In this document: positions 1-64,000 of the stretch, piece by piece | Numbering within the stretch: position 1 is the stretch's first letter | Layout of the letters: each line of letters starts with the position of its first letter | DNA from: a virus | Taxonomy: Duplodnaviria; Caudoviricetes | Strand: one strand, 5' to 3' | Length of the DNA stretch: 64,000 nt | IMG/VR virus record: IMGVR_UViG_3300025676_000004 | Location: 70,817-134,816 of that record | Program-made: the position numbers and the translations under genes | Notes under the pieces: generated by a model | What the model was told of the DNA's origin: nothing | The model's database searches: none | The model's input: the letters and a program-made list of their open reading frames with translations, nothing else

Positions 1-1
1 C

Positions 2-949
2 GATGTACCACGAAGACTTCTGAAGATGGAAGGGTTAGAGCAACAACTCAAGAGCAAGATAAAGAACATTGAAAAGAATGTGAAGTTCTATGAAGAGAAC
101 GATACTTGTCCATCTTGCAAGCAGGACATTCAGGAACACCACAAGGAATGTGTGTTCAAAGAAAAGGCGGAAGAGAAGAAAGAGGTAGAAGATGGTGTGG
201 GTGAGTTGATAGTGAATATGACGGACACAGGAAAACGATTAGATGACATCAACTCTATTCTGCAAACGGTCGATACTATACAAAGACAAATCAACGAGAA
301 GCAAAACCAAATTAATTCTTCCCTTCGTTACATTGGGAAGATGCAAAATAACATTGATGAAATAGTGGGTGAGGGTGTAGAGGTAGAAGAATCCAAAAAG
401 GAATTGAATGAATTGCTTGGCGAAGGTAAGGGGTATATTGGCGAACGCAAGGAACGAGTAGAGGACAAACACTACTACGAGATTGCAAGTGTATTGCTGA
501 AAGATACAGGCATCAAAGCAAAGATTATCAAACACTACCTGCCAATTATGAACAAACTCATCAACAAGTATCTTGGAGATATGGATTTCTTTTGCCAGTT
601 TGACTTGGATGAAAACTTTGATGAAACAATCAAGAGTCGCCATCGTGACGAGTTTTCATACTACAGTTTCAGTGAGGGCGAGCGTTTGCGGATTGACTTG
701 TCGTTGCTCTTGGCGTGGCGAGAGATTGCCAGATTGAAGAATAGTGTGAATTGTAACTTGCTGATATTAGACGAGGTATTCGATTCGTCATTAGATACAG
801 TTGGCACTGAGGAGTTTCTAAAACTTCTAACAACTTTCGGAAATCGTGCAAATATATTTGTAATCTCACATAAATCTGATATAATGACAGATAAGTTCAG
901 CAAACACATTGTGTTTGAGAAGAAGAATAATTTTAGTAGGATAAGATGA
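2..949 (+). CDS. gp46: Recombination endonuclease subunit, SbcC/Rad50-like (T4 gp46), 5'-truncated
   Basis: Zn-hook CPSC, ABC signature FSEGE, Walker B LLILDEVFD, H-loop ISH; frame open from window start. Confidence 0.93.
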   Translation, partial: DVPRRLLKMEGLEQQLKSKIKNIEKNVKFYEENDTCPSCKQDIQEHHKECVFKEKAEEKKEVEDGVGELIVNMTDTGKRLDDINSILQTVDTIQRQINEKQNQINSSLRYIGKMQNNIDEIVGEGVEVEESKKELNELLGEGKGYIGERKERVEDKHYYEIASVLLKDTGIKAKIIKHYLPIMNKLINKYLGDMDFFCQFDLDENFDETIKSRHRDEFSYYSFSEGERLRIDLSLLLAWREIARLKNSVNCNLLILDEVFDSSLDTVGTEEFLKLLTTFGNRANIFVISHKSDIMTDKFSKHIVFEKKNNFSRIR

Positions 950-959
950 AGAATATAAA

Positions 960-2570
960 ATGATGACAGATACAAAACACTTTTATGAACGCAACGATTA
1001 TGTAATCAATTCAGATTGCAATTGCCTGTTTGAAGATTTACTTGAGATGACACCCGATGAATTTCGTGAGTGGGTTATCAAGTTCCGCAAGACGGTGAAA
1101 GAATCTTGGGACAAGTATGGTTGTCCGCCACGAACAGGTAAGAATGAAGAAGGCATCATTGATGTGTTCAATAAGATTGCCGAATACCCCATCCACAAGT
1201 TTACACGCAGTGACGAGTTGTCCAATGTTCCAGACGATGTTATCATCAACAAGTCACGCATTGGCGGAGAAGCAGACCAATGGTTTAGTAATATGATGCA
1301 GACACGCATCAACTATACTGAGAAGGATATAGGATATTCCATCTACGATTTGTTTGTAGATGATAAACACTTGGAGAAGATGGTGAAGGGTGGTATGAGG
1401 CATTTTAGGCGTGATAGTTTGTATGAACACGCAAAGAGTGCATTCACTAATAACAAGAAATATGCCATTGTGTCCACAGCAGATGCACACGAATGGATGG
1501 AAGCATTCCATAACAACAAGAACATCTTCAAGGATTATGACTTTATGTTAGAAGAAGTCAAGAAACGAGAAGGTCTAAACAGTGGATACTTCCAAGTTGA
1601 ACAAGATGAAATTCTAAACTTGTCAATGGACGAAGTAAAAGAATACAAAGATAAGGGATGGTTGGAATATCGCCATCACTCTACATTTGATATAGACAAT
1701 ATGTCTAACGAGAAACGATACAATATTCGTGTGTATAAGAAGGGGAAGAAGATGTTCCCTAAAGCATTCGCCGCATATCGTATAGGTTTTATTCAACCTG
1801 CTGTCAATTTTCCACCAATGACTGCTAAATACCTATATGAAAGATTCACGGAAGATTTCAAAGACCAAGAGGTTATTAACATCTATGACCCGTCTAGTGG
1901 TTGGGGCGGCCGCATACTCGGTGCTATGGGTGTTAGGGATGATAGGACTATTCACTATATTGGGACTGACCCTAATCCTGACAATTTTATCGGGGATGGT
2001 GGTTACAGTAAGTATGCTTCTCTCGCTGATTTCTACAACACCAAAACTTATCGTGGAAACCCATTCTTTTCCGAAACTAATACTTATGATGTATACCAAG
2101 AAGGGTCGGAAGAAATTCAACACCACGAACGATTCCAAAAGTACAGAGGAAAACTCGACCTTATCTTTACTTCACCACCTTATTTCAACAGAGAGGCGTA
2201 TAGCGAAGACGAAAATCAGTCGTACAAAAAATACGGGTCGTCCTACGAATCTTGGAGAGATGGATTCCTCAGACCAACCCTAGAAACTTGTGCAGAGTAT
2301 CTAAAACCAAATAGATATTTGTTGTGGAATGTTGCAGATATTTTGGTCAGTGGAAAATACTTACCAATAGAACAAGATAGTATTGATATCCTTGAGTCGT
2401 GTGGTATGATGTATAAATACACATTGAAGATGGCATTAGAAGGAATGCCTGGGCAGAACAGAATGGGTGAAGACGGTAAACCTACTTGTAAAAATTACTG
2501 TATGATTGATGGAAAGTATATGAAATACGAACCAGTGTTTGTTTTCTATAAGAAAGAGAGAGATGAATGA
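960..2570 (+). CDS. Amino-type (N4-C/N6-A) DNA methyltransferase-like protein
   Basis: SAM-binding YDPSSGWGGR motif and catalytic FTSPPYF motif. Confidence 0.75.
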   Translation: MMTDTKHFYERNDYVINSDCNCLFEDLLEMTPDEFREWVIKFRKTVKESWDKYGCPPRTGKNEEGIIDVFNKIAEYPIHKFTRSDELSNVPDDVIINKSRIGGEADQWFSNMMQTRINYTEKDIGYSIYDLFVDDKHLEKMVKGGMRHFRRDSLYEHAKSAFTNNKKYAIVSTADAHEWMEAFHNNKNIFKDYDFMLEEVKKREGLNSGYFQVEQDEILNLSMDEVKEYKDKGWLEYRHHSTFDIDNMSNEKRYNIRVYKKGKKMFPKAFAAYRIGFIQPAVNFPPMTAKYLYERFTEDFKDQEVINIYDPSSGWGGRILGAMGVRDDRTIHYIGTDPNPDNFIGDGGYSKYASLADFYNTKTYRGNPFFSETNTYDVYQEGSEEIQHHERFQKYRGKLDLIFTSPPYFNREAYSEDENQSYKKYGSSYESWRDGFLRPTLETCAEYLKPNRYLLWNVADILVSGKYLPIEQDSIDILESCGMMYKYTLKMALEGMPGQNRMGEDGKPTCKNYCMIDGKYMKYEPVFVFYKKERDE

Positions 2571-3655
2571 CAGAGTATCAGGTAAATGCTTCAGCACAAA
2601 TCACAGTAAAACTAGAGTATGTCTGGTTGGATGGTTATAAATCAAAAAATACACGAAGTAAGGTGCGGTATGTAGAATGGACTATGGATTCCGAAAGTGG
2701 CAATATGTCAAGAGAATCCGTTCTTGATAGGATTCCTGATTGGAACTTTGATGGTTCAAGTACCAAGCAAGCAGTAACAGAAAACAGTGATATTATACTT
2801 GTACCTGTAAAAGTATATCACAATCCAATGGAGCAATCGGAGATGCCTTCTTTTATTGTTCTATGTGAAACTTACAATACAGATGGTTCACCACACGAAA
2901 GCAACCACAGACACCAATTGGAAAATGTATTGGATAGTGATATTTGGTTTGCTGTTGAACAAGAATATACTTTGATGGATGTGGAGACAGATAAACCTGT
3001 TGGATTTTCCAAAAAAGAAAATGTTCAAGAACAAGGAGAATACTATTGCGGTAACGGTGGTGCAAATGTTACTAATAGATTCATTGTAGAACAACACGCA
3101 TTTGCTTGTATTCAAAGTGGCATCTCTATCTACGGTACAAATGCAGAAGTTCTTTTATCACAATGGGAATATCAACTTAATCCAAACAATGCAATTGATA
3201 TGGCAGACGATTTATGGGTTTCACGATTCCTTCTTCAACGAATTTGCGAGGACTATGGCGTATATGCATCATTCCATCCAAAACCTATATCGGGTGATTG
3301 GAATGGAGCAGGCGCCCATATCAATTTCAGTACAGAATATATGAGAGAAAATTCTGACAAAGAATATATTGAAAATGTTTGTGAAGTGTTAAGAGAAACA
3401 CACGATGAACATATTGCAGTTTATGGTGAAGACAATGAACTTCGTTTAACAGGAGATTGTGAAACGCAACATATTTCTAAATTTTCTTATGGTGTTAATG
3501 ACCGTGGTGCATCAATTCGCATCCCATCTATCACCGCAGAAAATTGGAAGGGATATCTTGAAGATAGGCGACCTTCTGCAAATATGGACCCGTATGAAGC
3601 ATTTATTATTATTACGGAAAATGTATCTAAAATTTGCGAACAAATTGAAGCATAA
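2567..3655 (+). CDS. glnII: Glutamine synthetase type II (auxiliary metabolic gene)
   Basis: LEYVWLDG, WNFDGSST, EQEY, QWEYQ, GDWNGAGAH, RGASIRIP, YLEDRRPSANMDPY motifs; 362 aa fits GSII. Confidence 0.93.
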   Translation: MTEYQVNASAQITVKLEYVWLDGYKSKNTRSKVRYVEWTMDSESGNMSRESVLDRIPDWNFDGSSTKQAVTENSDIILVPVKVYHNPMEQSEMPSFIVLCETYNTDGSPHESNHRHQLENVLDSDIWFAVEQEYTLMDVETDKPVGFSKKENVQEQGEYYCGNGGANVTNRFIVEQHAFACIQSGISIYGTNAEVLLSQWEYQLNPNNAIDMADDLWVSRFLLQRICEDYGVYASFHPKPISGDWNGAGAHINFSTEYMRENSDKEYIENVCEVLRETHDEHIAVYGEDNELRLTGDCETQHISKFSYGVNDRGASIRIPSITAENWKGYLEDRRPSANMDPYEAFIIITENVSKICEQIEA

Positions 3656-3680
3656 ATCCATACATAGTATGGAGAACTAT

Positions 3681-4472
3681 ATGAATAATATAACCGAACT
3701 TTGGTATGTTAATAAACGGACAGGAATTGAAGAACAACTTTCTGACTCCGATGTACTTGCACATAAACGAGTAAACTACGAATCCCCAAAAGGCAAATAT
3801 ACACTCAGCATTACTCCTGTTGTTTTTGAAGAAGATGATAGATATTGGGCATACACTACTGGTAAGATTGTAACCAAAAAAGAAGACAAAACTGGCAAGA
3901 TTTTGTTTACTGTTTTTAGGAATAGTGAAAAATTCCCTTTTGTATTTTTAGAAGGTCATAGTGATGGACACGACTATTTAATTTGTGGTGAAGATTACCA
4001 AGGACAAACCATTTTACAATTAGACACTGGCGAACGGATGGATTATATTGGTGAAAAGGCAAAACGAAATATGGAATTTTGTTGGCAGAAGTTTCATCTA
4101 TCACCCAATGGAAAAACTTTGGCAGTCGAGGGTTATGCAAAAAATAAACCAAAGGATATGATTGAATACCGTTCGATTCGATTCTTTGATATAAAGAACC
4201 CACTTGATTTACCTTATAGAGAAGTTGGTAATAGGATTTCGTTCCATTACGATTCTGGAGTTGCTTGGGAAGATGATAATCATTTCACTATCTCTGTAGT
4301 AGAAGATAGGCGAAAAGAAGACTTGAAACGAGTTAAAGATTTACCAGAAGAAGAACGAATGAAATGTCTTGAAAGTGCCAATTATGGTAAACGAAACACC
4401 GTATACAGTGTTCCTGTTGATGGTGGCGAGGAAGACATAAAAGAAGTATATTCCGAGTGGTTTAGCACTTGA
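3681..4472 (+). CDS. Hypothetical protein
   Basis: ORF; GGAG RBS at 3671 favours ATG 3681. Confidence 0.7.
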   Translation: MNNITELWYVNKRTGIEEQLSDSDVLAHKRVNYESPKGKYTLSITPVVFEEDDRYWAYTTGKIVTKKEDKTGKILFTVFRNSEKFPFVFLEGHSDGHDYLICGEDYQGQTILQLDTGERMDYIGEKAKRNMEFCWQKFHLSPNGKTLAVEGYAKNKPKDMIEYRSIRFFDIKNPLDLPYREVGNRISFHYDSGVAWEDDNHFTISVVEDRRKEDLKRVKDLPEEERMKCLESANYGKRNTVYSVPVDGGEEDIKEVYSEWFST

Positions 4473-4496
4473 CACAAAATATTTTTAAATTATAAT
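4469..4496 (+). promoter_or_regulatory. Sigma70-type promoter TTGACA-N16-TATAAT, ATG 6 nt downstream (leaderless)
   Basis: Perfect hexamers; ATG at 4503 with no SD. Confidence 0.85.
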
Positions 4497-4502
4497 GATG
4501 AT

Positions 4503-5615
4503 ATGTCTAAAAGAAAATACAGTTTAACCACAGAACCAATCTGGGATAACACAGAGGAAAGTGTTATTCGTTGTGTCTGTTGGTACAGGACAAACACCAG
4601 TAGTAAAAATTGTAAAAAATGGACTCTTGAATATCTCAAAAAGAATGGTTTCTCTAAAGAAAATATAGAGTTTATTAGTGTATGCGACACTGCATCCTTT
4701 GAATTTGTTGGTCCTTATTGCAGAATATCTAACCAAGCAGATTGCAAATTACCCACTGAAGGCGGATGGCAATCTGCAATTGATAGTAAGTTGAATTCTT
4801 TAATATTTCAAGGTAAAAGAAAACTTAAAGAACGAAAGAATCGAAACAATAAAAAACCAAAGGTGCAAACCACTTCAATTCAAGAACGAATTGAAAATCA
4901 AGTTTCTGAATTTATTGGCGATTTAGAATCCAAGATAGATTCCTTCCTTGATAGGGTAAGTATTGTTAAAAAATCCGATTACCTTGATGTTGTTGATTGG
5001 TTAAAAGAGTATGAAGTCAAATCCATACAATCAAAAATGATTGCAGATTACTTTAGAAAGTATGTAAAAGAATTAAAAAAAGCCTACTCTAAAAAAGATG
5101 AACAACTTACAGAGGGTTATAGTTTTTTGACTAGACCACAATTGAAAAAATTCATCGACTTCGTTGAGTATATTGTCACCACTTGCAATAACCACTCTGA
5201 TATTGTCAAGAAAGCAAGAAAACCTCGCCGCAAGAAAAAGAAAGCACCAGGCGTAATTGTTAAAAAGTTACAATATGAAAAAGAGAATAAAGAGTTTGGT
5301 ATCAAATCTATCGACCCAAAAATGATTATAGGTGCAACCAAATTGATTGTCTTTAATACCAAATATAAAAAACTTACGATTTTTGAATCATCGCCTCATG
5401 TAGAAGGTCTTTCCGTTAAGGGAACTACTATTGTTGGATTTGATGAAAAGAAATCAAGAGAGAAGACCGTACGGAAACCAAAAGAACTATTGAAAGATTG
5501 TGCAAGTTCTGGAATTCGTGCGATAAATAATAAGTACAATAAACTAACCACTAAGGAAAAAGTACCAACAGGTCGAATAAATAAGAACTGTGTAATTTTA
5601 CAGGTAATGAAATGA
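4503..5615 (+). CDS. Conserved T4-like hypothetical protein (basic)
   Basis: 370 aa ORF directly upstream of RNase H; C-terminal KT.RKP...TGRIN motif typical of T4-like phages. Confidence 0.75.
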   Translation: MSKRKYSLTTEPIWDNTEESVIRCVCWYRTNTSSKNCKKWTLEYLKKNGFSKENIEFISVCDTASFEFVGPYCRISNQADCKLPTEGGWQSAIDSKLNSLIFQGKRKLKERKNRNNKKPKVQTTSIQERIENQVSEFIGDLESKIDSFLDRVSIVKKSDYLDVVDWLKEYEVKSIQSKMIADYFRKYVKELKKAYSKKDEQLTEGYSFLTRPQLKKFIDFVEYIVTTCNNHSDIVKKARKPRRKKKKAPGVIVKKLQYEKENKEFGIKSIDPKMIIGATKLIVFNTKYKKLTIFESSPHVEGLSVKGTTIVGFDEKKSREKTVRKPKELLKDCASSGIRAINNKYNKLTTKEKVPTGRINKNCVILQVMK

Positions 5616-6454
5616 TTTTAATTGATATGAGTCAAGTGATACTGGGAAACCTTTTCGGATATACGAGAGATATTTCCCAAGTAGATGAAGATGCTATTCG
5701 GCATCTAACATTAAATTCTTTGAGAATCTACAAGAACAAGTTTAAGAACTATGGAGAAATGGTTCTTGTGTTTGATTCTGGAGATTATTGGCGTAAAGAA
5801 AACTTCCCGCACTATAAGGGAGTTCGCAAGGCAAAGCAGGAATCCAAAAAAGAAGAATGGTCTAAAATTTGGAGTATTGTACGAACCATTTACGCAGAAT
5901 TAGAAGAAACCTTTCCGTATAAAGTTATGAAAGTGGGCAGGGCAGAAGCAGATGATGTTATTGCACATCTCGCCAAGAAATTCCACGCAACAGAAAAAAT
6001 TATGATTGTGTCTTCTGATAAAGACTTCCAACAATTACAGCGTTATCCTAATGTGTCGCAGTTCAGTCCTAAGAATAAAGCAAAAGTTGTATGCAAGAAA
6101 CCCAAGGAATTCCTTGTAGAGCATATCATTAAAGGGGATACCTCAGATGGTGTTCCTAATATCCTATCGGATGATGACACCCTAGTAAATCCCGACAAAC
6201 GACAAAAAAGATTAACTAAGAAGGTATTGGATTCCATTAATGAAGACTTGTCTTTTGGCGAATTACCAAAAGGATACGAAGACAATTGGAAAAGAAATCA
6301 AGAACTCGTTGATTTGGAAAAAATCCCAGATTGGGTAATTGAGAAGATTGAAAGTAAATGGAATACGCCGATTGCTGGCAAAAGAAGTAACATCTTTAAC
6401 TATTTCATTCAACATAAACTAAAAAATTTAATGGAACACATCGGAGAGTTTTAA
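5612..6454 (+). CDS. rnh: RNase H / 5'-3' exonuclease (T4 Rnh)
   Basis: MILID, YWRK..FPHYK, EADDVIA, SSDKDFQQL, GDTSDGVPN. Confidence 0.93.
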   Translation: MILIDMSQVILGNLFGYTRDISQVDEDAIRHLTLNSLRIYKNKFKNYGEMVLVFDSGDYWRKENFPHYKGVRKAKQESKKEEWSKIWSIVRTIYAELEETFPYKVMKVGRAEADDVIAHLAKKFHATEKIMIVSSDKDFQQLQRYPNVSQFSPKNKAKVVCKKPKEFLVEHIIKGDTSDGVPNILSDDDTLVNPDKRQKRLTKKVLDSINEDLSFGELPKGYEDNWKRNQELVDLEKIPDWVIEKIESKWNTPIAGKRSNIFNYFIQHKLKNLMEHIGEF

Positions 6455-6456
6455 AA

Positions 6457-6621
6457 GTGTCCAACAAAAAAGAAGACAAAAAAGAAGATGTCCCGCACAA
6501 ATCCTTTAAAAAAGGAAAACAGCAAAGAGCAAAGAAGAGGCACAATGAAAAGCGGTTCATGAAAGAAATTCAAAAAGGTGATTATGACTTAGGAAATATC
6601 GAAAATTTTGAAAAATGGTAA
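6457..6621 (+). CDS. Small basic hypothetical protein (54 aa, GTG start)
   Basis: Manually read ORF filling the rnh-gp45 gap. Confidence 0.5.
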   Translation: MSNKKEDKKEDVPHKSFKKGKQQRAKKRHNEKRFMKEIQKGDYDLGNIENFEKW

Positions 6622-6649
6622 TTGACATTATACCAAAATATGGTATATT
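6622..6649 (+). promoter_or_regulatory. Sigma70-type promoter TTGACA-N16-TATATT with extended -10 TG
   Basis: Upstream of the gp45 RBS. Confidence 0.75.
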
Positions 6650-6676
6650 AAGTAAAACTGTTATGGAGAATATATT

Positions 6677-7363
6677 ATGACAACAGCAACGCAAACGAAA
6701 CTATCAAAGAAAACATTGGGTCTTCTGAAGAATTACTCTTCGATTAACTCTAATATTCTGGTGAAACCAGGCAGTACAATCAGTACCATTTCACCTGTAA
6801 AGAATGTTATGTCACAATCGAAAGTAGAAGAAACATTCGATGTTCAATTTGGTATTTGGGATTTGAATAAGTTTCTGGGTGTGGTTTCATTGTTTGAAAA
6901 CCCTACCTTTGAATTCAACGAAAAGTATGTAGACATTGAAAATGGCAACGGTTCATCCGTTCGTTATTATTATTGTGAACCATCACTTCTCACAGTACCA
7001 ACTAAATCAATTACTATGCCAGATAGTGTAGTGAGTTTTGATTTATCAAAAAGTGTATTGTCTGAGGTTCTTCGTGCATCATCAATCCTACAAGCATCTG
7101 ATTTGGCGGTTCGTTCAAACGATGGTAAAGTAGAATTGGTGGTAATGGATAAAGCAGATGTTTCAAGTAACACATACTCTATTGATGTTGACGAAACAAC
7201 CGATGCAGATTTTGCATTCTACTTTAAAGTAGAAAATCTCAAGATGGTTGATGGTTCATATACAGTAGATATTAGTGATAAGAACATCAGTCAATTCACA
7301 AACAAAGGCACCGATACAACTTATTGGATTGCACTAGAAACGGATTCAAAATACAACGGATGA
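6677..7363 (+). CDS. gp45: Sliding clamp (gp45)
   Basis: LLKNYSSINSNIL, FGIWDLNKFL, YWIALE; order 45-44-62-regA. Confidence 0.93.
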   Translation: MTTATQTKLSKKTLGLLKNYSSINSNILVKPGSTISTISPVKNVMSQSKVEETFDVQFGIWDLNKFLGVVSLFENPTFEFNEKYVDIENGNGSSVRYYYCEPSLLTVPTKSITMPDSVVSFDLSKSVLSEVLRASSILQASDLAVRSNDGKVELVVMDKADVSSNTYSIDVDETTDADFAFYFKVENLKMVDGSYTVDISDKNISQFTNKGTDTTYWIALETDSKYNG

Positions 7364-8310
7364 CAAACACACTCACAAAGGATTATTTGTGGGTGGAGAA
7401 ATACCGTCCACAAACCATAGAAACTTGCATTCTTCCTGTATCAATTAAAACCACCTTCCAACAGATGGTAGATGCAGGAGAAGCACAGAACCTTCTTTTG
7501 TCTGGTGGAGCAGGATGTGGTAAGACCACAATTGCAAAGGCACTTTGTACCGAATTGGATTCTGACCATATTATGATTAACTGTTCGGAAGATGGAAACA
7601 TCGACACACTCCGAACCAGAATTCGTAGTTTTGCCAGTTCCGTTTCAATTGCAGGCGGTAAGAAGATTGTTATTCTTGATGAATTTGACTATGCAAACGC
7701 ACAGTCGATGCAACCTGCCCTTCGTGGGTTCATTGAGGAGTTCTCTAAGAACTGTCGGTTCATTCTTACTTGTAACTTCAAGAATCGAATCATTGAACCA
7801 ATTCATTCACGATGTACTTGTATAGAATTTAGAATTCCGAACAAAGACAAACCTAAAATGGCTTCATCATTTTTGGATAGATGTAAATATATTCTTGATG
7901 ATGAGGGTGTTGGGTATGATGAGAAGGTTCTTGCTGAACTTATCCTTAAACATTTCCCAGACTTTAGAAGGATACTCAACGAACTGCAACGGTATTCTGT
8001 TGCAGGAACAATTGATATGGGTATTCTCACACAGATTGGGGAAATTTGTACCAAAGATTTGATTACTCATATGAAAGAAAAGAACTTTACAGAAGTTCGT
8101 AAATGGGTAGTGCAAAATCTTGACAATGATACAACTCGTTTGTTTAGGAATCTGTATGATGGGTTCTATGAATATCTTGAACCACAGTCAATTCCTACTG
8201 CCATTCTAATTTTGGCAGAGTATCAATACAAAGATGCATTTGTTGCAGACAATGAAATCAATACAACTGCGTGTCTTGTTCAACTTATGATGGAGTGTAA
8301 ATTTAAATGA
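7360..8310 (+). CDS. gp44: Clamp loader large subunit (gp44)
   Basis: LWVEKYRP, Walker A GCGKTT, ILDEFD, HSRC, FPDFRR. Confidence 0.95.
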   Translation: MTNTLTKDYLWVEKYRPQTIETCILPVSIKTTFQQMVDAGEAQNLLLSGGAGCGKTTIAKALCTELDSDHIMINCSEDGNIDTLRTRIRSFASSVSIAGGKKIVILDEFDYANAQSMQPALRGFIEEFSKNCRFILTCNFKNRIIEPIHSRCTCIEFRIPNKDKPKMASSFLDRCKYILDDEGVGYDEKVLAELILKHFPDFRRILNELQRYSVAGTIDMGILTQIGEICTKDLITHMKEKNFTEVRKWVVQNLDNDTTRLFRNLYDGFYEYLEPQSIPTAILILAEYQYKDAFVADNEINTTACLVQLMMECKFK

Positions 8311-8609
8311 GTAGGGGGTTTAAACCAAGCAGAGGCAGGGTAGCAATACGACACATTGCAGGTGACAATACATCACCAAGTGGAATCATCTACACAACGC
8401 AAGAGAATCCCCATTATAGTAAGGGACAGGTTCTATCAATAGGACATCCAGAATTACTACCGAATGGTACTCCAATTCCTGTAGATTTTGAAGTAGGTGA
8501 TTTTATTGTCTATAATAAAAAGGAAGGTTGGGGAGAATTTTCTGGTGTCCGTATTATTGTACCAGACCAAGTTGTGGCGATAATTGACGAGGATACCCAA
8601 ATCGGATGA
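8307..8609 (+). CDS. groES: Co-chaperonin, GroES/Cpn10 family
   Basis: KPSRGRVAI, mobile loop TSPSGIIY, GQVLSIG, VEVGD-like segment, VVAII; 100 aa. Confidence 0.75.
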   Translation: MSRGFKPSRGRVAIRHIAGDNTSPSGIIYTTQENPHYSKGQVLSIGHPELLPNGTPIPVDFEVGDFIVYNKKEGWGEFSGVRIIVPDQVVAIIDEDTQIG

Positions 8610-8989
8610 AACTCGGAGAATATCTAACAGCAATTAACTATTCCAAAGAACCTCTCTTTGACACAGAAGATACCACAGTGGAGAAAGAATATACACCTTA
8701 TATCATTAACAGGTGTTTATCTAATTTTCCCGATACACTTCTGCAAGTCAACGAGATGAATTTTTGGTGTAGTATCGACAAGAAGATGCATTTTGATTTT
8801 CTTTTGAATGGCACAAGAACACGAAAACGATTTAGTAAATGGCTGAAAGATGTTAAACCAGAAGACTTTGCAGTAGTCAAAGAGTATTTTGGATATTCCG
8901 ATAGGAAGACAAGAGAAGTGATGGACATATTAAATGCTGATGATATTGCAAATATGAAGTTAGATATGGATAAAGGTGGCAAAAAGTAA
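8606..8989 (+). CDS. gp62: Clamp loader small subunit (gp62)
   Basis: YTPYIINRCLS, RKRFSKW, VKEYFGYS, C-terminal KGG. Confidence 0.92.
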   Translation: MKLGEYLTAINYSKEPLFDTEDTTVEKEYTPYIINRCLSNFPDTLLQVNEMNFWCSIDKKMHFDFLLNGTRTRKRFSKWLKDVKPEDFAVVKEYFGYSDRKTREVMDILNADDIANMKLDMDKGGKK

Positions 8990-8994
8990 AAAAA

Positions 8995-9002
8995 TATAAA
9001 TA
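8995..9002 (+). promoter_or_regulatory. T4-type late promoter TATAAATA
   Basis: Exact consensus in the intergenic gap before regA. Confidence 0.6.
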
Positions 9003-9061
9003 CTCTGTGTTAGCATATTATTGTGGCACATCTCAATTATGAAATAATATGGAGTATTAAT

Positions 9062-9475
9062 ATGGAAGAACGATATATTGAAATAGAAGTGAGTGACTTA
9101 TTAGAAATCACTCTCAAGAAAGAAGATGATTTCTTGAAGGTAAAGGAAACCCTTACCAGAATTGGCGTTTCATCTCGCAAAGAAAAGAAACTGTGGCAAT
9201 CGTGTCATATCTTGCACAAAAGAGGCAAGTATTACATAGTACACTTTAAAGAACTTTTTGCGTTAGATGGACTACCAACAAATCTATCAGACGAAGACCT
9301 TGCTAGAAGGAACACCATAGCAAACCTTTTAGAGGAATGGGAACTGTTGGAAATAGTAGACCAAGAGAAGTCAGAAGAACCAATAATTTCTGTGGGTAAG
9401 ATTAAGATTTTACCGCACAGGGAAAAAGATGAGTGGGAATTGTGTCCTAAATACCATATAGGTAAGAAAAGATGA
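9062..9475 (+). CDS. regA: Translational repressor RegA
   Basis: DDFLKVKETLTRIGV, QSCHILHKRGKYYIVHFKELFALDG. Confidence 0.96.
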   Translation: MEERYIEIEVSDLLEITLKKEDDFLKVKETLTRIGVSSRKEKKLWQSCHILHKRGKYYIVHFKELFALDGLPTNLSDEDLARRNTIANLLEEWELLEIVDQEKSEEPIISVGKIKILPHREKDEWELCPKYHIGKKR

Positions 9476-9490
9476 TGAAGGATTTATATT

Positions 9491-10138
9491 ATGATACCAA
9501 AGATTATTCACCAAATCTGGATTGGTGACCAGTCAAAACGACCAGACAATTTAATTGAAACTTGGTGTGAGAAAAATCCAACTTGGGAACATATGCTTTG
9601 GACGGATGAAAATCTTCCAGAGATATTCAATAAACCACAATTTGATGCAATGAAAGAATTGCCAGGCAAAGCAGATATACTTAGGTATGAACTGCTTTAT
9701 AATATTGGTGGTATGTTTATAGATGCAGATGCAGAATGTCTAAATCCCCTTGATGATTTTTTTGTAGACAATGATTCATTTTGTTGTTGGGAAAATGAAT
9801 ATGTACGAACTGGTCTAATGTCGAATGGTTATCTTGGTGCATCCAAGAATAATTTGTTGATGCAAAAACTAATCAATAGAGTTGGACTAATTCCAACCGA
9901 AATATTAGAATCTGCACCAAATCTTACTGCATGGAAGATTACAGGACCAGCATTCCTAACAGACACTGTAAAACAATCTGCATATAACCAATTAAGAATT
10001 TACCCATCTCATTATTTTATTCCTAGACATTACAGTGGATTAGAGTATAATGGTAACGAAAAGGTTTATGCTAACCAATACTGGGGTAGCACTGAAACCA
10101 TCACTGGAAAGATGGGGATGACTTATGGACTTGCGTAA
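9491..10138 (+). CDS. Glycosyltransferase, GT32/DXD family
   Basis: MIPKIIHQIW, ADILRYELLY..GGMFIDAD, TGP. Confidence 0.88.
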   Translation: MIPKIIHQIWIGDQSKRPDNLIETWCEKNPTWEHMLWTDENLPEIFNKPQFDAMKELPGKADILRYELLYNIGGMFIDADAECLNPLDDFFVDNDSFCCWENEYVRTGLMSNGYLGASKNNLLMQKLINRVGLIPTEILESAPNLTAWKITGPAFLTDTVKQSAYNQLRIYPSHYFIPRHYSGLEYNGNEKVYANQYWGSTETITGKMGMTYGLA

Positions 10139-10772
10139 AGATGTACGGATAGATTGGATTACTGTTGAACTTGCCAAGGAAAGACATCACAGAATGTCTG
10201 TGTTGTTTGATACATTTGGTTTCAGCAACACAAATCAAATTAATGGTAGACTAGTCGATAAATCAAATAAAACATTTATAGAAATCCAAAAACTAAAGAG
10301 TCACGCAGTTGCAGAAACCCACGAACAAGCACTCGGACAGAAGGGTGAGGTGTTGATTCTTGAAGATGATGTCTGGTTCACAGAGGCAATGGTGCCAATT
10401 ATTAATAACATTCCTTCTGATGCTGATGCAGTGTATTTGGGTACTTCTGTATACGGAATGGTGAATGGTATATCCACACCAAATGGTACACAATATAAAA
10501 AAATAGATGATAATTGGGATAAGCCACTCAATATGTTAGGCATTCACGCAGTATTATATTTAACAGAATCATATAAACAAAAGGCCATTGAAAATCTTTT
10601 AGGTGCAAAAGATAATGGAATGTATTGTGATGAACCTATCGCAATAGATATGAAAAACCATAATGTATATTCTTGTGTTGTTCCGATGCTATATCAAAAT
10701 GATGGACATAACAACAATGTAACTAGAATACCTTTACGACAAATGCAGATACCTGTAAGGGGTGGACAATGA
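10125..10772 (+). CDS. Glycosyltransferase, GT25-like
   Basis: VLILEDD, DADAVYLG, MLGIHAVLY. Confidence 0.7.
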   Translation: MDLRKDVRIDWITVELAKERHHRMSVLFDTFGFSNTNQINGRLVDKSNKTFIEIQKLKSHAVAETHEQALGQKGEVLILEDDVWFTEAMVPIINNIPSDADAVYLGTSVYGMVNGISTPNGTQYKKIDDNWDKPLNMLGIHAVLYLTESYKQKAIENLLGAKDNGMYCDEPIAIDMKNHNVYSCVVPMLYQNDGHNNNVTRIPLRQMQIPVRGGQ

Positions 10773-11407
10773 AAGTAGTGGCATATAGTTTATGGGGAGA
10801 AGACCCAAAATATACAGTAGGTGCAATAAAGAATGCACAAGGAATTTGTGAATTATATCCAGAATGGATTGGAAGATTTTATTGTGGACAAAGTGTTCCT
10901 TCTGAAATTATTAAAGAATTAAAGCAAACTCCAAATACAGAAGTTATATTGATGGATGAAGATGGAGATTGGACAGGGATGTTTTGGCGATTCCTTTCAG
11001 CAGATAGTGATGATGTTATGTTATCGAGGGATACAGATTCACGAATCACACAACGAGAAGTGGATGCTGTATCTGAATGGTTGGAATCAGATAAAGATTT
11101 TCATATTATGCGTGACCATCCATACCACGGAACACAAATTCTTGGTGGGATGTGGGGATGCAGAAACGGAATATTAAAAGGTATAAGTGAATGGATGGAA
11201 AAATACACCAAAGGAGATTTTTGGCAAGTAGACCAGAACTTCTTAAGGGAGATGATATATCCAAAAATACAAAACAACACTTTTGTACACGATGAATTTT
11301 TTGAGAAGAAACCATTTCCAACAAAAAGAAAACCAAGAGAGTTTGTAGGTCAGGCATTTAATGAGGATAACAGTGAGTGCGAAACAAAGCACGGAGATAT
11401 GGTTTGA
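10769..11407 (+). CDS. Putative glycosyltransferase (GT-A fold)
   Basis: AYSLWG..PKY..GA, MFWRF, SRDTDSR, HIMRDHPYH, DQNFL. Confidence 0.65.
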   Translation: MKVVAYSLWGEDPKYTVGAIKNAQGICELYPEWIGRFYCGQSVPSEIIKELKQTPNTEVILMDEDGDWTGMFWRFLSADSDDVMLSRDTDSRITQREVDAVSEWLESDKDFHIMRDHPYHGTQILGGMWGCRNGILKGISEWMEKYTKGDFWQVDQNFLREMIYPKIQNNTFVHDEFFEKKPFPTKRKPREFVGQAFNEDNSECETKHGDMV

Positions 11408-12234
11408 GAATATTATTAATCCAAGAAAATGGAAGACACGAAGAGAATAGAAACTACAGAGAATGTTTTTCGTTGCAAAGGTCGTTTGAAAAGTTTGGAA
11501 ATGACTGTGATGTGTGGGGATTTGGACACGACAACTTTGATGTTGTTCCTGATTGGGAATCTTATGATTGGATTATTAATTTAGAAAATTATGATAGCAC
11601 TGGATGGGTGCCTGATTTGTCTGGTGTAAAGAATCCAAAGAAGTTTTTGTGGAGTATCGATGCACATTGCAGGGGAGAGGCAATTTACGAAAATACTTTT
11701 AGAATAGGCAATTATGATATTCTCTTACATTCCACGAAAGACTTTGTAAAACAAAAATACCATCGTTGGTTTCCGAATGCATTCGATGATTCATTAATAA
11801 AACCATTGGACATCGAAACAAAATACGAATTGGGTTTCTGTGGAAACTATGTAAACAGAAAACCAATTCTGGAATGGTTAGAACAGAATCACGGACTACA
11901 TCTGGACATATTCGTAATCGGTGATGCTATGGTAGAAGCAGTCAATTCTTATAAATGTCAATTTAATCTTAATATTGGAAACGATATAAACTATAGGTCG
12001 TTTGAAACTATAGGTTGTGGTACACTTCTTCTTACGAACCACAACTATCAGTATGAAGAACTTGGTTTTGTTGATGGTAAAAATTGCCTAATGTACAAAA
12101 ATCAAAATGAACTAGAAGAAAAAATTCAGTTCATCAAAACTAATAATGTTGAAGAAATTGCAAACAAAGGTTTTGAACTTTCTTTGAATAACACATATAA
12201 TAATAGAGTAGAAGAACTACTAAGAAATGAATAA
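11404..12234 (+). CDS. Glycosyltransferase, GT-B (CgeB-like)
   Basis: GFCG, INYRSFETIGCGTLLLT; TTG start overlapping the previous stop, GGAG RBS. Confidence 0.75.
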   Translation: MRILLIQENGRHEENRNYRECFSLQRSFEKFGNDCDVWGFGHDNFDVVPDWESYDWIINLENYDSTGWVPDLSGVKNPKKFLWSIDAHCRGEAIYENTFRIGNYDILLHSTKDFVKQKYHRWFPNAFDDSLIKPLDIETKYELGFCGNYVNRKPILEWLEQNHGLHLDIFVIGDAMVEAVNSYKCQFNLNIGNDINYRSFETIGCGTLLLTNHNYQYEELGFVDGKNCLMYKNQNELEEKIQFIKTNNVEEIANKGFELSLNNTYNNRVEELLRNE

Positions 12235-13030
12235 AATGACTGCTTTAAGTATTTCAACAAAAGATGCCATATCTCTCATAAAGGATAAAGGACTGAAGAC
12301 TATACAAAATAGTTGGCACTTTAATTACAATATTGAAATATTTTATGAGAAGTGTGGACTTCTCTATGATAAAATAAATGAAATTGTTTATTTAGACTAT
12401 AAAAACTTATTGGGACCTTGGAGTCCTCTACCAATTTGGACACTGGATGGGAACGCAATTCCGTTGCACTATAGTCTTCAAGAAATCGACATCACCCCCA
12501 ATGAAGATACTTTCTATTTTTGGAGAACTATAACGAATAATTTCGATGATTATTTAAATATAAGAACAAAAAGAGCGAAGAAGCAGAATCATTTCCCCAC
12601 AATTTCTAGTTATAACAAACTAAAAAATAATGAAAATATTAGATTAATGATTTTTGATTTTAATTTGAAGAATTATAGTGAAATCGAAAGAAACCAAAAG
12701 GCAGACTGGCACGCGGGTGCGGCCACATACTTACAGCACCCAGGCGTTGGTTGGTCTAGTTCTCCAGAAGAATGGAAAAAAATGGCATATCTGTATCACG
12801 AAGATGAAGTTGTTGCAACGGCTCCCATATTAGTTGATAATAATAGCATTTCCTTATTAAACACTACTGCAAAAAGAACAAAGTATTCGTATGGAGTTAT
12901 TCTTTGTTGTGAAATCATTAAATGGTGTTGTGAAAATGGAAAAATGTCTTTTGATTGTGGTATATCAAAAGATAGGGGTTGCTATAAGCAAAAATCTTTT
13001 TTAGATTGTATTGGGGTTTATGGAAAATAA
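12227..13030 (+). CDS. Putative GNAT-family acyltransferase
   Basis: C-terminal YSYG..L..EIIKWCCENG...FDCG....YK pattern. Confidence 0.55.
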   Translation: MNKMTALSISTKDAISLIKDKGLKTIQNSWHFNYNIEIFYEKCGLLYDKINEIVYLDYKNLLGPWSPLPIWTLDGNAIPLHYSLQEIDITPNEDTFYFWRTITNNFDDYLNIRTKRAKKQNHFPTISSYNKLKNNENIRLMIFDFNLKNYSEIERNQKADWHAGAATYLQHPGVGWSSSPEEWKKMAYLYHEDEVVATAPILVDNNSISLLNTTAKRTKYSYGVILCCEIIKWCCENGKMSFDCGISKDRGCYKQKSFLDCIGVYGK

Positions 13031-13577
13031 AAAATTAGACAATCTTGATTTGGAATGGGTGAATTGTGCTTCAGGTGACGGTACTTGGTATGCCAATTCT
13101 GCAAATAATCATTTTTTGGATATCGTTTCAAACATCACCAACACGAACAAAATGAATTTTCTTGATATTGGATGCGGTAAGGGTGGAGTCATATTTTTGG
13201 CATCTGATATATTCAATAATGCTATTGGGGTAGAGAGAAATAAAAAATGTTATGAGGTTTGTTTGGACAATCTAAAGGAATTAAAAAATTGTAAAATCTA
13301 CAACTTAGATGCTAATGATTTTAACGATTATGAAAATATTGATTTCGTTTATATGTACAATCCATTTGGTAACAAAACAATGAAGAGTGTTTTGGACAAC
13401 ATAAACAAATCTCGTATTAATAAACCAAGAGATATTCTCATATTATACAAAAATCCAATAGAAAATGATTTATTATTGGAAAATGGGTTTGTTTGCATTT
13501 CGACTCATAACGACCATACAAGAGAAGACAATATGGTTAGTAAATTATACAAAAAGGATTATGGAAATGTTAGTTAG
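13020..13577 (+). CDS. Class I SAM-dependent methyltransferase
   Basis: FLDIGCGKG, GVE, YMYNPF. Confidence 0.85.
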   Translation: MENKKLDNLDLEWVNCASGDGTWYANSANNHFLDIVSNITNTNKMNFLDIGCGKGGVIFLASDIFNNAIGVERNKKCYEVCLDNLKELKNCKIYNLDANDFNDYENIDFVYMYNPFGNKTMKSVLDNINKSRINKPRDILILYKNPIENDLLLENGFVCISTHNDHTREDNMVSKLYKKDYGNVS

Positions 13578-14259
13578 AGTTGATGATTTCCCTCACCTGT
13601 CCCCAAAAGAGTTTCACGGTCATTTGTATTTTGATGATTATAAAGAAAAGGCATTACAATGGATTCTTCCGTTTGAGAAACATAAAATAGATTACATCTT
13701 GGGCGTGACTCCGCTACTAATAGACGAATCAGATATCGAATTTTTAAATGAACATATAAAACACGGAAGAATAGTTATGCACGGGTTTGACCATTCTTTT
13801 GCTTCTTGGAAAATATTACAATCGCTAAACATACCAATAACATCAACTTGGAACAATGGTGGAGAATTTGTAAATTGGAATAGAAAAGAATTGTCAATTA
13901 GATATAACCTCTGCAACAAATATATGAAAGACATATTGCGGTATGATGAAAATCATTTCATACCCCCATTTAATGCCATAACACAAAATCTTTTGGATTT
14001 TCTAAACGAAGAAACAAAAGTAAGTACAATACACGACACTTCTATATGTAACGAACAACAAAACCACAATAGATTCAATTATGGGAATCTAAATAATATG
14101 ATTGCCATATCAAACAAAGAATCAGCAGACATAAAAACAGTTATCAACAACCTAACAAAAAAAACAAAATATATTGTTTTGCATTGGATTTTTGACTATC
14201 AAAATTTAGATGACTATGGTACACTAGCAGAACACATAAGGAAAATAAATGATGAATAA
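13567..14259 (+). CDS. Polysaccharide deacetylase-like protein (DUF2334-type)
   Basis: RVDD, GVTP, MHGFDH, FIPPFN, HW. Confidence 0.7.
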   Translation: MLVRVDDFPHLSPKEFHGHLYFDDYKEKALQWILPFEKHKIDYILGVTPLLIDESDIEFLNEHIKHGRIVMHGFDHSFASWKILQSLNIPITSTWNNGGEFVNWNRKELSIRYNLCNKYMKDILRYDENHFIPPFNAITQNLLDFLNEETKVSTIHDTSICNEQQNHNRFNYGNLNNMIAISNKESADIKTVINNLTKKTKYIVLHWIFDYQNLDDYGTLAEHIRKINDE

Positions 14260-14845
14260 TTTTTTAATAACGCAAGGTTCTTGTGGAACATATGCACTAA
14301 AATATTGTATGGGAGAGTATTTTAATTATGGATATAAAATACCTTGGAACACACATTCCAACAACCCAAACACACCACCCAAAGATTCCAGAGTTGTTTA
14401 TTTATTTGCAAATCCATATGACACAATATTGTCGTATTTTAGAAGAGATAAAGTGGAGTTTAATTGTAATGGTGGTTTTTTGTTTCCACACACTACCAAT
14501 ATCGGTGGAGATGTTGACTATTTTAAAAATCCTGAAAATAGAATAATTGAAAATTTTCTAAAGGATGAGTATGACCCTTTCTTTTTAAGAGAGCATTATG
14601 ATAAATGGGCAACCTACAATGAAAGAAATTATGATTTGGTGATGATGCGATATGAAGAACTGAGTGAAAATGGTGTATCTTCATTTATAGATTATTGGGA
14701 CTTACCAAAAAATTTAGAGTTTAAATTTAGAAAAAGAAGTAGTGATTGGCAGAACGAACCACAAGAAATACAAGATAGATTAAAACAAAAATATGGAGAA
14801 TATTTTGATGCATATCATTCTCTCCCACTGGTATCGATAGGATAA
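14249..14845 (+). CDS. Putative sulfotransferase-fold protein
   Basis: GSCGT 5'-PSB-like loop, VVYLFANPYDTILS 3'-PB-like motif, RYEEL. Confidence 0.55.
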   Translation: MMNNFLITQGSCGTYALKYCMGEYFNYGYKIPWNTHSNNPNTPPKDSRVVYLFANPYDTILSYFRRDKVEFNCNGGFLFPHTTNIGGDVDYFKNPENRIIENFLKDEYDPFFLREHYDKWATYNERNYDLVMMRYEELSENGVSSFIDYWDLPKNLEFKFRKRSSDWQNEPQEIQDRLKQKYGEYFDAYHSLPLVSIG

Positions 14846-14848
14846 ACA

Positions 14849-15481
14849 ATGATGAATAAATTACAAGAACTTGCGGGTAAATACGGAACAGACAAAACAA
14901 AAGATTGTCATACATTTGCTAATAAAAACTATATGCACAGATATGAATACTTGTTCTCGCCCATAAGAGAGGAAGTAGAATACTTTCTAGAAATAGGTGT
15001 TTATGGTGGATGTTCTCTTAGAGTTTGGGAAGAATATTTTCCAAATGCAAAAATTTTAGGGCTGGATATAAATCCTACCGCGAAAGTATTTGAAACTGAT
15101 AGAATCAAAATATTTATAGGCTCACAAGATGACCCCGATACATTGGATGCTGTCATAGAAGAATGTGGTGGTAAGTTAAATGCCGTCATTGATGATGGTA
15201 GTCACTTAGTGGAACATATGATATCATCCTTTGAATATTTATTCCCCAGTGTTACAGAAAAAGGGCATTACATTATAGAAGATACTTCCACCACCTATCG
15301 TGATTTGACAGCAGAATCTCAAGGTTGGCCTGGAATGCACTTAAATAATTGTTCTCACACAAATGATAGAATTAAATTTAACGAGTGGTTGTTGAACAAA
15401 CTAGAAGAAATAGACCACAAAACTGGCACAATAGATAGTATTGGTTTATATCACCAACAAGTAGCGTTTAGGAAAATTTGA
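14849..15481 (+). CDS. Sugar O-methyltransferase (MycE/TylE-like)
   Basis: YGTDK, LEIGV..G.SL, GSQDD, IDDGSH, YIIED. Confidence 0.8.
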   Translation: MMNKLQELAGKYGTDKTKDCHTFANKNYMHRYEYLFSPIREEVEYFLEIGVYGGCSLRVWEEYFPNAKILGLDINPTAKVFETDRIKIFIGSQDDPDTLDAVIEECGGKLNAVIDDGSHLVEHMISSFEYLFPSVTEKGHYIIEDTSTTYRDLTAESQGWPGMHLNNCSHTNDRIKFNEWLLNKLEEIDHKTGTIDSIGLYHQQVAFRKI

Positions 15482-16429
15482 ATGAAATATATCGTAACAG
15501 GCGGAGCAGGATTCATCGGTTCACATATAGTGGATAGGTTGGTGGATGATGGAAATGAAGTTATAATAATTGATAATGAATCAGCAGAATCACACGACCA
15601 ATTCTACCATAACAATTCCGCAAAATACTACAAATATGATATATGTGATTATGATATTATTGCTCCTTTATTTGAAGATGTGGATACTGTTTTTCATCTG
15701 GCGGCAGAATCAAGAATTCAACCAACCATTATCAATCCAACACAAGCAGTAAAAACAAATACATTTGGTACTTGCAATGTACTACAAACATCCAGAGAGA
15801 ATAATGTAAGAAGGTTTGTGTATTCTTCCACTGCTTCTGCATACGGAACAAAAAATTCTATACCAAATAAAGAAACACAAATTGAAAACTGTCTAAACCC
15901 ATATTCAGTATCGAAGGTATCGGGGGAAAAATTATGTACAATGTACTATGAATTATATGGATTAGAAACTATAATGTTTAGATATTTTAATGTATATGGT
16001 GAACGACAACCAATTCGTGGACAATATGCTCCAGTGGTAGGCAAGTTTATAGAGCAAAATTTAATAGAATCACCATTAACCATTGTTGGTGACGGAAAAC
16101 AAAAAAGAGATTTTGTAAATGTGAAAGATGTGGTTGAAGCAAATATACTAGCATCAACGGTGCAGTTAGATGAATTGTTTCAAATAGAAAACAATAGATA
16201 TGAGCGTGTTGATTATGGAGAAGTTATCAATATAGGAACTGGAAAAAACCACACTATAAAAGAAATTGCAACAATGATTTCTGATTATCATATAAACATA
16301 GAAGAGAGAAGTGGGGAATTACAAGAATCTTTATCTTGTATAAATAAAGCAAAGAGTGTTTTAAACTGGACTCCAAAGGTGAAACTAGAAGATTGGATTC
16401 AATCCCAACAAAAGGAAATTAAATTATGA
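15482..16429 (+). CDS. NAD-dependent nucleotide-sugar epimerase/dehydratase
   Basis: TGGAGFIGSH, YSVSK, RYFNVYG, RDFV. Confidence 0.92.
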   Translation: MKYIVTGGAGFIGSHIVDRLVDDGNEVIIIDNESAESHDQFYHNNSAKYYKYDICDYDIIAPLFEDVDTVFHLAAESRIQPTIINPTQAVKTNTFGTCNVLQTSRENNVRRFVYSSTASAYGTKNSIPNKETQIENCLNPYSVSKVSGEKLCTMYYELYGLETIMFRYFNVYGERQPIRGQYAPVVGKFIEQNLIESPLTIVGDGKQKRDFVNVKDVVEANILASTVQLDELFQIENNRYERVDYGEVINIGTGKNHTIKEIATMISDYHINIEERSGELQESLSCINKAKSVLNWTPKVKLEDWIQSQQKEIKL

Positions 16430-17754
16430 GCAAACCAACAGTAACATTGTGTATGATTGTGAAAGACGAGGAGCATATCATTCTTGAATGCTTGGAATCT
16501 ATGCACACACAAATCGACAGATACGATATTACCGATACAGGTTCTACCGACAATACAAAGAAAATCATCACAGATTTCTTTGAGGAAAAAGGAATTCCTG
16601 GCGAAATCCACGACCATGAATGGGATGGATTTGGTAAGTCACGAACACAATCATTGCGTAATTGCGATGGTAAAGCAGACTATGCTTGGGTGATTGATGC
16701 AGATGATACACTTCAAGGCACATTCAACTTTCCAGAAGATTTACTTCTTGATTCATATTCATTAAAAATCAAGCGAGGTGACTTCACTTGGTGGAGAAAT
16801 CAAATCTTCAAGACAGATTCTAATTGGGTGTATACAGGAGTCCTTCACGAATTTGCTGAGTGTCCAGATAAACAAGCAGACGGTTCTCTCCGACAAGGAA
16901 GAATTGGAACAGAGGGATATCACATCGAAGCACGAACACTCGGTGCAAGAAATGTTGGTATTGACCCCATAGACAAATACAAGAAAGATGCAGAAGTATT
17001 TCTTAGTTGCTTGACAAATGAAGACGACCAAAACTACGAACCAGAAAACACACGATATCTTTTCTATCTTGCTCAATCATATTTCGATTCAAAGCAATTT
17101 GATTTGGCAAAAGAATGGTATATGAAACGAGCAGAAGCAGGTGGTTGGGAAGAAGAAGTATTTTACTCATTGTTCCGTACTGCTATTTGTAGTAGTATCA
17201 CACAAGAACCTTGGGAAAAGACAATGCAATATTTCCTTAGTGCTTGGAACTATCGACCAGTTCGTGCAGAACCACTATATCAAATTGCACGAATCTATCG
17301 TTTGTCTGGACACCCAAGACTCGGTTATCTTTTTGCCAAACAAGCACAGTCGATTCCTTACCCACATCAAGATATTTTATTCCTTGCGAATGAAGTTTGG
17401 GATTGGCAAGTTCTTGACGAGATTGGTTCTTGTGCGTTCTATGCGGGACAATTTGAAGATGGATATAATGCTTGTATGCAACTACTCAAGGAAAATAAAT
17501 TTCCTGAAGGTGAACGACAACGCATTATGAATAACCTTGAACAATATCAAATAAAGATGCAAGAGATTCAACAGATGCAACAAGAGCAGGTTAAAAAGAA
17601 CGAAAAAATAAATGCTGAGATTGAACAAGTCCGTTCTGAAAGACTCGCCAAAGAGAAAGAAGAACGAGCAGTTAAGGTTGCTGTTCAAAATAAAAATAAA
17701 GCAAAAGCACAAAAAGATAAAAAGAAACGAACCAAGAAAAAGCAAAAGGCATAG
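16426..17754 (+). CDS. GT2 glycosyltransferase with TPR repeats
   Basis: LCMIVKDE, DTGSTD, IDADD, GVLHE, then TPR-like FYLAQSY repeats and a basic coiled tail. Confidence 0.88.
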   Translation: MSKPTVTLCMIVKDEEHIILECLESMHTQIDRYDITDTGSTDNTKKIITDFFEEKGIPGEIHDHEWDGFGKSRTQSLRNCDGKADYAWVIDADDTLQGTFNFPEDLLLDSYSLKIKRGDFTWWRNQIFKTDSNWVYTGVLHEFAECPDKQADGSLRQGRIGTEGYHIEARTLGARNVGIDPIDKYKKDAEVFLSCLTNEDDQNYEPENTRYLFYLAQSYFDSKQFDLAKEWYMKRAEAGGWEEEVFYSLFRTAICSSITQEPWEKTMQYFLSAWNYRPVRAEPLYQIARIYRLSGHPRLGYLFAKQAQSIPYPHQDILFLANEVWDWQVLDEIGSCAFYAGQFEDGYNACMQLLKENKFPEGERQRIMNNLEQYQIKMQEIQQMQQEQVKKNEKINAEIEQVRSERLAKEKEERAVKVAVQNKNKAKAQKDKKKRTKKKQKA

Positions 17755-17761
17755 ATATATT

Positions 17762-18190
17762 ATGAAAGCAGGAAACTACGACATATCGTTAGACCAAGGT
17801 TCTACCTTCGTTTTTCACTTAACCTACCAAGACTCTAGTGGGACTGCTATCGACTTGTCAAGTTATACCGCATCAATGCAGGTACGCCGTTCCACAACTG
17901 ACCCAGACATCCTTCTTGATATTTCAAGTGCTGGCGGTGTTACTGGTGGTGGAAGCACAGGAGAATATAGTTCAGGTGGTGGTTCAGCAGGAGTCGGGGG
18001 TATGACACTTAATGCTTCTGTCGTTGGCGCCGCAGGAACAACAGGTGGTATCTATATTAAAATTGATGCAGACACAATGAAGAATGTACCACACGGAAAA
18101 CATCGTTACGATTTTGAATTAACAAATTCTGGAACGGTAGATAAAATTCTAAATGGCAGGTTTGAAGTTGATGCAGAGGTAACAAGATGA
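17762..18190 (+). CDS. Putative virion structural protein (Ig-like, baseplate/tail-type)
   Basis: YDISLDQGSTF, DLSSYTASMQVR, YDFEL, ILNGRFEV; late-like TAGATATA upstream. Confidence 0.65.
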   Translation: MKAGNYDISLDQGSTFVFHLTYQDSSGTAIDLSSYTASMQVRRSTTDPDILLDISSAGGVTGGGSTGEYSSGGGSAGVGGMTLNASVVGAAGTTGGIYIKIDADTMKNVPHGKHRYDFELTNSGTVDKILNGRFEVDAEVTR

Positions 18191-18297
18191 AAATTGTTGT
18201 AAGAGAACAACTACCACCAAAAATTACAGTATCTTCAAAGAATAGTATTGTAATCAAACAGAAAGATGATAGAATACTTGTAATCAAAACTGTTTAA
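18187..18297 (+). CDS. Small hypothetical protein (36 aa)
   Basis: ATGA overlap with the upstream stop. Confidence 0.4.
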   Translation: MKIVVREQLPPKITVSSKNSIVIKQKDDRILVIKTV

Positions 18298-18317
18298 CTT
18301 AGTGAATATGGTATAGA

Positions 18318-18803
18318 ATGAATTACAACAACATCGTTGAAGATATTATAAAAGCATCAGAGTCAGCAAGAAAAATTGGTATTACTAATATTCTTCAACC
18401 TGGTCTTGTTAAAGAAATGATAATTGCGGATATACTAAACCACAAAATCATTCTTACCAAGCACGATGCTGATGCACATCACCCAAACGACCCAACAGAA
18501 AAATATGAATACCTCTCCTGTAAAGAAGGTGGCAGTGGTCAACTTGACAGAATGTTCAAGACACCAATAGATAAACGAGAAAAGTCTCTCGACAGAATCT
18601 CAAGAAACTCTATGATATACTATGCAGTATTCTACAAATCAAACCAAATTAAGTGTAAAGTAATATACAAAATAGAACCATCAATTATGCTTCAAGAAGC
18701 AAATAGGCAATTGGATGCAAGTTCAAATGATATTGCCCATTTAGGATTTTCCATTTCTTGGGTAAAAAAGAATGGTACGGTTGTATATGAAGATGTTGTT
18801 TAA
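18318..18803 (+). CDS. PvuII-like restriction-endonuclease-fold protein
   Basis: Colinear by eye with recalled R.PvuII: GITNILQ~GINDIFQ, DA...EYLS~DA...ELKS, IYKIEP~IYRLEP, WVKKNGTVVY~YVMEHGTKIY; similar length. Confidence 0.65.
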   Translation: MNYNNIVEDIIKASESARKIGITNILQPGLVKEMIIADILNHKIILTKHDADAHHPNDPTEKYEYLSCKEGGSGQLDRMFKTPIDKREKSLDRISRNSMIYYAVFYKSNQIKCKVIYKIEPSIMLQEANRQLDASSNDIAHLGFSISWVKKNGTVVYEDVV

Positions 18804-18820
18804 CCCATAAAGGATTTATT

Positions 18821-19354
18821 ATGAATACTAATTTAGATTGTTACCGTTTATATGATGATGCTACTCTACCAGAAAAAGCAACAGCAGGTTCTGCCTGCTT
18901 TGATATTTCTTCTTATCTAAGAGAAGATGTTCTTGTTACTGTTTATGATATGAGTAATGCTAAAATAGAACGAACACCAGAATACCATACAATTGATGGA
19001 AAAGAAAAACTCTGTTTGCGACTCGACCCTGCTGATAGGGTATTAGTTCCGACAGGAATCATATTCAAAATCCCTTTTGGTTATTCTATGAGATTACATA
19101 CTCGTTCAAGTGTTTCTCTGAAGAAGGGAATTATTATGCCAAACGGTGAAGGTATTATTGACAGTGATTATTATCATCAAACTTATGTGATGCTATTGAA
19201 TGCATCTGCCGATACTGCTTATATTTCAGACAAAGAACGAATCGCCCAAGGTGAATTGGTACAAACAGAATATTATACTATTGAAGAAACACTCCAAAAA
19301 CCAGAACAAGTGACCGAACGAGCAGGCGGTTTTGGAAGTACAGGAGTTAATTGA
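18821..19354 (+). CDS. dut: dUTPase (trimeric)
   Basis: GSACFD, RSS, GIIDSDY, RIAQ, RAGGFGSTG. Confidence 0.95.
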   Translation: MNTNLDCYRLYDDATLPEKATAGSACFDISSYLREDVLVTVYDMSNAKIERTPEYHTIDGKEKLCLRLDPADRVLVPTGIIFKIPFGYSMRLHTRSSVSLKKGIIMPNGEGIIDSDYYHQTYVMLLNASADTAYISDKERIAQGELVQTEYYTIEETLQKPEQVTERAGGFGSTGVN

Positions 19355-19674
19355 TGAACAGACAAGAACTATTCAAATTGCACGGTGAACTATGCCAAAC
19401 GGCATTGGACATTATGAAAAAGAAAAATCACGACTATGCAGGACAGGGTGGCGAAACACCATTCGCCAATTTTACTCGGTCGGAAGCAATGGGCATATGT
19501 TCTACCGAACAAGGATTTTTGGTACGGATGTGTGATAAGTTGTCACGACTTTCTACTTTCGCCAGTGCGGGAGAACTCAAAGCAGATAACGAAAGTTATG
19601 AAGATGCCATTTTGGATATCATCAACTACTCTATACTTTTCTATGGATATGTTTCCACAAAAGAAAACAATTGA
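19351..19674 (+). CDS. Nucleotide-modification-associated domain protein (DUF1599-like)
   Basis: KKNHDYA, F.NF, RMCDKLSRL, ESYEDAILDIINY. Confidence 0.75.
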   Translation: MMNRQELFKLHGELCQTALDIMKKKNHDYAGQGGETPFANFTRSEAMGICSTEQGFLVRMCDKLSRLSTFASAGELKADNESYEDAILDIINYSILFYGYVSTKENN

Positions 19675-19698
19675 ATTTCCAGTAATATGTGGTATAAT
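19671..19698 (+). promoter_or_regulatory. Promoter TTGAAT-N16-TATAAT, ATG 6 nt downstream
   Basis: Hexamers with TG extension; ATG 19705 has no SD. Confidence 0.7.
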
Positions 19699-19704
19699 TT
19701 AAGT

Positions 19705-20151
19705 ATGAAAAACCCTATTCAGAAACATCATATTATCGCAACCGCAGTATGTGCCATTGTAGTATCCGCAAGTATTTTCACTGGTAAATGTGAAGCACAA
19801 ATTAGAAAGAAAAATCTGATGGATGCCATTTGTAATGTTGAATCAAACTGCGACTCGTCCAAAGTTGGCGACAACGGAGATTCGATTGGTGCATACCAAA
19901 TCCAATACGCATACTGGTTAGATGCAACAGAGTTTTCTGGTATCGGTGGAGAATACGAAGATGTTCTTGATGACGAATATGCACAACAGATTGTCCTTGC
20001 ATACTGGAACAGGTATGCTACAATGAAACGACTTGGACGAATCCCAACAGACGAAGACCGTGCGAGGATTCATAATGGTGGTCCTAACGGTTACAAGAAA
20101 ACAGCAACCGTAATATACTGGAACAATATCAAGAAAGAGTTGAATGACTGA
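19705..20151 (+). CDS. Invertebrate-type (destabilase-like) lysozyme with N-terminal hydrophobic signal
   Basis: AICNVES, G.YQI...YW.DA, ARIHNGGPNG. Confidence 0.8.
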   Translation: MKNPIQKHHIIATAVCAIVVSASIFTGKCEAQIRKKNLMDAICNVESNCDSSKVGDNGDSIGAYQIQYAYWLDATEFSGIGGEYEDVLDDEYAQQIVLAYWNRYATMKRLGRIPTDEDRARIHNGGPNGYKKTATVIYWNNIKKELND

Positions 20152-22714
20152 ATTTTATACAAATATCTCAATGAGGGGAAAGTATATTCTCTATCGGGGT
20201 GTGGATGAACTTGGAAATCGTATTTCACGCAAAGAAGAATTTCATCCAACGATGTTTGTCCCTTCACAATCTAAAACAGAATGGACAACTCTTGATGGTT
20301 TCTATGTAGAACCTGTACAACCAGGCGATATGACAGATACCAGAGAATTCATAAAGCAATACAAAGACATTCAAGGTTTCGACATTTACGGAAACACTGA
20401 TTATGTTTGTCAATATATCGCAGAGAATTATACAGGGGATGTTGAATACGACCTCGACAAAATTGTTGTTGCCAATATTGATATTGAAACTGAATCCGAA
20501 TATGGTTTCCCAGAGATTAACAATCCACTTGAAAGAGTGAATGCAATCTCCGTAGACTTCAACGGAAAGATGTATGTTCTTGGTCTTGGTGAGTTTACAT
20601 TACCAGAAGACGATGTACATTACCAAGAACAATTTTCAGAAGAAGAAGATTTGCTCAAAGCATTCCTTGATATTTGGGAACAAGAATCTCCCGATGTTGT
20701 TACAGGGTGGAATGTTCGATTCTTTGATATCCCCTATCTTGTCAATCGAATAACAAAGGTTCTTAGTGGAAAAGAAGCAAAACGACTTTCCCCTTGGAAG
20801 TTTTTCCGTGAAAGAACTGTAACCAAATTCAACAGAGAAAATGTTGTCTATGAGTTAAGTGGAATTGCAACACTCGACTATTACGAATTGTATCAGACAT
20901 TCACTTATGTCAATCAAGCATCCTATGCACTCAATCATATTGCAGAGGTGGAACTTGGCGAGAAGAAGTTAGATTACTCTGAATACGATTCAATGGCAGA
21001 TTTCTATCGGAACGACTTCCAGAAGTTTATGGAATACAATGTTCTCGATACTCGTTTGGTGATGCGATTAGAAGACAAGATGAAACTCTTGGAACTTGCA
21101 ATCACTCTTGGGTATTCTGCCAAACTCGGAAACTATATGGAAGTGTTCGGTCAGTTGAGAACTTGGGATTCAATCATCTACCACTTCCTACACGAACACA
21201 AAATTGCTATTCCACCGAAGAAGGGTGGACAAAGTAAGAATGAAAAGTATGCAGGTGCATATGTGAAAGAACCAATCACAGGTATGCATGATTGGGTTGT
21301 GTCGTTTGACCTTGCCAGTTTGTATCCTTCAATCATTCGTTGGTTGAATCTTTCACCAGAAACAAAGACAGATGATGGATTCAGAAAAATGTTTGGGGTT
21401 GATTCTATACTTAACAACAACGACATTGCGATGGAGATGATAAAGGAAAGAACAGATAAGGGATTGTGTGTTGCCGCCAATGGTACAACATACCATCAGA
21501 AGCATCAAGGTTTCCTCCCTGCACTCATGGAGAAGTTATACAACGAACGGAAGATGTATAAGGGGAAGATGATTGATACACAGAAGAAACGACAAAGCAT
21601 TCTGAGATCTGGTGCATTGGGTGGTGATGTGACAAAACTACTCCACGAAACAGACAAAGAAATAACCAAGTACCACAACTTTCAGTTGGTTCGGAAGATT
21701 CAGTTGAATAGTTGTTATGGTGCATTGGGAAATGAGTATGGACGATATTACGATTTAGATTTGGCAGAAGCAATCACACTAAGTGGTCAGTTGATTATTC
21801 AATGGATTGCAAATAAACTCAACGAATATCTAAACAAAACAATCGGAACAGAGGATTATGATTATGTTGTCGCAAGTGATACAGATAGTGTTTATCTCCG
21901 CCTTGGGAATCTTGTGGATAAACTTTGTCCTAACAGAAGAAAAGAACAGGTAGTAGAATTCCTCAACAAAGCATCAGAGGGAATCTTAGTTCCGTTCATT
22001 GACAAGCAATACACAGAATTGTCAGATATAATGGGTGCAATGCAACCTGATGTTATTATGATGGAACGAGAAGTCATCGCAGACAAAGCAGTATGGACTG
22101 CAAAGAAACGATACATGATGCGTGTGTTTGATTCGGAAGGTGTTCGTTATGACCCACCGAAGCAAAAGATTATGGGTATTGAAACAACACGAAGTTCTAC
22201 ACCACAGGTGGTTCGTGACTCTTTGAAAGAAGCAATCAATTTGATTCTAACTACCGATGAAGACTCGGTAATTGAATTCATTGAAGATTTCCGAGAGAAG
22301 TTTGAGAACTTTTCAATTGAAGAAATTGCATTCCCAAGAGGTGTGAATGGTATGGTGAAGTATGCAGACAGAGGAAGCATCTATCAGAAATCCACACCCA
22401 TTGCAGTCAAGGGAAGTTTGATTTACAACCACTATGTTAGTAAATTGAAACTTGGCAAAAAGCATCGAAAGATTGTGGACGGTGATAAAATCAAGTTTGT
22501 TCATTTGAAGAAACCGAATCCAGTTGGTGGAGTTGCGGGACAGGACCAAGTGATTGCATTCCCGAACGATTTACCAACCGAGTTTGGTCTTGATGAGTTT
22601 ATTGATTACGACCATCAATTTGATAAAGCATTTTTGAATCCATTGAAAACTATCTTGGAAAATATTGGATGGAACTGGGAACACATTTCAACATTGGAAG
22701 GTTTCTTTGGATGA
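20144..22714 (+). CDS. gp43: DNA polymerase, family B (gp43)
   Basis: DIET exonuclease motif, SFDLASLYPS, K..LNS.YG, SDTDS, KKRY, C-terminal clamp peptide LEGFF. Confidence 0.97.
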   Translation: MTEFYTNISMRGKYILYRGVDELGNRISRKEEFHPTMFVPSQSKTEWTTLDGFYVEPVQPGDMTDTREFIKQYKDIQGFDIYGNTDYVCQYIAENYTGDVEYDLDKIVVANIDIETESEYGFPEINNPLERVNAISVDFNGKMYVLGLGEFTLPEDDVHYQEQFSEEEDLLKAFLDIWEQESPDVVTGWNVRFFDIPYLVNRITKVLSGKEAKRLSPWKFFRERTVTKFNRENVVYELSGIATLDYYELYQTFTYVNQASYALNHIAEVELGEKKLDYSEYDSMADFYRNDFQKFMEYNVLDTRLVMRLEDKMKLLELAITLGYSAKLGNYMEVFGQLRTWDSIIYHFLHEHKIAIPPKKGGQSKNEKYAGAYVKEPITGMHDWVVSFDLASLYPSIIRWLNLSPETKTDDGFRKMFGVDSILNNNDIAMEMIKERTDKGLCVAANGTTYHQKHQGFLPALMEKLYNERKMYKGKMIDTQKKRQSILRSGALGGDVTKLLHETDKEITKYHNFQLVRKIQLNSCYGALGNEYGRYYDLDLAEAITLSGQLIIQWIANKLNEYLNKTIGTEDYDYVVASDTDSVYLRLGNLVDKLCPNRRKEQVVEFLNKASEGILVPFIDKQYTELSDIMGAMQPDVIMMEREVIADKAVWTAKKRYMMRVFDSEGVRYDPPKQKIMGIETTRSSTPQVVRDSLKEAINLILTTDEDSVIEFIEDFREKFENFSIEEIAFPRGVNGMVKYADRGSIYQKSTPIAVKGSLIYNHYVSKLKLGKKHRKIVDGDKIKFVHLKKPNPVGGVAGQDQVIAFPNDLPTEFGLDEFIDYDHQFDKAFLNPLKTILENIGWNWEHISTLEGFFG

Positions 22715-22902
22715 ATCTAAGCAAAAGAGAACAGAAGAAAATGGTTCTAAATATATTAGAATCAAAATTGAAAGAATGGCGTGTAAGTGCCAAACTAATG
22801 TTGGAAGATAAGAATTGTGATTTACAAACTTACGAAAAATTAGTAGACAACTGCACAGAATTAGAGTATACTATACAACAGATGGAGAAACATTATGATT
22901 GA
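22711..22902 (+). CDS. Hypothetical protein
   Basis: ORF coupled to the gp43 stop. Confidence 0.6.
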   Translation: MNLSKREQKKMVLNILESKLKEWRVSAKLMLEDKNCDLQTYEKLVDNCTELEYTIQQMEKHYD

Positions 22903-23119
22903 AGGTACAAAATTAGAAGCATTGATTGACAGTGCATTTGACGGACTAGACAGAATGCTTGGTGTTAGCAGACGAGCAAGAGAAGCAGACGGAACATATA
23001 GAGCAGACGACCCCTCAACTGTAAAGACGAACGAGGCGTACACATCTGGTAAGAGTCCTACAAATAAGGTTTCAGTAAAAAAGAAATCACAGAAGAAAAA
23101 GGTTAGCAAAAAGAAATGA
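22895..23119 (+). CDS. Small basic protein with RAR...G.Y.ADDPST...NEAY motif
   Basis: ORF; motif recurrent in phage proteins. Confidence 0.6.
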   Translation: MIEGTKLEALIDSAFDGLDRMLGVSRRAREADGTYRADDPSTVKTNEAYTSGKSPTNKVSVKKKSQKKKVSKKK

Positions 23120-23427
23120 TTATTAGAAACATAAAACTACGAAGTGGTGAAGAAATTCTTTGCGAAGTTGAAGAAAAAGAAAATTCATATAATATGAAAA
23201 ATCCTTGTGTTCTTGTCCCATCGGGACAAACAGGGATTGCAATGGCGCCTTGGATGCCATTTACAGACTTCAAAAACGAAGGTATTGAAATTCCCAAAGA
23301 TGCAGTATTGGTGGTTGTGAAAGTTATTGATGAAATTGAAACTCAATATGAATCACAATTTGGAAGTGGTCTAATTAAACCCAATTCCAAAATCGTAACA
23401 CCTAACGATTTAAAATTGACAACATAA
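23116..23427 (+). CDS. Conserved T4-like Sm-fold protein
   Basis: [27 protein letters not shown]. Confidence 0.7.
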
Positions 23428-23441
23428 ATGAGGAGTGTGAT

Positions 23442-24509
23442 ATGAGAAATTCATTCTTAAATAGTATAATTAAGGAAACAGGAAATAAATATGCAACGAT
23501 TGCGGCAGATGGTATTGATGGGTCTGATGTTAATAGTTGGACTGATACTGGATGTTATGCTCTTAATGCCTTGGTTAGTGGTTCTTTGTTTGGGGGTATA
23601 CCTTCTAATAAAATCACTGCATTAGCAGGCGAATCAGCAACAGGTAAGACTTACTTTGCGTTAGGTATTTGTAATAAGTTTTTGCGTGACAATCCCGATG
23701 GAAATATTGTGTATTTTGATACAGAGTCGGCAGTTACATCAGAGATGATTTCAGATAGAGGAATCAACCCAGAACAAGTTGGCATTTTTCCTGTAACAAC
23801 AGTTGAAGAATTCCGACATCAAGCAATTAAGATTGTTGATTCATATAATACATTAACAAAAGACCAAAGGAAACCAATTATGATTGTATTGGATTCCCTT
23901 GGTATGCTTTCTACTGAAAAGGAAATGGCAGATACTGCGGATGGAAAGACAACAAGGGATATGACCCGTGCCCAAATTGTGAAAGCAACATTCCGTGTGC
24001 TTACACTTAAACTTGGTCAAGCAGGAATTCCGTTGATTCTTACCAACCACACTTATGCAGTAATTGGTTCTATGTTCCCCACAAAAGAAATGAGTGGGGG
24101 TTCTGGTTTGAAGTACGCCGCTTCGACAATCATCTATCTTTCAAAGAGGAAGGTAAAAGAAGGCACGGATATTATTGGCAATATCATCCATTGTAAACTT
24201 TACAAATCACGATTAACTAAAGAAAATGCTTTGGTGGATGTGATGTTAGATTACAAAAAAGGATTGAATCCTTACTATGGTCTTGTAGACATTGCATTGA
24301 AGTATGAAATTTTCAATAAAGTATCAACACGCATTGAAATGCCAGACGGAACAAAGGTTTACGAGAAGGTAATCTATAAGACACCCGAAAAGTATTTTAC
24401 TGATGATATAATGGCACAACTTGAAATTGCTGTTGCTTCCGAATTTAAATATGGCAGTGATGCGGTAGAGGAAGAAGTAGAGATTGAAGTTGAGTCAACC
24501 GATGCTTAA
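23442..24509 (+). CDS. uvsX: RecA-like recombinase UvsX
   Basis: [30 protein letters not shown]. Confidence 0.95.
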
Positions 24510-24816
24510 TTATACCTATGTTCCGCACGAACTAGCAGAAGAAAATCAAGCAATAAAGATTCTAAAAGGTAAATATAAAAATATAGTATTTACATTTGGT
24601 CGTGTTAGTTTTTATGAAGTTGATGACTCCCCACATATAAAATTTGATTATACTGTATTGGAAGGAAATGACCCCGATAACGAAGATTTTAATAATATTC
24701 TTGGGGATGTTGTAGTGGACATTCTCGAAAGAGAATTCAAAGAAAACGCAAATGGAGTTTTGGTAGATAATGCAGACTATAGAGAAAATAATACTACACA
24801 GTCTTCTGAAGAATGA
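24502..24816 (+). CDS. Conserved T4-like protein (gp40 position)
   Basis: Lies between uvsX and gp41. Confidence 0.6.
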
Positions 24817-26197
24817 AGAGTTTACAAGAAAGGTTGTACCTTTTCTTAAAGAAGAGTATTTTATGGATAAGATTGAACGACTTGTTTATGTGTCCGCCTC
24901 TTCATTCATTACTAAGTACAATTCATTACCAACAAAAGAATCACTTAGCATTAATTTGGGTTCAAACACAACGGTAACGGAAGATGAATTTAAAGAGGCA
25001 AATGAACTTATAGAATTAATTGACAGTGGTTCTACAGATTGTAACGCAGAATGGTTGTTGGAACAGACTGAAAAGTTCTGTAAAGACAAAGCAGTATACA
25101 ATGCTATTATGGAATCCATTCATATTATTGATGGTAAATCTACAAGTGAAAAGACTGAAAATGCCATACCAGAAATACTCACCGATGCGTTATCTGTTTC
25201 CTTCGATGCACATATTGGTCACGATTATATTGAAGATGCAGAGGAACGATTTAAATTCTACCACAAAACAGAATCGAAAATTCCATTCGATATTAGTTTA
25301 CTCAACACAATTACAAACGGTGGGACACCAAGGAAAACCTTGAATATTGTTATGGCAGGTACAGGTGTTGGTAAATCATTGTTTATGTGTCATCACGCAT
25401 CAAGTTGTCTTGCACAAGGATTAAATGTACTATACATCACTTGCGAAATGGCAGAGGAACGGATTGCTGAACGAATTGATGCAAATCTTATGGACATTAC
25501 TATGGATGAACTTAAAGAGTTACCAAAAATGTCATATGCCAAGAAGATTAGCAAGATTCAAAATAAAAACAATGGCAAATTGATTGTAAAAGAATATCCA
25601 ACAGCAACAGCAAGTACAAGTCACTTTAGACATTTGCTTGATGAGTTGAATATTAAGAAGGATTTTAAACCAGATATTATCTTTGTAGATTACTTAAATA
25701 TATGTGCTTCATCCAGAATTAAAATGGGTTCAAGTATAAACTCATACACATACATCAAAGCAATTGCTGAAGAACTTCGTGGACTTGCTGTTGAACGGAA
25801 TGTGCCAATCTGGTCTGCAACACAAGTAAACCGTACTGGTTTTACTTCAAGTGATTTTGGTTTGGAAGATACATCAGAATCGTTTGGATTGCCCGCAACA
25901 GCAGACTTTATGCTTGCGTTAATTGGTACAGAAGAACTTGATGAACTAAATCAAATTATGGTAAAGCAACTAAAGAATAGGTACAATGATGCAGTATCAA
26001 ATAGGAAATTTGTAATAGGCATCAACAGAGCAAAGATGAAATTATTTGACTTAGAAGATAATGCCCAAGCAGGATTATTAAATACAGGTCAAGTTGCCAC
26101 CAGTGGTGGATTTGGTTCAGGATTTGATGGTGATAACTTCGATAGTAAGTTCAACAAACAAACAAAGAAAGAAAACTTTGTTGATTGGAAAATTTAG
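24770..26197 (+). CDS. gp41: Replicative DnaB-like helicase (gp41)
   Basis: AGTGVGKSL, VDYLNIC, SATQ, SESFGLPATAD, KQLKNRY. Confidence 0.96.
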   Translation: MQTIEKIILHSLLKNEEFTRKVVPFLKEEYFMDKIERLVYVSASSFITKYNSLPTKESLSINLGSNTTVTEDEFKEANELIELIDSGSTDCNAEWLLEQTEKFCKDKAVYNAIMESIHIIDGKSTSEKTENAIPEILTDALSVSFDAHIGHDYIEDAEERFKFYHKTESKIPFDISLLNTITNGGTPRKTLNIVMAGTGVGKSLFMCHHASSCLAQGLNVLYITCEMAEERIAERIDANLMDITMDELKELPKMSYAKKISKIQNKNNGKLIVKEYPTATASTSHFRHLLDELNIKKDFKPDIIFVDYLNICASSRIKMGSSINSYTYIKAIAEELRGLAVERNVPIWSATQVNRTGFTSSDFGLEDTSESFGLPATADFMLALIGTEELDELNQIMVKQLKNRYNDAVSNRKFVIGINRAKMKLFDLEDNAQAGLLNTGQVATSGGFGSGFDGDNFDSKFNKQTKKENFVDWKI

Positions 26198-26207
26198 GAG
26201 AACAAAT

Positions 26208-26324
26208 ATGGACAAAGATAACAAAGAAAAATTAGAAGAAGCCGAACTTCAAGAATGGAAGAAATGGGCTGAAGAGTGGGTTGAAGAAATGAAAGAAGAA
26301 AAAAAGGATAAAGAAGAAAAATAG
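26208..26324 (+). CDS. Small charged protein (38 aa)
   Basis: AGGAG RBS; ORF between gp41 and gp61. Confidence 0.55.
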   Translation: MDKDNKEKLEEAELQEWKKWAEEWVEEMKEEKKDKEEK

Positions 26325-27380
26325 ATGGCAACATTCATCGACAAACAGTTTATAAATAGAGTTTCTTCTACATTAAGAAACTTTAAATGGAAGAAAGATA
26401 ATCTTGCTAATTGCTCTTGTCCCATTTGTGGGGATTCTACCAAGAACAAATCTAAAGCAAGGGGATTCTTTTATCAAAAAGGAAACGACTTCTTTTATAA
26501 ATGCCATAACTGTGGTGTAGGTCACAATCTTTATAATTTCTTAAAGGAAACTTCCCCGACATTATGTAAAGAGTATTCAATGGAAAGATACCGTAATGGG
26601 GAAACGGGCAAATCAAACTATAAAAAACCTAAAGGTAAAGACTTGTTTAAATTCAAAGACAATAAACCAGAATTCAAAAAGAAAGACAAACTCTTAAACG
26701 AGTTGGTCTGTCTTAATGATTTGTCTAATGAACACCCTGCTGTGATGTTTGCCAATATGCGAAAGATTCCAAAAGAGCATTGGAAACTTCTATACTACAC
26801 TGATGATTTTACCGCATTCGCCACCAAATTAGATTCAGATAATACTCTCTATGGTAAGGACGAACGATTAGTAATTCCATTTTTCAATAGTCATGGTGAT
26901 GTTGTTGCGTGTCAAGGTCGTGCATTAAATATGTCAGATGAACACAACGCACGAAATACTGTCAAGTATATCACCATTAAAGGTGACAAAAGTATTGATA
27001 GATTGTGGTATGGATTGTGGAGAGTTGACCCGAAGAAACGAGTGTATGTTGTAGAAGGTCCTATTGATTCTCTGTTCCTTAAAAATGCAACAGCACTTGT
27101 TGGTGCGGGTGCATTAAAAGATGTTCCACTTCGGTTTGAAAATTCAGAGATAACATATATCCTTGACAACGAACCACGCAACAAACATATCGTTGCATAT
27201 GTTGAACGGTTGATTGAGTTGGGGAAAGAAGTTTGTATTTGGCCTGATAACATTGAAGAGAAAGACATCAACGATATGGCATATAGAATATCAACTCGTA
27301 AAATTCAAAAGATGATTGACGAGAACACATATAGCGGTCTTGAGGCGAAATTGAGATTGCAGGTTTGGAGAAAGATTTGA
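26325..27380 (+). CDS. gp61: DNA primase (gp61)
   Basis: CPICGDS...CHNC Zn finger, TOPRIM VEGPIDS, LDNEPRN, KDINDM. Confidence 0.95.
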   Translation: MATFIDKQFINRVSSTLRNFKWKKDNLANCSCPICGDSTKNKSKARGFFYQKGNDFFYKCHNCGVGHNLYNFLKETSPTLCKEYSMERYRNGETGKSNYKKPKGKDLFKFKDNKPEFKKKDKLLNELVCLNDLSNEHPAVMFANMRKIPKEHWKLLYYTDDFTAFATKLDSDNTLYGKDERLVIPFFNSHGDVVACQGRALNMSDEHNARNTVKYITIKGDKSIDRLWYGLWRVDPKKRVYVVEGPIDSLFLKNATALVGAGALKDVPLRFENSEITYILDNEPRNKHIVAYVERLIELGKEVCIWPDNIEEKDINDMAYRISTRKIQKMIDENTYSGLEAKLRLQVWRKI

Positions 27381-27547
27381 ACAAAGATAAATTGAAAGAT
27401 GCACTATGGGCAATGTTACAATATGGATATTTGTGGGGACATCCGAGATATATTAGTAGAGAGAATTGGCAAGCAATTCGTGAATCATATAAAGAACTAA
27501 ATGACGGTAAAGATTTTGAACCTAACTCCAAAGAAGTAGCAGAGTGA
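27365..27547 (+). CDS. Hypothetical protein
   Basis: Short ORF in the operon. Confidence 0.5.
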   Translation: MEKDLNKDKLKDALWAMLQYGYLWGHPRYISRENWQAIRESYKELNDGKDFEPNSKEVAE

Positions 27548-27599
27548 AAATTGATTGGTTTGGTAAATTGCTATTGTGGTGGCAACGGAGAAAGAGAAA

Positions 27600-28286
27600 A
27601 TGAAAATTAAAGTATTAGATAATGGTTTTGTTGATTACATCGACCACCTCGGCTCAGATTTAACAGTCTGTAACTCTGCTCGTGTTAGTTTCAACAACCA
27701 CAAAGAGGAGTTTGATGACAAGGATGCAAAACTCATTAAGTATCTTGCAGAACATAATCATTGGACGCCCTTCGCACATCCGCAAATAACTTTGAGAATC
27801 AAAGCACCCATTCCAATCCGAACACAACTTTTCAAACACAAAGTTGGATTTACCGAGAATGAAGTGTCACGCAGATATGTTTCAATTGAACCAGAATTTT
27901 ACCATCCGCAGTGGCGAAAGAAACCCGATAAGTCAATGAAGCAGGGGAGTGGTGAGTTTATCGACCCAGACGATGATGGTGGAGAAGTGTCTGGTGGTAT
28001 ATCTTACCATCCCCTGTATCGGGATTATGATGCACATATGAAAGAATCAATTAAACTCTATGAAGATTTGATTGTAATGGGAGTTGCACCAGAGCAAGCA
28101 AGGTTTGCACTTCCACAAGGAATGTATACACAGTGGTATTGGACAGGTTCGTTGTCTGCATTTGCAAGAGTGTATAAACAACGAAGTCATTCTCACGCAC
28201 AATGGGAAGTGAGAGAATATGCTGATGCAATTGGAAAAATTATTGAACCGTTGTTCCCTATTTCGTGGCCAGAACTAACAAAGTAA
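27600..28286 (+). CDS. thyX: Flavin-dependent thymidylate synthase
   Basis: ARVSF, HWTPF, KHKVG...NEVSRRY, PEQAR, HAQWE. Confidence 0.95.
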   Translation: MKIKVLDNGFVDYIDHLGSDLTVCNSARVSFNNHKEEFDDKDAKLIKYLAEHNHWTPFAHPQITLRIKAPIPIRTQLFKHKVGFTENEVSRRYVSIEPEFYHPQWRKKPDKSMKQGSGEFIDPDDDGGEVSGGISYHPLYRDYDAHMKESIKLYEDLIVMGVAPEQARFALPQGMYTQWYWTGSLSAFARVYKQRSHSHAQWEVREYADAIGKIIEPLFPISWPELTK

Positions 28287-28325
28287 CATAGATATATTTG
28301 TCGTTACACTATGAAGGAGAAGTGA

Positions 28326-30254
28326 ATGAATCTACCCACAGAATACCAAAATTTTATACACCTTAGTCGATACTCCAGATGGATGGAAGAAGAAGGTCGT
28401 AGAGAAACTTGGGATGAAACTATAGCACGATATTTTGATTTCTTTGAGGAACACCTCTTAGAAAACAACAACTACAAAGTAACAAAGAATGACCGTAAAG
28501 AACTTGAAGAAGCAATCCTCAATCAAGAAGTGATGCCTTCTATGCGTTCTTTGATGTGTGCAGGTGATGCACTCAAACGAGATAATGTTGCAGGATACAA
28601 TTGTGCGTATTGCACAGCAGGTCGTGTGCGTTCGTTCGATGAGATACTTTATGTTTTGATGTGTGGTGCAGGAGTAGGGTTTAGTGTTGAACGAGGATTC
28701 CTTGACAAACTTCCAACCCTTGCAGATGAATTTGAAAACACAGACACAACTATTGTTATTCAAGACAGCAAGATTGGTTGGGCAAAAGCATACAAAGAAC
28801 TCACTTCACTTTTAATTGGCGGACAAATTCCACAATGGGATGTGTCAAAGATTAGACCCGCAGGAGCAAGACTAAAAACATTTGGTGGTAGAGCATCTGG
28901 TCCTGGACCACTTGAAGATTTATTCAACTTCACGGTTGGAACTTATCAAAGTGCAAAAGGCAGGAAACTAACATCCATCGAATGCCATGACATCATTTGC
29001 AAGATTGCAGAGATTGTAGTGGTTGGTGGTGTTCGTAGGTCTGCACTTTTATCTTTGTCTTCATTGACTGATGAACGAATGCGTGATGCAAAGACAGGTC
29101 AATGGTGGTACGAGAACGGACAACGAGCATTGTCTAATAACTCTGTTGCATATAAATGCAAACCAGAAATTGGTACATTTATGGAAGAATGGTTGTCATT
29201 GTATAAATCTAAATCTGGTGAAAGAGGAATCTTCAACAGAGAGGCGGCACAGAAGACCGTTGAGAAACTTGGTGACAGACGAGATGCAACATATGACTTC
29301 GGTTGCAATCCTTGTTCCGAAATCTTGTTGCGTGACAGAGAGTTTTGCAACTTGTCCGAAGTTGTTATTCGTAAAGATGATACTCTTACAACACTCAAAG
29401 AGAAAGTAAGACTCGCCACAATCATTGGAACTTGGCAAAGCACACTCACAAACTTCCGATACTTATCAAGTGAATGGAAAAAGAATTGTGAGGAAGAACG
29501 ATTGCTTGGTGTTTCAATGACAGGTATTATGGACAACGATTTGACAAACGGTAATATGGGTTCTGCTAAACTCAAGAAATCATTAGAAGAACTTCGTCAA
29601 GTTGCAATTGATACAAACAAAGTATGGGCAAAGAAGTTTAAGATTAACGAAAGTGCCGCAATTACAACAGTCAAACCATCAGGCACAGTTTCGCAATTAG
29701 TTGATTCCGCATCAGGTATTCACTCACGACACGCAGACTATTATATTCGTACCGTTCGTGCAGACATCAAAGACCCTCTGTGTCAATTTATGATTGAGAA
29801 AGGTTTCCCAAACGAACCTGATGTGACTAAACCAGAACACACAATGGTATTCTCATTCCCTATGGAATCACCGAAGAACTCAATCTTCCGTGATGACAAA
29901 ACCGCCATTGAGCAACTTGAACATTGGTTGCTATATCAACGACATTGGTGCGAACATAAACCATCAGTTACAATTTCCGTAAGGGAACACGAATGGATGG
30001 AAGTCGGTGCTTGGGTGTATGACCATTTTGATGAGGTGAGTGGTGTTTCGTTCCTTCCTCATAGTGACCATATCTATCGTCAAGCACCATATCAGGATTC
30101 CACAAAGAAGGAATATAACGAACTTTTAAAGCGAATGCCAAAGGAAGTTGATTGGAGTGAATTGGAAAACTTTGAAAAAGAAGACAATACTACTGGAACA
30201 CAGACCTTGGCGTGCAGTGCTGGCATTTGCGAAATCGTTGATTTAACAAATTAA
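28326..30254 (+). CDS. nrdJ: Class II (adenosylcobalamin) ribonucleotide reductase
   Basis: YNC, VVVGGVRRSA, NPCSE, FCNLSE, KPSGT, C-terminal CSAGIC; no adjacent nrdB. Confidence 0.93.
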   Translation: MNLPTEYQNFIHLSRYSRWMEEEGRRETWDETIARYFDFFEEHLLENNNYKVTKNDRKELEEAILNQEVMPSMRSLMCAGDALKRDNVAGYNCAYCTAGRVRSFDEILYVLMCGAGVGFSVERGFLDKLPTLADEFENTDTTIVIQDSKIGWAKAYKELTSLLIGGQIPQWDVSKIRPAGARLKTFGGRASGPGPLEDLFNFTVGTYQSAKGRKLTSIECHDIICKIAEIVVVGGVRRSALLSLSSLTDERMRDAKTGQWWYENGQRALSNNSVAYKCKPEIGTFMEEWLSLYKSKSGERGIFNREAAQKTVEKLGDRRDATYDFGCNPCSEILLRDREFCNLSEVVIRKDDTLTTLKEKVRLATIIGTWQSTLTNFRYLSSEWKKNCEEERLLGVSMTGIMDNDLTNGNMGSAKLKKSLEELRQVAIDTNKVWAKKFKINESAAITTVKPSGTVSQLVDSASGIHSRHADYYIRTVRADIKDPLCQFMIEKGFPNEPDVTKPEHTMVFSFPMESPKNSIFRDDKTAIEQLEHWLLYQRHWCEHKPSVTISVREHEWMEVGAWVYDHFDEVSGVSFLPHSDHIYRQAPYQDSTKKEYNELLKRMPKEVDWSELENFEKEDNTTGTQTLACSAGICEIVDLTN

Positions 30255-30266
30255 ATTAAATAATTA

Positions 30267-30294
30267 TTGACACCCTTCAATATTAAGGTATAAT
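30267..30294 (+). promoter_or_regulatory. Promoter TTGACA-N16-TATAAT overlapped by the inverted repeat ACCCTTCA/TGAAGGGT
   Basis: Perfect hexamers; inverted repeat at 30272-30301. Confidence 0.8.
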
Positions 30295-30308
30295 GAAGGG
30301 TTGAAATT

Positions 30309-30405
30309 CCATCGGAGTTGATGGTGTGTCTAAATAACAGACATAATAAAACGAAGTCGGAGTTGACTTCACGGTGCATTCCGCACCACCCTCTTTTGCC
30401 AGAGG
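30309..30405 (+). ncRNA. Multi-hairpin 5' leader or candidate cis-regulatory RNA
   Basis: Five consecutive hairpins, two with an identical TCGGAGTTGA core. Confidence 0.5.
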
Positions 30406-30431
30406 TTTAATTCTTTAAAGGAGAAATTAAA

Positions 30432-30605
30432 ATGGCTAAATGTACAGAAAGTTGCGGCACAGATGTTGTGACAAATGCGTTAGGTAAGGTCGGTGTATGT
30501 CGCAGTATGCTAATCACATTAGCACTTCTTCCATTTGCATGGAACGGTGTTACTTGGGTTGGTGGTGCTATTCGTGAACTTTGGGGTCTTATTCAAGGCG
30601 TCTGA
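30432..30605 (+). CDS. Small membrane protein (57 aa)
   Basis: AAGGAG RBS; MAKCTESCG...MLITLALLPFAWNGV. Confidence 0.7.
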   Translation: MAKCTESCGTDVVTNALGKVGVCRSMLITLALLPFAWNGVTWVGGAIRELWGLIQGV

Positions 30606-30637
30606 TGCCTTGAATTTTTAAAAAAAGGAGATAACCT

Positions 30638-31768
30638 ATGAATATCTCAATGATTACAAAGTTTGGTATTGCTTCAGTTGTTGCAGGACTTGCAACAATG
30701 GCAAATGCTGATACCAACGCAGACCTTCAAGCAAGAATTGAACAGGCAGAAGCACGAATTGCTGAACTGACTGCATCAAATAGCGATAACTGGATGAACG
30801 ACCAACGAGCAGAAGAAACTCGTCAACTCGTTCACGATGTTCTTGCTGATGCAGACACACGGGCATCAATGCAGGGTGACGGTTCACCCGTCACTGTAAA
30901 TGTTCATGGTTTCGCACAATTCCGTTGGTCAATCAATGACACGAAGCAAGATGCTGTCACTGAAACTCACGGATTTAGTCTTCCTGCTGTTCGTCTTGAA
31001 TTCGATGGTGACATCTATGATTGGTCATATCGAGTTAGTGGACAATGGGATGATGGTGGTGCATTCACATTGAAGGATGCATACGCAGATTGGAATGGTT
31101 TCCGAGTTGGTCAATTCAAGAGTCCTTTTATGAAGGAATGGTTGACTTACCGTGCTGACACTTTGACAGCAGACCGTTCGATTGTTGCATACACATTTGG
31201 TCAGGGTAGAAGTCAAGGTATCCAATACGGATATGACTTCAGTTCTGGTCTAAAGTTCACTGCCGCATACACTGACGGATTCAATTCCGACAATGGTGCA
31301 GGTGTTCAAAATGGTTATGCACTTACTGGTCGTCTTGATTACGAAGGTGCTTGGTTCAACCTTGGCGCCGCAGTATCACACAACGACCTTGATGTGACGG
31401 ATTACAACACTTGGACTGTGGATGCTTCCACAAGTCTTAGAGGTTTTGATTTCACTAGTGCATATGTTGCACAGAGTGGAGATATTGGTTCTAACTGGGC
31501 AACAGTTTTGACTGCCGCTTACTCAATGGGTAAATGGCAACCATTCGTTCAGTACCAATATGGTGAATTAGAAGGTGTTACTGATAACCTCAGTATTGGC
31601 ACTTTCGGTGTAAACTATACAGTAAACGAGAATATTAAATGGACTACCGACCTTGGTTATTCATTCAATACAGTCGATGCAGGTTGGAACACGGATAACA
31701 CTGGATGGAATACATCGAGTGCAGAGGGCGAATACCTTCTCCGTACACAACTTCAGATTCGATTCTGA
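30638..31768 (+). CDS. Outer-membrane beta-barrel porin (OprO/OprP-like, Phycisphaerae type)
   Basis: Signal peptide, coiled coil ..QRAEETRQLVHDVLADADTRAS, DAY..W/GQFK.PF, amphipathic strands, C-terminal Phe. Confidence 0.82.
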   Translation: MNISMITKFGIASVVAGLATMANADTNADLQARIEQAEARIAELTASNSDNWMNDQRAEETRQLVHDVLADADTRASMQGDGSPVTVNVHGFAQFRWSINDTKQDAVTETHGFSLPAVRLEFDGDIYDWSYRVSGQWDDGGAFTLKDAYADWNGFRVGQFKSPFMKEWLTYRADTLTADRSIVAYTFGQGRSQGIQYGYDFSSGLKFTAAYTDGFNSDNGAGVQNGYALTGRLDYEGAWFNLGAAVSHNDLDVTDYNTWTVDASTSLRGFDFTSAYVAQSGDIGSNWATVLTAAYSMGKWQPFVQYQYGELEGVTDNLSIGTFGVNYTVNENIKWTTDLGYSFNTVDAGWNTDNTGWNTSSAEGEYLLRTQLQIRF

Positions 31769-31796
31769 TAACGAGATTCATTTCTCGACACTTTTC

Positions 31797-31831
31797 GCAA
31801 CCCCTTAGAGAAATCTGAGGGGTTGTTTTTT
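31797..31831 (+). terminator. Rho-independent terminator
   Basis: GCAACCCCTTAGA..TCTGAGGGGTTGT followed by a T run. Confidence 0.85.
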
Positions 31832-31875
31832 ATACATATAGTAGATTAATCTAAAAACTAACAAAGGAGTTTAAA

Positions 31876-32397
31876 ATGACACTACAAGATAGAATTTGGG
31901 CATCGAGAATTAACTTCTCTGCCGAAGAAATCCAAGAAGACCATATGATAGGAAAATCCGTTATCGTAGCGGGCGAAGCAGGAACAGTAACCAAAGAACT
32001 TGCTGCCGATGCCACAGGCGAAGTATATGAAGTTGAATTTGAAGACGGTTCAACTAAAGAAATTCCTGTAGGTAATATGGAACTCGCCACTGAAAGTTGC
32101 AATAATAATACCTGTAACGAGTCTGTTAAAGATTCGGATGAAGCAGGGACAGTTGAAAATGAACTTGAAGAAGGTGGCAAAGAAGAGTATGAAAAGTTCT
32201 TCAAATCTGCCCTTAAAAAGTTCGGTGTAGATTCACCGGCAGACCTAGAAGATGATAAGAAGAAAGAATTCTTTGACTATGTTGATAAGAATTGGAAGGG
32301 TGAAAAGAACGAATCTGTTACATTTACAGAAGCAGAACTTGCCCACTTTGAAAAAGTCAATAGTTCTGATGAACGAACAGACTCTGGTGGATTTTAA
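31876..32397 (+). CDS. Acidic T4-like head-associated hypothetical protein
   Basis: YEKFFKSALKKFGVDSPADL...KEFFDYVDKNW domain; late-like TACATATA upstream. Confidence 0.6.
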   Translation: MTLQDRIWASRINFSAEEIQEDHMIGKSVIVAGEAGTVTKELAADATGEVYEVEFEDGSTKEIPVGNMELATESCNNNTCNESVKDSDEAGTVENELEEGGKEEYEKFFKSALKKFGVDSPADLEDDKKKEFFDYVDKNWKGEKNESVTFTEAELAHFEKVNSSDERTDSGGF

Positions 32398-32503
32398 ACT
32401 TACATAACTAAACATAAACCCCTTGTAAGAATATACCAATAATTACTTGGGGTTTTTTGTTTTTTCAGTCTAATTTTTCAGCCGTTTTTTATACATATAA
32501 TAG

Positions 32504-33298
32504 ATGTTCAGAAAAATTAAATATGCCTTAGCAACTATATTATGTATTTTGAATGTGGGTTGTATAAACTCACAGACCGCAACATCTCTACCTCAACATT
32601 ATTTTTCCGATTTAGTAATCGAAGAACCAATTGAAGTCAATCCACTTGACATCTGGTTTCAACCAATCACAATAGAAAATGACCCGTATCCATCAGTGTG
32701 TAGTTTACATACGCACGATGGTTCTTTATTGGGCAGTGGTATACTTATCCGACCAAATGTCGTTCTAACGGCAGGTCATTGCATAGATGAGGACAATATC
32801 TACTCTATAATTATAGGTGAAGAGGAGATAATGGTAAAAGATATGATTCTTCACCCCCATTACAGCGACACATCTGGCCGGGTAAAAAACGATATTGGAT
32901 TGATAATCCTCGAATGTGATTCTATTTACGAACCTGCAACGATTGGGTGCGTAGATTGGATGGAGCGATATCAAGATATAACAACAGTTGGTTACTCGCA
33001 CGGTTATAAGAAGTTTAGTAGACTAAGTGTATTTCGATACTTTGGGACAGTATCATCTGAACCCAACTCTATGAAGTTCTTACCACGACCAATTCCAATT
33101 TGGTTTGGTGATTCGGGTGGTGGAGTGTTCGCAGAGTTTCAAGGTAGAAAATATGTTGTTGGTATCATTAGTTACTTTAAAATGATTAGAGTATTTGGCG
33201 GAGAAGAAATCGTATCAGAATGTTCGGCAGTGAACATTGCAAAGTATTTGAATTGGATAAATGAGGAAATTGAAATTGAAGGATTGGTTAAAGAATAG
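32504..33298 (+). CDS. Trypsin-like (S1) serine protease, exported
   Basis: TAGHC, DIGL, GDSGG triad; N-terminal signal peptide with Cys. Confidence 0.88.
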   Translation: MFRKIKYALATILCILNVGCINSQTATSLPQHYFSDLVIEEPIEVNPLDIWFQPITIENDPYPSVCSLHTHDGSLLGSGILIRPNVVLTAGHCIDEDNIYSIIIGEEEIMVKDMILHPHYSDTSGRVKNDIGLIILECDSIYEPATIGCVDWMERYQDITTVGYSHGYKKFSRLSVFRYFGTVSSEPNSMKFLPRPIPIWFGDSGGGVFAEFQGRKYVVGIISYFKMIRVFGGEEIVSECSAVNIAKYLNWINEEIEIEGLVKE

Positions 33299-33496
33299 AT
33301 TGAATTTATTAATGACACCCATAGGTGCCTGTGTTGGTGTTAGTGGTTTCTTCATTGGTATATTATTAGTAAAATTTATCGAAATATTAGGTAATCATTG
33401 ATGGAGTGGGATAAGGGATTAGAATTACTTCTCATTATCTCTTTGTATTTCCTTACCGAATGCATGGTGAAGAAAGATTCCGATGATAAATAGTAT

Positions 33497-33928
33497 ATGG
33501 AACATTATGGACACTGGAACAATTTACCCGATGACTTTAACCCAGACGATTGGTTTGGGTTTGTTTATTGTATTACTCGCAAAGACACCGAGAGAAAATA
33601 CATTGGTAAGAAACAAATTCATTCGTATCGCCGCAAGAAAGTCAAAGGCAGAAAGAACCGCAAGAAGGTAATCACCGAATCAAAGTGGCGTGAATACACT
33701 GGTTCTTGTGATAACCTAAACGAAGAAATAGAAACACTCGGAAAAGATAAGTTTGTCTTTGAGGTTTTACGATTGTGTAAGACCAAAGGACAACTTACTT
33801 TTTCTGAAGTGGAATTTCAAATCAAGTTAGATGTGCTTACTGCTAAATTGAAAAATGGCGAACGAGAATACTACAACGCAAATATTATGAATCGGTGGTA
33901 TTCTTCTTCGTTTGTCCAAGATACTTAA
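33497..33928 (+). CDS. GIY-YIG endonuclease
   Basis: GFVYCIT...KYIGKK, YTGS, YYN. Confidence 0.8.
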   Translation: MEHYGHWNNLPDDFNPDDWFGFVYCITRKDTERKYIGKKQIHSYRRKKVKGRKNRKKVITESKWREYTGSCDNLNEEIETLGKDKFVFEVLRLCKTKGQLTFSEVEFQIKLDVLTAKLKNGEREYYNANIMNRWYSSSFVQDT

Positions 33929-34814
33929 ATCCATTTTTGATTTTCACCTGAGCAACAATCTTCTTAGTCATAGGAGATTGTAATCTGCTGGCGAATCCAT
34001 CACGACCAAATATTTCTTTTCGTTCTTCGTCATTAAGATGGTCTTTCATCTCTTCAATAAGTTCGACAATCTCTACTAGTGCCTTTTCATTGTTCTTGCC
34101 GGTTAATAGCATATACGCAATAACACCCATCGTGATGATAAACCCACCAATCAATACAATCAATCCTACCTGTGCAATCTCTTCCATATAGTATTGTGAT
34201 GCAGTCGAGAATCCAACTGTGAGGACACCCACAGCAAGCAGGACAGCACCTAACCGTCCGTTCACCCAGAATGTAATGAATGCCCCTGCAACAAGCATAC
34301 CGAATCCTAAAGTAAAGAATAGAGTGATGTTTTCGTGTAGGTTCTCAATCGCCTCTTTGCGAATTTCCCTATCAGATTGTTCGTACTCTTTGACTAAATC
34401 TTCAAGGTCTTCTATCTGTCCCACTGCGGCGGATACTCTTGCATTGGCAGATTCCAAATCTTCTAATGCTTCTTCAATTCTGATGTTTTCTTTTTGTGCT
34501 TCATCAACAGATTCTTTGATTGCTTCTGCGGAATCTTCGATAGAATCTACAGTTGGGTCAATGTTATAATTTCGGTCATTGGGAATAACTGCAATTTCAT
34601 TTAGTATTGCATCTGCGTGACCATCAATAGTTTGCAAACCACCACCAATTTCATTAGTGGCATTTCCAATTTCTTCTGTTTGTTCTTTTTGTTCTCTTAG
34701 AGAATCGACAACGGTTGATGATGTGTTCTCTGGATTATTCACTTCCCATTGTTCAAATGCTTCACATCCGAATAAAGTTGATGTAAGTGCTACAATCATT
34801 ATTAAATTTTTCAT
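33885..34814 (-). CDS. Lipoprotein with long coiled coil and three C-terminal TM helices
   Basis: Lipobox LFGC, acidic heptad region, three hydrophobic segments. Confidence 0.75.
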   Translation of the reverse strand: MKNLIMIVALTSTLFGCEAFEQWEVNNPENTSSTVVDSLREQKEQTEEIGNATNEIGGGLQTIDGHADAILNEIAVIPNDRNYNIDPTVDSIEDSAEAIKESVDEAQKENIRIEEALEDLESANARVSAAVGQIEDLEDLVKEYEQSDREIRKEAIENLHENITLFFTLGFGMLVAGAFITFWVNGRLGAVLLAVGVLTVGFSTASQYYMEEIAQVGLIVLIGGFIITMGVIAYMLLTGKNNEKALVEIVELIEEMKDHLNDEERKEIFGRDGFASRLQSPMTKKIVAQVKIKNGFKYLGQTKKNTTDS

Positions 34815-34838
34815 ACTTTACCTTTCCCGAATAGGGTA

Positions 34839-35633
34839 TTATTTACTATCTCCATGAATTAAATATGACATTATACCTGTTGTCATATCTTGAACAACAA
34901 TAGGTTTGCCAGGATTCTTATGAGCATAAGAACGAATTTCCTGATTGTCAATATTTTCCATATTCATTCTCTTGTTCCATCTTTCATATCGTTGTCTGCC
35001 GTGCATACAATTATGATAGTCATCACTTGTCAATTCAAATACTTCTGCGCCTGCGAACTTCTTTCGTTTCTTTTTCATTAGGATAGCATCAGTACCTTGC
35101 ACATTACCTTCACCGCCCATATGGGGTGACATTCCACCACCCACTGAGTTCATTGGTGCAGATTCTTCAACAGATTCTGATGCAAAAGTCTTTAGAACAT
35201 CTCCAACCTTTGCATCTGGGTCAAGAACGATTGTACCATCTCGATGTCTTGAGATTTCTTTGTGTGCGTTTTGCTTTGTAAGATTTGCGGCAACAACTTT
35301 GCCCTTTTTATCTACGATTGCATATACATCTTTTCTTGCCTCTTGTACTTCTTCGCCTGGAGTTTCTTCACGATAGGTATCATCTAATTCATCTGTGCCT
35401 TCTTCGCCCGCACCGTGTTCTTCAACAATAAATGGTCTAATCATTGAATCGTGCATTTGCACTTGAGTTCCATCGTGAAATTTTACAGAATATACTGTAT
35501 CATATCTACTAATATCTCCGTGTGAGATTACTTTAACGACTCTGCCTCTTCTGTCGCCCATTTGAATTTGTTTGCCGAAAAGAACGGTTTCTATAATTGG
35601 CAATTCGTTTTTAAAATCATTGAAATTTTTCAT
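34839..35633 (-). CDS. Hypothetical T4-like virion-associated protein
   Basis: N-terminus MKNFNDFKNE; G.GEEGTDEL..TY...TPG motif. Confidence 0.65.
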   Translation of the reverse strand: MKNFNDFKNELPIIETVLFGKQIQMGDRRGRVVKVISHGDISRYDTVYSVKFHDGTQVQMHDSMIRPFIVEEHGAGEEGTDELDDTYREETPGEEVQEARKDVYAIVDKKGKVVAANLTKQNAHKEISRHRDGTIVLDPDAKVGDVLKTFASESVEESAPMNSVGGGMSPHMGGEGNVQGTDAILMKKKRKKFAGAEVFELTSDDYHNCMHGRQRYERWNKRMNMENIDNQEIRSYAHKNPGKPIVVQDMTTGIMSYLIHGDSK

Positions 35634-36175
35634 TGTTCTGCCCTTTCAATTTCTTCTTGAGAAAATACTTCTTCGCCCAAACGAAAAAGTGATATACCAA
35701 TAACAGTATCGAATATTTCTAAATTCTCTTTCAATGTAATCTGTCTACCATTTAGAATGTATGTGCCTCTTGGAATAGATAAATCAATTTTACTAAACGA
35801 TTCATTAATTCCATCTGTTTTTATGTCATTGTCTTCTAGGTAATTCAAGAAAACATCCTCAAGAATATTGGCATTTTCAACACCCATTTTCTTTGCTTCC
35901 TCTTTCAACAACCACAACGCCGCTGCCGCGCCACCGAGTCTGGTTTTACCGCCTGGAACTTTACTAACAAGTCGTTTTATATTAAAGATAACTTTGTGGA
36001 TGTTGGTGTACTTTGAACCTGCTCTGCGTGCCGCATCATCTGCTTCTTCAGTCTTGATTCGTTTCCCTTTTGCATCAATGATACCAAGTTTATAGGCCTC
36101 CGTTTTCTTCCACGGAGTTGCTAATAATTTTATAAACTTATATGCTAAGTATGTGTCTACTAATCCTAGTCCCAT
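35630..36175 (-). CDS. Conserved T4-like hypothetical protein
   Basis: YKFIKLLATPWKKTEAYKLGIID, AAALWLLKE. Confidence 0.75.
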   Translation of the reverse strand: MGLGLVDTYLAYKFIKLLATPWKKTEAYKLGIIDAKGKRIKTEEADDAARRAGSKYTNIHKVIFNIKRLVSKVPGGKTRLGGAAAALWLLKEEAKKMGVENANILEDVFLNYLEDNDIKTDGINESFSKIDLSIPRGTYILNGRQITLKENLEIFDTVIGISLFRLGEEVFSQEEIERAEQ

Positions 36176-36556
36176 TTAAATCTCTCTTAATATATTCATT
36201 GCATTTACTTCAAGTGGTATTGAAATTAAATCTGCTTCTGGTATATCCTTCTCTGGTAGATAATTCAAAAATACTAAAAAGGTTTTCAATATTGGATGAA
36301 AATCTTCTTCCGTTCTAAAGAACAATAATCTTGTTCCTGCTTCTAATCCAAACACATTATAAAAAATAATAATATGATTCAGAATTAATCTTTCTTTCAG
36401 TACACCACTAGAATCATATTTTTTGAATAGTCGCTTTAAGTATTTCGTTCTATTCAAATCGTCATTAAATTCTTCAATCCCTTCACATTGAGGGTTTGTG
36501 TAGTTATTCATTGCAAACATAATATAGTTTTCATTATTCAAGGTGTGTACCGCCAT
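36176..36556 (-). CDS. Conserved T4-like hypothetical protein
   Basis: YTNPQC, KYLKRL, ERLILNHIII.YNVFG. Confidence 0.8.
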   Translation of the reverse strand: MAVHTLNNENYIMFAMNNYTNPQCEGIEEFNDDLNRTKYLKRLFKKYDSSGVLKERLILNHIIIFYNVFGLEAGTRLLFFRTEEDFHPILKTFLVFLNYLPEKDIPEADLISIPLEVNAMNILREI

Positions 36557-36574
36557 TACAAAAATCTTCTTATT

Positions 36575-36862
36575 TCAATCGGCAGAGTTTCTGTTCCACT
36601 CTTGGTCGGCAATTTTCTCAAATTCTTGACGAGTTGTATTAGATACTGGTGTATCCCCCGCCGCATTTGTCATATGCTTATTGTATATCGTATTTCGTGT
36701 TTCGATAGTTTTAGCATTTGAACCTCTTGCTTCTGCACCTGCTGCCTTCGCCGCAGTCGATAAGTGTACCGGCATCTGTTCTGCATTCGCACGGTTTGTA
36801 TTCATCGTATCTCTAATACTATTTACTAAACTATCTGATTGGTCTGAAAATGGGTTGCTCAT
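36575..36862 (-). CDS. Hypothetical protein
   Basis: ORF with GGAG RBS. Confidence 0.6.
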   Translation of the reverse strand: MSNPFSDQSDSLVNSIRDTMNTNRANAEQMPVHLSTAAKAAGAEARGSNAKTIETRNTIYNKHMTNAAGDTPVSNTTRQEFEKIADQEWNRNSAD

Positions 36863-36875
36863 ATTTTATTCTCCG

Positions 36876-38906
36876 TTAGTCCCACAAGATTGCAAACTCA
36901 AAGTTCACATCTGCTTCTTGTAATTGTATCTGTTCTGCTAATGTAAATGTCTTTTGAACATTCACACTATAATTAAGTGTTTCAAGGAATCGTTTCCCTA
37001 TAAGCACCATATATGTATTATCATCACGGTCACTTAAATTGAATTTGACATCCTTATATTCTTTACCGCCAAACTTTACATCAAATTTGACGATATATCG
37101 TTTTTCCCATTGGTCTGAACCTATGTTAATTCGTTGAGTTTGAACAATGGGTTTCTTATATTTTTTACCAAGAATACTAAACGATACAGTTTTTCCATCT
37201 GACTTTACATTGTCAGAATGAATAGAATTTACTGAACCGTTTCCTGTATCTATTTTTGCTTTCAATTTACCAACACCGCCAATAGTAATCCATTCTACTA
37301 GGCCAATTTCTTTTGTAGTAAATTTCCAATTCTCTTTGTTTAAGATATGGTCCAGAATGATATTGATTAGATTGTCGCTGGATAATTCTCGTGTTGGATT
37401 ATATCCCATATAAGGAGCCGCACCAGAGCCAGGCGAACCATTCACTTCGAGAATATAATGAGTTCCCTTATTGGTGATATGGTCAACGCCAGCAAAATAA
37501 CAGCCTGACATTTTGTAGGCTTGCATTACGAGTTCTCGTTCGGCTTTGCTTAATTTGTATGGAGCCGTATCGCTACCTAATGCCTTGTTGGTTCGGAAGT
37601 CTTTGCCGCCTTTGATGCGTTTAACGGCTGCAATAATTTTACCGTCTAGTACAAGGGTACGGACATCGTGAGTAATCTTCATATACTCCTGAAGGATAAC
37701 CTCTGCATCTTGCTTCCAGAGAGTCTGTAGGACGCTCTTGAGGGACTCCTGAGACTCAATCTTCATCACTCCGATACCTTCAGCACCAGTTATTGTCTTG
37801 ACGATGACGGGGAATTTGCCGCCGATTTTATCCAATGCAATCTCAATCGAATCTTCGCCGTTTACAAAGGCTGTTCTTGGCGAAGAGATTTGATTTTGTT
37901 CGAGTGCGAGGGCAGTACTCATTTTGTTTTGGCAGAATTTCATAGACTCTAGGTCGTTCACTGTGAACATACCTGCTTCCTGAAGTACCTTCACCAAACC
38001 CATTCCTGCATTATCAACCAATGCACCACCACGAACCAAACAAACTGTGTTGTCAGTTTGTAGTGTAATGTTTTTGTTTTCGCCATTGTAGTTGTGGATG
38101 ACGAGTTTGTTGTCATCTAAATCTTTATCTACAATGAATGCGTGATTGGTGTGGACAGGGAAAAATGTAACGCCTCGTTTCTTACAGGTATCTGCAATTC
38201 GTTGAACCGTATCCGACATTTCATCAGAAGAGGTGGACTTTGTAATTGCGATAAGTGTTGGTAACTTCTTATCTTTGGATTCTTCCAATTTGATAAGTCG
38301 ATTCCAATCCTCTTCCAGTGATTCTTTTACCCCCATTGCTTTTCTCAATTTATTATACATCTGTTTTGCAACAGTTTTATTTCCAACACCCATTTCAAAA
38401 GAATCAAAATCACCTGTTGTTGCTGCCGCTCTCATCTTTGAAGCAGACATACCTTCAACACCATCAGCATCTGGGTCACGATGACCAGCACTTCTTACTT
38501 CAAAGTGGTCAAATTGATATCCTTCTGGTCCAACATATTTTGAAATGCTTTTTTCTAATTCTTCTACTCTATCTCCACCAACAACAAGAATGACTTTCTT
38601 GTAACCCTCATCACTTAATTTTTGCATCATTTCAAAGGGGTTTCTTATAGAACTATCATCTATAATATCGACACCACGAAACAATTTTCTCATAAAGGAA
38701 ATTTTGTCTTTTGGTGTAAGTGGATTCTTCTTTGGGTCGTTAGTTCTACTTGGATAGATACGAAGTTCTGCTCGTTCTTTACGAGCAATAGATACCACCG
38801 CATCAATCAGTTTCTTATGACCAATTGTGGGTGGTTGAAAACGACCGAAGGTTACAACGATTGCTTTCTCTTTTGCTTCGTTTAAAAAGTCAAAAACTTT
38901 TTTCAT
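36876..38906 (-). CDS. Three-domain fusion: HIGH-type nucleotidyltransferase + RimK-like ATP-grasp ligase + RimB-like aspartic protease
   Basis: FGRFQPPTIGH/SASKMR; PVIVK..G.EG.GV, LQEY, DVR, FRTN, EVNGSPG; KAKIDTG, LSDR, LIGKRFL. Confidence 0.85.
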   Translation of the reverse strand: MKKVFDFLNEAKEKAIVVTFGRFQPPTIGHKKLIDAVVSIARKERAELRIYPSRTNDPKKNPLTPKDKISFMRKLFRGVDIIDDSSIRNPFEMMQKLSDEGYKKVILVVGGDRVEELEKSISKYVGPEGYQFDHFEVRSAGHRDPDADGVEGMSASKMRAAATTGDFDSFEMGVGNKTVAKQMYNKLRKAMGVKESLEEDWNRLIKLEESKDKKLPTLIAITKSTSSDEMSDTVQRIADTCKKRGVTFFPVHTNHAFIVDKDLDDNKLVIHNYNGENKNITLQTDNTVCLVRGGALVDNAGMGLVKVLQEAGMFTVNDLESMKFCQNKMSTALALEQNQISSPRTAFVNGEDSIEIALDKIGGKFPVIVKTITGAEGIGVMKIESQESLKSVLQTLWKQDAEVILQEYMKITHDVRTLVLDGKIIAAVKRIKGGKDFRTNKALGSDTAPYKLSKAERELVMQAYKMSGCYFAGVDHITNKGTHYILEVNGSPGSGAAPYMGYNPTRELSSDNLINIILDHILNKENWKFTTKEIGLVEWITIGGVGKLKAKIDTGNGSVNSIHSDNVKSDGKTVSFSILGKKYKKPIVQTQRINIGSDQWEKRYIVKFDVKFGGKEYKDVKFNLSDRDDNTYMVLIGKRFLETLNYSVNVQKTFTLAEQIQLQEADVNFEFAILWD

Positions 38907-38909
38907 CTA

Positions 38910-39023
38910 TCATTGATTCCAAGGGAATTTTTGTTTAACCCAATTCCACATTGGGGTCCCAATAAATGCACCTGCAACAAATACAAGTGCCGTAAACCAA
39001 ACTGTTCCTATAATACTTTCCAT
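38910..39023 (-). CDS. Small membrane protein (37 aa)
   Basis: AGGAG RBS; MESIIGTVWFTALVFVAGAFIG. Confidence 0.65.
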   Translation of the reverse strand: MESIIGTVWFTALVFVAGAFIGTPMWNWVKQKFPWNQ

Positions 39024-39041
39024 AACTCTATCTCCTTTTAA

Positions 39042-40247
39042 TTATTTATCCCAATTTTTCGCCGCAGTAAAATTCTGCATCGAAAATTCTAATCTGTCTA
39101 CCAGTTTGAGTGCCGTGTTGCTTAATCTATCGACAGCGACAAACCCTTCTGGTGCAGTAACTTTAAATCCATCTCCTGTCTTGATAAAAGTTCCTATGTC
39201 TTTTACTTGTTCAAGTTTCCGTATGATGAAAGTTTTCGCCTTGGCCAGAGCAGAGTGTAAAGCGAAAACACTATTCAGATTTTTAGAGTTCTTTCGTAAA
39301 TACGAAAGTAGTTCATTTTTACCAAGTGTTTTATTCAGTTTACTTTTATCTGTTTGGAGCGAATCTATGGCTTTCTGCATCTTAGATTCAATATAAATTA
39401 TAAAATCTTCCGCAGAACCCGACTTATTGCCTCCCTGACGAATAAGTGCGTTACCATAGATTTTTAGTTCCGATACAATGTTACTCTTCCCTGCAATTTC
39501 ATCAATAAATTTGCTTGAAGATTTCAAGGATGATTTAGCATCATTGAGTATATTTGTAATTACTTCTGATTCGGTTTTCGTAAATGTTGATGTGCCTGAT
39601 GTGTCTTTAAAATCGGCATCCCTAAACCAAACATCCCTAGTTTTTGCAAGTCTACTTACTTGCGGATTAAACGATGCCTTTAAATCTTTAATTGTCTTGC
39701 CAGTATAATTGGTATGCCATACTACTCCTATCTTTGCTTTTTCAATTTCCTTTGCTGAATCCGAATCTGCGGGAACTGCATATGTAATCGTATTTGGTTG
39801 GAATGTGAGGTAATTTTCACCGTCAATATTTTGCGTTGATAAGTCTTCAGGTGTGAACATAATATCACCCTGAAGGATTCCTCTGATTCCTAACTTAGAA
39901 AGATGTTTTAGTGCGATTTTTAATTTAGTGACCAATCCACCTTCGTGGTTTTTATCAATGTCTGCGTTGGTGTAATTCACCTTCGGTGTAACATTGAATA
40001 GGGATTTGGTCGCCACAAAGAATTTTTTGGTTTCGGGATGAATACCTGCAAAAACAGCAGGTGCGCCATCCCATTTGACAGTCACATTTATTTTTGTTTT
40101 TGCGTGTCCAGATAACATTTCTGTTACGGACCCCATAAAATATAATGCTGTTTTTACACCATTAGAACCATCATTCCATACAGAATCTTCGATGTGTTCC
40201 ATATGGGTGTTTTTTGATTCAGGAATGTATTGTGTAAATTTTTTCAT
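39042..40247 (-). CDS. DUF6267-like protein with ligase-type KxDG motif
   Basis: KNTHMEHIED, TVKWDGAPA, QGD, PEGFV, LKLVDRLEFS. Confidence 0.78.
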   Translation of the reverse strand: MKKFTQYIPESKNTHMEHIEDSVWNDGSNGVKTALYFMGSVTEMLSGHAKTKINVTVKWDGAPAVFAGIHPETKKFFVATKSLFNVTPKVNYTNADIDKNHEGGLVTKLKIALKHLSKLGIRGILQGDIMFTPEDLSTQNIDGENYLTFQPNTITYAVPADSDSAKEIEKAKIGVVWHTNYTGKTIKDLKASFNPQVSRLAKTRDVWFRDADFKDTSGTSTFTKTESEVITNILNDAKSSLKSSSKFIDEIAGKSNIVSELKIYGNALIRQGGNKSGSAEDFIIYIESKMQKAIDSLQTDKSKLNKTLGKNELLSYLRKNSKNLNSVFALHSALAKAKTFIIRKLEQVKDIGTFIKTGDGFKVTAPEGFVAVDRLSNTALKLVDRLEFSMQNFTAAKNWDK

Positions 40248-40330
40248 ATCTATTATTTCTTCTCCGTTACTATGTAGGTATTTATACATATAGGGAATAA
40301 ACTATTACTCCAAAAAAGGAATAACATAAA

Positions 40331-40663
40331 ATGGCAGACGAATCAACATACCCAAACATCCCTAGACGACCCAATTTTACCGATATCCGCACAATGCAGA
40401 TTTTTGACCCTGCGGTAATTGGAAATTCAACAACAACTGCTTCTTGGGTCCAATTAGATACAACTGGTGCTACATTGGAAAATGGTGTAAGAATTAAAAA
40501 CACAGATGCAGCCAATATCGCATTGATATCTGTAACAGGATTAACAGCAGAAGGGTTCTGGTTGACAGGCGGCGAAGAGGTATTTTTAGAGGTTAGACAA
40601 CTATCTAATGTTTATATTAAAAATCAAAGTGGCGCCTCCGCATTGACTTTTATTGCAAGTTGA
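40331..40663 (+). CDS. Hypothetical (probably virion) protein
   Basis: Beta-rich ORF with RBS, divergent from late-type motifs at 40279-40293. Confidence 0.6.
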   Translation: MADESTYPNIPRRPNFTDIRTMQIFDPAVIGNSTTTASWVQLDTTGATLENGVRIKNTDAANIALISVTGLTAEGFWLTGGEEVFLEVRQLSNVYIKNQSGASALTFIAS

Positions 40664-40673
40664 GAAATATCTA

Positions 40674-41336
40674 ATGGGATTTGATAGATTAAAAAGTGGT
40701 CCAGGCGGCCGTAAAGGTAGACATAGAGGTGTGAATTCTATGCGGGCGGTTAGTCGTAAAAAACGATTACCTCATAATTTTGCCAATTATAATATATCAC
40801 CACCATCAACTACTACTATATCATCCACAGGAACACAAACATATACTGTACCAAGTCGTGTAGACACACTCATCATCACAATGTATGGTGCAGGTGGCGG
40901 TGGTGGTAGAGCAACTGGTGGTAGAAGTGGTACAACCAATGGTTTTGGCGCAGGTTCTGGTTCAAAGTGTGTTATTACTCTTAATGAAGTACAATCTGGT
41001 ACAGTAATTTCTTTTGATGTTGGTGCCGGCGGAGAAAAGAGTGCAGGTATAGAAGCAAACGGAAATGATGGTGGAGATACCACACTCACATTTGGTGGTA
41101 CGACTTATACAGCAGGCGGTGGTAACGGTGGTAAGGATGGAGATGTGTCTTGTAGTGGGTGTGGAGATGGTGGCACTGCAACAAATGGTGATACCAACAC
41201 ATCAGGTAATAATAATTCAGCACGAATTGGTGGATTATCTTTAGGTGATTCGGCAGGAGCAGGTGGAATTGGTTCTGACAATTCTTCTATACAAACACAT
41301 GCTGATGGTGATGATGGTAAAGTAATCATTTCGTGA
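40674..41336 (+). CDS. Glycine-rich tail-fibre-like protein
   Basis: YTVP, GAGGGGG, VGAGG, TAGGG.GG, DG.VII. Confidence 0.7.
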   Translation: MGFDRLKSGPGGRKGRHRGVNSMRAVSRKKRLPHNFANYNISPPSTTTISSTGTQTYTVPSRVDTLIITMYGAGGGGGRATGGRSGTTNGFGAGSGSKCVITLNEVQSGTVISFDVGAGGEKSAGIEANGNDGGDTTLTFGGTTYTAGGGNGGKDGDVSCSGCGDGGTATNGDTNTSGNNNSARIGGLSLGDSAGAGGIGSDNSSIQTHADGDDGKVIIS

Positions 41337-41842
41337 CACGAATTAAAGTGAACATACCCGAAGCAGTTTCGGGTGATTTTAGAATTGAGAAAATTAAAAC
41401 AGACCACTATTGTGGCAGTGATGAACCGTTAGATACCTATACGGTTCTTTTTAATCCACACCACAATATAATGCAAGACACCACAAGAGAATATAAAGAA
41501 CACGAACAGTTCCTAAAAGATGCACACGGTGATGTATTGGTCGCAGGTCTTGGTATTGGTATGATTCACCAATCACTCATCGACAATCCCAATGTAAAAT
41601 CTGTAACCATTGTAGAGAAGTATCAAGAAGTAATTGATATGGTATGGGAACACTGTCCGAAAGATGGAACTTTCAGATTAGTTCACGCAGACATCTATGA
41701 ATGGCAACCCGATTCCAAATGGGATATGGGGTGGTTTGATTCTTGGGTTGGTGAGAACGAACAAAACGAATATAAGAAATTAATGAAAGAACAATATGGT
41801 TCTTCTGTTTCTGATATTCGGTTTTGGAATAGGATGGCGTAA
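41333..41842 (+). CDS. SAM-dependent methyltransferase (spermidine-synthase-like fold)
   Basis: GDVLVAGLGIG, VTIVEK, AD, WFDSW. Confidence 0.7.
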   Translation: MTRIKVNIPEAVSGDFRIEKIKTDHYCGSDEPLDTYTVLFNPHHNIMQDTTREYKEHEQFLKDAHGDVLVAGLGIGMIHQSLIDNPNVKSVTIVEKYQEVIDMVWEHCPKDGTFRLVHADIYEWQPDSKWDMGWFDSWVGENEQNEYKKLMKEQYGSSVSDIRFWNRMA

Positions 41843-41915
41843 CACACCCGGCAGGACTCGAACCTGCGACTGCCGGATTAGAAATCCGATACTCTATCCA
41901 CTGAGTTACGGGTGC
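41843..41915 (-). tRNA. tRNA-Arg(TCT)
   Basis: Cloverleaf; GTTCGAGTC T-loop; anticodon loop TTTCTAA. Confidence 0.93.
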
Positions 41916-41925
41916 AGAATTCTAC

Positions 41926-42060
41926 TTATCTTTTTTTTGGTTTGATTAGTTTGGAATCTTTTTTTGGTTTCTTCCTAAAACATTTTTCCCAATTCTTACG
42001 ATATTGGTCTTCATCAGTAGGCCTACGCTTACTGCCTTTTCCTGCTTGACCGTCAACCAT
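41926..42060 (-). CDS. Small basic phage protein (44 aa)
   Basis: Manually read ORF: GKGSKRRPTDEDQYRKNWEKCF. Confidence 0.6.
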   Translation of the reverse strand: MVDGQAGKGSKRRPTDEDQYRKNWEKCFRKKPKKDSKLIKPKKR

Positions 42061-42274
42061 CGCAGTCACAACACTTACCCATAATTCGTTTCAACAAACT
42101 ACATTTCGTAGTTCTGCAACATTCAACATCCCAACAATCACCTTCTGTAATTTCGGATGGAACTTTTTCAATATTATCCATTGCTCGTTCTGATGTTTTT
42201 TGAGTTTCTTTTTCTGTTAGCATTACTGTAACGGAAACGCCGTCAATCACAACTTTACCATAATAATAATTCAT
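42053..42274 (-). CDS. Small Cys-rich hypothetical protein
   Basis: AGGAG RBS, ORF. Confidence 0.6.
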   Translation of the reverse strand: MNYYYGKVVIDGVSVTVMLTEKETQKTSERAMDNIEKVPSEITEGDCWDVECCRTTKCSLLKRIMGKCCDCDG

Positions 42275-42286
42275 ACCAATTCTCCT

Positions 42287-42898
42287 TTAAATATCAATCT
42301 CTTGCCAATCTTTTTCTGCAACCAAATGCATTGACCAATTTCCGAATCCTGTTTGTGGGGATTCTACTGTTTCACCAACTTCTTCAAAGATGAATGGTCT
42401 ACCATTTACCATTGAAGTATAAATCGGTGAATCATATCCCATACGACCTTTCGCAAACACTTCTTTCTTTCCATATCCCAACCAATTGTTTTCACACTTA
42501 TTTGTACCAATCAGATATGCTTTACTGTCACCCTTGATTGCTCCCTTTGGAACAAACAAAATAGAATCTTGGTCAAACATCTCACCAAACTCTCGCAAAT
42601 CCTTTTCAAGATTTCCGTTGTCCACCAAGTCAACTACGAAGTAACTAATCTCAGTAACACTCTTGCCACCTTCTGGATATTTGCCGTGTAGTTTAGTAAC
42701 ACCATATCCCTTGCTCTTTAGTTTGGCAAGAAGTGACTTGTTTCGTTGTGCGTTTTGTTTATTGGTGAAAGGTGTTCCTTCACCACAATCTGGTCCTTTG
42801 CGGAACGCCGTCAATGCACCACAATTGTGTTCTTCGTTATGTTTCCATAAACGAGAGAGTGATGACTCGTTGATAAATTGTTTATATTGTTTACTCAT
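42287..42898 (-). CDS. Conserved T4-like hypothetical protein
   Basis: NESSLSRL, TAFR, G.Y.E, FDQDSILF. Confidence 0.75.
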   Translation of the reverse strand: MSKQYKQFINESSLSRLWKHNEEHNCGALTAFRKGPDCGEGTPFTNKQNAQRNKSLLAKLKSKGYGVTKLHGKYPEGGKSVTEISYFVVDLVDNGNLEKDLREFGEMFDQDSILFVPKGAIKGDSKAYLIGTNKCENNWLGYGKKEVFAKGRMGYDSPIYTSMVNGRPFIFEEVGETVESPQTGFGNWSMHLVAEKDWQEIDI

Positions 42899-43078
42899 CG
42901 CAATTCTTCTTTAGATTTCCTTCGTGAATTCTTAGGACACTTGGTTTTCTTACCCCAAGTCTTTGCCCTATTTATAGGAGTTCCGTTACCGTCCCTCTCT
43001 GATGTTTTGTCTTTTGTTGTTTGTTTCATCATAAAGTATTTATACAAGTTTCGCCATATTCCGTTCACTCATACTAAT

Positions 43079-43106
43079 ATTATACTCTATAATTATACAA
43101 TGTCAA
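43079..43106 (-). promoter_or_regulatory. Promoter TTGACA-N16-TATAAT, ATG 6 nt downstream
   Basis: Perfect hexamers on the minus strand. Confidence 0.8.
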
Positions 43107-43135
43107 ATGAATAAACTGTGCTATACTCTGCAAAA

Positions 43136-43209
43136 CGAGATGGAAGGGACTCGAACCCTCAACCTTCGGCTCGACAGGCCGATGTTCTAACCAATTGAAC
43201 TACCATCCC
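43136..43209 (-). tRNA. tRNA-Asp(GTC)
   Basis: Cloverleaf; anticodon loop CTGTCGA. Confidence 0.93.
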
Positions 43210-43215
43210 AAAAAA

Positions 43216-43580
43216 GACGGCAGGGAATCTTTTCTCTCTCCCAAAAAAAGACTCTACCTGCCGCCCACTTCATAAAATTAAATCGTTCCTAGTGAGGGCC
43301 ACTCACTCTAGTCCTAATGAATCCTACATCATCTTCACACCCGAAGGTGTCACCGAAGGCCTTGTAACGGAAGGAACGAATTATTTATACGGCGGTTTGG
43401 ATAAGCGTTGCGTTTTTCACTTCGTCCAATTAGTCCCTCTGTCTAGAACTTGGGATTACTGATTGTGCTTATGCACCACCGATTTGTTCAGTCACGGAGT
43501 TTGTACAGGTCATGACCCCTGCACTTTTTTATTCAATTATCAAAGAAATCCGATGATGGGGTTTCCCCCACCATCAGAGG
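43216..43580 (-). ncRNA. Candidate structured non-coding RNA(s) upstream of tRNA-Asp
   Basis: ORF-poor, GC-richer stretch with multiple stems, UUCG and GAAA loops, and an internal TATAAATA. Confidence 0.5.
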
Positions 43581-43602
43581 GGGCGTCAATTCAAAACTTG
43601 TA

Positions 43603-43854
43603 TCAAACAAGTCCTGCCTTGATTGCGAATGGGTTGTCAGTGTAACCACTAAAATCCATTCCATAACAAATAACACCGTTGTCAAGTGTGCGTGTGGAAA
43701 CTTCCCAATTTCCGTATGCTTCAACTTGACCTTTGATGTTGCTCATAGTTGCACGAAGATTCTTCACACCAAAACGGCTGTATGCTTGCTTAGGTGTGAT
43801 GTCATTACCACGGGCAAGGTGGTTGATAACTCGTTGTTTCTTTGTGTAGGTCAT
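43603..43854 (-). CDS. Winged-HTH DNA-binding protein
   Basis: KKQRVINHLARG..ITPKQA.SRFGVKNLRA. Confidence 0.7.
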   Translation of the reverse strand: MTYTKKQRVINHLARGNDITPKQAYSRFGVKNLRATMSNIKGQVEAYGNWEVSTRTLDNGVICYGMDFSGYTDNPFAIKAGLV

Positions 43855-43937
43855 AATAAAAACTCCAATATACGGTACTTCAAAATTCAAAGGTTGGATG
43901 TCACCGCAAGCATCTGTTCCCTTATTGTTATAATAGT

Positions 43938-43965
43938 ATTATAGACTATATTGAACGCCGTTCAA
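43938..43965 (-). promoter_or_regulatory. Promoter TTGAAC-N16-TATAAT
   Basis: Hexamers on the minus strand upstream of the HTH gene. Confidence 0.7.
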
Positions 43966-44183
43966 GTCTTTTTTTGTACGAATTCGTAAATTTTTTCTGC
44001 TTCGTTCCGAATGGCTTCTGTTGATGGAAATTCTGGTCTTTCCTTAACAGGGCATTCGCCTGTTAGTTGCTCATCAAATTGCCAGTTGTTCCAAACTTCG
44101 TGGTCTGAATAGAACTTGTCTAATAGACCTTGCTTTGCTTCTTGCCAAATTTCAAACCGTAAACTGTAAGGGTTGTCACTCAT
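43962..44183 (-). CDS. Conserved small T4-like protein
   Basis: NPYSLR.EI..EAK...FP....I..EAEKIYEFV; AAGGAG RBS. Confidence 0.7.
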   Translation of the reverse strand: MSDNPYSLRFEIWQEAKQGLLDKFYSDHEVWNNWQFDEQLTGECPVKERPEFPSTEAIRNEAEKIYEFVQKKT

Positions 44184-44216
44184 TTTATTTCTCCTTGTGT
44201 GTATGTGCGACTGTGT

Positions 44217-44264
44217 GTTGAGAACACCGTGTTCTCGTAAGTTGAGAACACCGTGTTCTCGTAA
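44217..44264. repeat. Tandem 24-bp repeat, each unit containing the palindrome GAGAACAC-C-GTGTTCTC
   Basis: GTTGAGAACACCGTGTTCTCGTAA x2. Confidence 0.95.
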
Positions 44265-44274
44265 TTATGTATAA

Positions 44275-44347
44275 TGGGTCGGGTGGGACTCGAACCCACG
44301 ACTCTCGCATTAAAAGTGCGATACTCTGCCGACTGAGTTACCGACCC
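44275..44347 (-). tRNA. tRNA-Lys(TTT)
   Basis: Cloverleaf; anticodon loop CTTTTAA. Confidence 0.93.
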
Positions 44348-44352
44348 GAAGG

Positions 44353-44733
44353 TCAGTGTTTCTTTATTATAGGTAACGGTGCTTCATAGTATATGTCGAG
44401 TCCAACTGCCTTTGCAGTATGCCATTCGGCCTTGGCGCCACGACTCTCTTCCCAACCCCACATCATATAAATTGCAGTACATTCTTCACAAATAACAACC
44501 AAGTCTCTCTTGAGTGCTTCACGCATAAATTCACGGTCTTCATAATTTGTTTCGGGGTCAAACTCTAAATGGCCGCCGGGGGGTTCTCCCTCTTCTCTAT
44601 CCATCTGAGCAGGATTGATAACTCGCCAACCTTGTTCTTCAAGAATTGTTGCTTGACGGTCGAACGCAGGGAAGTTTCCTTCCTCATATCCTCGCATCGG
44701 TCCTGCGATATAGATTGTTGGTTGTCTATTCAT
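44353..44733 (-). CDS. DUF4406 / nucleoside deoxyribosyltransferase-like protein
   Basis: IYIAGPMRG, NFPAF, INPA, GWEESRGAKAE. Confidence 0.82.
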   Translation of the reverse strand: MNRQPTIYIAGPMRGYEEGNFPAFDRQATILEEQGWRVINPAQMDREEGEPPGGHLEFDPETNYEDREFMREALKRDLVVICEECTAIYMMWGWEESRGAKAEWHTAKAVGLDIYYEAPLPIIKKH

Positions 44734-44936
44734 CCTGACTCTTCTTCAAATCGTGCTTTGATTTCCTGTTGAACATAATAATCTTCAAGGACTTCTCTAA
44801 GATTTTGATTTGCATCTCTCAGTTCATCTGAAAGTTTTTCAGCAATCCTCATATGTTTCCTATAATGTAACATACAGTTAAAAATATACAAGTTATAACC
44901 TATCAGAAAACAAATAATGATATATTCAAACATCAT
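44730..44936 (-). CDS. Small membrane-anchored protein
   Basis: N-terminal TM segment plus coiled coil. Confidence 0.55.
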   Translation of the reverse strand: MMFEYIIICFLIGYNLYIFNCMLHYRKHMRIAEKLSDELRDANQNLREVLEDYYVQQEIKARFEEESG

Positions 44937-45582
44937 TCCACTCTTTTAATATGACCTTCGCCTCGTTATCACCACGGGTCTTCAGTATCTCTTGACCCTT
45001 CAGACCAATCCAAGCATCGAATTCATTGGTAAACCTTGCACCACCGTTATCAATAACATCAGCACCCATAAACTCACCAGTGACAAAGCAGTATGCACAG
45101 TCAGAACCCATCGGTAAGATATACTTTGGGTCAAGCAATTTCTTACGAACCTCTTCAAGTTCTTCTTCAGACATATCTGGTTCTAATCGTTTTTCAATTG
45201 GGACCCAAGGAATATCGAAATCGCTCATTGCATATGCAAATGCAAGTGCCTCTGCACTCGCCCAAGATACATCATATTCTTCATACAGTTTATGAAACAA
45301 CACAGTCATATACTGTGCCTTCGCTTCTGTCATTTTTGATTCTTCCCAAGAAAAAGTATGGAATCCGTTTGGACTTGAAAATCCCCACATCTTCACTGTT
45401 CTTACACAGTCATCGCCAAACTTGACGAAGTAACCTTCTTCATCATGGATTTCTTCTGCCCAATCGCCGTCTTTGTCATATCCGTGTTCCATCATAACAG
45501 ACACACTGATATTTTTTTCTGTCAAGTAGGAATCTACTTCCTCTTGAGTCATTGAACATAGTCTTGATTTTTCTTTTTCCAT
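44926..45582 (-). CDS. Hypothetical protein (leaderless start)
   Basis: ORF; ATG 6 nt after the -10 box. Confidence 0.7.
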   Translation of the reverse strand: MEKEKSRLCSMTQEEVDSYLTEKNISVSVMMEHGYDKDGDWAEEIHDEEGYFVKFGDDCVRTVKMWGFSSPNGFHTFSWEESKMTEAKAQYMTVLFHKLYEEYDVSWASAEALAFAYAMSDFDIPWVPIEKRLEPDMSEEELEEVRKKLLDPKYILPMGSDCAYCFVTGEFMGADVIDNGGARFTNEFDAWIGLKGQEILKTRGDNEAKVILKEWNDV

Positions 45583-45588
45583 ACGCAT

Positions 45589-45616
45589 AGTATACCACAG
45601 ATAGAACGGAAGTCAA
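45589..45616 (-). promoter_or_regulatory. Promoter TTGACT-N16-TATACT
   Basis: Hexamers with TG extension. Confidence 0.75.
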
Positions 45617-45769
45617 CTACAAAGTGTATGCAAAATACATCACAGTCCATATGCCTAACATACAAACCACAGTGATAACGCCAATTGATATAAGTGCCAC
45701 TCTATATTTTCTTTGGCGTTCTCTTATTGCTTCTGGTGTTTCTTTTTTTTTGTAATAGATGTTTATCAC
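45617..45769 (-). CDS. Small membrane protein
   Basis: GTGA overlap with the guaC stop; C-terminal TM segment. Confidence 0.5.
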
Positions 45770-46809
45770 GAATCCCCAAATACCACATTCAACTGGCGAT
45801 TTACCCGAACGAATGTAGTACATTTCGGCAATTGCTTGATTGTCCTTGCACCTGTATAAGTACAGGCACTTCGCACCCCACCCATAATATCCTGTAGGGT
45901 ATTTTCTACAGCACCTCGACATGACACCTTCACTGTCTTACCCTCTGATGCTTTGTAGGTTGCGACACCACCACTATGCTTCTTCATAGCAGTATCACTA
46001 GACATACCATAGAACACCTTGTGAGACGCTCCTGAGTCGTCTGTAACGACTTCTCCTGCACATTCTTCGTGTCCTGCAAGCATTCCTCCCAACATAACGA
46101 AGTCTGCTCCTGCACCGAATGCTTTTGCAATGTCGCCAGGGCATTGACATCCACCATCCGCCATAATAAATCCGTTTAGTCCATGAGCGGCATCTGCACA
46201 TTCCATCACGGCGGATAATTGCGGGAAACCGACTCCCGCTTTTTTGCGAGTTGTGCAAACAGAACCTGGTCCGATGCCAATCTTTACAATGTCTGCACCC
46301 GCAAGGATAAGTGCTTCAGTCATTTCTGCTGTAACTACATTCCCTGCAATAATAATTTTCTCTGGCCACTTGTCCTTGACATCTTTTACAAAATCAACAA
46401 ATCGTTGAGTGTAACCGTTTGCAACATCCAAGCAGAAGAATGGTTTATGTTTGGCGAATTCAGAAAGATTACTCGCACCATCATTAGTGAGCAATTGCAT
46501 CTCTGCATCTTCATTCATTCCAAACGAAATTGCCAAGTTGTTATCTCCAAACGAATCACCATAATTCAAATGACTTATATGTTTACTTAAACAAGTCAAC
46601 ATACTATGCTTGGACAATGCTTCGCCCATTTCAAGTGTTCCGATTGTATCCATATTGGCGGCGACAATTGGAACACCAATCCATTCTTTGCCATTTTTGA
46701 ATATAAAGTTTCGGTATAAATCTACTTGCTTGCGGGAAGTTAGTGTTGACCTCTTTGGTCTAATAAGAACATCTGCATAATCAAGTTTCACATCATCTAA
46801 AATTTTCAT
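45766..46809 (-). CDS. guaC: GMP reductase
   Basis: [46 protein letters not shown]. Confidence 0.95.
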
Positions 46810-46824
46810 TAATCAATCTCCAAG

Positions 46825-46897
46825 TGGGACGAGTGGGACTTGAACCCACGAAAATAGAGGTATAAACTCTACTGCTGATACCATCCGCTTCCGTCCC
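46825..46897 (-). tRNA. tRNA-Ile(TAT)
   Basis: Acceptor stem GGGACGG/TCGTCCC, anticodon loop TTTATAC, GTTCAAGTC; weak D-arm. Confidence 0.8.
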
Positions 46898-46913
46898 ATA
46901 TAATACACACATT

Positions 46914-47174
46914 CTACAGTGAAGTAGATTTAATGTCAATAGTAATCTTCTTATTACTTACATGACCATTTTCATTCTTGTCAAGGTAATTGGACTTCTG
47001 CCTGTCTTCATCAAAACCAAGACGATAACCAACTTTACTGACACCGTGCATTTCCATTTTCATACACTGATGTCTATCATCGTGAAACAACCATTCCATT
47101 AGATGTTGAGAAGTATGAATTGCCTTCTCTTCATCTGTTCCAAGTGGAATGTCAATATGTAATCTATATTGCAT
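46914..47174 (-). CDS. Hypothetical protein
   Basis: AAGGAG RBS before MQYRLHIDIPLG. Confidence 0.7.
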   Translation of the reverse strand: MQYRLHIDIPLGTDEEKAIHTSQHLMEWLFHDDRHQCMKMEMHGVSKVGYRLGFDEDRQKSNYLDKNENGHVSNKKITIDIKSTSL

Positions 47175-47193
47175 AACTAACTCCTTTGTAACA

Positions 47194-47266
47194 TACGAGT
47201 GGTGGGACTTGAACCCACACTTGAGGGATTTTAAGTCCCTTGCCTCTGCCATTGGGCTACACTCGC
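47194..47266 (-). tRNA. tRNA-Leu(TAA), short variable loop
   Basis: Cloverleaf; anticodon loop CTTAAAA; 73 nt. Confidence 0.9.
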
Positions 47267-47285
47267 TTAACTCTCTCAGGAAAAA

Positions 47286-47359
47286 TGACCCCAAGGAGAT
47301 TTGAACTCCTGTTTTCAGGATGAAAACCTGATGTCCTAACCGAACTAGACGATGGGGTC
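47286..47359 (-). tRNA. tRNA-Glu(TTC)
   Basis: Cloverleaf; anticodon loop TTTTCAT. Confidence 0.92.
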
Positions 47360-47365
47360 TACAAA

Positions 47366-47560
47366 TTATCCTGAAAGTGTGTTTCCAAAAGGTGGGTCGG
47401 TTTCCAACAACAACTTTTTAATATTGCCAGAATCTACCCATTCGGTTTGTCCATCTGTATATGAAACTTGAACCTCATTGGTATCTTCATTGATTGCCAA
47501 TACATTACCTGTTTTTAGATTATCTGAATTGACAACACTATCACCTACATTATGATTCAT
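47366..47560 (-). CDS. Small SH3/KOW-like hypothetical protein
   Basis: VGD.V....G.V....V.Y.DG..EWV. Confidence 0.55.
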   Translation of the reverse strand: MNHNVGDSVVNSDNLKTGNVLAINEDTNEVQVSYTDGQTEWVDSGNIKKLLLETDPPFGNTLSG

Positions 47561-47795
47561 CTGTATTTTCCTTTGCAAAATCAAACGACATTTGCTCGGT
47601 ATCTTCTTGTGCAATATAATTCCTTACTTCAAGAATCAATTCAACAAGATTATCAAGTTCGTCTACGGTATAACCATCCATCGCTTCTTTAACATTCCAG
47701 TTATTGAATGTTGCCAATAATTCGTTATCAAAACCATCTACCACTTCGATTGATGGTGATGGATTTCCTTCAACTTTTGAATTAAATATTTTCAT
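47550..47795 (-). CDS. Hypothetical protein
   Basis: ORF in the operon. Confidence 0.6.
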   Translation of the reverse strand: MKIFNSKVEGNPSPSIEVVDGFDNELLATFNNWNVKEAMDGYTVDELDNLVELILEVRNYIAQEDTEQMSFDFAKENTDES

Positions 47796-48264
47796 TTACA
47801 ATCTCCTTCAACTCTACATCAATATTTTCACTTGTTGTAAATTTGTTTACCGAATCTACACGAAAAGAACGCCAACCATTTTTGTCAGTACACCACGCAG
47901 AAATTACTTCTTGCTTTGAAACAGTATTGTTACCTTTTGGGTGGTGTTCTTCGGGAATTTGGTAGAAGTCTAATGTGCAAGGCATCACTCGTTCTTCGCC
48001 ATTCTTCTTTGTAAAAGTCACTTCACAAATACCTTTGCTCAATTCATTTTTCATTACATTATAAGAGAAAATCTCTTTAACATTTTTTGGGAAAATCCCA
48101 GTTCGTTCAATCTTCATAAAATCTCCATTCTCTAATTGTATTGTATCAATGTCTCCAGACAAATCAACTTCAACCAACTTTGCATCAATCATATCACCGT
48201 GAATGTCTTTGGCGATTACATCATCGCCAAGACTAATCATATAACCAGAACCTTTATCACTCAT
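47782..48264 (-). CDS. WYL-like (SH3-fold) T4-family protein
   Basis: VTFTKKNGEERVMPCTL, WRSFRVDSV. Confidence 0.75.
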   Translation of the reverse strand: MSDKGSGYMISLGDDVIAKDIHGDMIDAKLVEVDLSGDIDTIQLENGDFMKIERTGIFPKNVKEIFSYNVMKNELSKGICEVTFTKKNGEERVMPCTLDFYQIPEEHHPKGNNTVSKQEVISAWCTDKNGWRSFRVDSVNKFTTSENIDVELKEIVNENI

Positions 48265-48653
48265 CTTGGAAGTCCTTCATAACCACTGGTTTGTTGTTCG
48301 CTCGTAACGATTTCTGTACCAGTTTCGGTAACAGTACCGTCAGGATTTAGAATACGCCGAGTCGTGGACTTGTGTGTTGCGTAACCTTTACGCTCTCGTC
48401 TTTGCCACTCTTCGTATCGTACACGCTCTTCGGCCGCCGCAACTTGTGCCGCAGTCTTTTGCTTATTGTCCTTATCGACTTCTTCGAGAATTAGACCAGA
48501 AGCGGCACCAATACCTGCACCAATCAAAGTTGCAGTAGTGTTACCACCAATCGCTTGACCTGCAAGGGCGCCAATACCTGCACCCGCCAGTGTTCCACAA
48601 CCACCCATTATAAGGGTAGTTCCAATTAAAATTGTAATAGTTGCTTTACGCAT
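48261..48653 (-). CDS. Glycine-zipper lipoprotein
   Basis: Signal peptide ..GGC, GAGIGALAGQAIGG..T.IGAGIGA. Confidence 0.75.
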   Translation of the reverse strand: MRKATITILIGTTLIMGGCGTLAGAGIGALAGQAIGGNTTATLIGAGIGAASGLILEEVDKDNKQKTAAQVAAAEERVRYEEWQRRERKGYATHKSTTRRILNPDGTVTETGTEIVTSEQQTSGYEGLPR

Positions 48654-48673
48654 TATTATCTCCTTTTTTTATT

Positions 48674-48793
48674 TTAGTTAAACATCATTTGACTAATGTT
48701 GTAACCGATACCAAACAAAAATCCAATAACGACAATACCAATAGTAAGTCCTAAAATATACATTGGATTGTTTTTATCTTCTTCACTCATCAT
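48674..48793 (-). CDS. Small membrane protein (39 aa)
   Basis: AAGGAG RBS directly after the promoter; one TM segment. Confidence 0.6.
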   Translation of the reverse strand: MMSEEDKNNPMYILGLTIGIVVIGFLFGIGYNISQMMFN

Positions 48794-48802
48794 TATCTCC
48801 TT

Positions 48803-48830
48803 ATTATACACCAATTAAAACAAGTGTCAA
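48803..48830 (-). promoter_or_regulatory. Promoter TTGACA-N16-TATAAT
   Basis: Perfect hexamers. Confidence 0.85.
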
Positions 48831-48846
48831 GAATATTTATCACGAT

Positions 48847-49197
48847 TCACAACACATCCTCAGTCCAGATTCGGTCTGCAAGTTTATATTGCAGACTGTT
48901 TGCTTCTCGTTCACCCTCGCCTTGCCATTCGCCAGTAATATATTGTTTGACATGAACCATCTCATGTACAATAGTTGCCACGATGTCCCGCATAGATTGA
49001 TTGATAGAAATTTCGATGTCGTATCCGCCATCATCATTCTCTATACAAGTACCATCACAGTCATTCATCACTTTTAGTTCAAGATTTATGTCCGTATAGA
49101 GATGGTCAATCTCTTGAAAGTAATTGATACACCAATCGACTACACTATGCGCCATATACTTTTCGTACTTTTCAACTTTACCTGTTACTTCAATCAT
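48847..49197 (-). CDS. Putative zincin metallopeptidase
   Basis: HEMVHVKQY followed by E.EA. Confidence 0.72.
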   Translation of the reverse strand: MIEVTGKVEKYEKYMAHSVVDWCINYFQEIDHLYTDINLELKVMNDCDGTCIENDDGGYDIEISINQSMRDIVATIVHEMVHVKQYITGEWQGEGEREANSLQYKLADRIWTEDVL

Positions 49198-49200
49198 ATT

Positions 49201-49566
49201 TTATGCCTTCATTCCATAATTTGGTTGCCCAGATGTTGGTGTGGTTATGAATTTAAGAATATTAGACCCCTTCCGTGGCGGAACAGAATCGTCCCGAACC
49301 CACCCATTATTTATTGCAGTTTCCCATACATTCCGTGCATTTTCAAGACTCAATACTTCTCTCTTATTGCTATAGCGACCAGTAGCATCACCTTTCACAT
49401 TCACCCAAAAGACAAGTGTAGATGATGCCGCATCATCAACATACACCAGAATCCGATTGTATGATGCCTTGGGATTCCGAATACCATAGAAGGTATGAAA
49501 TTCTGGTTTCTCCCAGTGAAAGTCATCACCAACCCAAGGTTCGCCTGTGTTTGGATTCAGTTTCAT
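49201..49566 (-). CDS. Hypothetical protein, AR..W...G[WYF] family
   Basis: LSLENARNVWETAINNGW. Confidence 0.65.
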   Translation of the reverse strand: MKLNPNTGEPWVGDDFHWEKPEFHTFYGIRNPKASYNRILVYVDDAASSTLVFWVNVKGDATGRYSNKREVLSLENARNVWETAINNGWVRDDSVPPRKGSNILKFITTPTSGQPNYGMKA

Positions 49567-49727
49567 TTACCATCTCCTGCCGCAAGTACAAGTCCAACAT
49601 TTGCAAGTGCATACGATGTCCATACAAGACTCCACGCATAATCTTTTTTCAACAGATACCCTACTGCAATTATTGCATAAAGTATTGCGGCGATTAGTGG
49701 ACATACTTTTACTAACCATTCTAACAT
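49563..49727 (-). CDS. Small two-TM membrane protein (54 aa)
   Basis: Manually read MLEWLVKVCPLIAAILY...YALANVGL; coupled to neighbours at both ends. Confidence 0.7.
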   Translation of the reverse strand: MLEWLVKVCPLIAAILYAIIAVGYLLKKDYAWSLVWTSYALANVGLVLAAGDGK

Positions 49728-50203
49728 TATAATATCTCCGATGCAAGTATTCCCATTGGCTCATGTACTATATCATAATATCGAGATATTATTCTCATAA
49801 CAAGTTGTTTTGCATCTAATGAACATCCCTCAAGAAGTTTGAATGACATATCCTCTTCGTTCTCTTGGAATGTTTCGATATAGTCCTCAAACCAATTTGG
49901 AAGTATATCGTCCATCAGTTTTTGGGTTTCATAGTTTGACATTAACATACCAACCGATGTTATAAAATTCTTTGCAAGTTCTGTGCATCCATCAATTGCT
50001 TCTGTAGAAAATTCTTCGTGTTCTTTGAGTATATGTCGCAATCCCCTTCTGTCTGACATATCGTGGCAATCCATACACAGAGGAATAACCATTTTACCAT
50101 CGTACCGTTTTGGTATTGGAAAATGATGCATCTCTTTTTTCATCAATCTTCTTTCACAACAAAAACATTTCTTGTTGTCTATGTTATCATATTCTATATT
50201 CAT
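49727..50203 (-). CDS. HNH-like Zn-finger protein
   Basis: CFCC...HH..P...G....PLC..CH. Confidence 0.6.
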   Translation of the reverse strand: MNIEYDNIDNKKCFCCERRLMKKEMHHFPIPKRYDGKMVIPLCMDCHDMSDRRGLRHILKEHEEFSTEAIDGCTELAKNFITSVGMLMSNYETQKLMDDILPNWFEDYIETFQENEEDMSFKLLEGCSLDAKQLVMRIISRYYDIVHEPMGILASEIL

Positions 50204-51394
50204 TTACATATCCTCCGTTAGGCGAATACCAAGTCCAACAGGGAATCGTGGAATACCATCGTCAGTGAGTTCAAAGTATTTTACCTTCAACAACTTGCCA
50301 ACATTCTTTTCGGCATTCTGATATGTTTCCTGTCGTTCTTCCATTGTTCCCTGTGGAACAACTTTGAATGATTGACCGTCTTTGGTTTCACATATCCATA
50401 CGATACTTCCTTCAAACCTGCCAATGCCAGTAGTGAAATCTGTAATCTTATATTCACTGTCCATAAAGTTCTTCACTTTGAGGAGTTTATTAGAACGATA
50501 TCCAAATCGATATTCGCCATCCATCTCACGGACAATCGCACCTTCATAACCTTCTTCGAGGAATTGAGATTGAAGTTTGTACACTTCGTCCTCGTTGCTT
50601 GCTTCATAAGTGGCCACGGTAATAACCGAAATAATCTTACTTTCGTACAACATTCCATAAAATGCCTTGTCTAAAAGATTAAATCTCTCTTCCCAAAGGC
50701 AGGTATCATCGCCGGCCGCTCTTGGAATATCATACACATGGAACATGACTTCTTCGGATTCATTAGGACGATACTTCTTGACGAGTTTAGTAATCTCTTG
50801 AAAAGTCTTGCCATGAATATAGAGTTCTCCATCGAGTACCCATCCCTTCGGCAAGACGGTTTCAAGTTCATCAATAATATGCTGGCAACAATTCCACTGT
50901 TTACCACCACGACTCATTAGTTTCACAGAACCGCCATCCCAATATGCCAGACACCGAACACCATCTAGTTTCGGTTGGACATCTACTGGGTAAGTTACTT
51001 TGTCTTTTCGTTTATCGAAAGATGCCGCCAACATTGGAAGAAACACTTCCTTCTTGGCATCTTCAATCGTCAGACTGTATTTGGCATCAAGTCGTTTCTT
51101 GTGCATTGCTTTTGCTTCAAGGATTGCTTGCTCATCCGCAGTAGTGGCGTTTGCACGACCAACATTCTTTGGTGTTGCAGTCTTTCTTGCAGTCTGCATC
51201 TTTCCACCAATCTGTCCGTACTCTGTGCAGATGTCTGCACCTTCTGTCCATATATCCCATTGTACAATGGCATCTGTCTTACTCTTATGGTAGAGTCTTT
51301 CGTGTATAAAAAGTGTTGTTGTTTTCATTTTTTTCATTTCCTTTAATGTTGGATGTTGTAAATCGCAATGGAATTTATTCGTGTGCCGATTCAT
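50204..51394 (-). CDS. lig: ATP-dependent DNA ligase with N-terminal WGR-like domain
   Basis: PMLA, QPKLDGVRC, LDGELY, YEGAIVR, LLKVK, PRFP. Confidence 0.92.
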   Translation of the reverse strand: MNRHTNKFHCDLQHPTLKEMKKMKTTTLFIHERLYHKSKTDAIVQWDIWTEGADICTEYGQIGGKMQTARKTATPKNVGRANATTADEQAILEAKAMHKKRLDAKYSLTIEDAKKEVFLPMLAASFDKRKDKVTYPVDVQPKLDGVRCLAYWDGGSVKLMSRGGKQWNCCQHIIDELETVLPKGWVLDGELYIHGKTFQEITKLVKKYRPNESEEVMFHVYDIPRAAGDDTCLWEERFNLLDKAFYGMLYESKIISVITVATYEASNEDEVYKLQSQFLEEGYEGAIVREMDGEYRFGYRSNKLLKVKNFMDSEYKITDFTTGIGRFEGSIVWICETKDGQSFKVVPQGTMEERQETYQNAEKNVGKLLKVKYFELTDDGIPRFPVGLGIRLTEDM

Positions 51395-51891
51395 TCTGCA
51401 TACATCCTTTTTTTTAATGTTTTTGATATGTCAGATATATTACAGGGTTTTCCGTTCATTGTTACATTCCCATCTTCATCCTCTGGTACACTCCAACTGG
51501 CAGTCTTACTTTCTTTTCTATAGTTAAAATTTTCACCTGCCCATTCAGACCTGCCACCCTTGAGAAAGTCTTCTACTTCGGCAACTTCATAATCGCCATG
51601 TTCCACCCACAAGTTCCAACACTCTCTTGCATCTTTGACAGACATCACTTCTATATTATCTTTTGAATTGGTTTCCTGCATAGTATTTTTGCGAACACCA
51701 GTAAGTTTTCTAGGATTCATAAAAGGGTCGCCTTGATAGAAAGATATTAATTCCACTCTATCCTTATTCTCATCAGGACGATTTGTTGCTGTTAGTGGTC
51801 GAAAATAGATTTCCCAACCTTTGTCGTTTTGGATTTTGTATAGTTTTTCTGCCATTGCTTCTTTCACAAGTTTGTGTTCTTCGATATTCAT
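51391..51891 (-). CDS. Hypothetical protein, AR..W family
   Basis: MSVKDARECWNLWVEHG. Confidence 0.65.
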   Translation of the reverse strand: MNIEEHKLVKEAMAEKLYKIQNDKGWEIYFRPLTATNRPDENKDRVELISFYQGDPFMNPRKLTGVRKNTMQETNSKDNIEVMSVKDARECWNLWVEHGDYEVAEVEDFLKGGRSEWAGENFNYRKESKTASWSVPEDEDGNVTMNGKPCNISDISKTLKKRMYAE

Positions 51892-52091
51892 TTTTTCACA
51901 CTCTTTCGCCAAAAAGGATAGTCTAACGCAGGATATCCACAATCCCTCTGCTCTTGCAATTTTTTTGCTAATCGTTGCAATTCATTACGAGAGTTCTCAT
52001 CGACAGTCCCCTTCGCCGTTTCCCCAAGGATTCCCTGTAGTAAATTGATTTCACCCCAAGTCAATATAAAGTTATGTACTGATGCCGCCAT
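51888..52091 (-). CDS. Hypothetical protein
   Basis: Coupled ORF. Confidence 0.55.
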   Translation of the reverse strand: MAASVHNFILTWGEINLLQGILGETAKGTVDENSRNELQRLAKKLQEQRDCGYPALDYPFWRKSVKK

Positions 52092-52297
52092 TAATCGCCT
52101 CTCATATATCCTGTTTTCACCAAATAGTCCCAGTGTTGTCGTGCTGTAATCAAAGTACAATTGTCTACAGTGTGACTATTTTGCAAGGTACCATTGAAGA
52201 AGAGATGAATATTAATACAATGTCCTTTTGCCGTCAAACTAAATTCTTGACGAATAGTATTATGGAGAGCATCAGTATGTACGAGTGAATATCTCAC
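52091..52297 (-). CDS. Hypothetical protein, AR..W family
   Basis: TLITARQHWDYLVKTGY. Confidence 0.6.
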   Translation of the reverse strand: MRYSLVHTDALHNTIRQEFSLTAKGHCINIHLFFNGTLQNSHTVDNCTLITARQHWDYLVKTGYMRGD

Positions 52298-52629
52298 AGT
52301 GTGGGATGTTCCATTTCTTCAAAGGCAAAATCGTCATCAAATACACCACTCATATATTCAGAGGATGCTTGTAATTTATTTTCATTGTTTTTTGCATCGA
52401 GACCCGTGAGTTGTTCAATGCTTACAATAGAAGATACCGTATAATTCTCCCATTGTTCCGAATTGACATTGAATGCTACGATAGTCTCAATATGTTCACG
52501 GGGTATGTTACCATCTTGTGTTGCGGATAAATGTTGAGGTGCGAGTGTGAGCATTACAGATTCGCCATTATCATGTATGACTTCTGTGATGCCATTCAAT
52601 AGTGTTTGTAGTATGTGTGCTTTGTTCAT
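52294..52629 (-). CDS. Hypothetical protein (divergent WYL-like)
   Basis: TL.P.HL...AFNV....W..Y.V.SI resembles 47782-48264. Confidence 0.55.
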   Translation of the reverse strand: MNKAHILQTLLNGITEVIHDNGESVMLTLAPQHLSATQDGNIPREHIETIVAFNVNSEQWENYTVSSIVSIEQLTGLDAKNNENKLQASSEYMSGVFDDDFAFEEMEHPTL

Positions 52630-52678
52630 TTGTATATTTTACCTTAAATGTGTTGGTGTGTAAAGGGGGTGTGTCTGT

Positions 52679-52837
52679 CTATTTTGAAAAAGATTGCATC
52701 CAATGTACCAAGTGGCGATGTGCATCGTATTTGGTAATCTTGAAATGGTCGATAAGGTACGGAACGGCATCTAGCATATTGATTTTGCCAGAGAGGCGGA
52801 GTTCATCGAGGTATGTGAATACTTCTTCTTGAGTCAT
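52679..52837 (-). CDS. Small conserved phage protein
   Basis: YLDELRLSG.INM..A.PYL...F......A...L..WM. Confidence 0.7.
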   Translation of the reverse strand: MTQEEVFTYLDELRLSGKINMLDAVPYLIDHFKITKYDAHRHLVHWMQSFSK

Positions 52838-53050
52838 TTGTTTTTCCATCCTTCTTGGATTTTCTCGTCCCATATTTGTCTGGCACGCTTAATGCCTGTT
52901 CGGGAGTCTTCATTGGTATGCTCACAGACAATGCGAACAACATCCCCATCGGGAATAAAATTCATTGTGCCTAGTGTTGGGTGTGTGATGGTGTGACATC
53001 CCATGTCTTGTGCAATCCTCATTTGAGTCATTTGTTTTTCCATCCTTCTT
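52829..53050. repeat. 28-bp direct repeat at 52829-52856 and 53023-53050
   Basis: TTGAGTCATTTGTTTTTCCATCCTTCTT x2. Confidence 0.9.
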
Positions 53051-53280
53051 CGCCCTTGCTTTTTGAGTTCTTCATAGAAGCAAGTAATCTTTTCGGGTTT
53101 GCTCATCTTGCCATAGCGAGTGGACAATTGACTATCGGTCATTGATGCCACTCTATCTTGTTCGTGTTGTCTTGTTTTGTTCATTACCTTTTTTGCCCGT
53201 GGTATTATGGTGTTTTTGCCAGCGGCGTATTGCCCTCGAAAAAAAGGGACCACCTTTTTCGCTGTACACTGTTTATTCAA
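52834..53280 (-). CDS. Hypothetical protein, AR..W family C-terminus
   Basis: IKRARQIWDEKIQEGW. Confidence 0.6.
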   Translation of the reverse strand: MNKQCTAKKVVPFFRGQYAAGKNTIIPRAKKVMNKTRQHEQDRVASMTDSQLSTRYGKMSKPEKITCFYEELKKQGRRRMEKQMTQMRIAQDMGCHTITHPTLGTMNFIPDGDVVRIVCEHTNEDSRTGIKRARQIWDEKIQEGWKNK

Positions 53281-53615
53281 ATCTGGTCGTCATCCCAATC
53301 GAGTGGCGTGTTATTTTGATAATCATCCCATCCATCAGACTCTGGTTCTGGTAAGTTACCTTCCAAATCGCCAGCAACCAATTGATTCAAGTGTTCGTGA
53401 ATTCGTTCATCCATCGCAACAACATAATCACATTCATCTTCACTGAAGTGGTCGGTAGTCGTGCCACTGAAGATACTACCAAGTAACACAGCACCACCGA
53501 TGAGGTCGTTAGTGAGTTCTTGTTCGGGTATGAAGTTTGCGTGGACCAGTTTCTCATCAAGCAATCGTAATGCGAGAATAGCGTCAGAGATGAGTGTGGA
53601 TGTTGTTGGGTGCAT
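53277..53615 (-). CDS. Acidic hypothetical protein
   Basis: AAGGA RBS before MHPTTS. Confidence 0.6.
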   Translation of the reverse strand: MHPTTSTLISDAILALRLLDEKLVHANFIPEQELTNDLIGGAVLLGSIFSGTTTDHFSEDECDYVVAMDERIHEHLNQLVAGDLEGNLPEPESDGWDDYQNNTPLDWDDDQI

Positions 53616-53776
53616 AGAGTGTTTCCTTTGCGTTTCAGTCAATAAATTGGTAGTCAGAGGGTTTCCCCTGTGCTACCTTACCATCGTTCATTTTATAGTG
53701 AGAACATACGGCAAGCACTAATGGCGTTTCGAGTCATCTCAATAAGAGAATTGCCAAGTGACATCCATATAATATA

Positions 53777-54139
53777 CTACATAATTTCTTGATATGCTTG
53801 TTCATCGACATTGACCATTGGGTCGTCTTCAATGAAGTCCATCTCTCCATCGTCCTCAGTGTGTTCACCAGGCGATACCGCAAGGACATCTGTGTCCTCT
53901 AGAGGGTCGATGACCACTTCAGGAATCAGGAAGACACCACGGGCAACACGGCGACTCTGGTCGTGTGTAATCCAATTGGGAATCCAAATCTTTCCCTTCA
54001 TCTTCATTGAAATCTGGCGCAGTTCAGCACGAGAATATTCAGTCTTGGTCGTGTCGATGTTGAGGTCAGGTGCATTGGTGCGAATCGCATCCACATATAC
54101 CTTCTGTCGGTTTGTCAAGTTGTTATAAATCATTTCCAT
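53777..54139 (-). CDS. Stand-alone paralog of the AAA+ N-terminal domain with an acidic tail
   Basis: IPNWITHDQSRRVARGVF vs PPSWLTQDSARKVGRGLY. Confidence 0.7.
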   Translation of the reverse strand: MEMIYNNLTNRQKVYVDAIRTNAPDLNIDTTKTEYSRAELRQISMKMKGKIWIPNWITHDQSRRVARGVFLIPEVVIDPLEDTDVLAVSPGEHTEDDGEMDFIEDDPMVNVDEQAYQEIM

Positions 54140-54152
54140 TGTAATTGCTCCT

Positions 54153-54341
54153 TCAGCAAAATTGTCCGTTAGCATCCATTGTTGCTAACAATTCGTATCC
54201 ATTGGCGGTAAGTCCACCATTTTCATCAATGAGGCATGCCTCATCAGGGTCTTCATCATCCCAGATAACATCGTAATCGCCAGTTTCATCGTAATCGCCA
54301 GTTTCATCGGCGAGGTCTTCTTCAGGGTCGGTCCACGGCAT
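54153..54341 (-). CDS. Highly acidic small protein with an internal 18-bp duplication
   Basis: DETGDY x2. Confidence 0.6.
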   Translation of the reverse strand: MPWTDPEEDLADETGDYDETGDYDVIWDDEDPDEACLIDENGGLTANGYELLATMDANGQFC

Positions 54342-54474
54342 CGGGTCGCTCCCTATATTCTTTAACAAGTGTGGCAGCATAGATGTCTTCAACAGAGAAT
54401 GTCCATTCGCCGAGATTTTCGTCCCATTCGGCGATTCCTTTTTCTTCCAACCATAGCAGGTATTCTTTCATCAT
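54322..54474 (-). CDS. Small protein (50 aa), leaderless
   Basis: Manually read MMKEYLLWLEEKGIAEWDENLGEW. Confidence 0.6.
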   Translation of the reverse strand: MMKEYLLWLEEKGIAEWDENLGEWTFSVEDIYAATLVKEYRERPDAVDRP

Positions 54475-54480
54475 ACTCAT

Positions 54481-54508
54481 ATTATACCTCAGAGGCGACC
54501 GTGGTCAA
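54481..54508 (-). promoter_or_regulatory. Promoter TTGACC-N16-TATAAT
   Basis: Hexamers; ATG 6 nt downstream. Confidence 0.8.
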
Positions 54509-55008
54509 GAGTTTTCCCACGATTCTACTCGAATATAACCGGCTTCGATTGCTTCGTCCCATCGTTTACGACCATCTTCAAGAGTGAGATATTCGGTCGC
54601 CAGTTCACCCATACCAGTGGGGATAAATTTCACCACATCTTGGTCATAGAAGAATTGTACTTTGAATTGGGGGTCGTTGTTTGACTTGTGTATACCATAC
54701 TCGGTGAAGTTGCCTGCCTCATCAGTAAATCGTTCGGATTGTGCTTTTGTGATTTTGCCGAATTGACCGATAATCATTTCATTATCGTTCAGCCAGTCCC
54801 GAACCAATGTACCATTGTCATGTATTTGTTCAAGAATTTTACCTGCCGGCATCCACCAAGTTTTCTCTTCTTGATTCCAGCGGCCGCCATGTTGCTTGAC
54901 AGAATCTTTCTCGTCAAACAGAACAGCCAGCCTATACCCCTCAAATACGCATTCTTTTTCGTACTTGGTGTAGTTCTCACGGAATTTGTTTATTTCATTC
55001 GATTTCAT
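54505..55008 (-). CDS. DUF5710-like N-terminal domain plus AR..W family C-terminal domain
   Basis: V.FDEKD.VK..GGRWN...K.WW; LTLEDGRKRWDEAIEAGY. Confidence 0.65.
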   Translation of the reverse strand: MKSNEINKFRENYTKYEKECVFEGYRLAVLFDEKDSVKQHGGRWNQEEKTWWMPAGKILEQIHDNGTLVRDWLNDNEMIIGQFGKITKAQSERFTDEAGNFTEYGIHKSNNDPQFKVQFFYDQDVVKFIPTGMGELATEYLTLEDGRKRWDEAIEAGYIRVESWENS

Positions 55009-55237
55009 AGTTGTTCGTGAATCCTTGTTTGATTAGGGAGTTCCAAAATGTTCTTGCACGGTCTGTCATGTAGTTCCCGCCGGCCATGGCAGAATCATAT
55101 GTCCGCCACCCGTGTCCGTCATCGATTAATACCACAACGCATCCGTCTTGCGGTTTAAACATGTACTGGCATCCCGTGTCATGATTGATTAGACAGAAGT
55201 CTTTTGAACGGAGAACTGAACTACTCAAAATGGACAC
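54995..55237 (-). CDS. Hypothetical protein, AR..W family
   Basis: MTDRARTFWNSLIKQGF. Confidence 0.6.
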   Translation of the reverse strand: MSILSSSVLRSKDFCLINHDTGCQYMFKPQDGCVVVLIDDGHGWRTYDSAMAGGNYMTDRARTFWNSLIKQGFTNNYEIE

Positions 55238-56463
55238 GCATTACCTTCTGCTGAAGCAGGCACATCAGAGGCTTCACCCTCATCAGTTCCTACCTGCATA
55301 TCCGCATCCACTTTGGAATACAGATTCAAGAATGCTTCTTTAGTGTCATCATCGAATCGAGCGAGACACATAGCAATTGCTTTGGACTTATCGCCAAAGA
55401 TTGCGTTAGCATTCACGATATCCACCAGACGGCGGGTCGAGATGATTTCATCGACAGCACCCTCATAGAAGGACTTGCGAATAATTTCCGCCCACTTTGT
55501 AAGGTGGTCAGCAAAATCAACATCATCACAACCGGCCTTCACGAGAATCTTCTTCTCAGTGGCCTTAGTTGCATAAGGTTGCTCAAGGGTAATCGGGAAG
55601 CGGTCGAGCATTGCTTCGTTCATAATCCCAGTACCGACAAATCGTCCGTCATCCGAACCTTTACCCTTGGTATTGGCAGTAGCGAACACAGTGAAACCGT
55701 CAGCGGGCGTAACCCATTGACCGATTTTCTTGAGGAATACACCCTTGCCCTCTAGGACAGGTTGCAGACACATCAAGTTAGCAGAACCGAGGTCGATTTC
55801 ATCGAGCAACAGTACGCCACCAGATTTCATTGCTGAAACCACGGGACCGTCCATCCAGACGGTGTTACCGTTGATTAGGCGGAATCCACCCAACAGGTCA
55901 TCTTCGTCAGTCTGACGAGTAATATTGACACGATAGCATTCTCGTTTCAATTTCGCACAAACCTGCTCTACCATGAGAGTTTTGCCGTTACCAGAAAGAC
56001 CAGTCACGAAAACATTGTAGTTTCGGCGACTTCGGACGATTTTCTCGACATCACTAAAGTGACCCCAAGCGACATAACCGTCAAATCGTGGCGGCACAAG
56101 TGTTTGTCGTTCACCGCCGGTCATACCCATTGCAAGCAATGCAGTATTGTCAACCGCTTCAACCGCACCCTGTACAGGACCAGTCTGTATATCGACATTT
56201 TCCTTTACGACAGGGGCGGGAGCAGGTGATACCGTCTTCGGAACGGATGCGACAACAGAACCGTCAATTTCAGACAGTTCAGGACAATCATAAAGACCAC
56301 GACCGACTTTGCGGGCAGAGTCTTGAGTCAACCAAGATGGAGGACACGCATACGCACCAGATGTGGTACACGCATCGACAATATCTTGGCGACTTACAGG
56401 TGAAGTGCAACCGTTCGCCTTCAAGGCGGACAAAAGTTGCGTTTGTCGTAAATTTAATTTCAT
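55225..56463 (-). CDS. MoxR/CobS-like AAA+ ATPase
   Basis: GLSGNGKT, LLLDEID, ATANTKGKG, LDRF, ISTRRL. Confidence 0.9.
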   Translation of the reverse strand: MKLNLRQTQLLSALKANGCTSPVSRQDIVDACTTSGAYACPPSWLTQDSARKVGRGLYDCPELSEIDGSVVASVPKTVSPAPAPVVKENVDIQTGPVQGAVEAVDNTALLAMGMTGGERQTLVPPRFDGYVAWGHFSDVEKIVRSRRNYNVFVTGLSGNGKTLMVEQVCAKLKRECYRVNITRQTDEDDLLGGFRLINGNTVWMDGPVVSAMKSGGVLLLDEIDLGSANLMCLQPVLEGKGVFLKKIGQWVTPADGFTVFATANTKGKGSDDGRFVGTGIMNEAMLDRFPITLEQPYATKATEKKILVKAGCDDVDFADHLTKWAEIIRKSFYEGAVDEIISTRRLVDIVNANAIFGDKSKAIAMCLARFDDDTKEAFLNLYSKVDADMQVGTDEGEASDVPASAEGNACPF

Positions 56464-56515
56464 TTGAATCTCCGAAGGATTGCGGGAAGAGAGTGGGAAA
56501 AACCCCACTCGTGAA

Positions 56516-56943
56516 TGTATATTGTACCATAATACGGCGCACTTCCTACCCCTATTATAGAAGATTTCCAAAGAATTTTGCGTAAATGTAGTAATGGCAG
56601 GCACTTACGGGGCGAAAACTAAATTATTTTTATTTGTTCGGGTTCTGTTAGGATGTGGATAACTTGTGGATAACTTTTGGTGTGCTGTCCTATAAATAGG
56701 AACGCCCGTGCGTTGCAAACGGCATACCAAAATCAACAAAATCGTCAGAAAATGACTAAAAAGTCGAAATAAATGACAAAAAGTGGATTTTTAGACGAAA
56801 AACAAGGATTTTATTGAAATAAATCTTGTTAGGGTATTGTTAGGTGACGACATAGTGTCAGTCTATTTTCAACAAAATCATCTATTTTCACCCGATTCGC
56901 ACCCTTGCCCCCATATGGGGTACGATTTATGGTACAATATACA
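56516..56943. promoter_or_regulatory. Divergent control region with the identical 17-bp element TTATGGTACAATATACA facing each way
   Basis: 56516-56532 (-) and 56927-56943 (+); extended -10 TGGTACAAT. Confidence 0.75.
56654..56673 (-). promoter_or_regulatory. Two tandem perfect DnaA boxes (TTATCCACA)
   Basis: TGTGGATAA at 56654-56662 and 56665-56673. Confidence 0.7.
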
Positions 56944-56946
56944 CTT

Positions 56947-59289
56947 ATGAGTCAGAAACCCACTATCAAAGTCAACACTGCCAGCAAGGATATCCTTGCT
57001 CGTGCTATGGCGATGGAAGACATTAATGTTATCCATCGTGCTGATGCTCCATCTGCATATTTCGATACTAAGAATCGCACCCTGTGCCTGCCCGTCTGGA
57101 AAGAGATGGACAGTTCTGTATATGATATGCTCGTAGGTCACGAAGTGTCCCATGCTCTGCATACGCCTGCTGAAGGTTGGCAAGACTTTGTTGGTAAGGG
57201 TAAACTTTCGGGTATGCGACATATGTTCTTGAACATTGTCGAAGATGCTCGCATTGAGCGATTGATTAAGGATAAATTTCCTGGCCTTCGCCGTGACTTT
57301 GCTAACGCATATAAATCATTGAATGCTCAAGACTTGTTCGAGTTGAAAAACCGAACGATTAACCTTGAAACGCCATTAATTGACCGCTTGAATCTTGAGT
57401 TTAAACTCGGTTTGTTCGGTTTGCTTGATGTTCCCTTCTCTGACGAAGAGAAGCAATATGTTACTCGTATGAGCGAAACCGAAACCTTTGAGGAAGTCAT
57501 CGTACTTGCTGAAGATTTGTTCGGTAAGCACCAAGATGAGAATCCTGAACCAGAGCAAGATGAAAATGGCGAATCGCAATCTGCATCGGGTGACGGTGAC
57601 GAGGGTGACGATTCTGGTGCTGAATCTGGTGCTGACCAGCAAGACTCGGACGACCAAGACGGTGGTTCTGGTAGTTCTGCTATGGGCGAAGAGGAATCTG
57701 ATGAAGATTCTGATTCACAGGGTGCCGGTGACGGCGAATCCAATGGTGATGATGCTGGCGATTCGATGGAAGATGATACCGATGATGGTGAATCTGCTGA
57801 ATCGAGTCAAACCGGCGAATCTTCTGACGGTGAAGGCGATGATGACCTTTCATATGAGGCATATGAAAATGATGTCAATTCTGCCGGTTCGACCCAACGC
57901 AACTATGAATCCAATATTGAACAATTCCGTGATGATGAGGCTTCTTCGCCTACTTATCACTCGCTTCCTGATATGCATCTTGACAATATCATCGTGACCC
58001 CTAAGCAAATTGCTGAAGAGTGGGATATGCACGAAGCAACAGATAATTTTGAACGATACTCAAGGGACCACGCCGAAGCAATCGCCGATTTGACTTCGTT
58101 CTTGAACGGTTCAAAAGCAGTTGTGAATCATATGGTTCAACAGTTCCAAATGAAACAAGCCGCTGATTCGGATAAACGAACGAACATCGCCAAAACTGGT
58201 ATTCTTGATACCACTACGATGATTAATTATCGTTGGAGCGAAGACATCTTCCTCAAGAATGAGGTACATAGTGACGGTAAGAGTCACGGTATCGTTATAT
58301 TCCTTGACTGGTCTGGTTCAATGTCTAGTATCCTGAATGATACTGCTGAACAACTCATGATTCTCACTGAGTTCTGTCAAAAAGTCAATATTCCTTTTGA
58401 GGTTTATGCTTTTTCAAGTAACCGATTCATCCCCGGCCTTTCAAGAGTCGACCGATGGTCAGAAGAATACCAGAGCATAGTAGATTCAGCAATTGGCGAA
58501 CAGTACACGGGAACTGATGAAGATTCTTTGAAGCCTCACGAATTTAGTCTATTCAACTTCTTGAGCAGTTCAATGAAATCAAATGAATATAAAAAAGCAC
58601 TTCGCCGATTCTGGTTGACCGTGCAAGCAAACAACTACGGTGGCCGTCAACGCCACTCAATCAGTTATCCTCGCCAGTTCGGTTTGGGAAGTACGCCACT
58701 GAATGAAGCAATTCTCTGTGCGATTGATATCATTCCTGCATTCAAAGACGCCCATAACCTTCAAATCGTGAACACTGTGTTCTTGACTGACGGTGACGGA
58801 CACGGAATGATGTATAACTCACGATACAACAACGGTAAAACAATCTTGCGTGATAATAAGACCAAGAAGACTGTGACACTGAACAGTGACCTTGGACATG
58901 ATTCTGAAACCTTCGCATTCCTTGAAATCCTCAAGCAACGCACTGGATGCAACTTGATTGGTATCCGTCTTCACGATAGCAACCATATCAAGAACCTTCG
59001 TTACCGATTCTTCGGTACAACTGGTGTTTCGGATTATGAAATGCGTGATAAAGAGTTCCAAAGTGCTGTTCAGTCTTATAAGAAGCACAATTGCTTTACT
59101 CTCGAAAACACTGCTTACGACCTCTTCGTAGTAGTTAAGGGAAATCTTGAAGTCGTCACTGATGCTCTCGAAAACCTTGATGATGATGCGAGTTACGCCA
59201 AAATCAAGAACGCATTCATGAAGGGTAACAACTCCAAGAAGACTAGTCGAGTCATCTCTTCTAAGATTATTGATGTAATCGCCGCCTGA
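56947..59289 (+). CDS. CobT-like protein: HEXXH peptidase domain, acidic linker, VWA domain
   Basis: GHEVSHALH, NIVEDARIE, D/E/S/G-rich linker, MIDAS DWSGSM, TPL, LTDG. Confidence 0.88.
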   Translation: MSQKPTIKVNTASKDILARAMAMEDINVIHRADAPSAYFDTKNRTLCLPVWKEMDSSVYDMLVGHEVSHALHTPAEGWQDFVGKGKLSGMRHMFLNIVEDARIERLIKDKFPGLRRDFANAYKSLNAQDLFELKNRTINLETPLIDRLNLEFKLGLFGLLDVPFSDEEKQYVTRMSETETFEEVIVLAEDLFGKHQDENPEPEQDENGESQSASGDGDEGDDSGAESGADQQDSDDQDGGSGSSAMGEEESDEDSDSQGAGDGESNGDDAGDSMEDDTDDGESAESSQTGESSDGEGDDDLSYEAYENDVNSAGSTQRNYESNIEQFRDDEASSPTYHSLPDMHLDNIIVTPKQIAEEWDMHEATDNFERYSRDHAEAIADLTSFLNGSKAVVNHMVQQFQMKQAADSDKRTNIAKTGILDTTTMINYRWSEDIFLKNEVHSDGKSHGIVIFLDWSGSMSSILNDTAEQLMILTEFCQKVNIPFEVYAFSSNRFIPGLSRVDRWSEEYQSIVDSAIGEQYTGTDEDSLKPHEFSLFNFLSSSMKSNEYKKALRRFWLTVQANNYGGRQRHSISYPRQFGLGSTPLNEAILCAIDIIPAFKDAHNLQIVNTVFLTDGDGHGMMYNSRYNNGKTILRDNKTKKTVTLNSDLGHDSETFAFLEILKQRTGCNLIGIRLHDSNHIKNLRYRFFGTTGVSDYEMRDKEFQSAVQSYKKHNCFTLENTAYDLFVVVKGNLEVVTDALENLDDDASYAKIKNAFMKGNNSKKTSRVISSKIIDVIAA

Positions 59290-59317
59290 CTCATACCTTG
59301 CGGTGATACACCTTGAA

Positions 59318-59348
59318 GACCCTACCAGTGATGGTGGGGTTTTCTTTT
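59318..59348 (+). terminator. Rho-independent terminator
   Basis: GACCCTACCA..TGGTGGGGTT followed by a T run. Confidence 0.75.
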
Positions 59349-59373
59349 ATAAATATTATAACTGGAGTAGTAT

Positions 59374-59679
59374 ATGGCGAAGAAAAAACAATATCCGTTA
59401 GTGGAAGTCACTTGGTATGATGCTGAAGAGCGAGGTGATGTTGGTTGGAACGATTTCAAAGAACAGTTGGCGTACGCCAAGAAACCTTTGCCGTTATTGC
59501 GGAGTGTCGGGTATGTCGTGTACAGGAATGAACATCATATTGCTTTGGTAAGTACACTTGGCGAACACCTGAGCAGTACACTTGAAAAAATACCGATGTC
59601 CTTTGTGCATATAGTGACACCCCTTTTTCACTCAAATGGCGAAAATGATACAACACATAACCCAGTAAAAAAGCATTAA
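59374..59679 (+). CDS. Conserved phage hypothetical protein
   Basis: V.W.DA....GW, SVGY, IP; TATAAATA at 59348 and GGAG RBS. Confidence 0.7.
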   Translation: MAKKKQYPLVEVTWYDAEERGDVGWNDFKEQLAYAKKPLPLLRSVGYVVYRNEHHIALVSTLGEHLSSTLEKIPMSFVHIVTPLFHSNGENDTTHNPVKKH

Positions 59680-59729
59680 ATAATAATAAAAATGGTTTAA
59701 TTCGTAAATAATGATGTTATAATATTAGT

Positions 59730-60284
59730 ATGCAAACAACCGTTCAAGAATACAAATACCTTAAACATCGCTTGAAGAAATTCAAAGACATCAATGCTCC
59801 CTTAGATATTATTGAAAAGACGAAGCATCGCCTAAAAAAACTTGAATATTGTTTACCTGCTTATTCTAAAATAAGTCTTTCACTCTATATGGAAACATTG
59901 GTTGGTGTAGATACTACCATTACATTCATTAAGGATAAGACTAATGCAAATTATTATGTTTGTGAGGGTATGTTCAAGGTCAATGGCAAGTTCTCTAATA
60001 AACATCTATACATGCAATGTCTTCCTGAAGATTTATTCGATTTGCTTATGAAAGATAAAATGGCGAATAATTGGATAAAGAAACGAATGCGTGGAATAAG
60101 TCATGTCATTAATAAAGAAGAGAAGACTAAGTTCTTGAATGATTACAGGGTGAGGGAACATAGGAAGAATCTATTGAAGAATGGCGAAAATGGTACTATC
60201 TATAAGTACAATCCCGCATTGGTCAATGAATTGAATAGGTTATTTGATTTGTTGGATGGTGTACGCATTGACATATATCAATGA
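59730..60284 (+). CDS. Hypothetical protein (leaderless)
   Basis: TATAAT at 59718, ATG 6 nt later. Confidence 0.65.
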   Translation: MQTTVQEYKYLKHRLKKFKDINAPLDIIEKTKHRLKKLEYCLPAYSKISLSLYMETLVGVDTTITFIKDKTNANYYVCEGMFKVNGKFSNKHLYMQCLPEDLFDLLMKDKMANNWIKKRMRGISHVINKEEKTKFLNDYRVREHRKNLLKNGENGTIYKYNPALVNELNRLFDLLDGVRIDIYQ

Positions 60285-61258
60285 GTTCGTAATACATTCC
60301 TACTGATTCGTGACTCAGTATTAGCAAGAATACGAATACCCGCAGGCATATCATCCTTATTCTTTGGATATTTACTTGATTTGTTTCTTGTTGAATCGTT
60401 CCTTACTAAGAACCATACTGTGCCTGTTTGTGATGGTTCAGAGATTGAATCGGTACAAGTAATAGTTAAACGATTATCTTCACCATCATATGTAAAGTCA
60501 CCTTCACGAAATGTCCTTATAACAATACAACCTTTACCTGCGAGTATATCACTACCGAATAAGACATCTTTCTTTTCTTGTGGTGTTGCTCTCATGGCGA
60601 AGTTTGGTTCAATCTTATAGACGGTATATTTCCCTCTTTTGCCTGTCTTCTCTTTGAGTGTCTTCAACTTGACTTTGCCACTCTTTATAAGTTTATCGAG
60701 TTTTCTTCTTGCTTTCTTCTTATAGTAAGTATCAGAACTTTCAAGAATATCATAATTGTCTTTCTTGAGAGAGATTGGATATTTCTTCTTGTTCTTATCA
60801 ATGAGTATAATATCTGCTTTCTTTCTACCTTTCGTATCAGCACCTACTTGCTTTGCTTCAACAATATTATCAAATTGTTTTTTATGTTTACCCTTAAAGA
60901 GTATTGATATGCCTGATGGTTGACCAATCTCTTCTATCATATCATTGATTTGTTTCACGAGATAATGCTCATTCTCTACGCCTGCTGAACCACTACCTTG
61001 CCTGCTCTTTGGTTTGACATTGATTCGTAGGTTGTTGATGATGACTGCACCAATAGATGAATCGTTATGGTTTGGCATATACTTCGCACCAATTGAATCG
61101 AATTTATGGGCAAGTTCCTCACATATAGCAATACGATGATTAGTACCACCCTCTACCAATACTCGTAATTGTGTACCCGATTGTCTTTTGAGATGGCGAT
61201 AACCATTGCTATCTAACAAACGAATAAGTTCAGTCATATTTGTTGGGATTAACGGCAT
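60278..61258 (-). CDS. Putative PD-(D/E)XK-like nuclease
   Basis: G..NE, KKADIIL......ISLKK. Confidence 0.6.
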   Translation of the reverse strand: MPLIPTNMTELIRLLDSNGYRHLKRQSGTQLRVLVEGGTNHRIAICEELAHKFDSIGAKYMPNHNDSSIGAVIINNLRINVKPKSRQGSGSAGVENEHYLVKQINDMIEEIGQPSGISILFKGKHKKQFDNIVEAKQVGADTKGRKKADIILIDKNKKKYPISLKKDNYDILESSDTYYKKKARRKLDKLIKSGKVKLKTLKEKTGKRGKYTVYKIEPNFAMRATPQEKKDVLFGSDILAGKGCIVIRTFREGDFTYDGEDNRLTITCTDSISEPSQTGTVWFLVRNDSTRNKSSKYPKNKDDMPAGIRILANTESRISRNVLRTH

Positions 61259-61263
61259 TAGAT

Positions 61264-61275
61264 TATTTATAAATA
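61264..61275. promoter_or_regulatory. Overlapping bidirectional late promoter TATTTATAAATA
   Basis: TATAAATA on both strands between divergent genes. Confidence 0.75.
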
Positions 61276-61291
61276 CCTTGAGGAGTTTTAT

Positions 61292-61732
61292 ATGTTGCAC
61301 TTTAACGATTATTTTAATATTATGGGAAGACTTGAAGAAGTTAAGGGTTTACAGGCATATTGGCAAGCACCAGAAAATGTCATTGTCGAAATGGGTGTGT
61401 GTATCGAACCAGTTACAGAATGTGACCGGTTCAAGGGCATTGAGAACATATTTGAAAATGCCAGACCAAAGCAACTCCCTTCCCGAATCAATTCATTATG
61501 TGTTGCAACCACTCCCACATTTAAGAATACACTACCCATATACGAATGCGTTATTGAAGGTAGTGTTTTTTATGCGGATTTGAGAAAATTCAATGAAGCA
61601 GTACACGCCAACGATACAGAATCTATAAATATGTGGGCAGAGAAGTATTGGGATGGCGCAAGCAACAAAAAAGATAAATATACAGAAATTATAGTAAATG
61701 GCACGGTGACTATCATTAAGGAATATAAATGA
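61292..61732 (+). CDS. DUF2441-like (ADP-ribosyltransferase-fold) protein
   Basis: E.IFE..RP...PSR..S, A.KYW.G, EI...G.V.I. Confidence 0.55.
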   Translation: MLHFNDYFNIMGRLEEVKGLQAYWQAPENVIVEMGVCIEPVTECDRFKGIENIFENARPKQLPSRINSLCVATTPTFKNTLPIYECVIEGSVFYADLRKFNEAVHANDTESINMWAEKYWDGASNKKDKYTEIIVNGTVTIIKEYK

Positions 61733-63219
61733 AATCATTCAAACAATATATTATAGAAGGTAGTACAGATTCGGCAACCGTTCAAGAAGCGGCGATTTGT
61801 ATTGCTTATAATATGAAACATAATAAATTGAGTTATGATGATGCTGCCGCTCAAGCACATATTGCACCGAAAGCATTGAAGAAGATTACTGGTGATATGA
61901 TGATTATTGCTGAGAAAGTAATAAAGCAAGTTGGCAATCTTGGTTCGTTCCTTGACCATTCTGGTAGAGGTTCAGCAGGAGTAAATCATTATGATGCGAC
62001 ACTTCATACAGGTGCATCAGATGTTACACCAAAGACAGATTTTATTGGCGATAGTGTTCACGCAATCTCATTGAAGAAGAGTGGTGGTGGCGGTGGAGCA
62101 GGCGCACAACTGATGTCTGCCAAATCTGGTGAAGCAACAGGTGTTGTACTATCAGCAATTAAGCACTTTGAGAAAAACAAAGGCAGTGTTGCTAACGACA
62201 AGACAATGCAAGAAGCATTGAAAATTCTTAGTGATGATATGAAGAAAACGGCAACAAATACCTTGAATATTGAAGTTGGTTCTGGTAAAGACAACTTTCA
62301 AGATTGGTATATCAGTAAATCACCACGCAGAACAGAACTTGATGCTCTTGGTCATAAGGCGCCTGCAATTGAGAAACACCTTAAAGGTGAATTGTCGTTA
62401 CATCGTGTAACATCCGCCAGCAAATCGGCAGAATCTTGGTTGATTAAAGGTGTTAAGAAGATTGGTGTTCGAGCATTGAAAGATATGTTTCAGGTATACA
62501 TCGAAGACGAAAAACAAAAAGCAACAGGTGCGATGGTAAGTGCCAAACACTTAACGAAAGTTGACCCAGAGAAACTTACTGATACACACCTCAAAGAACA
62601 AATTGTTGGTGTATTAGAAGTATCAATGAAAACACAATCTTGGCAAAAGAAGATTGAACAGTTCTTCAATGAAAATGAAGACTTTAAGAAGTATATGGTA
62701 TACGAAGCATCTTCTGGTATGTTTAAGTTTACAGGTAAACCAATAAGTCGTGGAAACTATAAAGGTTCTGAACCGGCAGTTGCCAAACAGATTTTGGTAT
62801 TCGATGATAATGGTGTGAAGACCTATCACCAAGACATTTGGAAATGGTCAAAAGACAATACCCATCTCGCCAATAAGATTAGCATTGCATATAAAGGTTC
62901 TGGTAGGTCGAAGTATATCAAACTTGCAATTATGGCGAGTAAAGCATATGATGAAGAACTACCAACACTCATTGAAGAATTAGATAACATCAATAAACAA
63001 ATGCTCAATGAAGGTATTCTTGGTATTCTTGGTGATATTGGTAAAGCAGTAGTCAGTGGAATTAAAAGAGCAAAAGATGCGGTAATGAATTTTATGTTTC
63101 GTGTCTTTAATAAAGCAATAGGATTATTAGAAGAGGCACTTACAATTGGTCTTGGTCACTTCTTAAACTTTACAGGTATCTCAGTACAGGGTGGATATGT
63201 ATCCACTCCAAATTGGTAG
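61729..63219 (+). CDS. Capsid-targeted protein with PD-(D/E)XK-like motif
   Basis: MKSFKQYIIE; TPKTDF......ISLKK. Confidence 0.6.
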   Translation: MKSFKQYIIEGSTDSATVQEAAICIAYNMKHNKLSYDDAAAQAHIAPKALKKITGDMMIIAEKVIKQVGNLGSFLDHSGRGSAGVNHYDATLHTGASDVTPKTDFIGDSVHAISLKKSGGGGGAGAQLMSAKSGEATGVVLSAIKHFEKNKGSVANDKTMQEALKILSDDMKKTATNTLNIEVGSGKDNFQDWYISKSPRRTELDALGHKAPAIEKHLKGELSLHRVTSASKSAESWLIKGVKKIGVRALKDMFQVYIEDEKQKATGAMVSAKHLTKVDPEKLTDTHLKEQIVGVLEVSMKTQSWQKKIEQFFNENEDFKKYMVYEASSGMFKFTGKPISRGNYKGSEPAVAKQILVFDDNGVKTYHQDIWKWSKDNTHLANKISIAYKGSGRSKYIKLAIMASKAYDEELPTLIEELDNINKQMLNEGILGILGDIGKAVVSGIKRAKDAVMNFMFRVFNKAIGLLEEALTIGLGHFLNFTGISVQGGYVSTPNW

Positions 63220-63226
63220 AAATAAT

Positions 63227-63754
63227 ATGAAATCATTTAAAGAATATATCACAGAGGTATTTGATAATCCATACAAGTGGCGCGGTGGTGGTGTTGCAAA
63301 AGGTTCAATAACACCAAACAATGATGGTATACCAGAAGATTATGTATTCAAGACATCCGATGGTGGTCTGATTGAATTGACTGCAAACCATTTTTGGATG
63401 CGTGCCGGCGAAAAAACATCATTTATGTCAGTAGCAAAAGAAGGTCATGCCGTTGGTATTGAATTTGTCAAAAGAAAATATAAGGGAACTACTAAGGATA
63501 GAAGCACCTATGGTATGACAGGCGAAGGTGATGCAATGAGAATTATGGCAACCGTGTTGGACATAATCGAGGCTATTATAAAGAAGCACGAACCCGCCAT
63601 GCTATATTTTAGTGGTGATAAAGATGACAAAGAAAAAGGTGGTCGTGTGGGTGCATATAAAGCAATAATAAAAAGGTTCGCAGGCAAGGCGGGATATGAA
63701 TCTGTAACAAAGGAATATTCAAATAAAGTAAGTTTCCAGTTGGTGAAGAAATGA
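63227..63754 (+). CDS. Capsid-targeted hypothetical protein
   Basis: MKSFKEYITE; TGEGDAMRIMATV. Confidence 0.65.
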   Translation: MKSFKEYITEVFDNPYKWRGGGVAKGSITPNNDGIPEDYVFKTSDGGLIELTANHFWMRAGEKTSFMSVAKEGHAVGIEFVKRKYKGTTKDRSTYGMTGEGDAMRIMATVLDIIEAIIKKHEPAMLYFSGDKDDKEKGGRVGAYKAIIKRFAGKAGYESVTKEYSNKVSFQLVKK

Positions 63755-64000
63755 AATCATTTAATGAGTATATCGACTGGGCAAAAGAAACAGGATACCT
63801 AAAACAAACAAGTATCACTGGTTCTGGTGGTAAGGGCGGTAGCACCGAATATGTCAAGGGCAACCGAGCAATAATTCACCACACTGACAAGAATAATCAA
63901 AAGTGGCAATCAATGATTCCTCCTGTCCAATATAAGCCTGCAAAGGATATGAGAACATTAAAGAAATATGTCCTGCAATTCAGGAAGGATGTTCTTGCAA
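63751..64000 (+). CDS. Hypothetical protein, 3'-truncated
   Basis: MKSFNEYID, open to the window end. Confidence 0.6.
   Translation, partial: MKSFNEYIDWAKETGYLKQTSITGSGGKGGSTEYVKGNRAIIHHTDKNNQKWQSMIPPVQYKPAKDMRTLKKYVLQFRKDVLA

Follow-up and report, generated by a model that had tools for sequence, protein, structure and literature searches.

Near-complete loss of short palindromes from an uncultured marine phage genome, probably through restriction-site avoidance

Four palindromic tetranucleotides are absent or almost absent from the DNA studied here, which comes from an uncultured marine T4-like myovirus. In the window, that is the whole 64,000 nt stretch analysed, AGCT and ACGT do not occur at all, GATC occurs once (position 21606) and CGCG four times, where the base composition predicts 221 copies of each of the first three and 83 of CGCG; CATG, with 45 copies and an expectation of 221, is strongly reduced. 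The entire contig of 134,816 bp behaves in the same way (AGCT 0, ACGT 0, GATC 1 and CGCG 5, with 456, 456, 456 and 160 expected; CATG 98 with 456 expected). The phage is an extreme case of the known escape of phages from DNA-cutting enzymes, and restriction-site avoidance, driven mainly by type II enzymes of the hosts, is in our view very probably what has shaped its sequence.

An earlier note on this DNA had reported no AGCT and a single GATC at 21606, and direct counting bears out both statements: neither word comes near its expectation, also when a second-order Markov background is used (0 observed and 52 expected for AGCT, 1 and 245 for GATC). The note had assumed about 200 copies of each at a GC content of ~35%; the GC content is in fact 37.9% and the computed expectation the 221 given above. 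Its description of a purge of AGCT and GATC was true but understated, ACGT, CGCG and CATG having been overlooked. GGCC, TCGA, GTAC and CCGG are present as it stated, but they too are depleted (28, 156, 142 and 21 copies in the window, with 83, 221, 221 and 83 expected by composition).

Extent and silent nature of the word loss

The five most depleted of all 256 tetranucleotides are palindromes (ACGT, AGCT, GATC, CGCG and CATG), and at least 20 additional words are absent or strongly depleted in the contig. Across positions 1–64000 the depletion comprises, besides the four lost tetranucleotides and CATG, the words CCGG, GCGC and RGCY and many words of 5 or 6 bp, and the whole contig is alike. 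Among the 6-bp palindromes, TTCGAA, CTGCAG and GTGCAC have disappeared completely (57, 32 and 14 expected when synonymous codons are shuffled), and CTTAAG, GTTAAC and GGTACC are found once each and AGTACT twice (25, 25, 22 and 29 expected). TATATA is likewise absent from the contig while the closest long relative (G005) has 62 copies, and its purge is private to the phage studied. Words of the same composition are intact, TGCA occurring 802 times against 456 expected, and ATATAT 79 times while TATATA is missing. Some strongly avoided words do not have the typical form of a type II site, namely TATATA, CGACG/CGTCG, CCGGA/TCCGG and AGCC/GGCT, the last at 0.24 of expectation. The depletion of GGAGG/CCTCC to 0.11 of expectation probably reflects avoidance of Shine–Dalgarno-like sequences within genes. 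The surviving CCGG and GCGC sites follow a context rule, being found only adjacent to a G or C residue. A rule confining GC and CG steps to positions behind a T does not apply to the contig, in which CGCC/GGCG and GCCG are common and CG steps are mostly unaffected.

Our null model consisted of shuffling synonymous codons within the 150 ORFs of the contig. Shuffled sequences contain 217±12 AGCT, 231±11 ACGT, 363±13 GATC, 78±8 CGCG and 333±12 CATG, with 0, 0, 1, 5 and 94 observed; for the four eliminated or nearly eliminated tetranucleotides about 890 sites are expected over 135 kb. Since these expectations lie far above the observed numbers, the purge has been accomplished by a context-dependent silent choice of codons. 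For the fully lost words, the loss does not differ between the three reading frames. Ahead of a codon starting with C, all 236 Asp codons are GAC, a form that makes up just 23% elsewhere; this generalises the earlier, correct observation that the Asp-Pro junctions inspected all read GAC-CCN. Similarly, ATC is never used for Ile following a G (0/372), nor GCT for Ala following an A (0/552). Serine following NGA is encoded by AGY in 51 of 52 cases, Lys, Glu and Gln ahead of CTN always have an A-ending codon (318/318), and Tyr, His, Asn and Asp ahead of Val always a T-ending one (421/421). In the 6.4 kb of intergenic DNA, AGCT, ACGT and GATC are all absent where 20 of each are expected.

The tRNA genes, called with ARAGORN, are concerned as well. 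All six are devoid of AGCT, ACGT, GATC, CGCG and TTCGAA, which is the case for 160 of 553 control viral tRNAs (29%). As the earlier note had seen, tRNA-Arg(TCT) (41842–41916, minus strand) and tRNA-Lys(TTT) (44275–44347, minus strand) read TAACTCAG...GAGT, and their ACTC/GAGT D-stem (A10-U25) is hence without AGCT. The tRNA-Lys(TTT) of two AGCT-containing relatives (G002 and G004) has the canonical TAGCTCAG...GAGC. The four genes for tRNA Asp, Ile, Leu and Glu (between 43135 and 47359, minus strand) contain none of the fully purged words, and have TTCGAGT, TTCAAGT or TTCAAAT as T-loops in place of TTCGAAT. However, the A10-U25 stem is a common viral variant, which 12 of 72 tRNA-Lys(UUU) genes from unrelated viruses share although their contigs are not AGCT-free, and the stem change can therefore not be counted as independent evidence of a purge; what stands of the proposed extension of the purge into the D-stems is the joint absence of sites from the six genes.

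In principle, words might be lost with no nuclease being involved, through a mutational bias, a codon-pair or translational preference or a constraint on DNA structure, and the depletion of AGCC/GGCT and GGAGG/CCTCC, which are not restriction-like, would be in line with such an origin. The words that are lost completely, however, are palindromes, and they are lost from all frames, from intergenic DNA and from tRNA genes, with words such as TGCA and ATATAT remaining untouched and different words being lost in close relatives that replicate with the same machinery. We consider an origin of this kind very improbable.

Age and pattern of the purge among relatives

The gene of the T4-type DNA polymerase (gp43; 20144–22714, plus strand) served as a marker for fetching 80 related contigs and for building a tree. 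AGCT is purged from 50 of the 80, ACGT from 21 and GATC from 18, in 27 distinct profiles; the purge labels cluster on the polymerase tree yet require several gains or losses. In each of the long relatives G001, G003 and G005 the AGCT count is zero. G005 has purged AGCT, ACGT and GATC but has a normal CATG content (444 observed, 393 expected). The AGCT purge spans contigs of 33–48% GC and extends down to ~51% polymerase identity, no cultured relative being closer than 49%. The purge is thus old and lineage-specific with a mosaic distribution among relatives, in agreement with the long-term selection that had been proposed. From host systems that vary between strains one would expect a less uniform loss of AGCT, and a conserved factor on the phage side is conceivable. 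The only genes exclusive to AGCT-free long contigs were a divergent gp53, a DUF5710 protein and a small unknown protein, in a comparison of little power between contigs that are 65–78% complete.

That the words went missing during sequencing or assembly is hardly credible. The same profile is found in contigs of many independent metagenomes, and with Logan contigs mapped to positions 19000–24000, from runs of three studies, five of the eight runs listed have at least half of the words sampled from that stretch. A purge common to relatives from many metagenomes is not an assembly artefact.

The sole GATC of the contig (21606–21609, plus strand) lies within the polymerase gene, in the sequence AGA-TCT (Arg488-Ser489). 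Position 21606 is an A, giving AAA-TCT (Lys-Ser), in the contigs of two further marine runs, of which one belongs to a different study, and Lys-Ser is also found in the two more distant relatives aligned there. The last GATC is a segregating G/A variant, replaced by AATC in these two other marine samples.

No reading other than selection by site-specific nucleases, as an inferred agent, accommodates the palindrome bias, the silent loss, the loss from intergenic DNA and tRNA genes, the lineage pattern, the segregating GATC and the site-free P0001 gene described below. These observations also support the strong selection by AGCT- and GATC-specific nucleases suggested earlier. In such a scheme, the phage DNA would encounter numerous type II restriction endonucleases inside infected cells, genome copies carrying a recognition word would be cut, and mutations removing the word would become fixed. 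Over time AGCT, ACGT, GATC and CGCG would have been eliminated together with 12 or more palindromes of 6 bp and a small number of 5-bp words, and CATG and other words would still be in the process of being lost. Removal would have been almost wholly synonymous, each codon being picked according to its neighbour such that no purged word spans a codon boundary, and RNA genes would have been retained as word-free variants.

The orphan nuclease gene P0001

The window also encodes a 161 aa homolog of type II restriction endonucleases with a predicted PvuII-like fold (P0001; 18318–18803, plus strand), here without a partner methylase. The gene is intact and retains 55 of the 55 invariant residues of its family. 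With an AlphaFold2 model of the protein (pLDDT 90.6), the best ten Foldseek matches are all R.PvuII (E ~1e-7, TM 0.60–0.62). At the sequence level, P0001 and its family profile are both without a match to Pfam PF09225 (Endonuc-PvuII) or to the PDB; the homolog P0118 carries a precomputed PF09225 match. In 78 of 80 bacterial loci the P0001 homolog has an N6_N4 DNA methylase immediately upstream, as in a type II restriction-modification (R-M) pair. This partner methylase is closest to M.MboIIA, not M.PvuII, and has a DGPY motif and the look of an adenine-type enzyme. There is no methylase beside P0001 in the phage, and a tblastn search of the contig with the bacterial partner methylase gave no homolog. 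Palindrome depletion, pooled over 1.1–1.25 Mb of bacterial loci carrying the gene, revealed no clear outlier as a target (CTCGAG 0.40, AAGCTT 0.47, TATATA 0.52), and CAGCTG is outside the 14 palindromes that rank lowest by the Markov ratio.

The P0001 gene contains no AGCT, ACGT, GATC, CGCG, CATG or CCGG; the bacterial homolog genes all hold at least one of these words (80/80), with a mean of ~7 per gene. P0001 is a horizontally acquired gene that entered after the purge and was scrubbed of sites. No homolog is present in the 80 related loci, some of which come from close relatives and span the syntenic region, or in five long relatives. Two homologs with 76% identity (P0002 and P0003) are found on Tara contigs. 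Searches of IMG/VR with P0001 and P0002 yielded no copy, none was found in cultured phages and plasmids, and a metagenome scan with P0001 detected only homologs with at most 68% identity. The family is spread across many phyla and P0001 is the only gene pointing to Planctomycetota, so that the Phycisphaerae host proposed earlier finds no support. As far as other hosts are concerned, no psbA-family photosystem gene was found on the contig (~75% complete), which speaks weakly against cyanobacteria as hosts.

Could the phage itself encode the selective agent, in the form of restriction-type nucleases without methylases that are directed against host or rival phage DNA, immunity being gained by avoidance? 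An active orphan enzyme requires a genome without its site and the phage genome lacks dozens of palindromes; the intact P0001 with its modelled PvuII fold, the R-M layout of its bacterial homologs and the missing partner would be in keeping with such an arrangement. Since TATATA has been purged only in the phage studied, at least one purge could be as young as P0001. On the other hand, relatives without P0001 share the AGCT purge and many of them also those of ACGT and GATC, which consequently predate P0001. A single nuclease cannot account for more than 20 avoided words, the ~70 ORFs scanned contain no other recognised restriction-type nuclease but only SegE and HNH homing-type enzymes, and the few genes exclusive to AGCT-free long contigs listed above offer no further one. 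We hold a phage-encoded agent to be distinctly unlikely, and favour nucleases that are mostly host-encoded, because the avoided words number over 20 and their patterns differ between close relatives, and because P0001 is absent from all examined relatives sharing the AGCT, ACGT and GATC purge.

Within restriction-site avoidance driven by hosts, P0001 might nevertheless have a role of its own. A genome stripped of palindromes could accept a bacterial type II endonuclease without its partner methylase, and P0001 would then shred the DNA of the host or of a co-infecting rival phage, with immunity resting on site absence alone. The private TATATA purge would be a candidate footprint of the enzyme.

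DNA modification and comparison with known systems

A second gene relevant to these questions codes for P0121 (536 aa; 960–2570, plus strand), a protein conserved in the clade with a DNA methyltransferase-like C-terminal half. It contains the SAM-binding motif I (DPSSGWGG) and the catalytic motif IV (SPPY) known from DNA N4/N6 methyltransferases and scores 24.2 bits against Pfam PF01555 as a protein (cut-off 26.7) and 27.9 bits in a six-frame search; PADLOC assigns it to MTase_II (E 3e-10), and NCBIfam gives just a weak HemK match. Judged from these motifs and profiles P0121 is probably a DNA methylase. As it may methylate the phage DNA, the assumption that this DNA is unmodified is not secure. 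On the contig, which is ~75% complete, we found no genes of the C5 methylase, Dam-type methylase, TET/JBP or ThyA/dCMP-hydroxymethylase families, nor genes of known wholesale DNA hypermodification. The CCGG and GCGC sites next to G or C may be shielded by sparse cytosine methylation from P0121, in which case the target of this phage methylase would be readable from the genome sequence. Taken jointly, restriction without modification by P0001 and, separately, shielding of the surviving sites by P0121 make up a proposal that we rate as unlikely.

A third gene (42287–42898, minus strand) encodes a protein of the S-adenosylmethionine (SAM) lyase family (Pfam PF23780, 44.2 bits with a cut-off of 28), whose homologs from cultured myoviruses are listed as hypothetical proteins. 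To go by its family, the protein could be a second anti-restriction device, against SAM-dependent systems. If active, it would act on types I and III and BREX, which are outside the reach of site avoidance. Such a gene is in keeping with restriction pressure on the phage.

The present data suggest how far restriction pressure can reshape a large phage genome in open-ocean waters, an environment whose hosts, with their defence systems, have for the most part not been cultured. The set of avoided words amounts to a record of the nucleases met by the phage lineage, and the 27 profiles among 80 contigs together with the segregating last GATC point to a fast and ongoing arms race. For host prediction, avoidance profiles could be compared with the restriction-enzyme repertoires of candidate hosts. 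In addition, the orphan P0001 is a lead on how self and non-self might be told apart through missing sites, and the CCGG/GCGC context rule points to an uncharacterised phage DNA methylase.

Several known systems resemble parts of this picture. The SAM lyase of phage T3 (gene 0.3 product) is an anti-restriction enzyme that degrades SAM; the likeness of the 42287–42898 protein lies in its score above the curated PF23780 cut-off, its function being predicted from family membership. R.PvuII, a type IIP enzyme cutting CAGCTG, is matched by the P0001 model along its whole length, and the bacterial homologs of P0001 adjoin a methylase of the PF01555 family to which M.PvuII also belongs. P0001 differs from R.PvuII in its low identity (~17%), in lacking a PF09225 match and in being an orphan. 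Chloroviruses encode R-M systems that degrade host DNA, and P0001 would similarly be a virus-borne type II-like endonuclease. However, chloroviruses shield their own DNA with cognate methylases whereas the phage contig has none for P0001, so that self-protection would have to come from site absence.

Classic examples of avoidance are Staphylococcus phage K, which is without GATC, and Bacillus phages lacking the sites of their hosts. Site avoidance has been documented mainly for orthodox type II sites and for non-temperate dsDNA phages, with complete or near-complete elimination in about one tenth of viral genomes (Rusinov et al. 2018, PMC6286503). The phage described here resembles these lytic dsDNA phages in its complete or near-complete loss of short palindromic type II words by synonymous changes (PMC6286503). 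It differs in scale, four tetranucleotides being eliminated or nearly so over 135 kb along with more than 20 further words, and in that a large uncultured marine clade has the loss of AGCT in common, other words varying even between close relatives.

Silent loss of short palindromes

Counting bears out the earlier note, which had reported by eye no AGCT and a single GATC (position 21606) in the window: composition predicts 221 copies of each, and under a Markov model both are among the five most depleted of the 256 tetranucleotides. All five are palindromes (AGCT, GATC, ACGT, CGCG and CATG), and the last three, which had been overlooked, occur 0, 4 and 45 times in the window, with 221, 83 and 221 expected from composition. 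Many 6-bp palindromes are likewise missing from the window. On the whole record the observed and expected numbers are 0/456 for AGCT, 0/456 for ACGT, 1/456 for GATC and 5/160 for CGCG, and the original observation is both confirmed and extended.

The purged words can be removed without any amino-acid substitution. Shuffling synonymous codons inside each of 150 ORFs (96% of the contig), with proteins and per-gene codon usage kept, yields a codon null of 217±12 AGCT, 231±11 ACGT and 363±13 GATC versus 0, 0 and 1 observed, and of 78±8 CGCG and 333±12 CATG versus 5 and 94. Across the ORFs, codon use hinges on the adjoining codon. Asp is encoded by GAC in 236 of 236 cases ahead of a C-initial codon, compared with 23% elsewhere; ATC is never used for Ile following a G-ending codon, nor GCT for Ala following an A-ending one; of 52 Ser codons following NGA, 51 are AGY; Lys, Glu and Gln always take the A-ending codon ahead of CTN, and Tyr, His, Asn and Asp the T-ending codon ahead of Val. 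The 6.4 kb of intergenic DNA contains no AGCT, ACGT or GATC, with 20 of each expected.

Scored on the same codon null, further words are avoided independently of the four tetramers. TTCGAA (0/57), CTGCAG (0/32) and GTGCAC (0/14) are absent, and CTTAAG, GTTAAC, GGTACC, AGTACT, CCATGG, ACCGGT and GTCGAC each occur at most twice. TATATA is absent from the whole contig (128 expected by composition, 60 by Markov model, 50 by codon null), in contrast to ATATAT with 79 copies, and 62 copies occur in the closest long relative; no enzyme with TATATA as its target is known to us. GGAACC/GGTTCC (0/35, and close to 0 in the long relatives G005 and G003 as well), AGCAGC/GCTGCT (0/27), CGACG/CGTCG (1/83) and CCGGA/TCCGG (1/91) are nearly eliminated non-palindromic words. 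The type IIS-like words GCAGC, GACGC and GTCTC stand at ~0.16 of the codon null, and the RGCY family is depleted overall (AGCT 0, AGCC/GGCT 0.24 and GGCC 0.66 of expectation). The shortage of GGAGG/CCTCC on the coding strand of the whole contig (16 vs 147 by codon null, 0.11) probably reflects Shine–Dalgarno-like sequences being shunned within genes rather than restriction. GCCGC/GCGGC is 2.7-fold over-represented on the whole contig (109 vs 40), GGCGCC and CGGCCG exceed the codon null 3.3- and 4.1-fold, and GGCG/CGCC are the most over-represented tetramers of the window.

tRNA genes and the last GATC

The earlier note had extended the purge to tRNA genes and had seen a compensatory pair change in the D-stem ACTC/GAGT of tRNA-Arg(TCT) and tRNA-Lys(TTT). 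The first part stands: all six tRNAs on the window are devoid of AGCT, ACGT, GATC, CGCG and TTCGAA, while among 553 control tRNAs, taken from 80 unrelated viral loci, 40% have an AGCT and just 29% are free of all five words, which puts the chance at roughly 0.29^6 = 6e-4. The second part is unproven. G002 and G004, two relatives that contain AGCT, have a tRNA-Lys with the canonical TAGCTCAG...GAGC, but TAACTCA...GAGT is found in 12 of 72 control tRNA-Lys(UUU) genes, on contigs that are not AGCT-free, and the tRNA-Arg of G004 combines the same ACTC/GAGT stem with an AGCT in the D-loop. The stem is a common allele, retained or recruited, and no proof of a new compensatory change.

The only GATC lies in the gp43 polymerase gene (20144-22714, + strand). 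When public contigs were aligned onto window positions 19000-24000, its G at 21606 was replaced by A in two runs, one from the same study and one from another, and was kept in a third run. This makes the last GATC a segregating Lys/Arg variant; the A allele reads AAA-TCT (Lys-Ser), as also encoded by more distant relatives.

Turnover of purges among relatives

The window, with a GC content of 37.9%, makes up the right-hand 64 kb of a linear 134,816-bp record (estimated completeness 75%). Its genes for gp43 polymerase, UvsX, a gp41-type helicase, ribonucleotide reductase, ThyX, clamp loader, RNase H and gp59 identify the phage as a T4-like myovirus. The closest cultured phages are Synechococcus cyanomyoviruses, with a polymerase identity of only 49%; no psbA-family gene was found on the 75% complete contig, and the public runs containing the phage sequence are marine or seawater metagenomes. 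The segment 54200-59200, encoding an AAA ATPase and a peptidase, has 45% GC vs 37% for the genome and carries 9 of 39 CCGG and 11 of 98 CATG sites but is free of AGCT, ACGT and GATC.

Among 80 IMG/VR contigs with a related polymerase (43-83% identity), and counting a word as purged at 5% of expectation or less, AGCT is purged in 50, ACGT in 21, GATC in 18, GGCC in 8, CGCG in 7, TTAA in 4, TCGA in 2, and CATG, GTAC and CTAG in one each; CCGG is purged in 13 of 53 testable relatives. The 27 distinct profiles are grouped on the polymerase tree, yet several gains or losses are required, and an 11-member clade without purged tetramers sits inside AGCT-free lineages. Of the five long relatives, G005 (85% identity in the 536-aa protein P0121, 83% in the contig's polymerase part) has no AGCT, ACGT or GATC and normal CATG (444 vs 393 expected); G003 lacks AGCT, GATC and CGCG but has 203 ACGT; in G001 AGCT alone is purged and GATC is over-represented; G002 and G004 have no purged tetramer and several 6-mers at 0. 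From these profiles, the loss of AGCT is therefore old or recurrent, while the other losses turn over fast, CATG currently disappearing in the studied lineage. The leftover CATG sites are clustered (variance-to-mean ratio 3).

A 1512-aa fibre-like gene outside the window (G000:21180-25718 on the whole contig; L384:1180-5718) has normal CATG (12 vs 16 expected; ~0.2 genome-wide) but lacks AGCT, ACGT and GATC, and may have come in recently from a CATG-tolerant relative. The related loci L020, L023-L027 and L050-L056 show the reverse of the studied phage for GATC, with about twofold over-representation (e.g. 172 vs 73); CCGG is wholly missing from them.

Surviving sites, nucleases and the agent of selection

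The CCGG and GCGC sites that survive (21 and 18 in the window) obey a flank rule: on the whole contig, 37 of 39 CCGG and 40 of 40 GCGC have a 5′ G or a 3′ C, for which chance gives 34%. GCCGG/CCGGC (42 vs 55) and GGCGC/GCGCC (53 vs 44) are not depleted relative to the codon null, and all remaining flanks stand at 0-0.09. The rule recurs in G001 (GCGC 56/56), G003 (CCGG 29/29, GCGC 17/17) and G005 (GCGC 41/49), and in 55 loci with a P0121 homolog 94% of the survivors of a depleted word follow it; random viral loci do not show it (45-49%). A sparse cytosine modification at GCC/GGC, shielding the sites, may have left this pattern. P0121 itself (960-2570, + strand), which carries methyltransferase motifs I and IV (SPPY), matches a PADLOC type II methylase (E 3e-10) and, distantly, phage genes with N4-cytosine or DNA methylase annotations, is conserved across the clade, and its product might conceivably provide such shielding. 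A simple link is opposed by the depletion of AGCC/GGCT, which contains GCC, and by the presence of P0121 homologs also in lineages without the rule.

A SAM-lyase family match above the Pfam threshold lies at 42287-42898; its product, if active, would cover SAM-dependent systems, for which site avoidance has not been observed in surveys (PMC6286503). C5 methylase, Dam, TET/JBP and dCMP-hydroxymethylase family genes were not found on the 75% complete contig, in agreement with the statement that evidence for hmC or glucosylated DNA is lacking in cyanomyoviruses (PMC2984593).

A phage-encoded nuclease has a candidate in P0001, a 161-aa ORF (18318-18803, + strand) with no sequence match in Pfam, NCBIfam, PADLOC or PDB. 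Its AlphaFold2 model (pLDDT 90.6) matches R.PvuII over the full length (Foldseek top ten, E ~1e-7, TM ~0.6), and its family, found in MAGs of many phyla, has over 1,200 members with 60-68% identity to P0001; in 78 of 80 bacterial loci the gene immediately upstream, on the same strand, encodes an N6_N4 DNA methylase. Model match and methylase neighbours together indicate that P0001 is the endonuclease member of a so far uncharacterised type II system, here without its methylase, no homolog of which was found on the contig. That methylase is closer to M.MboIIA than to M.PvuII, and word depletion in carrier loci revealed no decisive target. P0001 thus defines a widespread type II R-M family (loci L081-L160) in which a PvuII-fold endonuclease is paired with an N6_N4 methylase; its MAGs belong to Chloroflexota, Planctomycetota, Verrucomicrobiota, Acidobacteriota, CPR bacteria and others (57-68% identity across phyla). 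The phage copy retains every invariant family residue and is free of six purged or depleted words, at least one of which occurs in each of the 80 bacterial copies. P0001 has no homolog in the 80 related loci or the five long relatives, so that the loss of AGCT, ACGT and GATC predates P0001, which is best seen as a passenger affordable to a site-free genome. A scan of ~70 ORFs turned up no further restriction-type nuclease, only a SegE-type GIY-YIG endonuclease (33497-33928, + strand) and an HNH endonuclease (G000:276-794, + strand), both probably homing-type and absent from the five long relatives.

Selection by site-specific nucleases, as originally inferred, is supported by word loss that is silent at the codon level and includes intergenic DNA and tRNA genes. 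With more than 20 avoided words and unlike patterns between close relatives, host enzymes are a more economical agent than a phage-encoded nuclease and likely the main one. The orphan P0001 and the flank rule at CCGG and GCGC are testable side leads, and restriction-site avoidance itself is a textbook phenomenon (PMC6286503).

Follow-up and report, generated by a model that had tools for sequence, protein, structure and literature searches.

A self-contained two-gene cassette encoding a 376-aa porin and a 57-aa membrane peptide, pep57, was identified in the 64,000-nucleotide stretch of DNA that was analysed (the window), which belongs to a 134.8-kb IMG/VR virus record from an uncultured marine T4-like phage. 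Sequence comparison indicated that the porin is distantly derived from porins of the Phycisphaerae (Planctomycetota) and was captured long ago. As the best overall explanation, to which we give slightly less than an even chance, we propose that the cassette serves this uncultured marine T4-like phage lineage as a mobile early-gene unit, that its porin acts as an OprO/OprP-like uptake channel obtained by an old capture from Phycisphaerae, and that the host is probably a member of the Planctomycetota.

The cassette occupies positions 30267-31826 of the window and comprises, in order, a promoter lying within a hairpin, a leader, the pep57 gene, the porin gene and a terminator. A preliminary description of this DNA had proposed such a self-contained, phage-encoded unit, and each of the elements that it listed was found. 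The record carries a T4-like replication module and includes genes for PolB, UvsX, helicase, primase, ThyX, RNR and ligase. The ThyX and RNR genes lie directly upstream of the cassette, which is set in a replication/nucleotide-metabolism block, while genes for a trypsin-like lipoprotein and another lipoprotein are located just downstream. Phage-gene synteny around the cassette is conserved in approximately 80 IMG/VR loci, and among 43 metagenome loci that reach 5 kb or more, 37 also bear other homologs of this phage's genes. The GC content of the porin gene is 44%, compared with 38% for the phage and 58-73% for porin loci of Phycisphaerae, and all porin-bearing phage loci range from 34 to 49% GC. 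Mis-assembly or mis-binning of a cellular gene into a viral contig found no support, one homolog being labelled as a 'Candidatus Aminicenantes' MAG protein; it is refuted by this synteny and composition, and its probability is negligible; moreover, no close copy of the porin was found in 702 Planctomycetota genomes. More than 400 porin clusters (54-68% identity) and 578 pep57 clusters were counted as relatives, and the co-occurrence and conservation of the cassette elements are far above chance. Literature searches on marine AMG porins, on pelagimyophages and, for Phycisphaerae, on phage porins and T4-like phages brought up no account of the cassette.

The cassette opens with a PeSL-type element (30267-30301, + strand), in which a consensus sigma-70 promoter is contained within an 8-bp hairpin. 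The promoter is made of TTGACA (30267-30272), a 16-nt spacer and TATAAT (30289-30294); it matches 12 of the 12 consensus positions and is the sole perfect sigma-70 site within 29800-33600. The hairpin arms, in which ACCCTTCA (30272-30279) pairs with TGAAGGGT (30294-30301), covary across related loci and include G-T pairs on the + strand (e.g. in L019, L022 and L024). PeSLs (promoter-early stem-loops), described in coliphages RB49 and phi1, combine a consensus sigma-70 promoter, a stem-loop that overlaps it and contains G-T pairs, and an AT-rich stretch upstream (Arbiol et al. 2010, PMC2839356). The consensus promoter, the overlapping stem-loop with G-T pairs and the AT-rich upstream stretch are all present here and, as in PeSL cassettes, a Shine-Dalgarno sequence and an ATG follow downstream and more than one genome position is occupied. 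In contrast with the PeSLs of RB49 and phi1, the promoter is here followed by a 124-nt structured leader. Since the promoter is of PeSL type with a 12/12 match to the sigma-70 consensus, we infer early expression, whereby the host sigma-70 RNA polymerase would make a two-gene mRNA from the hairpin-embedded promoter soon after infection. This early-type, rather than late, promoter also argues against a lysis or envelope-remodelling device, in which pep57 would be holin-like and the barrel would make the outer membrane permeable as infection ends. Although a small one-helix membrane protein adjoins an outer-membrane protein and two lipoprotein genes lie just downstream, such a device appears very improbable, as the cassette is without an endolysin, sits among replication and nucleotide-metabolism genes and encodes a porin in which the channel motifs conserved in ordinary cellular porins are retained.

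In most loci the cassette is found after the RNR gene, and in L022, L024 and L028 it lies between homologs of the phage genes at 8462-9358 and 12222-12947 (G000 coordinates). The identities of porin, RNR and pep57 are mosaic across loci: in the same locus pairs the nucleotide identity was 63-69% for porin and 87-92% for pep57, and porin similarity does not follow RNR similarity. These two positions and mosaic identities correspond to the modular shuffling of accessory genes seen with PeSLs and, judging from these comparisons, the porin appears to evolve or to be swapped much faster than its neighbouring genes. Such fast change fits a gene in an arms race no less than one for a nutrient channel. 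The T4 proteins Imm and Sp are small early membrane proteins, Imm having two membrane helices, and their genes are early-expressed superinfection exclusion genes. Two-layer superinfection exclusion or receptor masking is the main rival to nutrient uptake, and one that we consider possible but unlikely. A loop-trimmed porin would flood the outer membrane, displacing or diluting a host porin that serves this phage or its competitors as receptor, and pep57 in the inner membrane would stop incoming DNA in the manner of T4 Imm. Such a role would agree with the early-type promoter, as for T4 imm and sp, with highly divergent porin alleles shuffled among otherwise close phages beside a nearly invariant, phage-specific pep57, and with the presence of the cassette at two or more genome positions, like accessory 'hyperplastic' genes. 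However, no detectable similarity linked pep57 or the porin to Imm, to Sp or to any family of PHROGs or PADLOC, and in a single infection cycle an abundant receptor would be diluted only slowly.

The structured 5′ leader (30308-30431, + strand) contains five hairpins (30309-30324, 30327-30343, 30353-30370, 30373-30387 and 30390-30405), two of which have GGAGUU loops, and the Shine-Dalgarno sequence GGAG (30420-30423) is located 3′ of them. Three leader helices are 95-100% paired across related loci, with 12 pairs changing on both sides, and none of 500 shuffles attained these values. A covariance model, R1, scored 125 bits at the leader and revealed no second significant site in the 134.8-kb genome; the R1 leader was present as a single copy ending at the pep57 ATG in 52 of the 80 IMG/VR loci. 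Searches of Rfam placed the leader in no family, freshwater-2 RNA (RF02980) being rejected at 23.1 bits (E 0.24) against a gathering threshold of 49.9 bits, and no family reached its gathering score in 20 related loci. We propose that the leader, which occurs only at the cassette, modulates translation of the mRNA. It is also conceivable, albeit rather doubtful, that leader RNA, pep57 and porin together constitute a regulated uptake device invented by the phage, in a cassette that also marks a Phycisphaerae-infecting T4-like clade; a new cis-regulatory RNA, possibly bound by a ligand or a CsrA-type protein, would then control pep57, and this phage-only inner-membrane peptide would work with the viral porin.

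The pep57 gene (30432-30605, + strand) encodes a phage-specific small membrane protein whose N-terminus varies and in most cases bears Cys, whereas its core, R-S-x-L-x-T-L-A-L-x-P-F/Y-x-W-x-G-V-x-W, is invariant; alignment A2 has 12 invariant columns. One pep57 relative (P0440) is encoded on a contig of 281,941 bp. Its predicted structure is one long helix spanning residues 24-56, in keeping with the transmembrane peptide proposed in the preliminary description. Through this one helix the peptide would insert into the inner membrane, its N-terminus probably facing the cytoplasm since positive residues precede the helix. No Pfam, NCBIfam, PHROG or PADLOC family and no match among 50,697 GenBank phage records was obtained for pep57, nor was it found in 401 Planctomycetota genomes, where the single match (E 0.0015) was approximately at chance level. 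The peptide is far more conserved than the porin. It adjoins the porin in approximately 75 of the 80 IMG/VR loci and in all 69 metagenome loci with enough upstream DNA, and it is solely this strict co-occurrence that suggests a partnership between the two. A candidate attenuator or translational-coupling hairpin with a 9-bp stem (30591-30615, + strand) lies between the two genes; its loop contains the pep57 stop codon (30603-30605) and TTTT follows. Hairpins with differing, covarying sequences are found at the same site in many related loci, and a canonical GC-rich terminator with a T-run occupies it in L030, L039, L050, L055, L061 and L076. An intrinsic terminator with a 13-bp stem and a T-run (31797-31826, + strand) closes the cassette.

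The porin gene (30638-31768, + strand) was delineated from its ORF, alignment and structure model. The product consists of a signal peptide (residues 1-24, cleavage ANA/D), a helical N-domain (approximately 25-81) predicted to be periplasmic, and a barrel (86-375) with the C-terminal beta-signal R-x-Q-x-Q-x-x-F. The AF2 model, with a pLDDT of 72 overall and of 83-91 over most of the barrel, shows two N-terminal helices and 16 strands. The preliminary description had called the protein a barrel ending in Phe and had named the lack of a barrel fold as counting against its proposal; the ORF ends in ...LQIRF and the model is a 16-strand barrel of porin fold. The closest solved folds were OprP (Z 25.9) and OprO (Z 25.7), with an rmsd of 2.4-2.5 Å over 275 residues and 17-18% identity, ahead of general porins (Z 23.9). 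Both of these proteins, from Pseudomonas aeruginosa (PDB 2o4v, 4rjw; PF07396), have the same number of strands as the modelled barrel; in the phage porin a helical domain is added at the N-terminus and the loops are far shorter (376 aa compared with chains of 411-426). Direct Pfam, NCBIfam, PHROG and PADLOC scans assigned the porin to no family, and no match was found among 50,697 GenBank phage records. The porin itself did not match Pfam Porin_O_P (PF07396) at E ≤ 1; among 20 of its close relatives, four matched PF07396 (best 2e-11) and three Porin_4, and its cellular relatives carry PF07396. A porin-family profile gave only chance-level matches to PDB sequences.

In alignment A1, residues R57, L64, V68, L69, A70 and R75 are invariant. 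Invariant Arg, Lys, Gln and His residues also occur on the strands, including R96, R119, K161, R191, R232, K334 and R369, and in the model these would take lumen-parity positions. The channel motifs GQFK.PF, GQGRSQG and NGAGV.NG are common to phage and cellular porins. The inter-strand connections of the phage porins are short and their median length is 379 aa, approximately 60 aa below the cellular 439 aa, as a loop-trimmed exclusion porin would have it. However, the predicted surface loops are minimal to begin with and show no concentration of the sequence variation, and the best-conserved segments are the L3/L4 loop motifs common with cellular porins, a conservation that argues for a working channel and hence against exclusion.

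All ten named cellular relatives of the porin belong to Planctomycetota or Phycisphaerae, in searches of named cellular genomes that were made by sequence pattern or within Planctomycetota. The alignment-based patterns GQGRSQG[VI] and NGAGV[QV]NG, run against 185,579 species genomes (GTDB), retrieved three loci, all from Phycisphaerae/Planctomycetota; a single-sequence pattern search of GTDB genomes gave no match. Strong porin matches were obtained in 44 of 301 Phycisphaerae genomes, compared with 13 of 401 genomes of a phylum-wide sample, and 11 of these 13 recur in the Phycisphaerae class sample. The cellular proteins, for example MCA9295526.1, form a family without a name, usually annotated 'porin' or 'OprO/OprP family'. 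Like the phage porin they possess an N-terminal coiled coil, then a W..(D/E)RR.E....LADA..R.S motif, the barrel motifs and the C-terminal R-x-Q-x-Q-x-x-F. Their N-terminal motif reads W/..ERR.E.. then ..V.(D/E)MLADA.TRSS, and is found in loci L089, L090, L092, L094 and L095. The motif that the preliminary description had given for Phycisphaerales porins is thus truly present in cellular porins of this type, and best homologs outside Planctomycetota, which it had named as counting against its proposal, were not encountered. Its assignment of a Phycisphaerae-type porin holds for the nearest cellular relatives and the shared motif, but the relation is distant: identity to cellular porins is 27-31% by BLAST in GTDB genomes, where the nearest protein is only approximately 31% identical, and 35-40% over HMMER-matched stretches. 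In a quick, unrooted tree without outgroup, one branch (SH-aLRT 94) separated 39 phage or metagenome rows from 38 cellular rows, and the phage porin neither falls among the cellular sequences nor has their length of 430-480 aa. The cellular porins are encoded in GC-rich genomes, often in tandem arrays, and never with pep57 in the Planctomycetota genomes searched. As the phage porins form a separate large group, always in phage DNA of 34-49% GC, the capture appears to be old, so the porin gene alone does not fix the present host; no donor lineage was found in the 702 Planctomycetota genomes.

The planctomycete host suggested in the preliminary description is plausible but unproven, with about an even chance. 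Given capture from a Phycisphaerae-type bacterium, the phage probably infects a GC-rich planctomycete today. The six phage tRNAs read AGA, ATA, TTA, AAA, GAA and GAC, and in phage ORFs the codons AGA, ATA and TTA account for 21-31% of their families, against 1-4% in Phycisphaerae loci; this tRNA set points to a GC-rich host. An Atlas search with the phage glutamine synthetase retrieved viral clusters only and so does not inform on the host. Alternatively, and with a likelihood only a little lower, the ancient capture may now serve another GC-rich Gram-negative marine host, and the resemblance to Phycisphaerae would merely reflect where the cellular family survives or was sampled. The separate, rather than nested, position of the phage porins in the tree without outgroup, the low best identity in GTDB genomes, the absence of pep57 from 401 Planctomycetota genomes and the limits of the named-cellular searches are in favour of such a host, as are a PolB closest to that of cyanomyoviruses (49%) and the great diversity of the lineage in pelagic metagenomes. 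Against it, every named cellular porin relative is from the Planctomycetota, the host-specific parts of the protein (the periplasmic N-domain motif and the beta-signal) have been kept, no psbA family was found in the 134.8-kb record (a 75% complete genome), and the tRNA set argues against low-GC host groups such as SAR11.

We propose that the porin is exported by Sec, its signal peptide being cut at ANA/D, and folded by BAM into the host outer membrane via the C-terminal beta-signal common to Phycisphaerae porins. There it would make an OprO/OprP-like channel of 16 strands, presumably as a trimer, whose surface loops are very short and whose helical N-domain lies in the periplasm. Its most likely function is the early uptake of small nutrients, probably anionic ones such as phosphate: the outer membrane would become more permeable to them during a long infection, and they would feed the nucleotide synthesis genes upstream (ThyX, RNR). 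One Phycisphaeraceae genome contains tandem porins beside a two-component system with best matches to PhoB and PhoR/PnpS, a pair scoring below trusted cut-offs. Several paralogs in varied gene contexts, one of them peptidoglycan recycling, occur among the cellular relatives, so a link to phosphate does not hold uniformly across the family, and no PhoH or PstS-type families were found in the 134.8-kb record (75% complete).

Porins carried by phages have been known from a few prophages, to which freshwater jumbo phages were recently added. The Lc porin of lambdoid phage PA-2 and NmpC of prophage DLP12 are phage-encoded, OmpC-like general porins that are expressed from prophages in enterobacteria and alter the porin make-up of the host outer membrane; no sequence relation to them was detected among the 50,697 GenBank phage records. 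Cyanophage pstS and phoA, under host Pho control, boost the phosphate supply for DNA synthesis. The logic proposed here is the same, whereas the protein and the compartment differ, and the cassette has a constitutive-looking early promoter and its own leader. Freshwater amoC-phages carry a host-like oprP, recent captures being highly similar to genes of the predicted hosts (bioRxiv 10.64898/2026.06.18.733297). That gene is likewise phage-borne, of phosphate-porin type and regarded as host-derived, whereas the marine T4-like porin comes from an old clade specific to phages and has a peptide and a leader of its own.

In the present case a porin has long been kept by a whole lytic marine T4-like lineage, always with a phage-only peptide and a cassette-only leader. 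As a nutrient channel, it would bring phage 'auxiliary metabolism' to the outer membrane; as an exclusion device, it would represent a new two-membrane design. From the ancestry of the porin follows a concrete and testable hypothesis on the host of an abundant group of uncultured phages, namely the Phycisphaerae, for which almost no phages are known to us, and for such a test the cassette could serve as a specific probe in phageFISH, viral tagging or PCR. If the hypothesis is true, the cassette would mark a large, globally distributed T4-like clade infecting marine Phycisphaerae.

The window covers bases 70817-134816 of a 134.8-kb IMG/VR virus record that is estimated by CheckV to be 75% complete, and it has a GC content of 38%. 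It codes for a T4-type replication block made up of a family-B polymerase, UvsX/RecA, a DnaB-type helicase, a primase, ThyX, a class-II-like ribonucleotide reductase (RNR), a ligase, a glutamine synthetase of the GlnII type and a GMP reductase. The polymerase showed 49% identity to those of cyanomyoviruses, and nothing closer was found among 50,697 GenBank phages. The GlnII-type glutamine synthetase (2567-3655) scored 344 bits against a cut-off of 500, and its nearest Atlas clusters were mostly viral, giant-virus members included. PhoH and PstS-type genes and psbA were not found in the 134.8-kb, 75%-complete record.

The porin cassette lies directly 3' of the RNR gene. The slot upstream of the cassette (28326-30254) holds two unrelated reductase types in related phages (L006-L014, L027, L034, L039 and others), with identities of 69-93% at some loci and just 29-31% at others, and represents in-situ gene replacement. 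One to two genes downstream of the porin, most loci conserve a serine protease of the trypsin type whose lipoprotein signal reads ..LNVGC (32504-33298). Another predicted lipoprotein, whose membrane helices lie at the C-terminus, is encoded on the opposite, (-) strand (33885-34814). Together with the porin, these lipoproteins may form a wider envelope-directed gene neighbourhood.

The preliminary description had proposed a self-contained unit of promoter, leader, 57-residue peptide, 376-residue barrel and terminator. This organisation was borne out, and all of its parts could be located. A sigma-70 promoter (TTGACA-16-TATAAT, 12/12 match; 30267-30294, + strand) is embedded in a hairpin whose arm at 30272-30279 pairs with 30294-30301; these arms covary across related phages, with G-T pairs on the + strand. 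This is the architecture of the promoter-early stem-loops (PeSLs) of T4-type phages, which combine a strong early promoter with a terminator for upstream transcription and mediate cassette shuffling (PMC2839356). The unit closes with a terminator with a 13-bp stem (31797-31826, + strand).

Between promoter and peptide gene runs a structured leader (30308-30431, + strand) of five short hairpins with twin GGAGUU loops, followed by a strong ribosome-binding site. When 26 distinct loci were aligned, pairing reached 95-100% in three helices and 12 pairs showed changes on both sides, with shuffled and slid controls nowhere near these values. The covariance model built from this alignment scored 125 bits at the window leader and had no second match anywhere in the phage genome, while 52/80 related IMG/VR loci carried exactly one copy each, ending at the start codon of the peptide. 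No Rfam family reached threshold, the top match being freshwater-2, with 23 bits where 49.9 are required. Given the covariation, the single copy per genome or locus and the lack of an Rfam family, the leader is a cassette-specific structured RNA, and a candidate for a new cis-regulatory RNA, as either a riboswitch or a CsrA-type target.

The peptide, pep57 (57 codons; 30432-30605, + strand), has 578 relatives when these are clustered at 90% identity; every one comes from a marine metagenome, and no Pfam family covers any of them. A variable N-terminus, usually with a Cys, precedes the core R-S-x-L-x-T-L-A-L-x-P-F/Y-x-W-x-G-V-x-W with its twelve invariant positions, and the peptide was modelled as a single long helix (residues 24-56). 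Six-frame searches of 401 Planctomycetota genomes did not detect pep57, nor was it matched in GenBank phages, PHROGs, NCBIfam or PADLOC. It lies directly upstream of the porin in about 75/80 IMG/VR loci and in all 69 unselected metagenome loci with enough upstream DNA to judge. The reversed order, with 27 nt between porin and pep57, was seen at one locus only, an IMG/VR contig (L074, 1-1085). Conservation is far higher for pep57 than for the porin: within the same locus pairs, nucleotide identity was 87-92% for pep57 versus 63-69% for the barrel. The pep57 stop codon sits in the loop of a hairpin (30591-30615, + strand) preceding the porin ribosome-binding site; other loci have differing hairpins at this position, and six carry a canonical terminator there, an arrangement that points to attenuation of the porin gene or to its translational coupling with pep57. 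Candidate roles of the peptide itself are modulation of a transporter or sensor in the host inner membrane, an Imm-like block on DNA entry, or mainly translational coupling to the porin.

The porin gene (376 codons, final residue Phe; 30638-31768, + strand) has relatives in more than 400 clusters at 54-68% identity and is carried by 85 IMG/VR contigs. HMMER, run exhaustively over 1.84 billion representatives, returned a tight group of proteins of 340-390 residues and then a broad one of 430-480 residues. The expected barrel fold was recovered: the AlphaFold model (pLDDT 72 overall, 83-91 across most of the barrel) shows 16 strands preceded by a signal peptide and two N-terminal helices, Foldseek returned trimeric porins only, and structural re-alignment placed OprP (Z 25.9) and OprO (Z 25.7) first, with general porins about 2 Z units lower. 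In sequence, the porin is weakly linked to OprO/P; the copy in the window misses the PF07396 profile, which 4/20 of its relatives pass, and the family matched no solved structure. The most conserved segments are GQGRSQG at the end of loop L3, GQFK.PF in the preceding strand and YTDGFN..NGAGV.NG in 'loop 4'; GQGRSQG, GQFK.PF and NGAGV.NG are common to the cellular relatives. By strand parity, the invariant Arg, Lys, Gln and His residues would face the lumen. The gene is poor in ATA (0% against a phage average of 21%), TTA (4% against 21%) and AAA (25% against 62%), a bias consistent with translation ahead of phage tRNA accumulation or with strong expression.

Database searches upheld the Planctomycetota affinity proposed in the preliminary description. 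All ten named cellular relatives belong to Phycisphaerales, Phycisphaeraceae, Phycisphaerae or Planctomycetota, and a pattern scan of 185,579 species genomes found three loci, all in those same taxa. Viral clusters were nearest in the ESM Atlas, with Planctomycetota next. Matches at E <= 1e-20 occurred in 44/301 Phycisphaerae genomes versus 13/401 genomes sampled across the phylum, 11 of the latter 13 also being in the class sample. The N-terminal motif of the preliminary description proved real, as cellular porins share the coiled coil and the ..LADA..R.S segment; a C-terminal R-x-Q-x-Q-x-x-F is likewise common to phage and cellular proteins. The proposed phylogenetic placement held in part: the nearest named cells are Phycisphaerae or other Planctomycetota, but the phage copies stand apart, a single branch (SH-aLRT 94) dividing 39 phage or metagenome rows from 38 cellular rows in a 77-sequence tree obtained by a quick search without an outgroup. 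With this branch, a best GTDB identity of 31%, phage proteins about 60 residues shorter and a GC content of 44% for the phage gene versus 58-73% for cellular loci, sequence comparison indicates an old relationship.

Contamination was ruled out as the source of the porin, since all porin-bearing contigs have a GC content of 34-49% and further genes belonging to this type of phage are present on 37/43 of the long ones; the group is therefore a phage clade. The cassette was found at two or more genome positions, and porin similarity did not track that of the neighbouring reductase or of pep57, a pattern that fits PeSL-mediated shuffling. One 23.9-kb metagenome contig (L150, 1-21104; 38% GC) encodes pep57 and the porin with no other homolog of the window-phage genes, next to glycosyltransferases, a sulfotransferase, a 2OG-Fe(II) oxygenase, an FG-GAP repeat protein and PcfJ/ArdC-like proteins; the cassette may thus also occur in a different phage type. 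A protein with 57% identity to the phage porin (P0105) is deposited as 'MAG: Candidatus Aminicenantes bacterium'; its longest contig measures 7,394 bp, as does a metagenome locus that carries pep57 (L164; 44% GC), and it probably stems from a phage contig mis-binned into a MAG.

We give a Planctomycetota host about an even chance. A Phycisphaerae-like host is favoured by the porin's ancestry and its retained host-fitting parts (periplasmic N-domain and BAM signal); against it, the capture is old and the donor lineage was not found. Six tRNA genes (Arg-TCT, Asp-GTC, Lys-TTT, Ile-TAT, Leu-TAA and Glu-TTC; 41842-47359, - strand) decode AGA, GAC, AAA, ATA, TTA and GAA. Five of these codons end in A; the phage uses them often, GC-rich genomes seldom. 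In phage genes AGA, ATA and TTA account for 21-31% of their codon families, versus 1-4% in Phycisphaerae loci. Matching by tRNAs, as earlier suggested, yielded the picture that an AT-rich phage of the T4-like kind should give when its host is GC-rich, an independent but unspecific line of support.

Phage-borne porins as such are already known. Lc and NmpC are textbook examples encoded by prophages, and a few phage proteins from metagenomes bear a porin annotation in BFVD, with 9-12% identity. Literature and GenBank phage searches found no paper or phage record describing this porin clade, pep57 or the leader.

The main rival reading of the cassette is a two-membrane superinfection-exclusion device, a good fit to the trimmed porin loops, to porin alleles that change fast and are shuffled, and to the confinement of the peptide to phages. 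We infer that an early-expressed uptake channel is the most likely function, as the cassette adjoins ThyX and RNR and the porin combines conserved channel motifs with a predicted OprO/P-like fold. In one Phycisphaeraceae MAG (L002, 3351-8700), two tandem porins of the cellular family adjoin a response regulator and a PAS histidine kinase whose best NCBIfam matches, below trusted cut-offs, are PhoB and PhoR/PnpS, and this PhoB/PhoR-like pair points the same way. Freshwater amoC-phages carry oprP (bioRxiv 10.64898/2026.06.18.733297), a precedent that argues for uptake by analogy. The porin would then act as an outer-membrane channel, expressed early in infection, that boosts the uptake of small solutes, probably anions such as phosphate, and this uptake would supply nucleotide synthesis.

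Follow-up and report, generated by a model that had tools for sequence, protein, structure and literature searches.

A cobS-adjacent set of diverged T4-like phage paralogues resembles DUF1651 and is predicted to be WGR-like in shape

Downstream of cobS in an uncultured marine T4-like phage, six small proteins carry a similar short string of residues. Does this string mark a single domain family, and, if so, to which named family is it related, what shape would it have, and what might it do for the phage?

Results

Six genes in 6 kb

The locus comes from record IMGVR_UViG_3300025676_000004 (134,816 bp, 75% complete). The window, that is, the whole stretch of DNA analyzed here, comprises 64,000 nucleotides (70,817 to 134,816 of the record), and coordinates below are counted from its first letter. 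At the DNA level, the region had no match among GenBank phages. All six ORFs listed in the original prediction were present, all were on the minus strand, and all were located within 6 kb downstream of cobS:

P1, 49201-49566, minus strand: 121 aa; module at about residues 20-95; motif ARNVWETAINNGW at 49300-49338; tail of about 30 residues
P2, 51391-51942, minus strand: 183 aa from a TTG; variant motif ARECWNLWVEHGDY at 51589-51630; tail of about 65 residues after the module
P3, 52091-52297, minus strand: 68 aa, module alone; motif ARQHWDYLVKTGY at 52106-52144
P4, 52834-53280, minus strand: 148 aa; conserved N-domain plus module; motif ARQIWDEKIQEGW at 52846-52884
P5, 54505-55008, minus strand: 167 aa; N-terminal DUF5710, linker, and module at about residues 97-165; motif GRKRWDEAIEAGY at 54535-54573
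P6, 54995-55237, minus strand: 80 aa, module alone, directly after cobS; motif ARTFWNSLIKQGF at 55019-55057

P3 and P6 consist of the module alone, P1 and P2 extend it with a tail, and P4 and P5 each join it to another small domain. The attachment of the module to different N-termini, as first described, holds for the P4 and P5 fusions but not for P3 and P6, which are essentially bare modules, while the term "C-terminal" is at odds with the tails of P1 and P2. In P5, the DUF5710 domain (PF18974) occupies residues 27-62 (54823-54930) and scored 35.3 bits (E 9.5e-9), above the Pfam gathering threshold of 26.5 bits; most P5-type homologues also had a precomputed DUF5710 annotation. The conserved N-domain of P4 follows the pattern ..HEQDRV..MTDSQLSTRYGKM..KI..FY.., and gene callers start this protein at M46, giving 102 aa. 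For P2, the start is likely an ATG at 51891, giving 166 aa, and the long GTG start of P6 was favored because its orthologues conserve residues upstream of Met26. P1 is ATGA-coupled to an upstream 54-aa TM gene, and the GTG start of P3 overlaps the stop of the upstream gene (GTGA); no P1 orthologue was found outside its own record, and a search for a P3 orthologue also found none. P2 lies directly upstream of an ATP-dependent DNA ligase gene, an adjacency kept in a related locus (L007), and genes for a SprT-like HExxH protein and a WYL_2 protein are near the module genes.

The module was originally written as AR-x-x-W-x(5,6)-G-[WYF] in all six proteins. Five carry A/G-R-x-x-W-x5-G-[WYF], but P2 departs from it, reading ...HGDY with one added residue between the glycine and the aromatic, as its orthologues likewise do (HGGY, HGDF). 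When the complete 134,816-bp record was translated in six frames, the pattern [AG]R..W.{5,6}G[WYF] had 5 matches, all in one 6-kb region and on one strand; residue shuffles of all ORFs gave a mean of 0.04 chance matches to the strict motif (maximum 1). No seventh member emerged when an HMM of the six was run against all ORFs of the record. Across alignments of the phage family, the R and W were invariant and the A and G were at least 90% conserved, while mean column identity outside the helix that contains them (see below) was very low, at 13-19%.

One diverged domain family

The relationship among the six was examined using profiles. In leave-one-out HMM searches, each omitted member ranked first among 2,209 non-training ORFs, with E values from 2e-6 to 0.02 (0.022 for P2). 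Profile-profile comparisons (hhalign) between subfamilies reached probabilities of up to 91% and aligned the same region every time, the highest being 83-91% for P4 against the P5, P6, and L21-type subfamilies; P2 was the weakest member, at 22% at most. Relaxed alignments between subfamilies spanned 52-74 columns, and module length was constant at about 65-75 residues. Together with the matching AlphaFold models of P5 and P6 described below, these results agree with the original prediction of a shared module, and the six genes are, as judged from profiles and models, old and strongly diverged paralogues of one domain of about 70 residues.

Relation to DUF1651

A resemblance to DUF1651 (PF07864) had been proposed from the motif, and it was upheld by profile comparison. 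Specifically, when the phage family was compared by hhalign with sets of 26 or 14 bona fide DUF1651 sequences, drawn from five picocyanobacterial genomes, it gave probabilities of 92.9-93.5% (E 2-4e-7), while reversed controls gave 0.1%. Under relaxed settings the alignment covered 58 columns (92.9%, E 3.7e-7); under default settings (93.5%, E 2.3e-7) the confident stretch was only 29 columns, consisting of the last strand and the helix, and the signal common to the two families is therefore dominated by the motif. Reciprocal HMM searches agreed: the top 6 hits of the phage family HMM among 3,183 cyanobacterial ORFs were all DUF1651 ORFs, and family members made up 10 of the top 20 hits of a DUF1651 HMM among 19,019 phage ORFs. 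No member reached the PF07864 gathering score of 22 bits, the best being P1 (15.7 bits, E 0.02; profile positions 46-69 of 74), and sub-threshold Pfam DUF1651 matches were seen for 4 of 25 and 5 of 81 members (best E 0.002). The PF07864 annotation was absent from the best 120 database homologues. In the ESM Atlas, the nearest named clusters to P1 were all DUF1651, at 0.82-0.84, which is below the level we count as more than a lead. A sequence search found no solved DUF1651 structure.

In marine picocyanobacteria (e.g., SYNW1658 of Synechococcus WH8102), the DUF1651 domain is about 70-80 residues long and has an end helix, A-x-x-x-W-x-x-L-x-x-x-G-W, like that of the phage module; some true members read ...EEARLLWQKLLNEGW and ...DKAREEWKKFLEQGW. 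It too is multi-copy, with 4-15 copies in each of the five genomes searched. The phage modules differ in being acidic (pI 5.5, versus 9.4 for DUF1651), in that some are fused to DUF5710 or the P4-type N-domain, and in residing in a T4-like phage, in the record of which (75% complete) psbA was not found. Outside cyanobacteria, the only DUF1651 known to a 2017 paper was that of coliphage ECBP5 (PMC5490813). We rejected the ECBP5 copy as a DUF1651 seed, as it is sub-threshold in the current model (12.9 bits). Overall, at the level of sequence profiles, the phage modules are shown to be a distant phage branch of the DUF1651 superfamily, which is their best named relative.

Predicted fold and structural neighbors

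Structure models, put forward as a check for a common fold, covered two of the six members, P5 (pLDDT 87.5, pTM 0.80) and P6 (pLDDT 76.8, pTM 0.63), each modeled from its own separate alignment. Both were predicted to have the order b-b-b-b-helix-b, in which four antiparallel beta-strands are followed by an amphipathic helix and then by a short final strand, and in both the helix occupies the same place relative to a common four-strand sheet. Six of the top 10 PDB neighbors in Foldseek were common to P5 and P6 (2ra8, 2een, 2fjt, 2dc4, 7s68, and 2cr9); no row reached E <= 0.001 for either model against the PDB or for P6 against BFVD. The top or third structural neighbor was 2ra8_A residues 1-76, to which the whole modules aligned over 62-64 residues and of which residues 5-72 were confirmed as a WGR domain (E 6e-20). 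BFVD rows for P6 included WGR proteins and a PARP-like ADP-ribosyltransferase of phage origin, and look-alikes at the fold level came from, among others, Synechococcus phages S-CAM8 and S-PM2. The ESM Atlas held no usable match to P6, and the family profile found nothing significant among PDB sequences (XRP2 at E 1.3).

The WGR resemblance that had been proposed alongside that to DUF1651 was seen at the level of predicted shape but not as kinship in sequence. Like the phage module as modeled, WGR domains (PF05406; PARP1/2/3, and bacterial Q64V53, PDB 2ra8) have a small antiparallel sheet, one helix ending in Gly-aromatic (...KKGY in WGR), and a last strand; the helix of the phage module is about 4 residues shorter, and the phage modules are acidic whereas WGR is basic. 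At E <= 10, the Pfam WGR model matched nothing anywhere in the record. Compared by hhalign with 29 WGR domains from cyanobacteria, the phage family reached 1.0% (E 0.057), and DUF1651 against WGR gave 0.9%. The Trp-Gly-Arg strand motif was not conserved in the phage family, where the only near-invariant columns are the A, R, W, and G of the helix and a G-W-R string occurs in the P6 subfamily only. The models suggest a domain that is WGR-like in shape. Resemblance to CYTH/triphosphate tunnel metalloenzymes (2een, 2fjt, 2dc4, 3typ, and 7z67) we read as a shared local arrangement: judged by target lengths (146-178 residues, single-domain), each of these domains is roughly double the length of the module, so that the module corresponds to just a portion of one, and the phage family has no catalytic acidic motif among its conserved columns.

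From the same models, we infer that the shared motif belongs to the fold core, as the helix of a small beta-strands-plus-helix domain, rather than being a docking tag. The A/G-R-x-x-W-x-x-[LI]-x-x-x-G-aromatic string would itself be the helix, and the i, i+4, i+7/8, i+12 spacing would place the A, W, L/I, and final aromatic on one face that packs on the sheet, with the Gly as the end of the helix; a role in holding the fold together would explain why the motif is conserved.

Distribution, turnover, and shuffling

Iterating the HMM built from the six over the window and cobS-linked IMG/VR loci, a search suggested at the outset, recovered 25 members, all downstream of cobS. The family comprises about 48 clusters at 50% identity, is marine, and is multi-copy in related phage contigs, with copies that change fast between close relatives while the flanking genes stay. 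The original description of an expanded and diversified family is in line with these observations. The most conserved member was P5, kept in 7 of 10 related loci, and its DUF5710-module architecture was the most widespread (67 clusters of P5 type).

Whether the module is also shuffled as a mobile domain, as had been suggested, received a mixed answer. The P4-type N-domain occurs with three module subtypes, and therefore some shuffling is supported; this N-domain also occurs once with a non-module C-terminus, and in a metagenomic protein (P0028) another local gene or domain is fused to half a module, comprising only the last strand and helix. In contrast, the commonest architecture, DUF5710 plus module, is stable, and autonomous mobility was unsupported. 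A perfect 28-nt direct repeat is also present around the P4 module:

Copy A, 53023-53050, strand unassigned: encodes RRMEKQMTQ, the linker that joins the P4 N-domain to its module
Copy B, 52829-52856, strand unassigned: in one frame, encodes the P4 module end (Q)EGWKNK-stop

In its other frame, copy B encodes the start (MEKQMTQ) of a downstream small gene (52679-52846). We considered this repeat as the footprint of a cassette insertion and rejected it, since a near-identical strain, seen in two other sequencing runs and differing only inside copy A, keeps the fusion of P4 N-domain and module. A search of IMG/VR contigs, a set that may omit the phage's own record and near-identical ones, did not recover the 28-mer.

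Discussion

Our preferred explanation, to which we assign a probability of roughly 0.7, is that the six genes are diverged paralogues carrying one DUF1651-related domain of predicted WGR-like shape. The copies would be produced from the gene block beside cobS shortly after infection, and each would be a small binding or adaptor module with a partner of its own; the choice of partner would be set by the strands and loops, which are highly variable, and by the fusions at the N-terminus. Most of the phage modules are acidic (median pI 5.5), while DUF1651 and WGR domains are basic (pI 9.0-9.4), which would favor protein partners over direct nucleic-acid binding. It is from this charge difference and from analogy that we infer both the binding-module mechanism and the preference for proteins. 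The labels "early" and "anti-defence" in the original prediction are likewise putative: the only promoters found on the module strand were sigma-70-like matches (e.g., 54508-54481 and 48830-48803), no RNA data set was listed among the sequencing runs, and PADLOC, NCBIfam, and PHROGs scans of the six returned only noise, with no known defence or anti-defence family.

In the host-takeover or anti-defence reading, each paralogue would bind and neutralize a different host defence or housekeeping protein, and an arms race would drive diversification and turnover. The small size of the genes, their position among other orphan genes with sigma-70-like promoters, the rapid turnover of copies between retained flanking genes, the acidic or neutral modules, and the induction of host DUF1651 genes by phage infection (PMC5490813) are all consistent with such effectors. 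However, the scans revealed no similarity to known anti-defence or defence families, and the DUF5710-fused P5, being the most conserved member, looks like a core function and not like a gene in an arms race; we treat this reading as a less likely possibility. We consider it unlikely that the modules are WGR-like sensors of nucleic acids or DNA ends that recognize nicks or ends as the PARP WGR does and recruit or regulate the phage ligase and repair enzymes. The placement of P2 next to the ligase gene, the SprT-like and WYL_2 proteins nearby, the WGR domains of 2ra8 and PARP1/3 as fold neighbors, and the PARP-like and WGR proteins among the BFVD rows would fit, but the profile-profile link to WGR was not significant (1%), the invariant residues lie only in the helix and not in a W-G-R strand motif, and the mostly acidic charge is unlike that of the basic WGR and DUF1651 domains.

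The remaining alternative denies that there is a common domain, such that only a helix of about 13 residues would be shared, by convergence or exon-like transfer, as a short docking motif on proteins whose upstream strands are unrelated. The low identity outside the helix, the 29-column confident core, and the half module of P0028 point this way. Against it, the helix sits at the same place in the same four-strand sheet in both models, both whole modules align to the same WGR domain, relaxed alignments cover 52-74 columns when subfamilies are compared and 58 against DUF1651, and module length hardly varies, and we therefore regard a mere docking motif as highly improbable.

The analysis shows that T4-like phages of the sea, as yet uncultured, have a branch of the DUF1651 domain to themselves, one that is diverged, expanded, and quick to change; an orphan family of the host is in this way linked to an orphan family of phage. 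DUF1651 is a multi-copy orphan family of the most abundant marine phototrophs. A practical gain is better annotation of the cobS-adjacent orphan genes in this phage clade. The biological value hinges on finding the partners of the modules, which, as small and soluble-looking proteins, are suited to structure work and pull-downs. As a long shot, the phage copies may be an acidic version of a host stress-response domain that is itself basic (DUF1651/WGR-like), and may act as decoys or hijackers of a host pathway induced by infection or DNA damage. If that were true, this widespread family of T4-like phages would offer the first experimental handle on the role of DUF1651.

A shared module in six phage proteins

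The original prediction, that six proteins share one motif, was upheld: all six minus-strand ORFs and their peptides were confirmed in an ORF listing, within a gene region that also encodes several small conserved proteins.

The six module proteins (P1-P6) and neighbouring genes, in window coordinates
47782-48264, minus strand: WYL_2 Sm-like protein (E 5e-14)
48261-48653, minus strand: glycine-zipper lipoprotein-like gene
48847-49197, minus strand: SprT-like HExxH protein (Pfam E 0.005, sub-threshold)
49201-49566, minus strand: P1, short N-terminal extension, module and ~30-residue tail
50204-51394, minus strand: ATP-dependent DNA ligase with an N-terminal extension
51391-51942, minus strand: P2, module and ~65-residue tail
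51888-52091, minus strand: small conserved gene (..DENSRNELQRLAKKLQEQRDCGYPALDYPFWR..) between P3 and P2, with homologues in loci L007 and L015
52091-52297, minus strand: P3, 68 aa, bare module
52679-52846, minus strand: small conserved gene of the orf52 family (M..Q.TQ..V..FLD.LR.SGK.NM...), with homologues in loci L002, L005, L015 and L018
52834-53280, minus strand: P4, conserved N-domain and module
54505-55008, minus strand: P5, DUF5710 (Pfam E 9.5e-9), linker and module
54995-55237, minus strand: P6, 80 aa, bare module

Across the whole record, translated in six frames, the pattern [AG]R..W.{5,6}G[WYF] had five matches, all on the minus strand at 49.3-55.1 kb, against a chance expectation of 0.04 (maximum 1) when residues were shuffled within all 1,384 open frames. 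P2 carries a variant, ARECWNLWVEHGDY, in which the aromatic is preceded by one additional residue, as it is in P2 orthologues. When each protein was omitted in turn from the HMM, it always ranked top among 2,209 non-training ORFs (E 2e-6 to 0.02), a test that is partly circular because the six were selected by motif, making the genome-wide motif count the cleaner statistic. A search of the whole record with an HMM of the six recovered no seventh copy. P1 and P3 are joined to their upstream genes by start/stop overlaps (ATGA and GTGA), the likely start ATG of the gene at 51888-52091 overlaps the P3 stop, and the probable start of P2 is the ATG at 51891, as in its orthologues.

Source phage and gene neighbourhood

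The window is the final 64 kb of a linear, 134,816-bp IMG/VR virus record that is ~75% complete (CheckV). Its CobS-like AAA+ protein shares 47-48% identity with the counterparts in Pelagibacter phage HTVC008M and cyanomyoviruses, a DNA search against GenBank phages gave no match, and psbA was not found in the ~75% complete record. The source is a marine T4-like phage that has not been cultured. On the minus strand at 41842-47359, immediately downstream of the gene region described here, small ORFs alternate with six tRNA genes (Arg-tct, Asp-gtc, Lys-ttt, Ile-tat, Leu-taa and Glu-ttc).

Relative to L002, the locus closest by CobS (79%), the window has ~3.8 kb additional between orf52 and a small transmembrane gene (window 48820-52630 versus L002 5172-5276). 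This stretch, apparently a flexible gene block, contains P3, P2, the ligase, a Zn-ribbon ORF, a transmembrane ORF, P1 and the SprT-like ORF. Most of its ORFs had no tblastn match within the 12-kb L002 locus; the sole match, of the transmembrane ORF, lay at 12005, away from the corresponding position. A P2-type gene directly precedes the ligase both here and in L007. The best solved relative of the ligase was 6imj (E 1e-30), which we take to be the African swine fever virus ligase, with an N-terminal domain that binds DNA; the alignment, which enters the query at residue 39 and the 419-residue chain at residue 46, begins upstream of the Pfam ligase domain (query residue 120 onward).

Near-consensus sigma-70-type promoter matches were present between minus-strand genes at 54481-54508 (11/12), directly after the P5 stop, and at 48803-48830 (12/12), both on the minus strand; these predicted promoters would fit host-polymerase (early) transcription. 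An acidic ORF at 54153-54392 contains a perfect tandem 18-nt duplication (54269-54304) encoding ETGDYD-ETGDYD.

Relationship to DUF1651 and WGR domains

A DUF1651- or WGR-like fold had also been proposed, and the likeness was supported for DUF1651 at the sequence-profile level; to WGR it would be one of fold only. Pfam matches to DUF1651 were all sub-threshold (P1, 15.7 bits; 4/25 members of the converged family described below; 5/81 members of a larger set). Among the 25, DUF1651 was the sole family matched by more than one member, while in the set of 81, 12 members had sub-threshold matches to DUF6440 (best E 0.018), and several further families each drew two or three members. We built DUF1651 alignments from five picocyanobacterial genomes, located by 16S probe pattern, in which DUF1651 is itself multi-copy, with 4-15 true genes per genome. 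Matches above the Pfam cut-off numbered 4, 5, 7, 8 and 15 (loci L204-L233), and some copies, interrupted by in-frame stops, may be pseudogenes. Cyanophage infection induces host DUF1651 genes (PMC5490813).

In hhalign comparisons, the phage family matched DUF1651 at 92.9% (E 3.7e-7, 58 columns) and 93.5% (E 2.3e-7, 29 columns) versus 0.1% in reversed-column controls, and individual subfamilies did so at values resembling those among the phage subfamilies themselves (P5 80%, P6 77%, P1 71%, P4 57%). Against WGR profiles, both the phage family and DUF1651 reached ~1%. Searched against 3,183 ORFs from 60 cyanobacterial loci, the phage HMM placed DUF1651 ORFs in its first six ranks and picked no WGR ORF; reciprocally, ten of the top 20 among 19,019 phage ORFs searched with the DUF1651 HMM were family members.

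A PDB sequence search found no DUF1651 structure. Structure prediction gave the same order of elements for P6 (whole-family alignment; pLDDT 76.8, pTM 0.63; strands 14-17, 24-30, 33-39 and 44-46, helix 58-70, strand 74-75) and for P5 (own-subfamily alignment only; pLDDT 87.5, pTM 0.80; strands 102-107, 114-120, 125-131 and 139-142, helix 143-155, strand 159-161). Foldseek searches with the models returned no significant match. Exhaustive VIA-align comparison of P5 residues 97-167 gave 6.8 for 2een, 6.7 for 2fjt, 6.6 for 2ra8_A residues 1-76, and 5.4 and 5.2 for the WGR domains of PARP1 and PARP3. Residues 5-72 of 2ra8_A were matched at E 6e-20 by a WGR profile of Pfam-positive cyanobacterial domains; this structural neighbour, ranked first or third depending on the model, is thus a genuine WGR domain. 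The P5 and P6 models had 6/10 top neighbours in common, independent but indirect evidence which suggests that the two modules adopt one fold. Matches in BFVD (E 0.04-0.3) included a phage PARP-like ADP-ribosyltransferase, two phage 'WGR domain' proteins, and small proteins of Synechococcus phages S-CAM8 and S-PM2.

Distribution, turnover and recombination

Across 80 cobS-centred IMG/VR loci, 26/28 loose-motif matches lay downstream of cobS and on its strand, and an iterated HMM converged at 25 members, with six in L007, three in L014 and two each in several other loci. When 1.84 billion representative proteins were searched with a profile, 53 matched at E <= 0.001, ~48 of them true, and a 90%-identity collection yielded 260 clusters (listed sources JGI, ENA, NCBI, Logan, Tara and metaclust), of which those with a named source were all labelled hypothetical. 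P5-type (67 clusters) and P6-type (49) proteins were the most abundant, compared with 6 of P2-type and 3 of P4-type; P1 and P3 had no relative outside the source record in these collections. Among ten close loci compared for synteny, P5 was retained in seven, P6 in three, P2 in one, and the P1, P3 and P4 modules in none, while cobS, o132, orf52 and the WYL_2 gene were widely retained. The set of modules thus changes far more rapidly than the genes around it.

The notion of a shuffled mobile domain survived in part, with domain recombination among paralogues supported and autonomous mobility not. The P4-type N-domain is paired with three unrelated module subtypes (in P4 itself, L018/P0035 and P0032) and, in L002, with a C-terminus without the motif, while in the metagenomic protein P0028 a homologue of the gene at 51888-52091 is joined to the final strand and helix of a module.

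The P4 module is bracketed by a perfect 28-nt direct repeat (52829-52856 and 53023-53050, 194 nt apart). One frame of the repeat encodes RRMEKQMTQ, the P4 linker; copy B is read in one frame as (Q)EGWKNK-stop of the P4 module and in a second frame as the beginning of the following gene, and homologues place the true orf52 start at MEKQMTQ inside the repeat rather than at the ATG, farther upstream, of a 64-aa ORF. We considered the repeat as a scar of the module's arrival and rejected this, since a ~99% identical strain, on contigs from two other studies, has the same P4 fusion and its sole cluster of differences lies in copy A (4 substitutions and 12 nt missing, 53027-53048). From this comparison the repeat appears strain-specific and recent, and we read it as probable recent short-patch copying between gene junctions.

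Proposed mode of action

A single small domain, present as many diverged copies, makes up the family. Its only invariant residues, R and W, fall within the single helix of the module, as do A and G (>= 90% conserved). Helical spacing would put A, W, L/I and the last aromatic residue on the sheet-packing face, with Gly terminating the helix, such that the motif may represent the fold core and specificity would come from the strands, loops and fusions, which vary. With a median pI of 5.5 the phage modules are acidic, in contrast to DUF1651 (9.4) and WGR (9.0), and for this reason we lean towards proteins as their partners.
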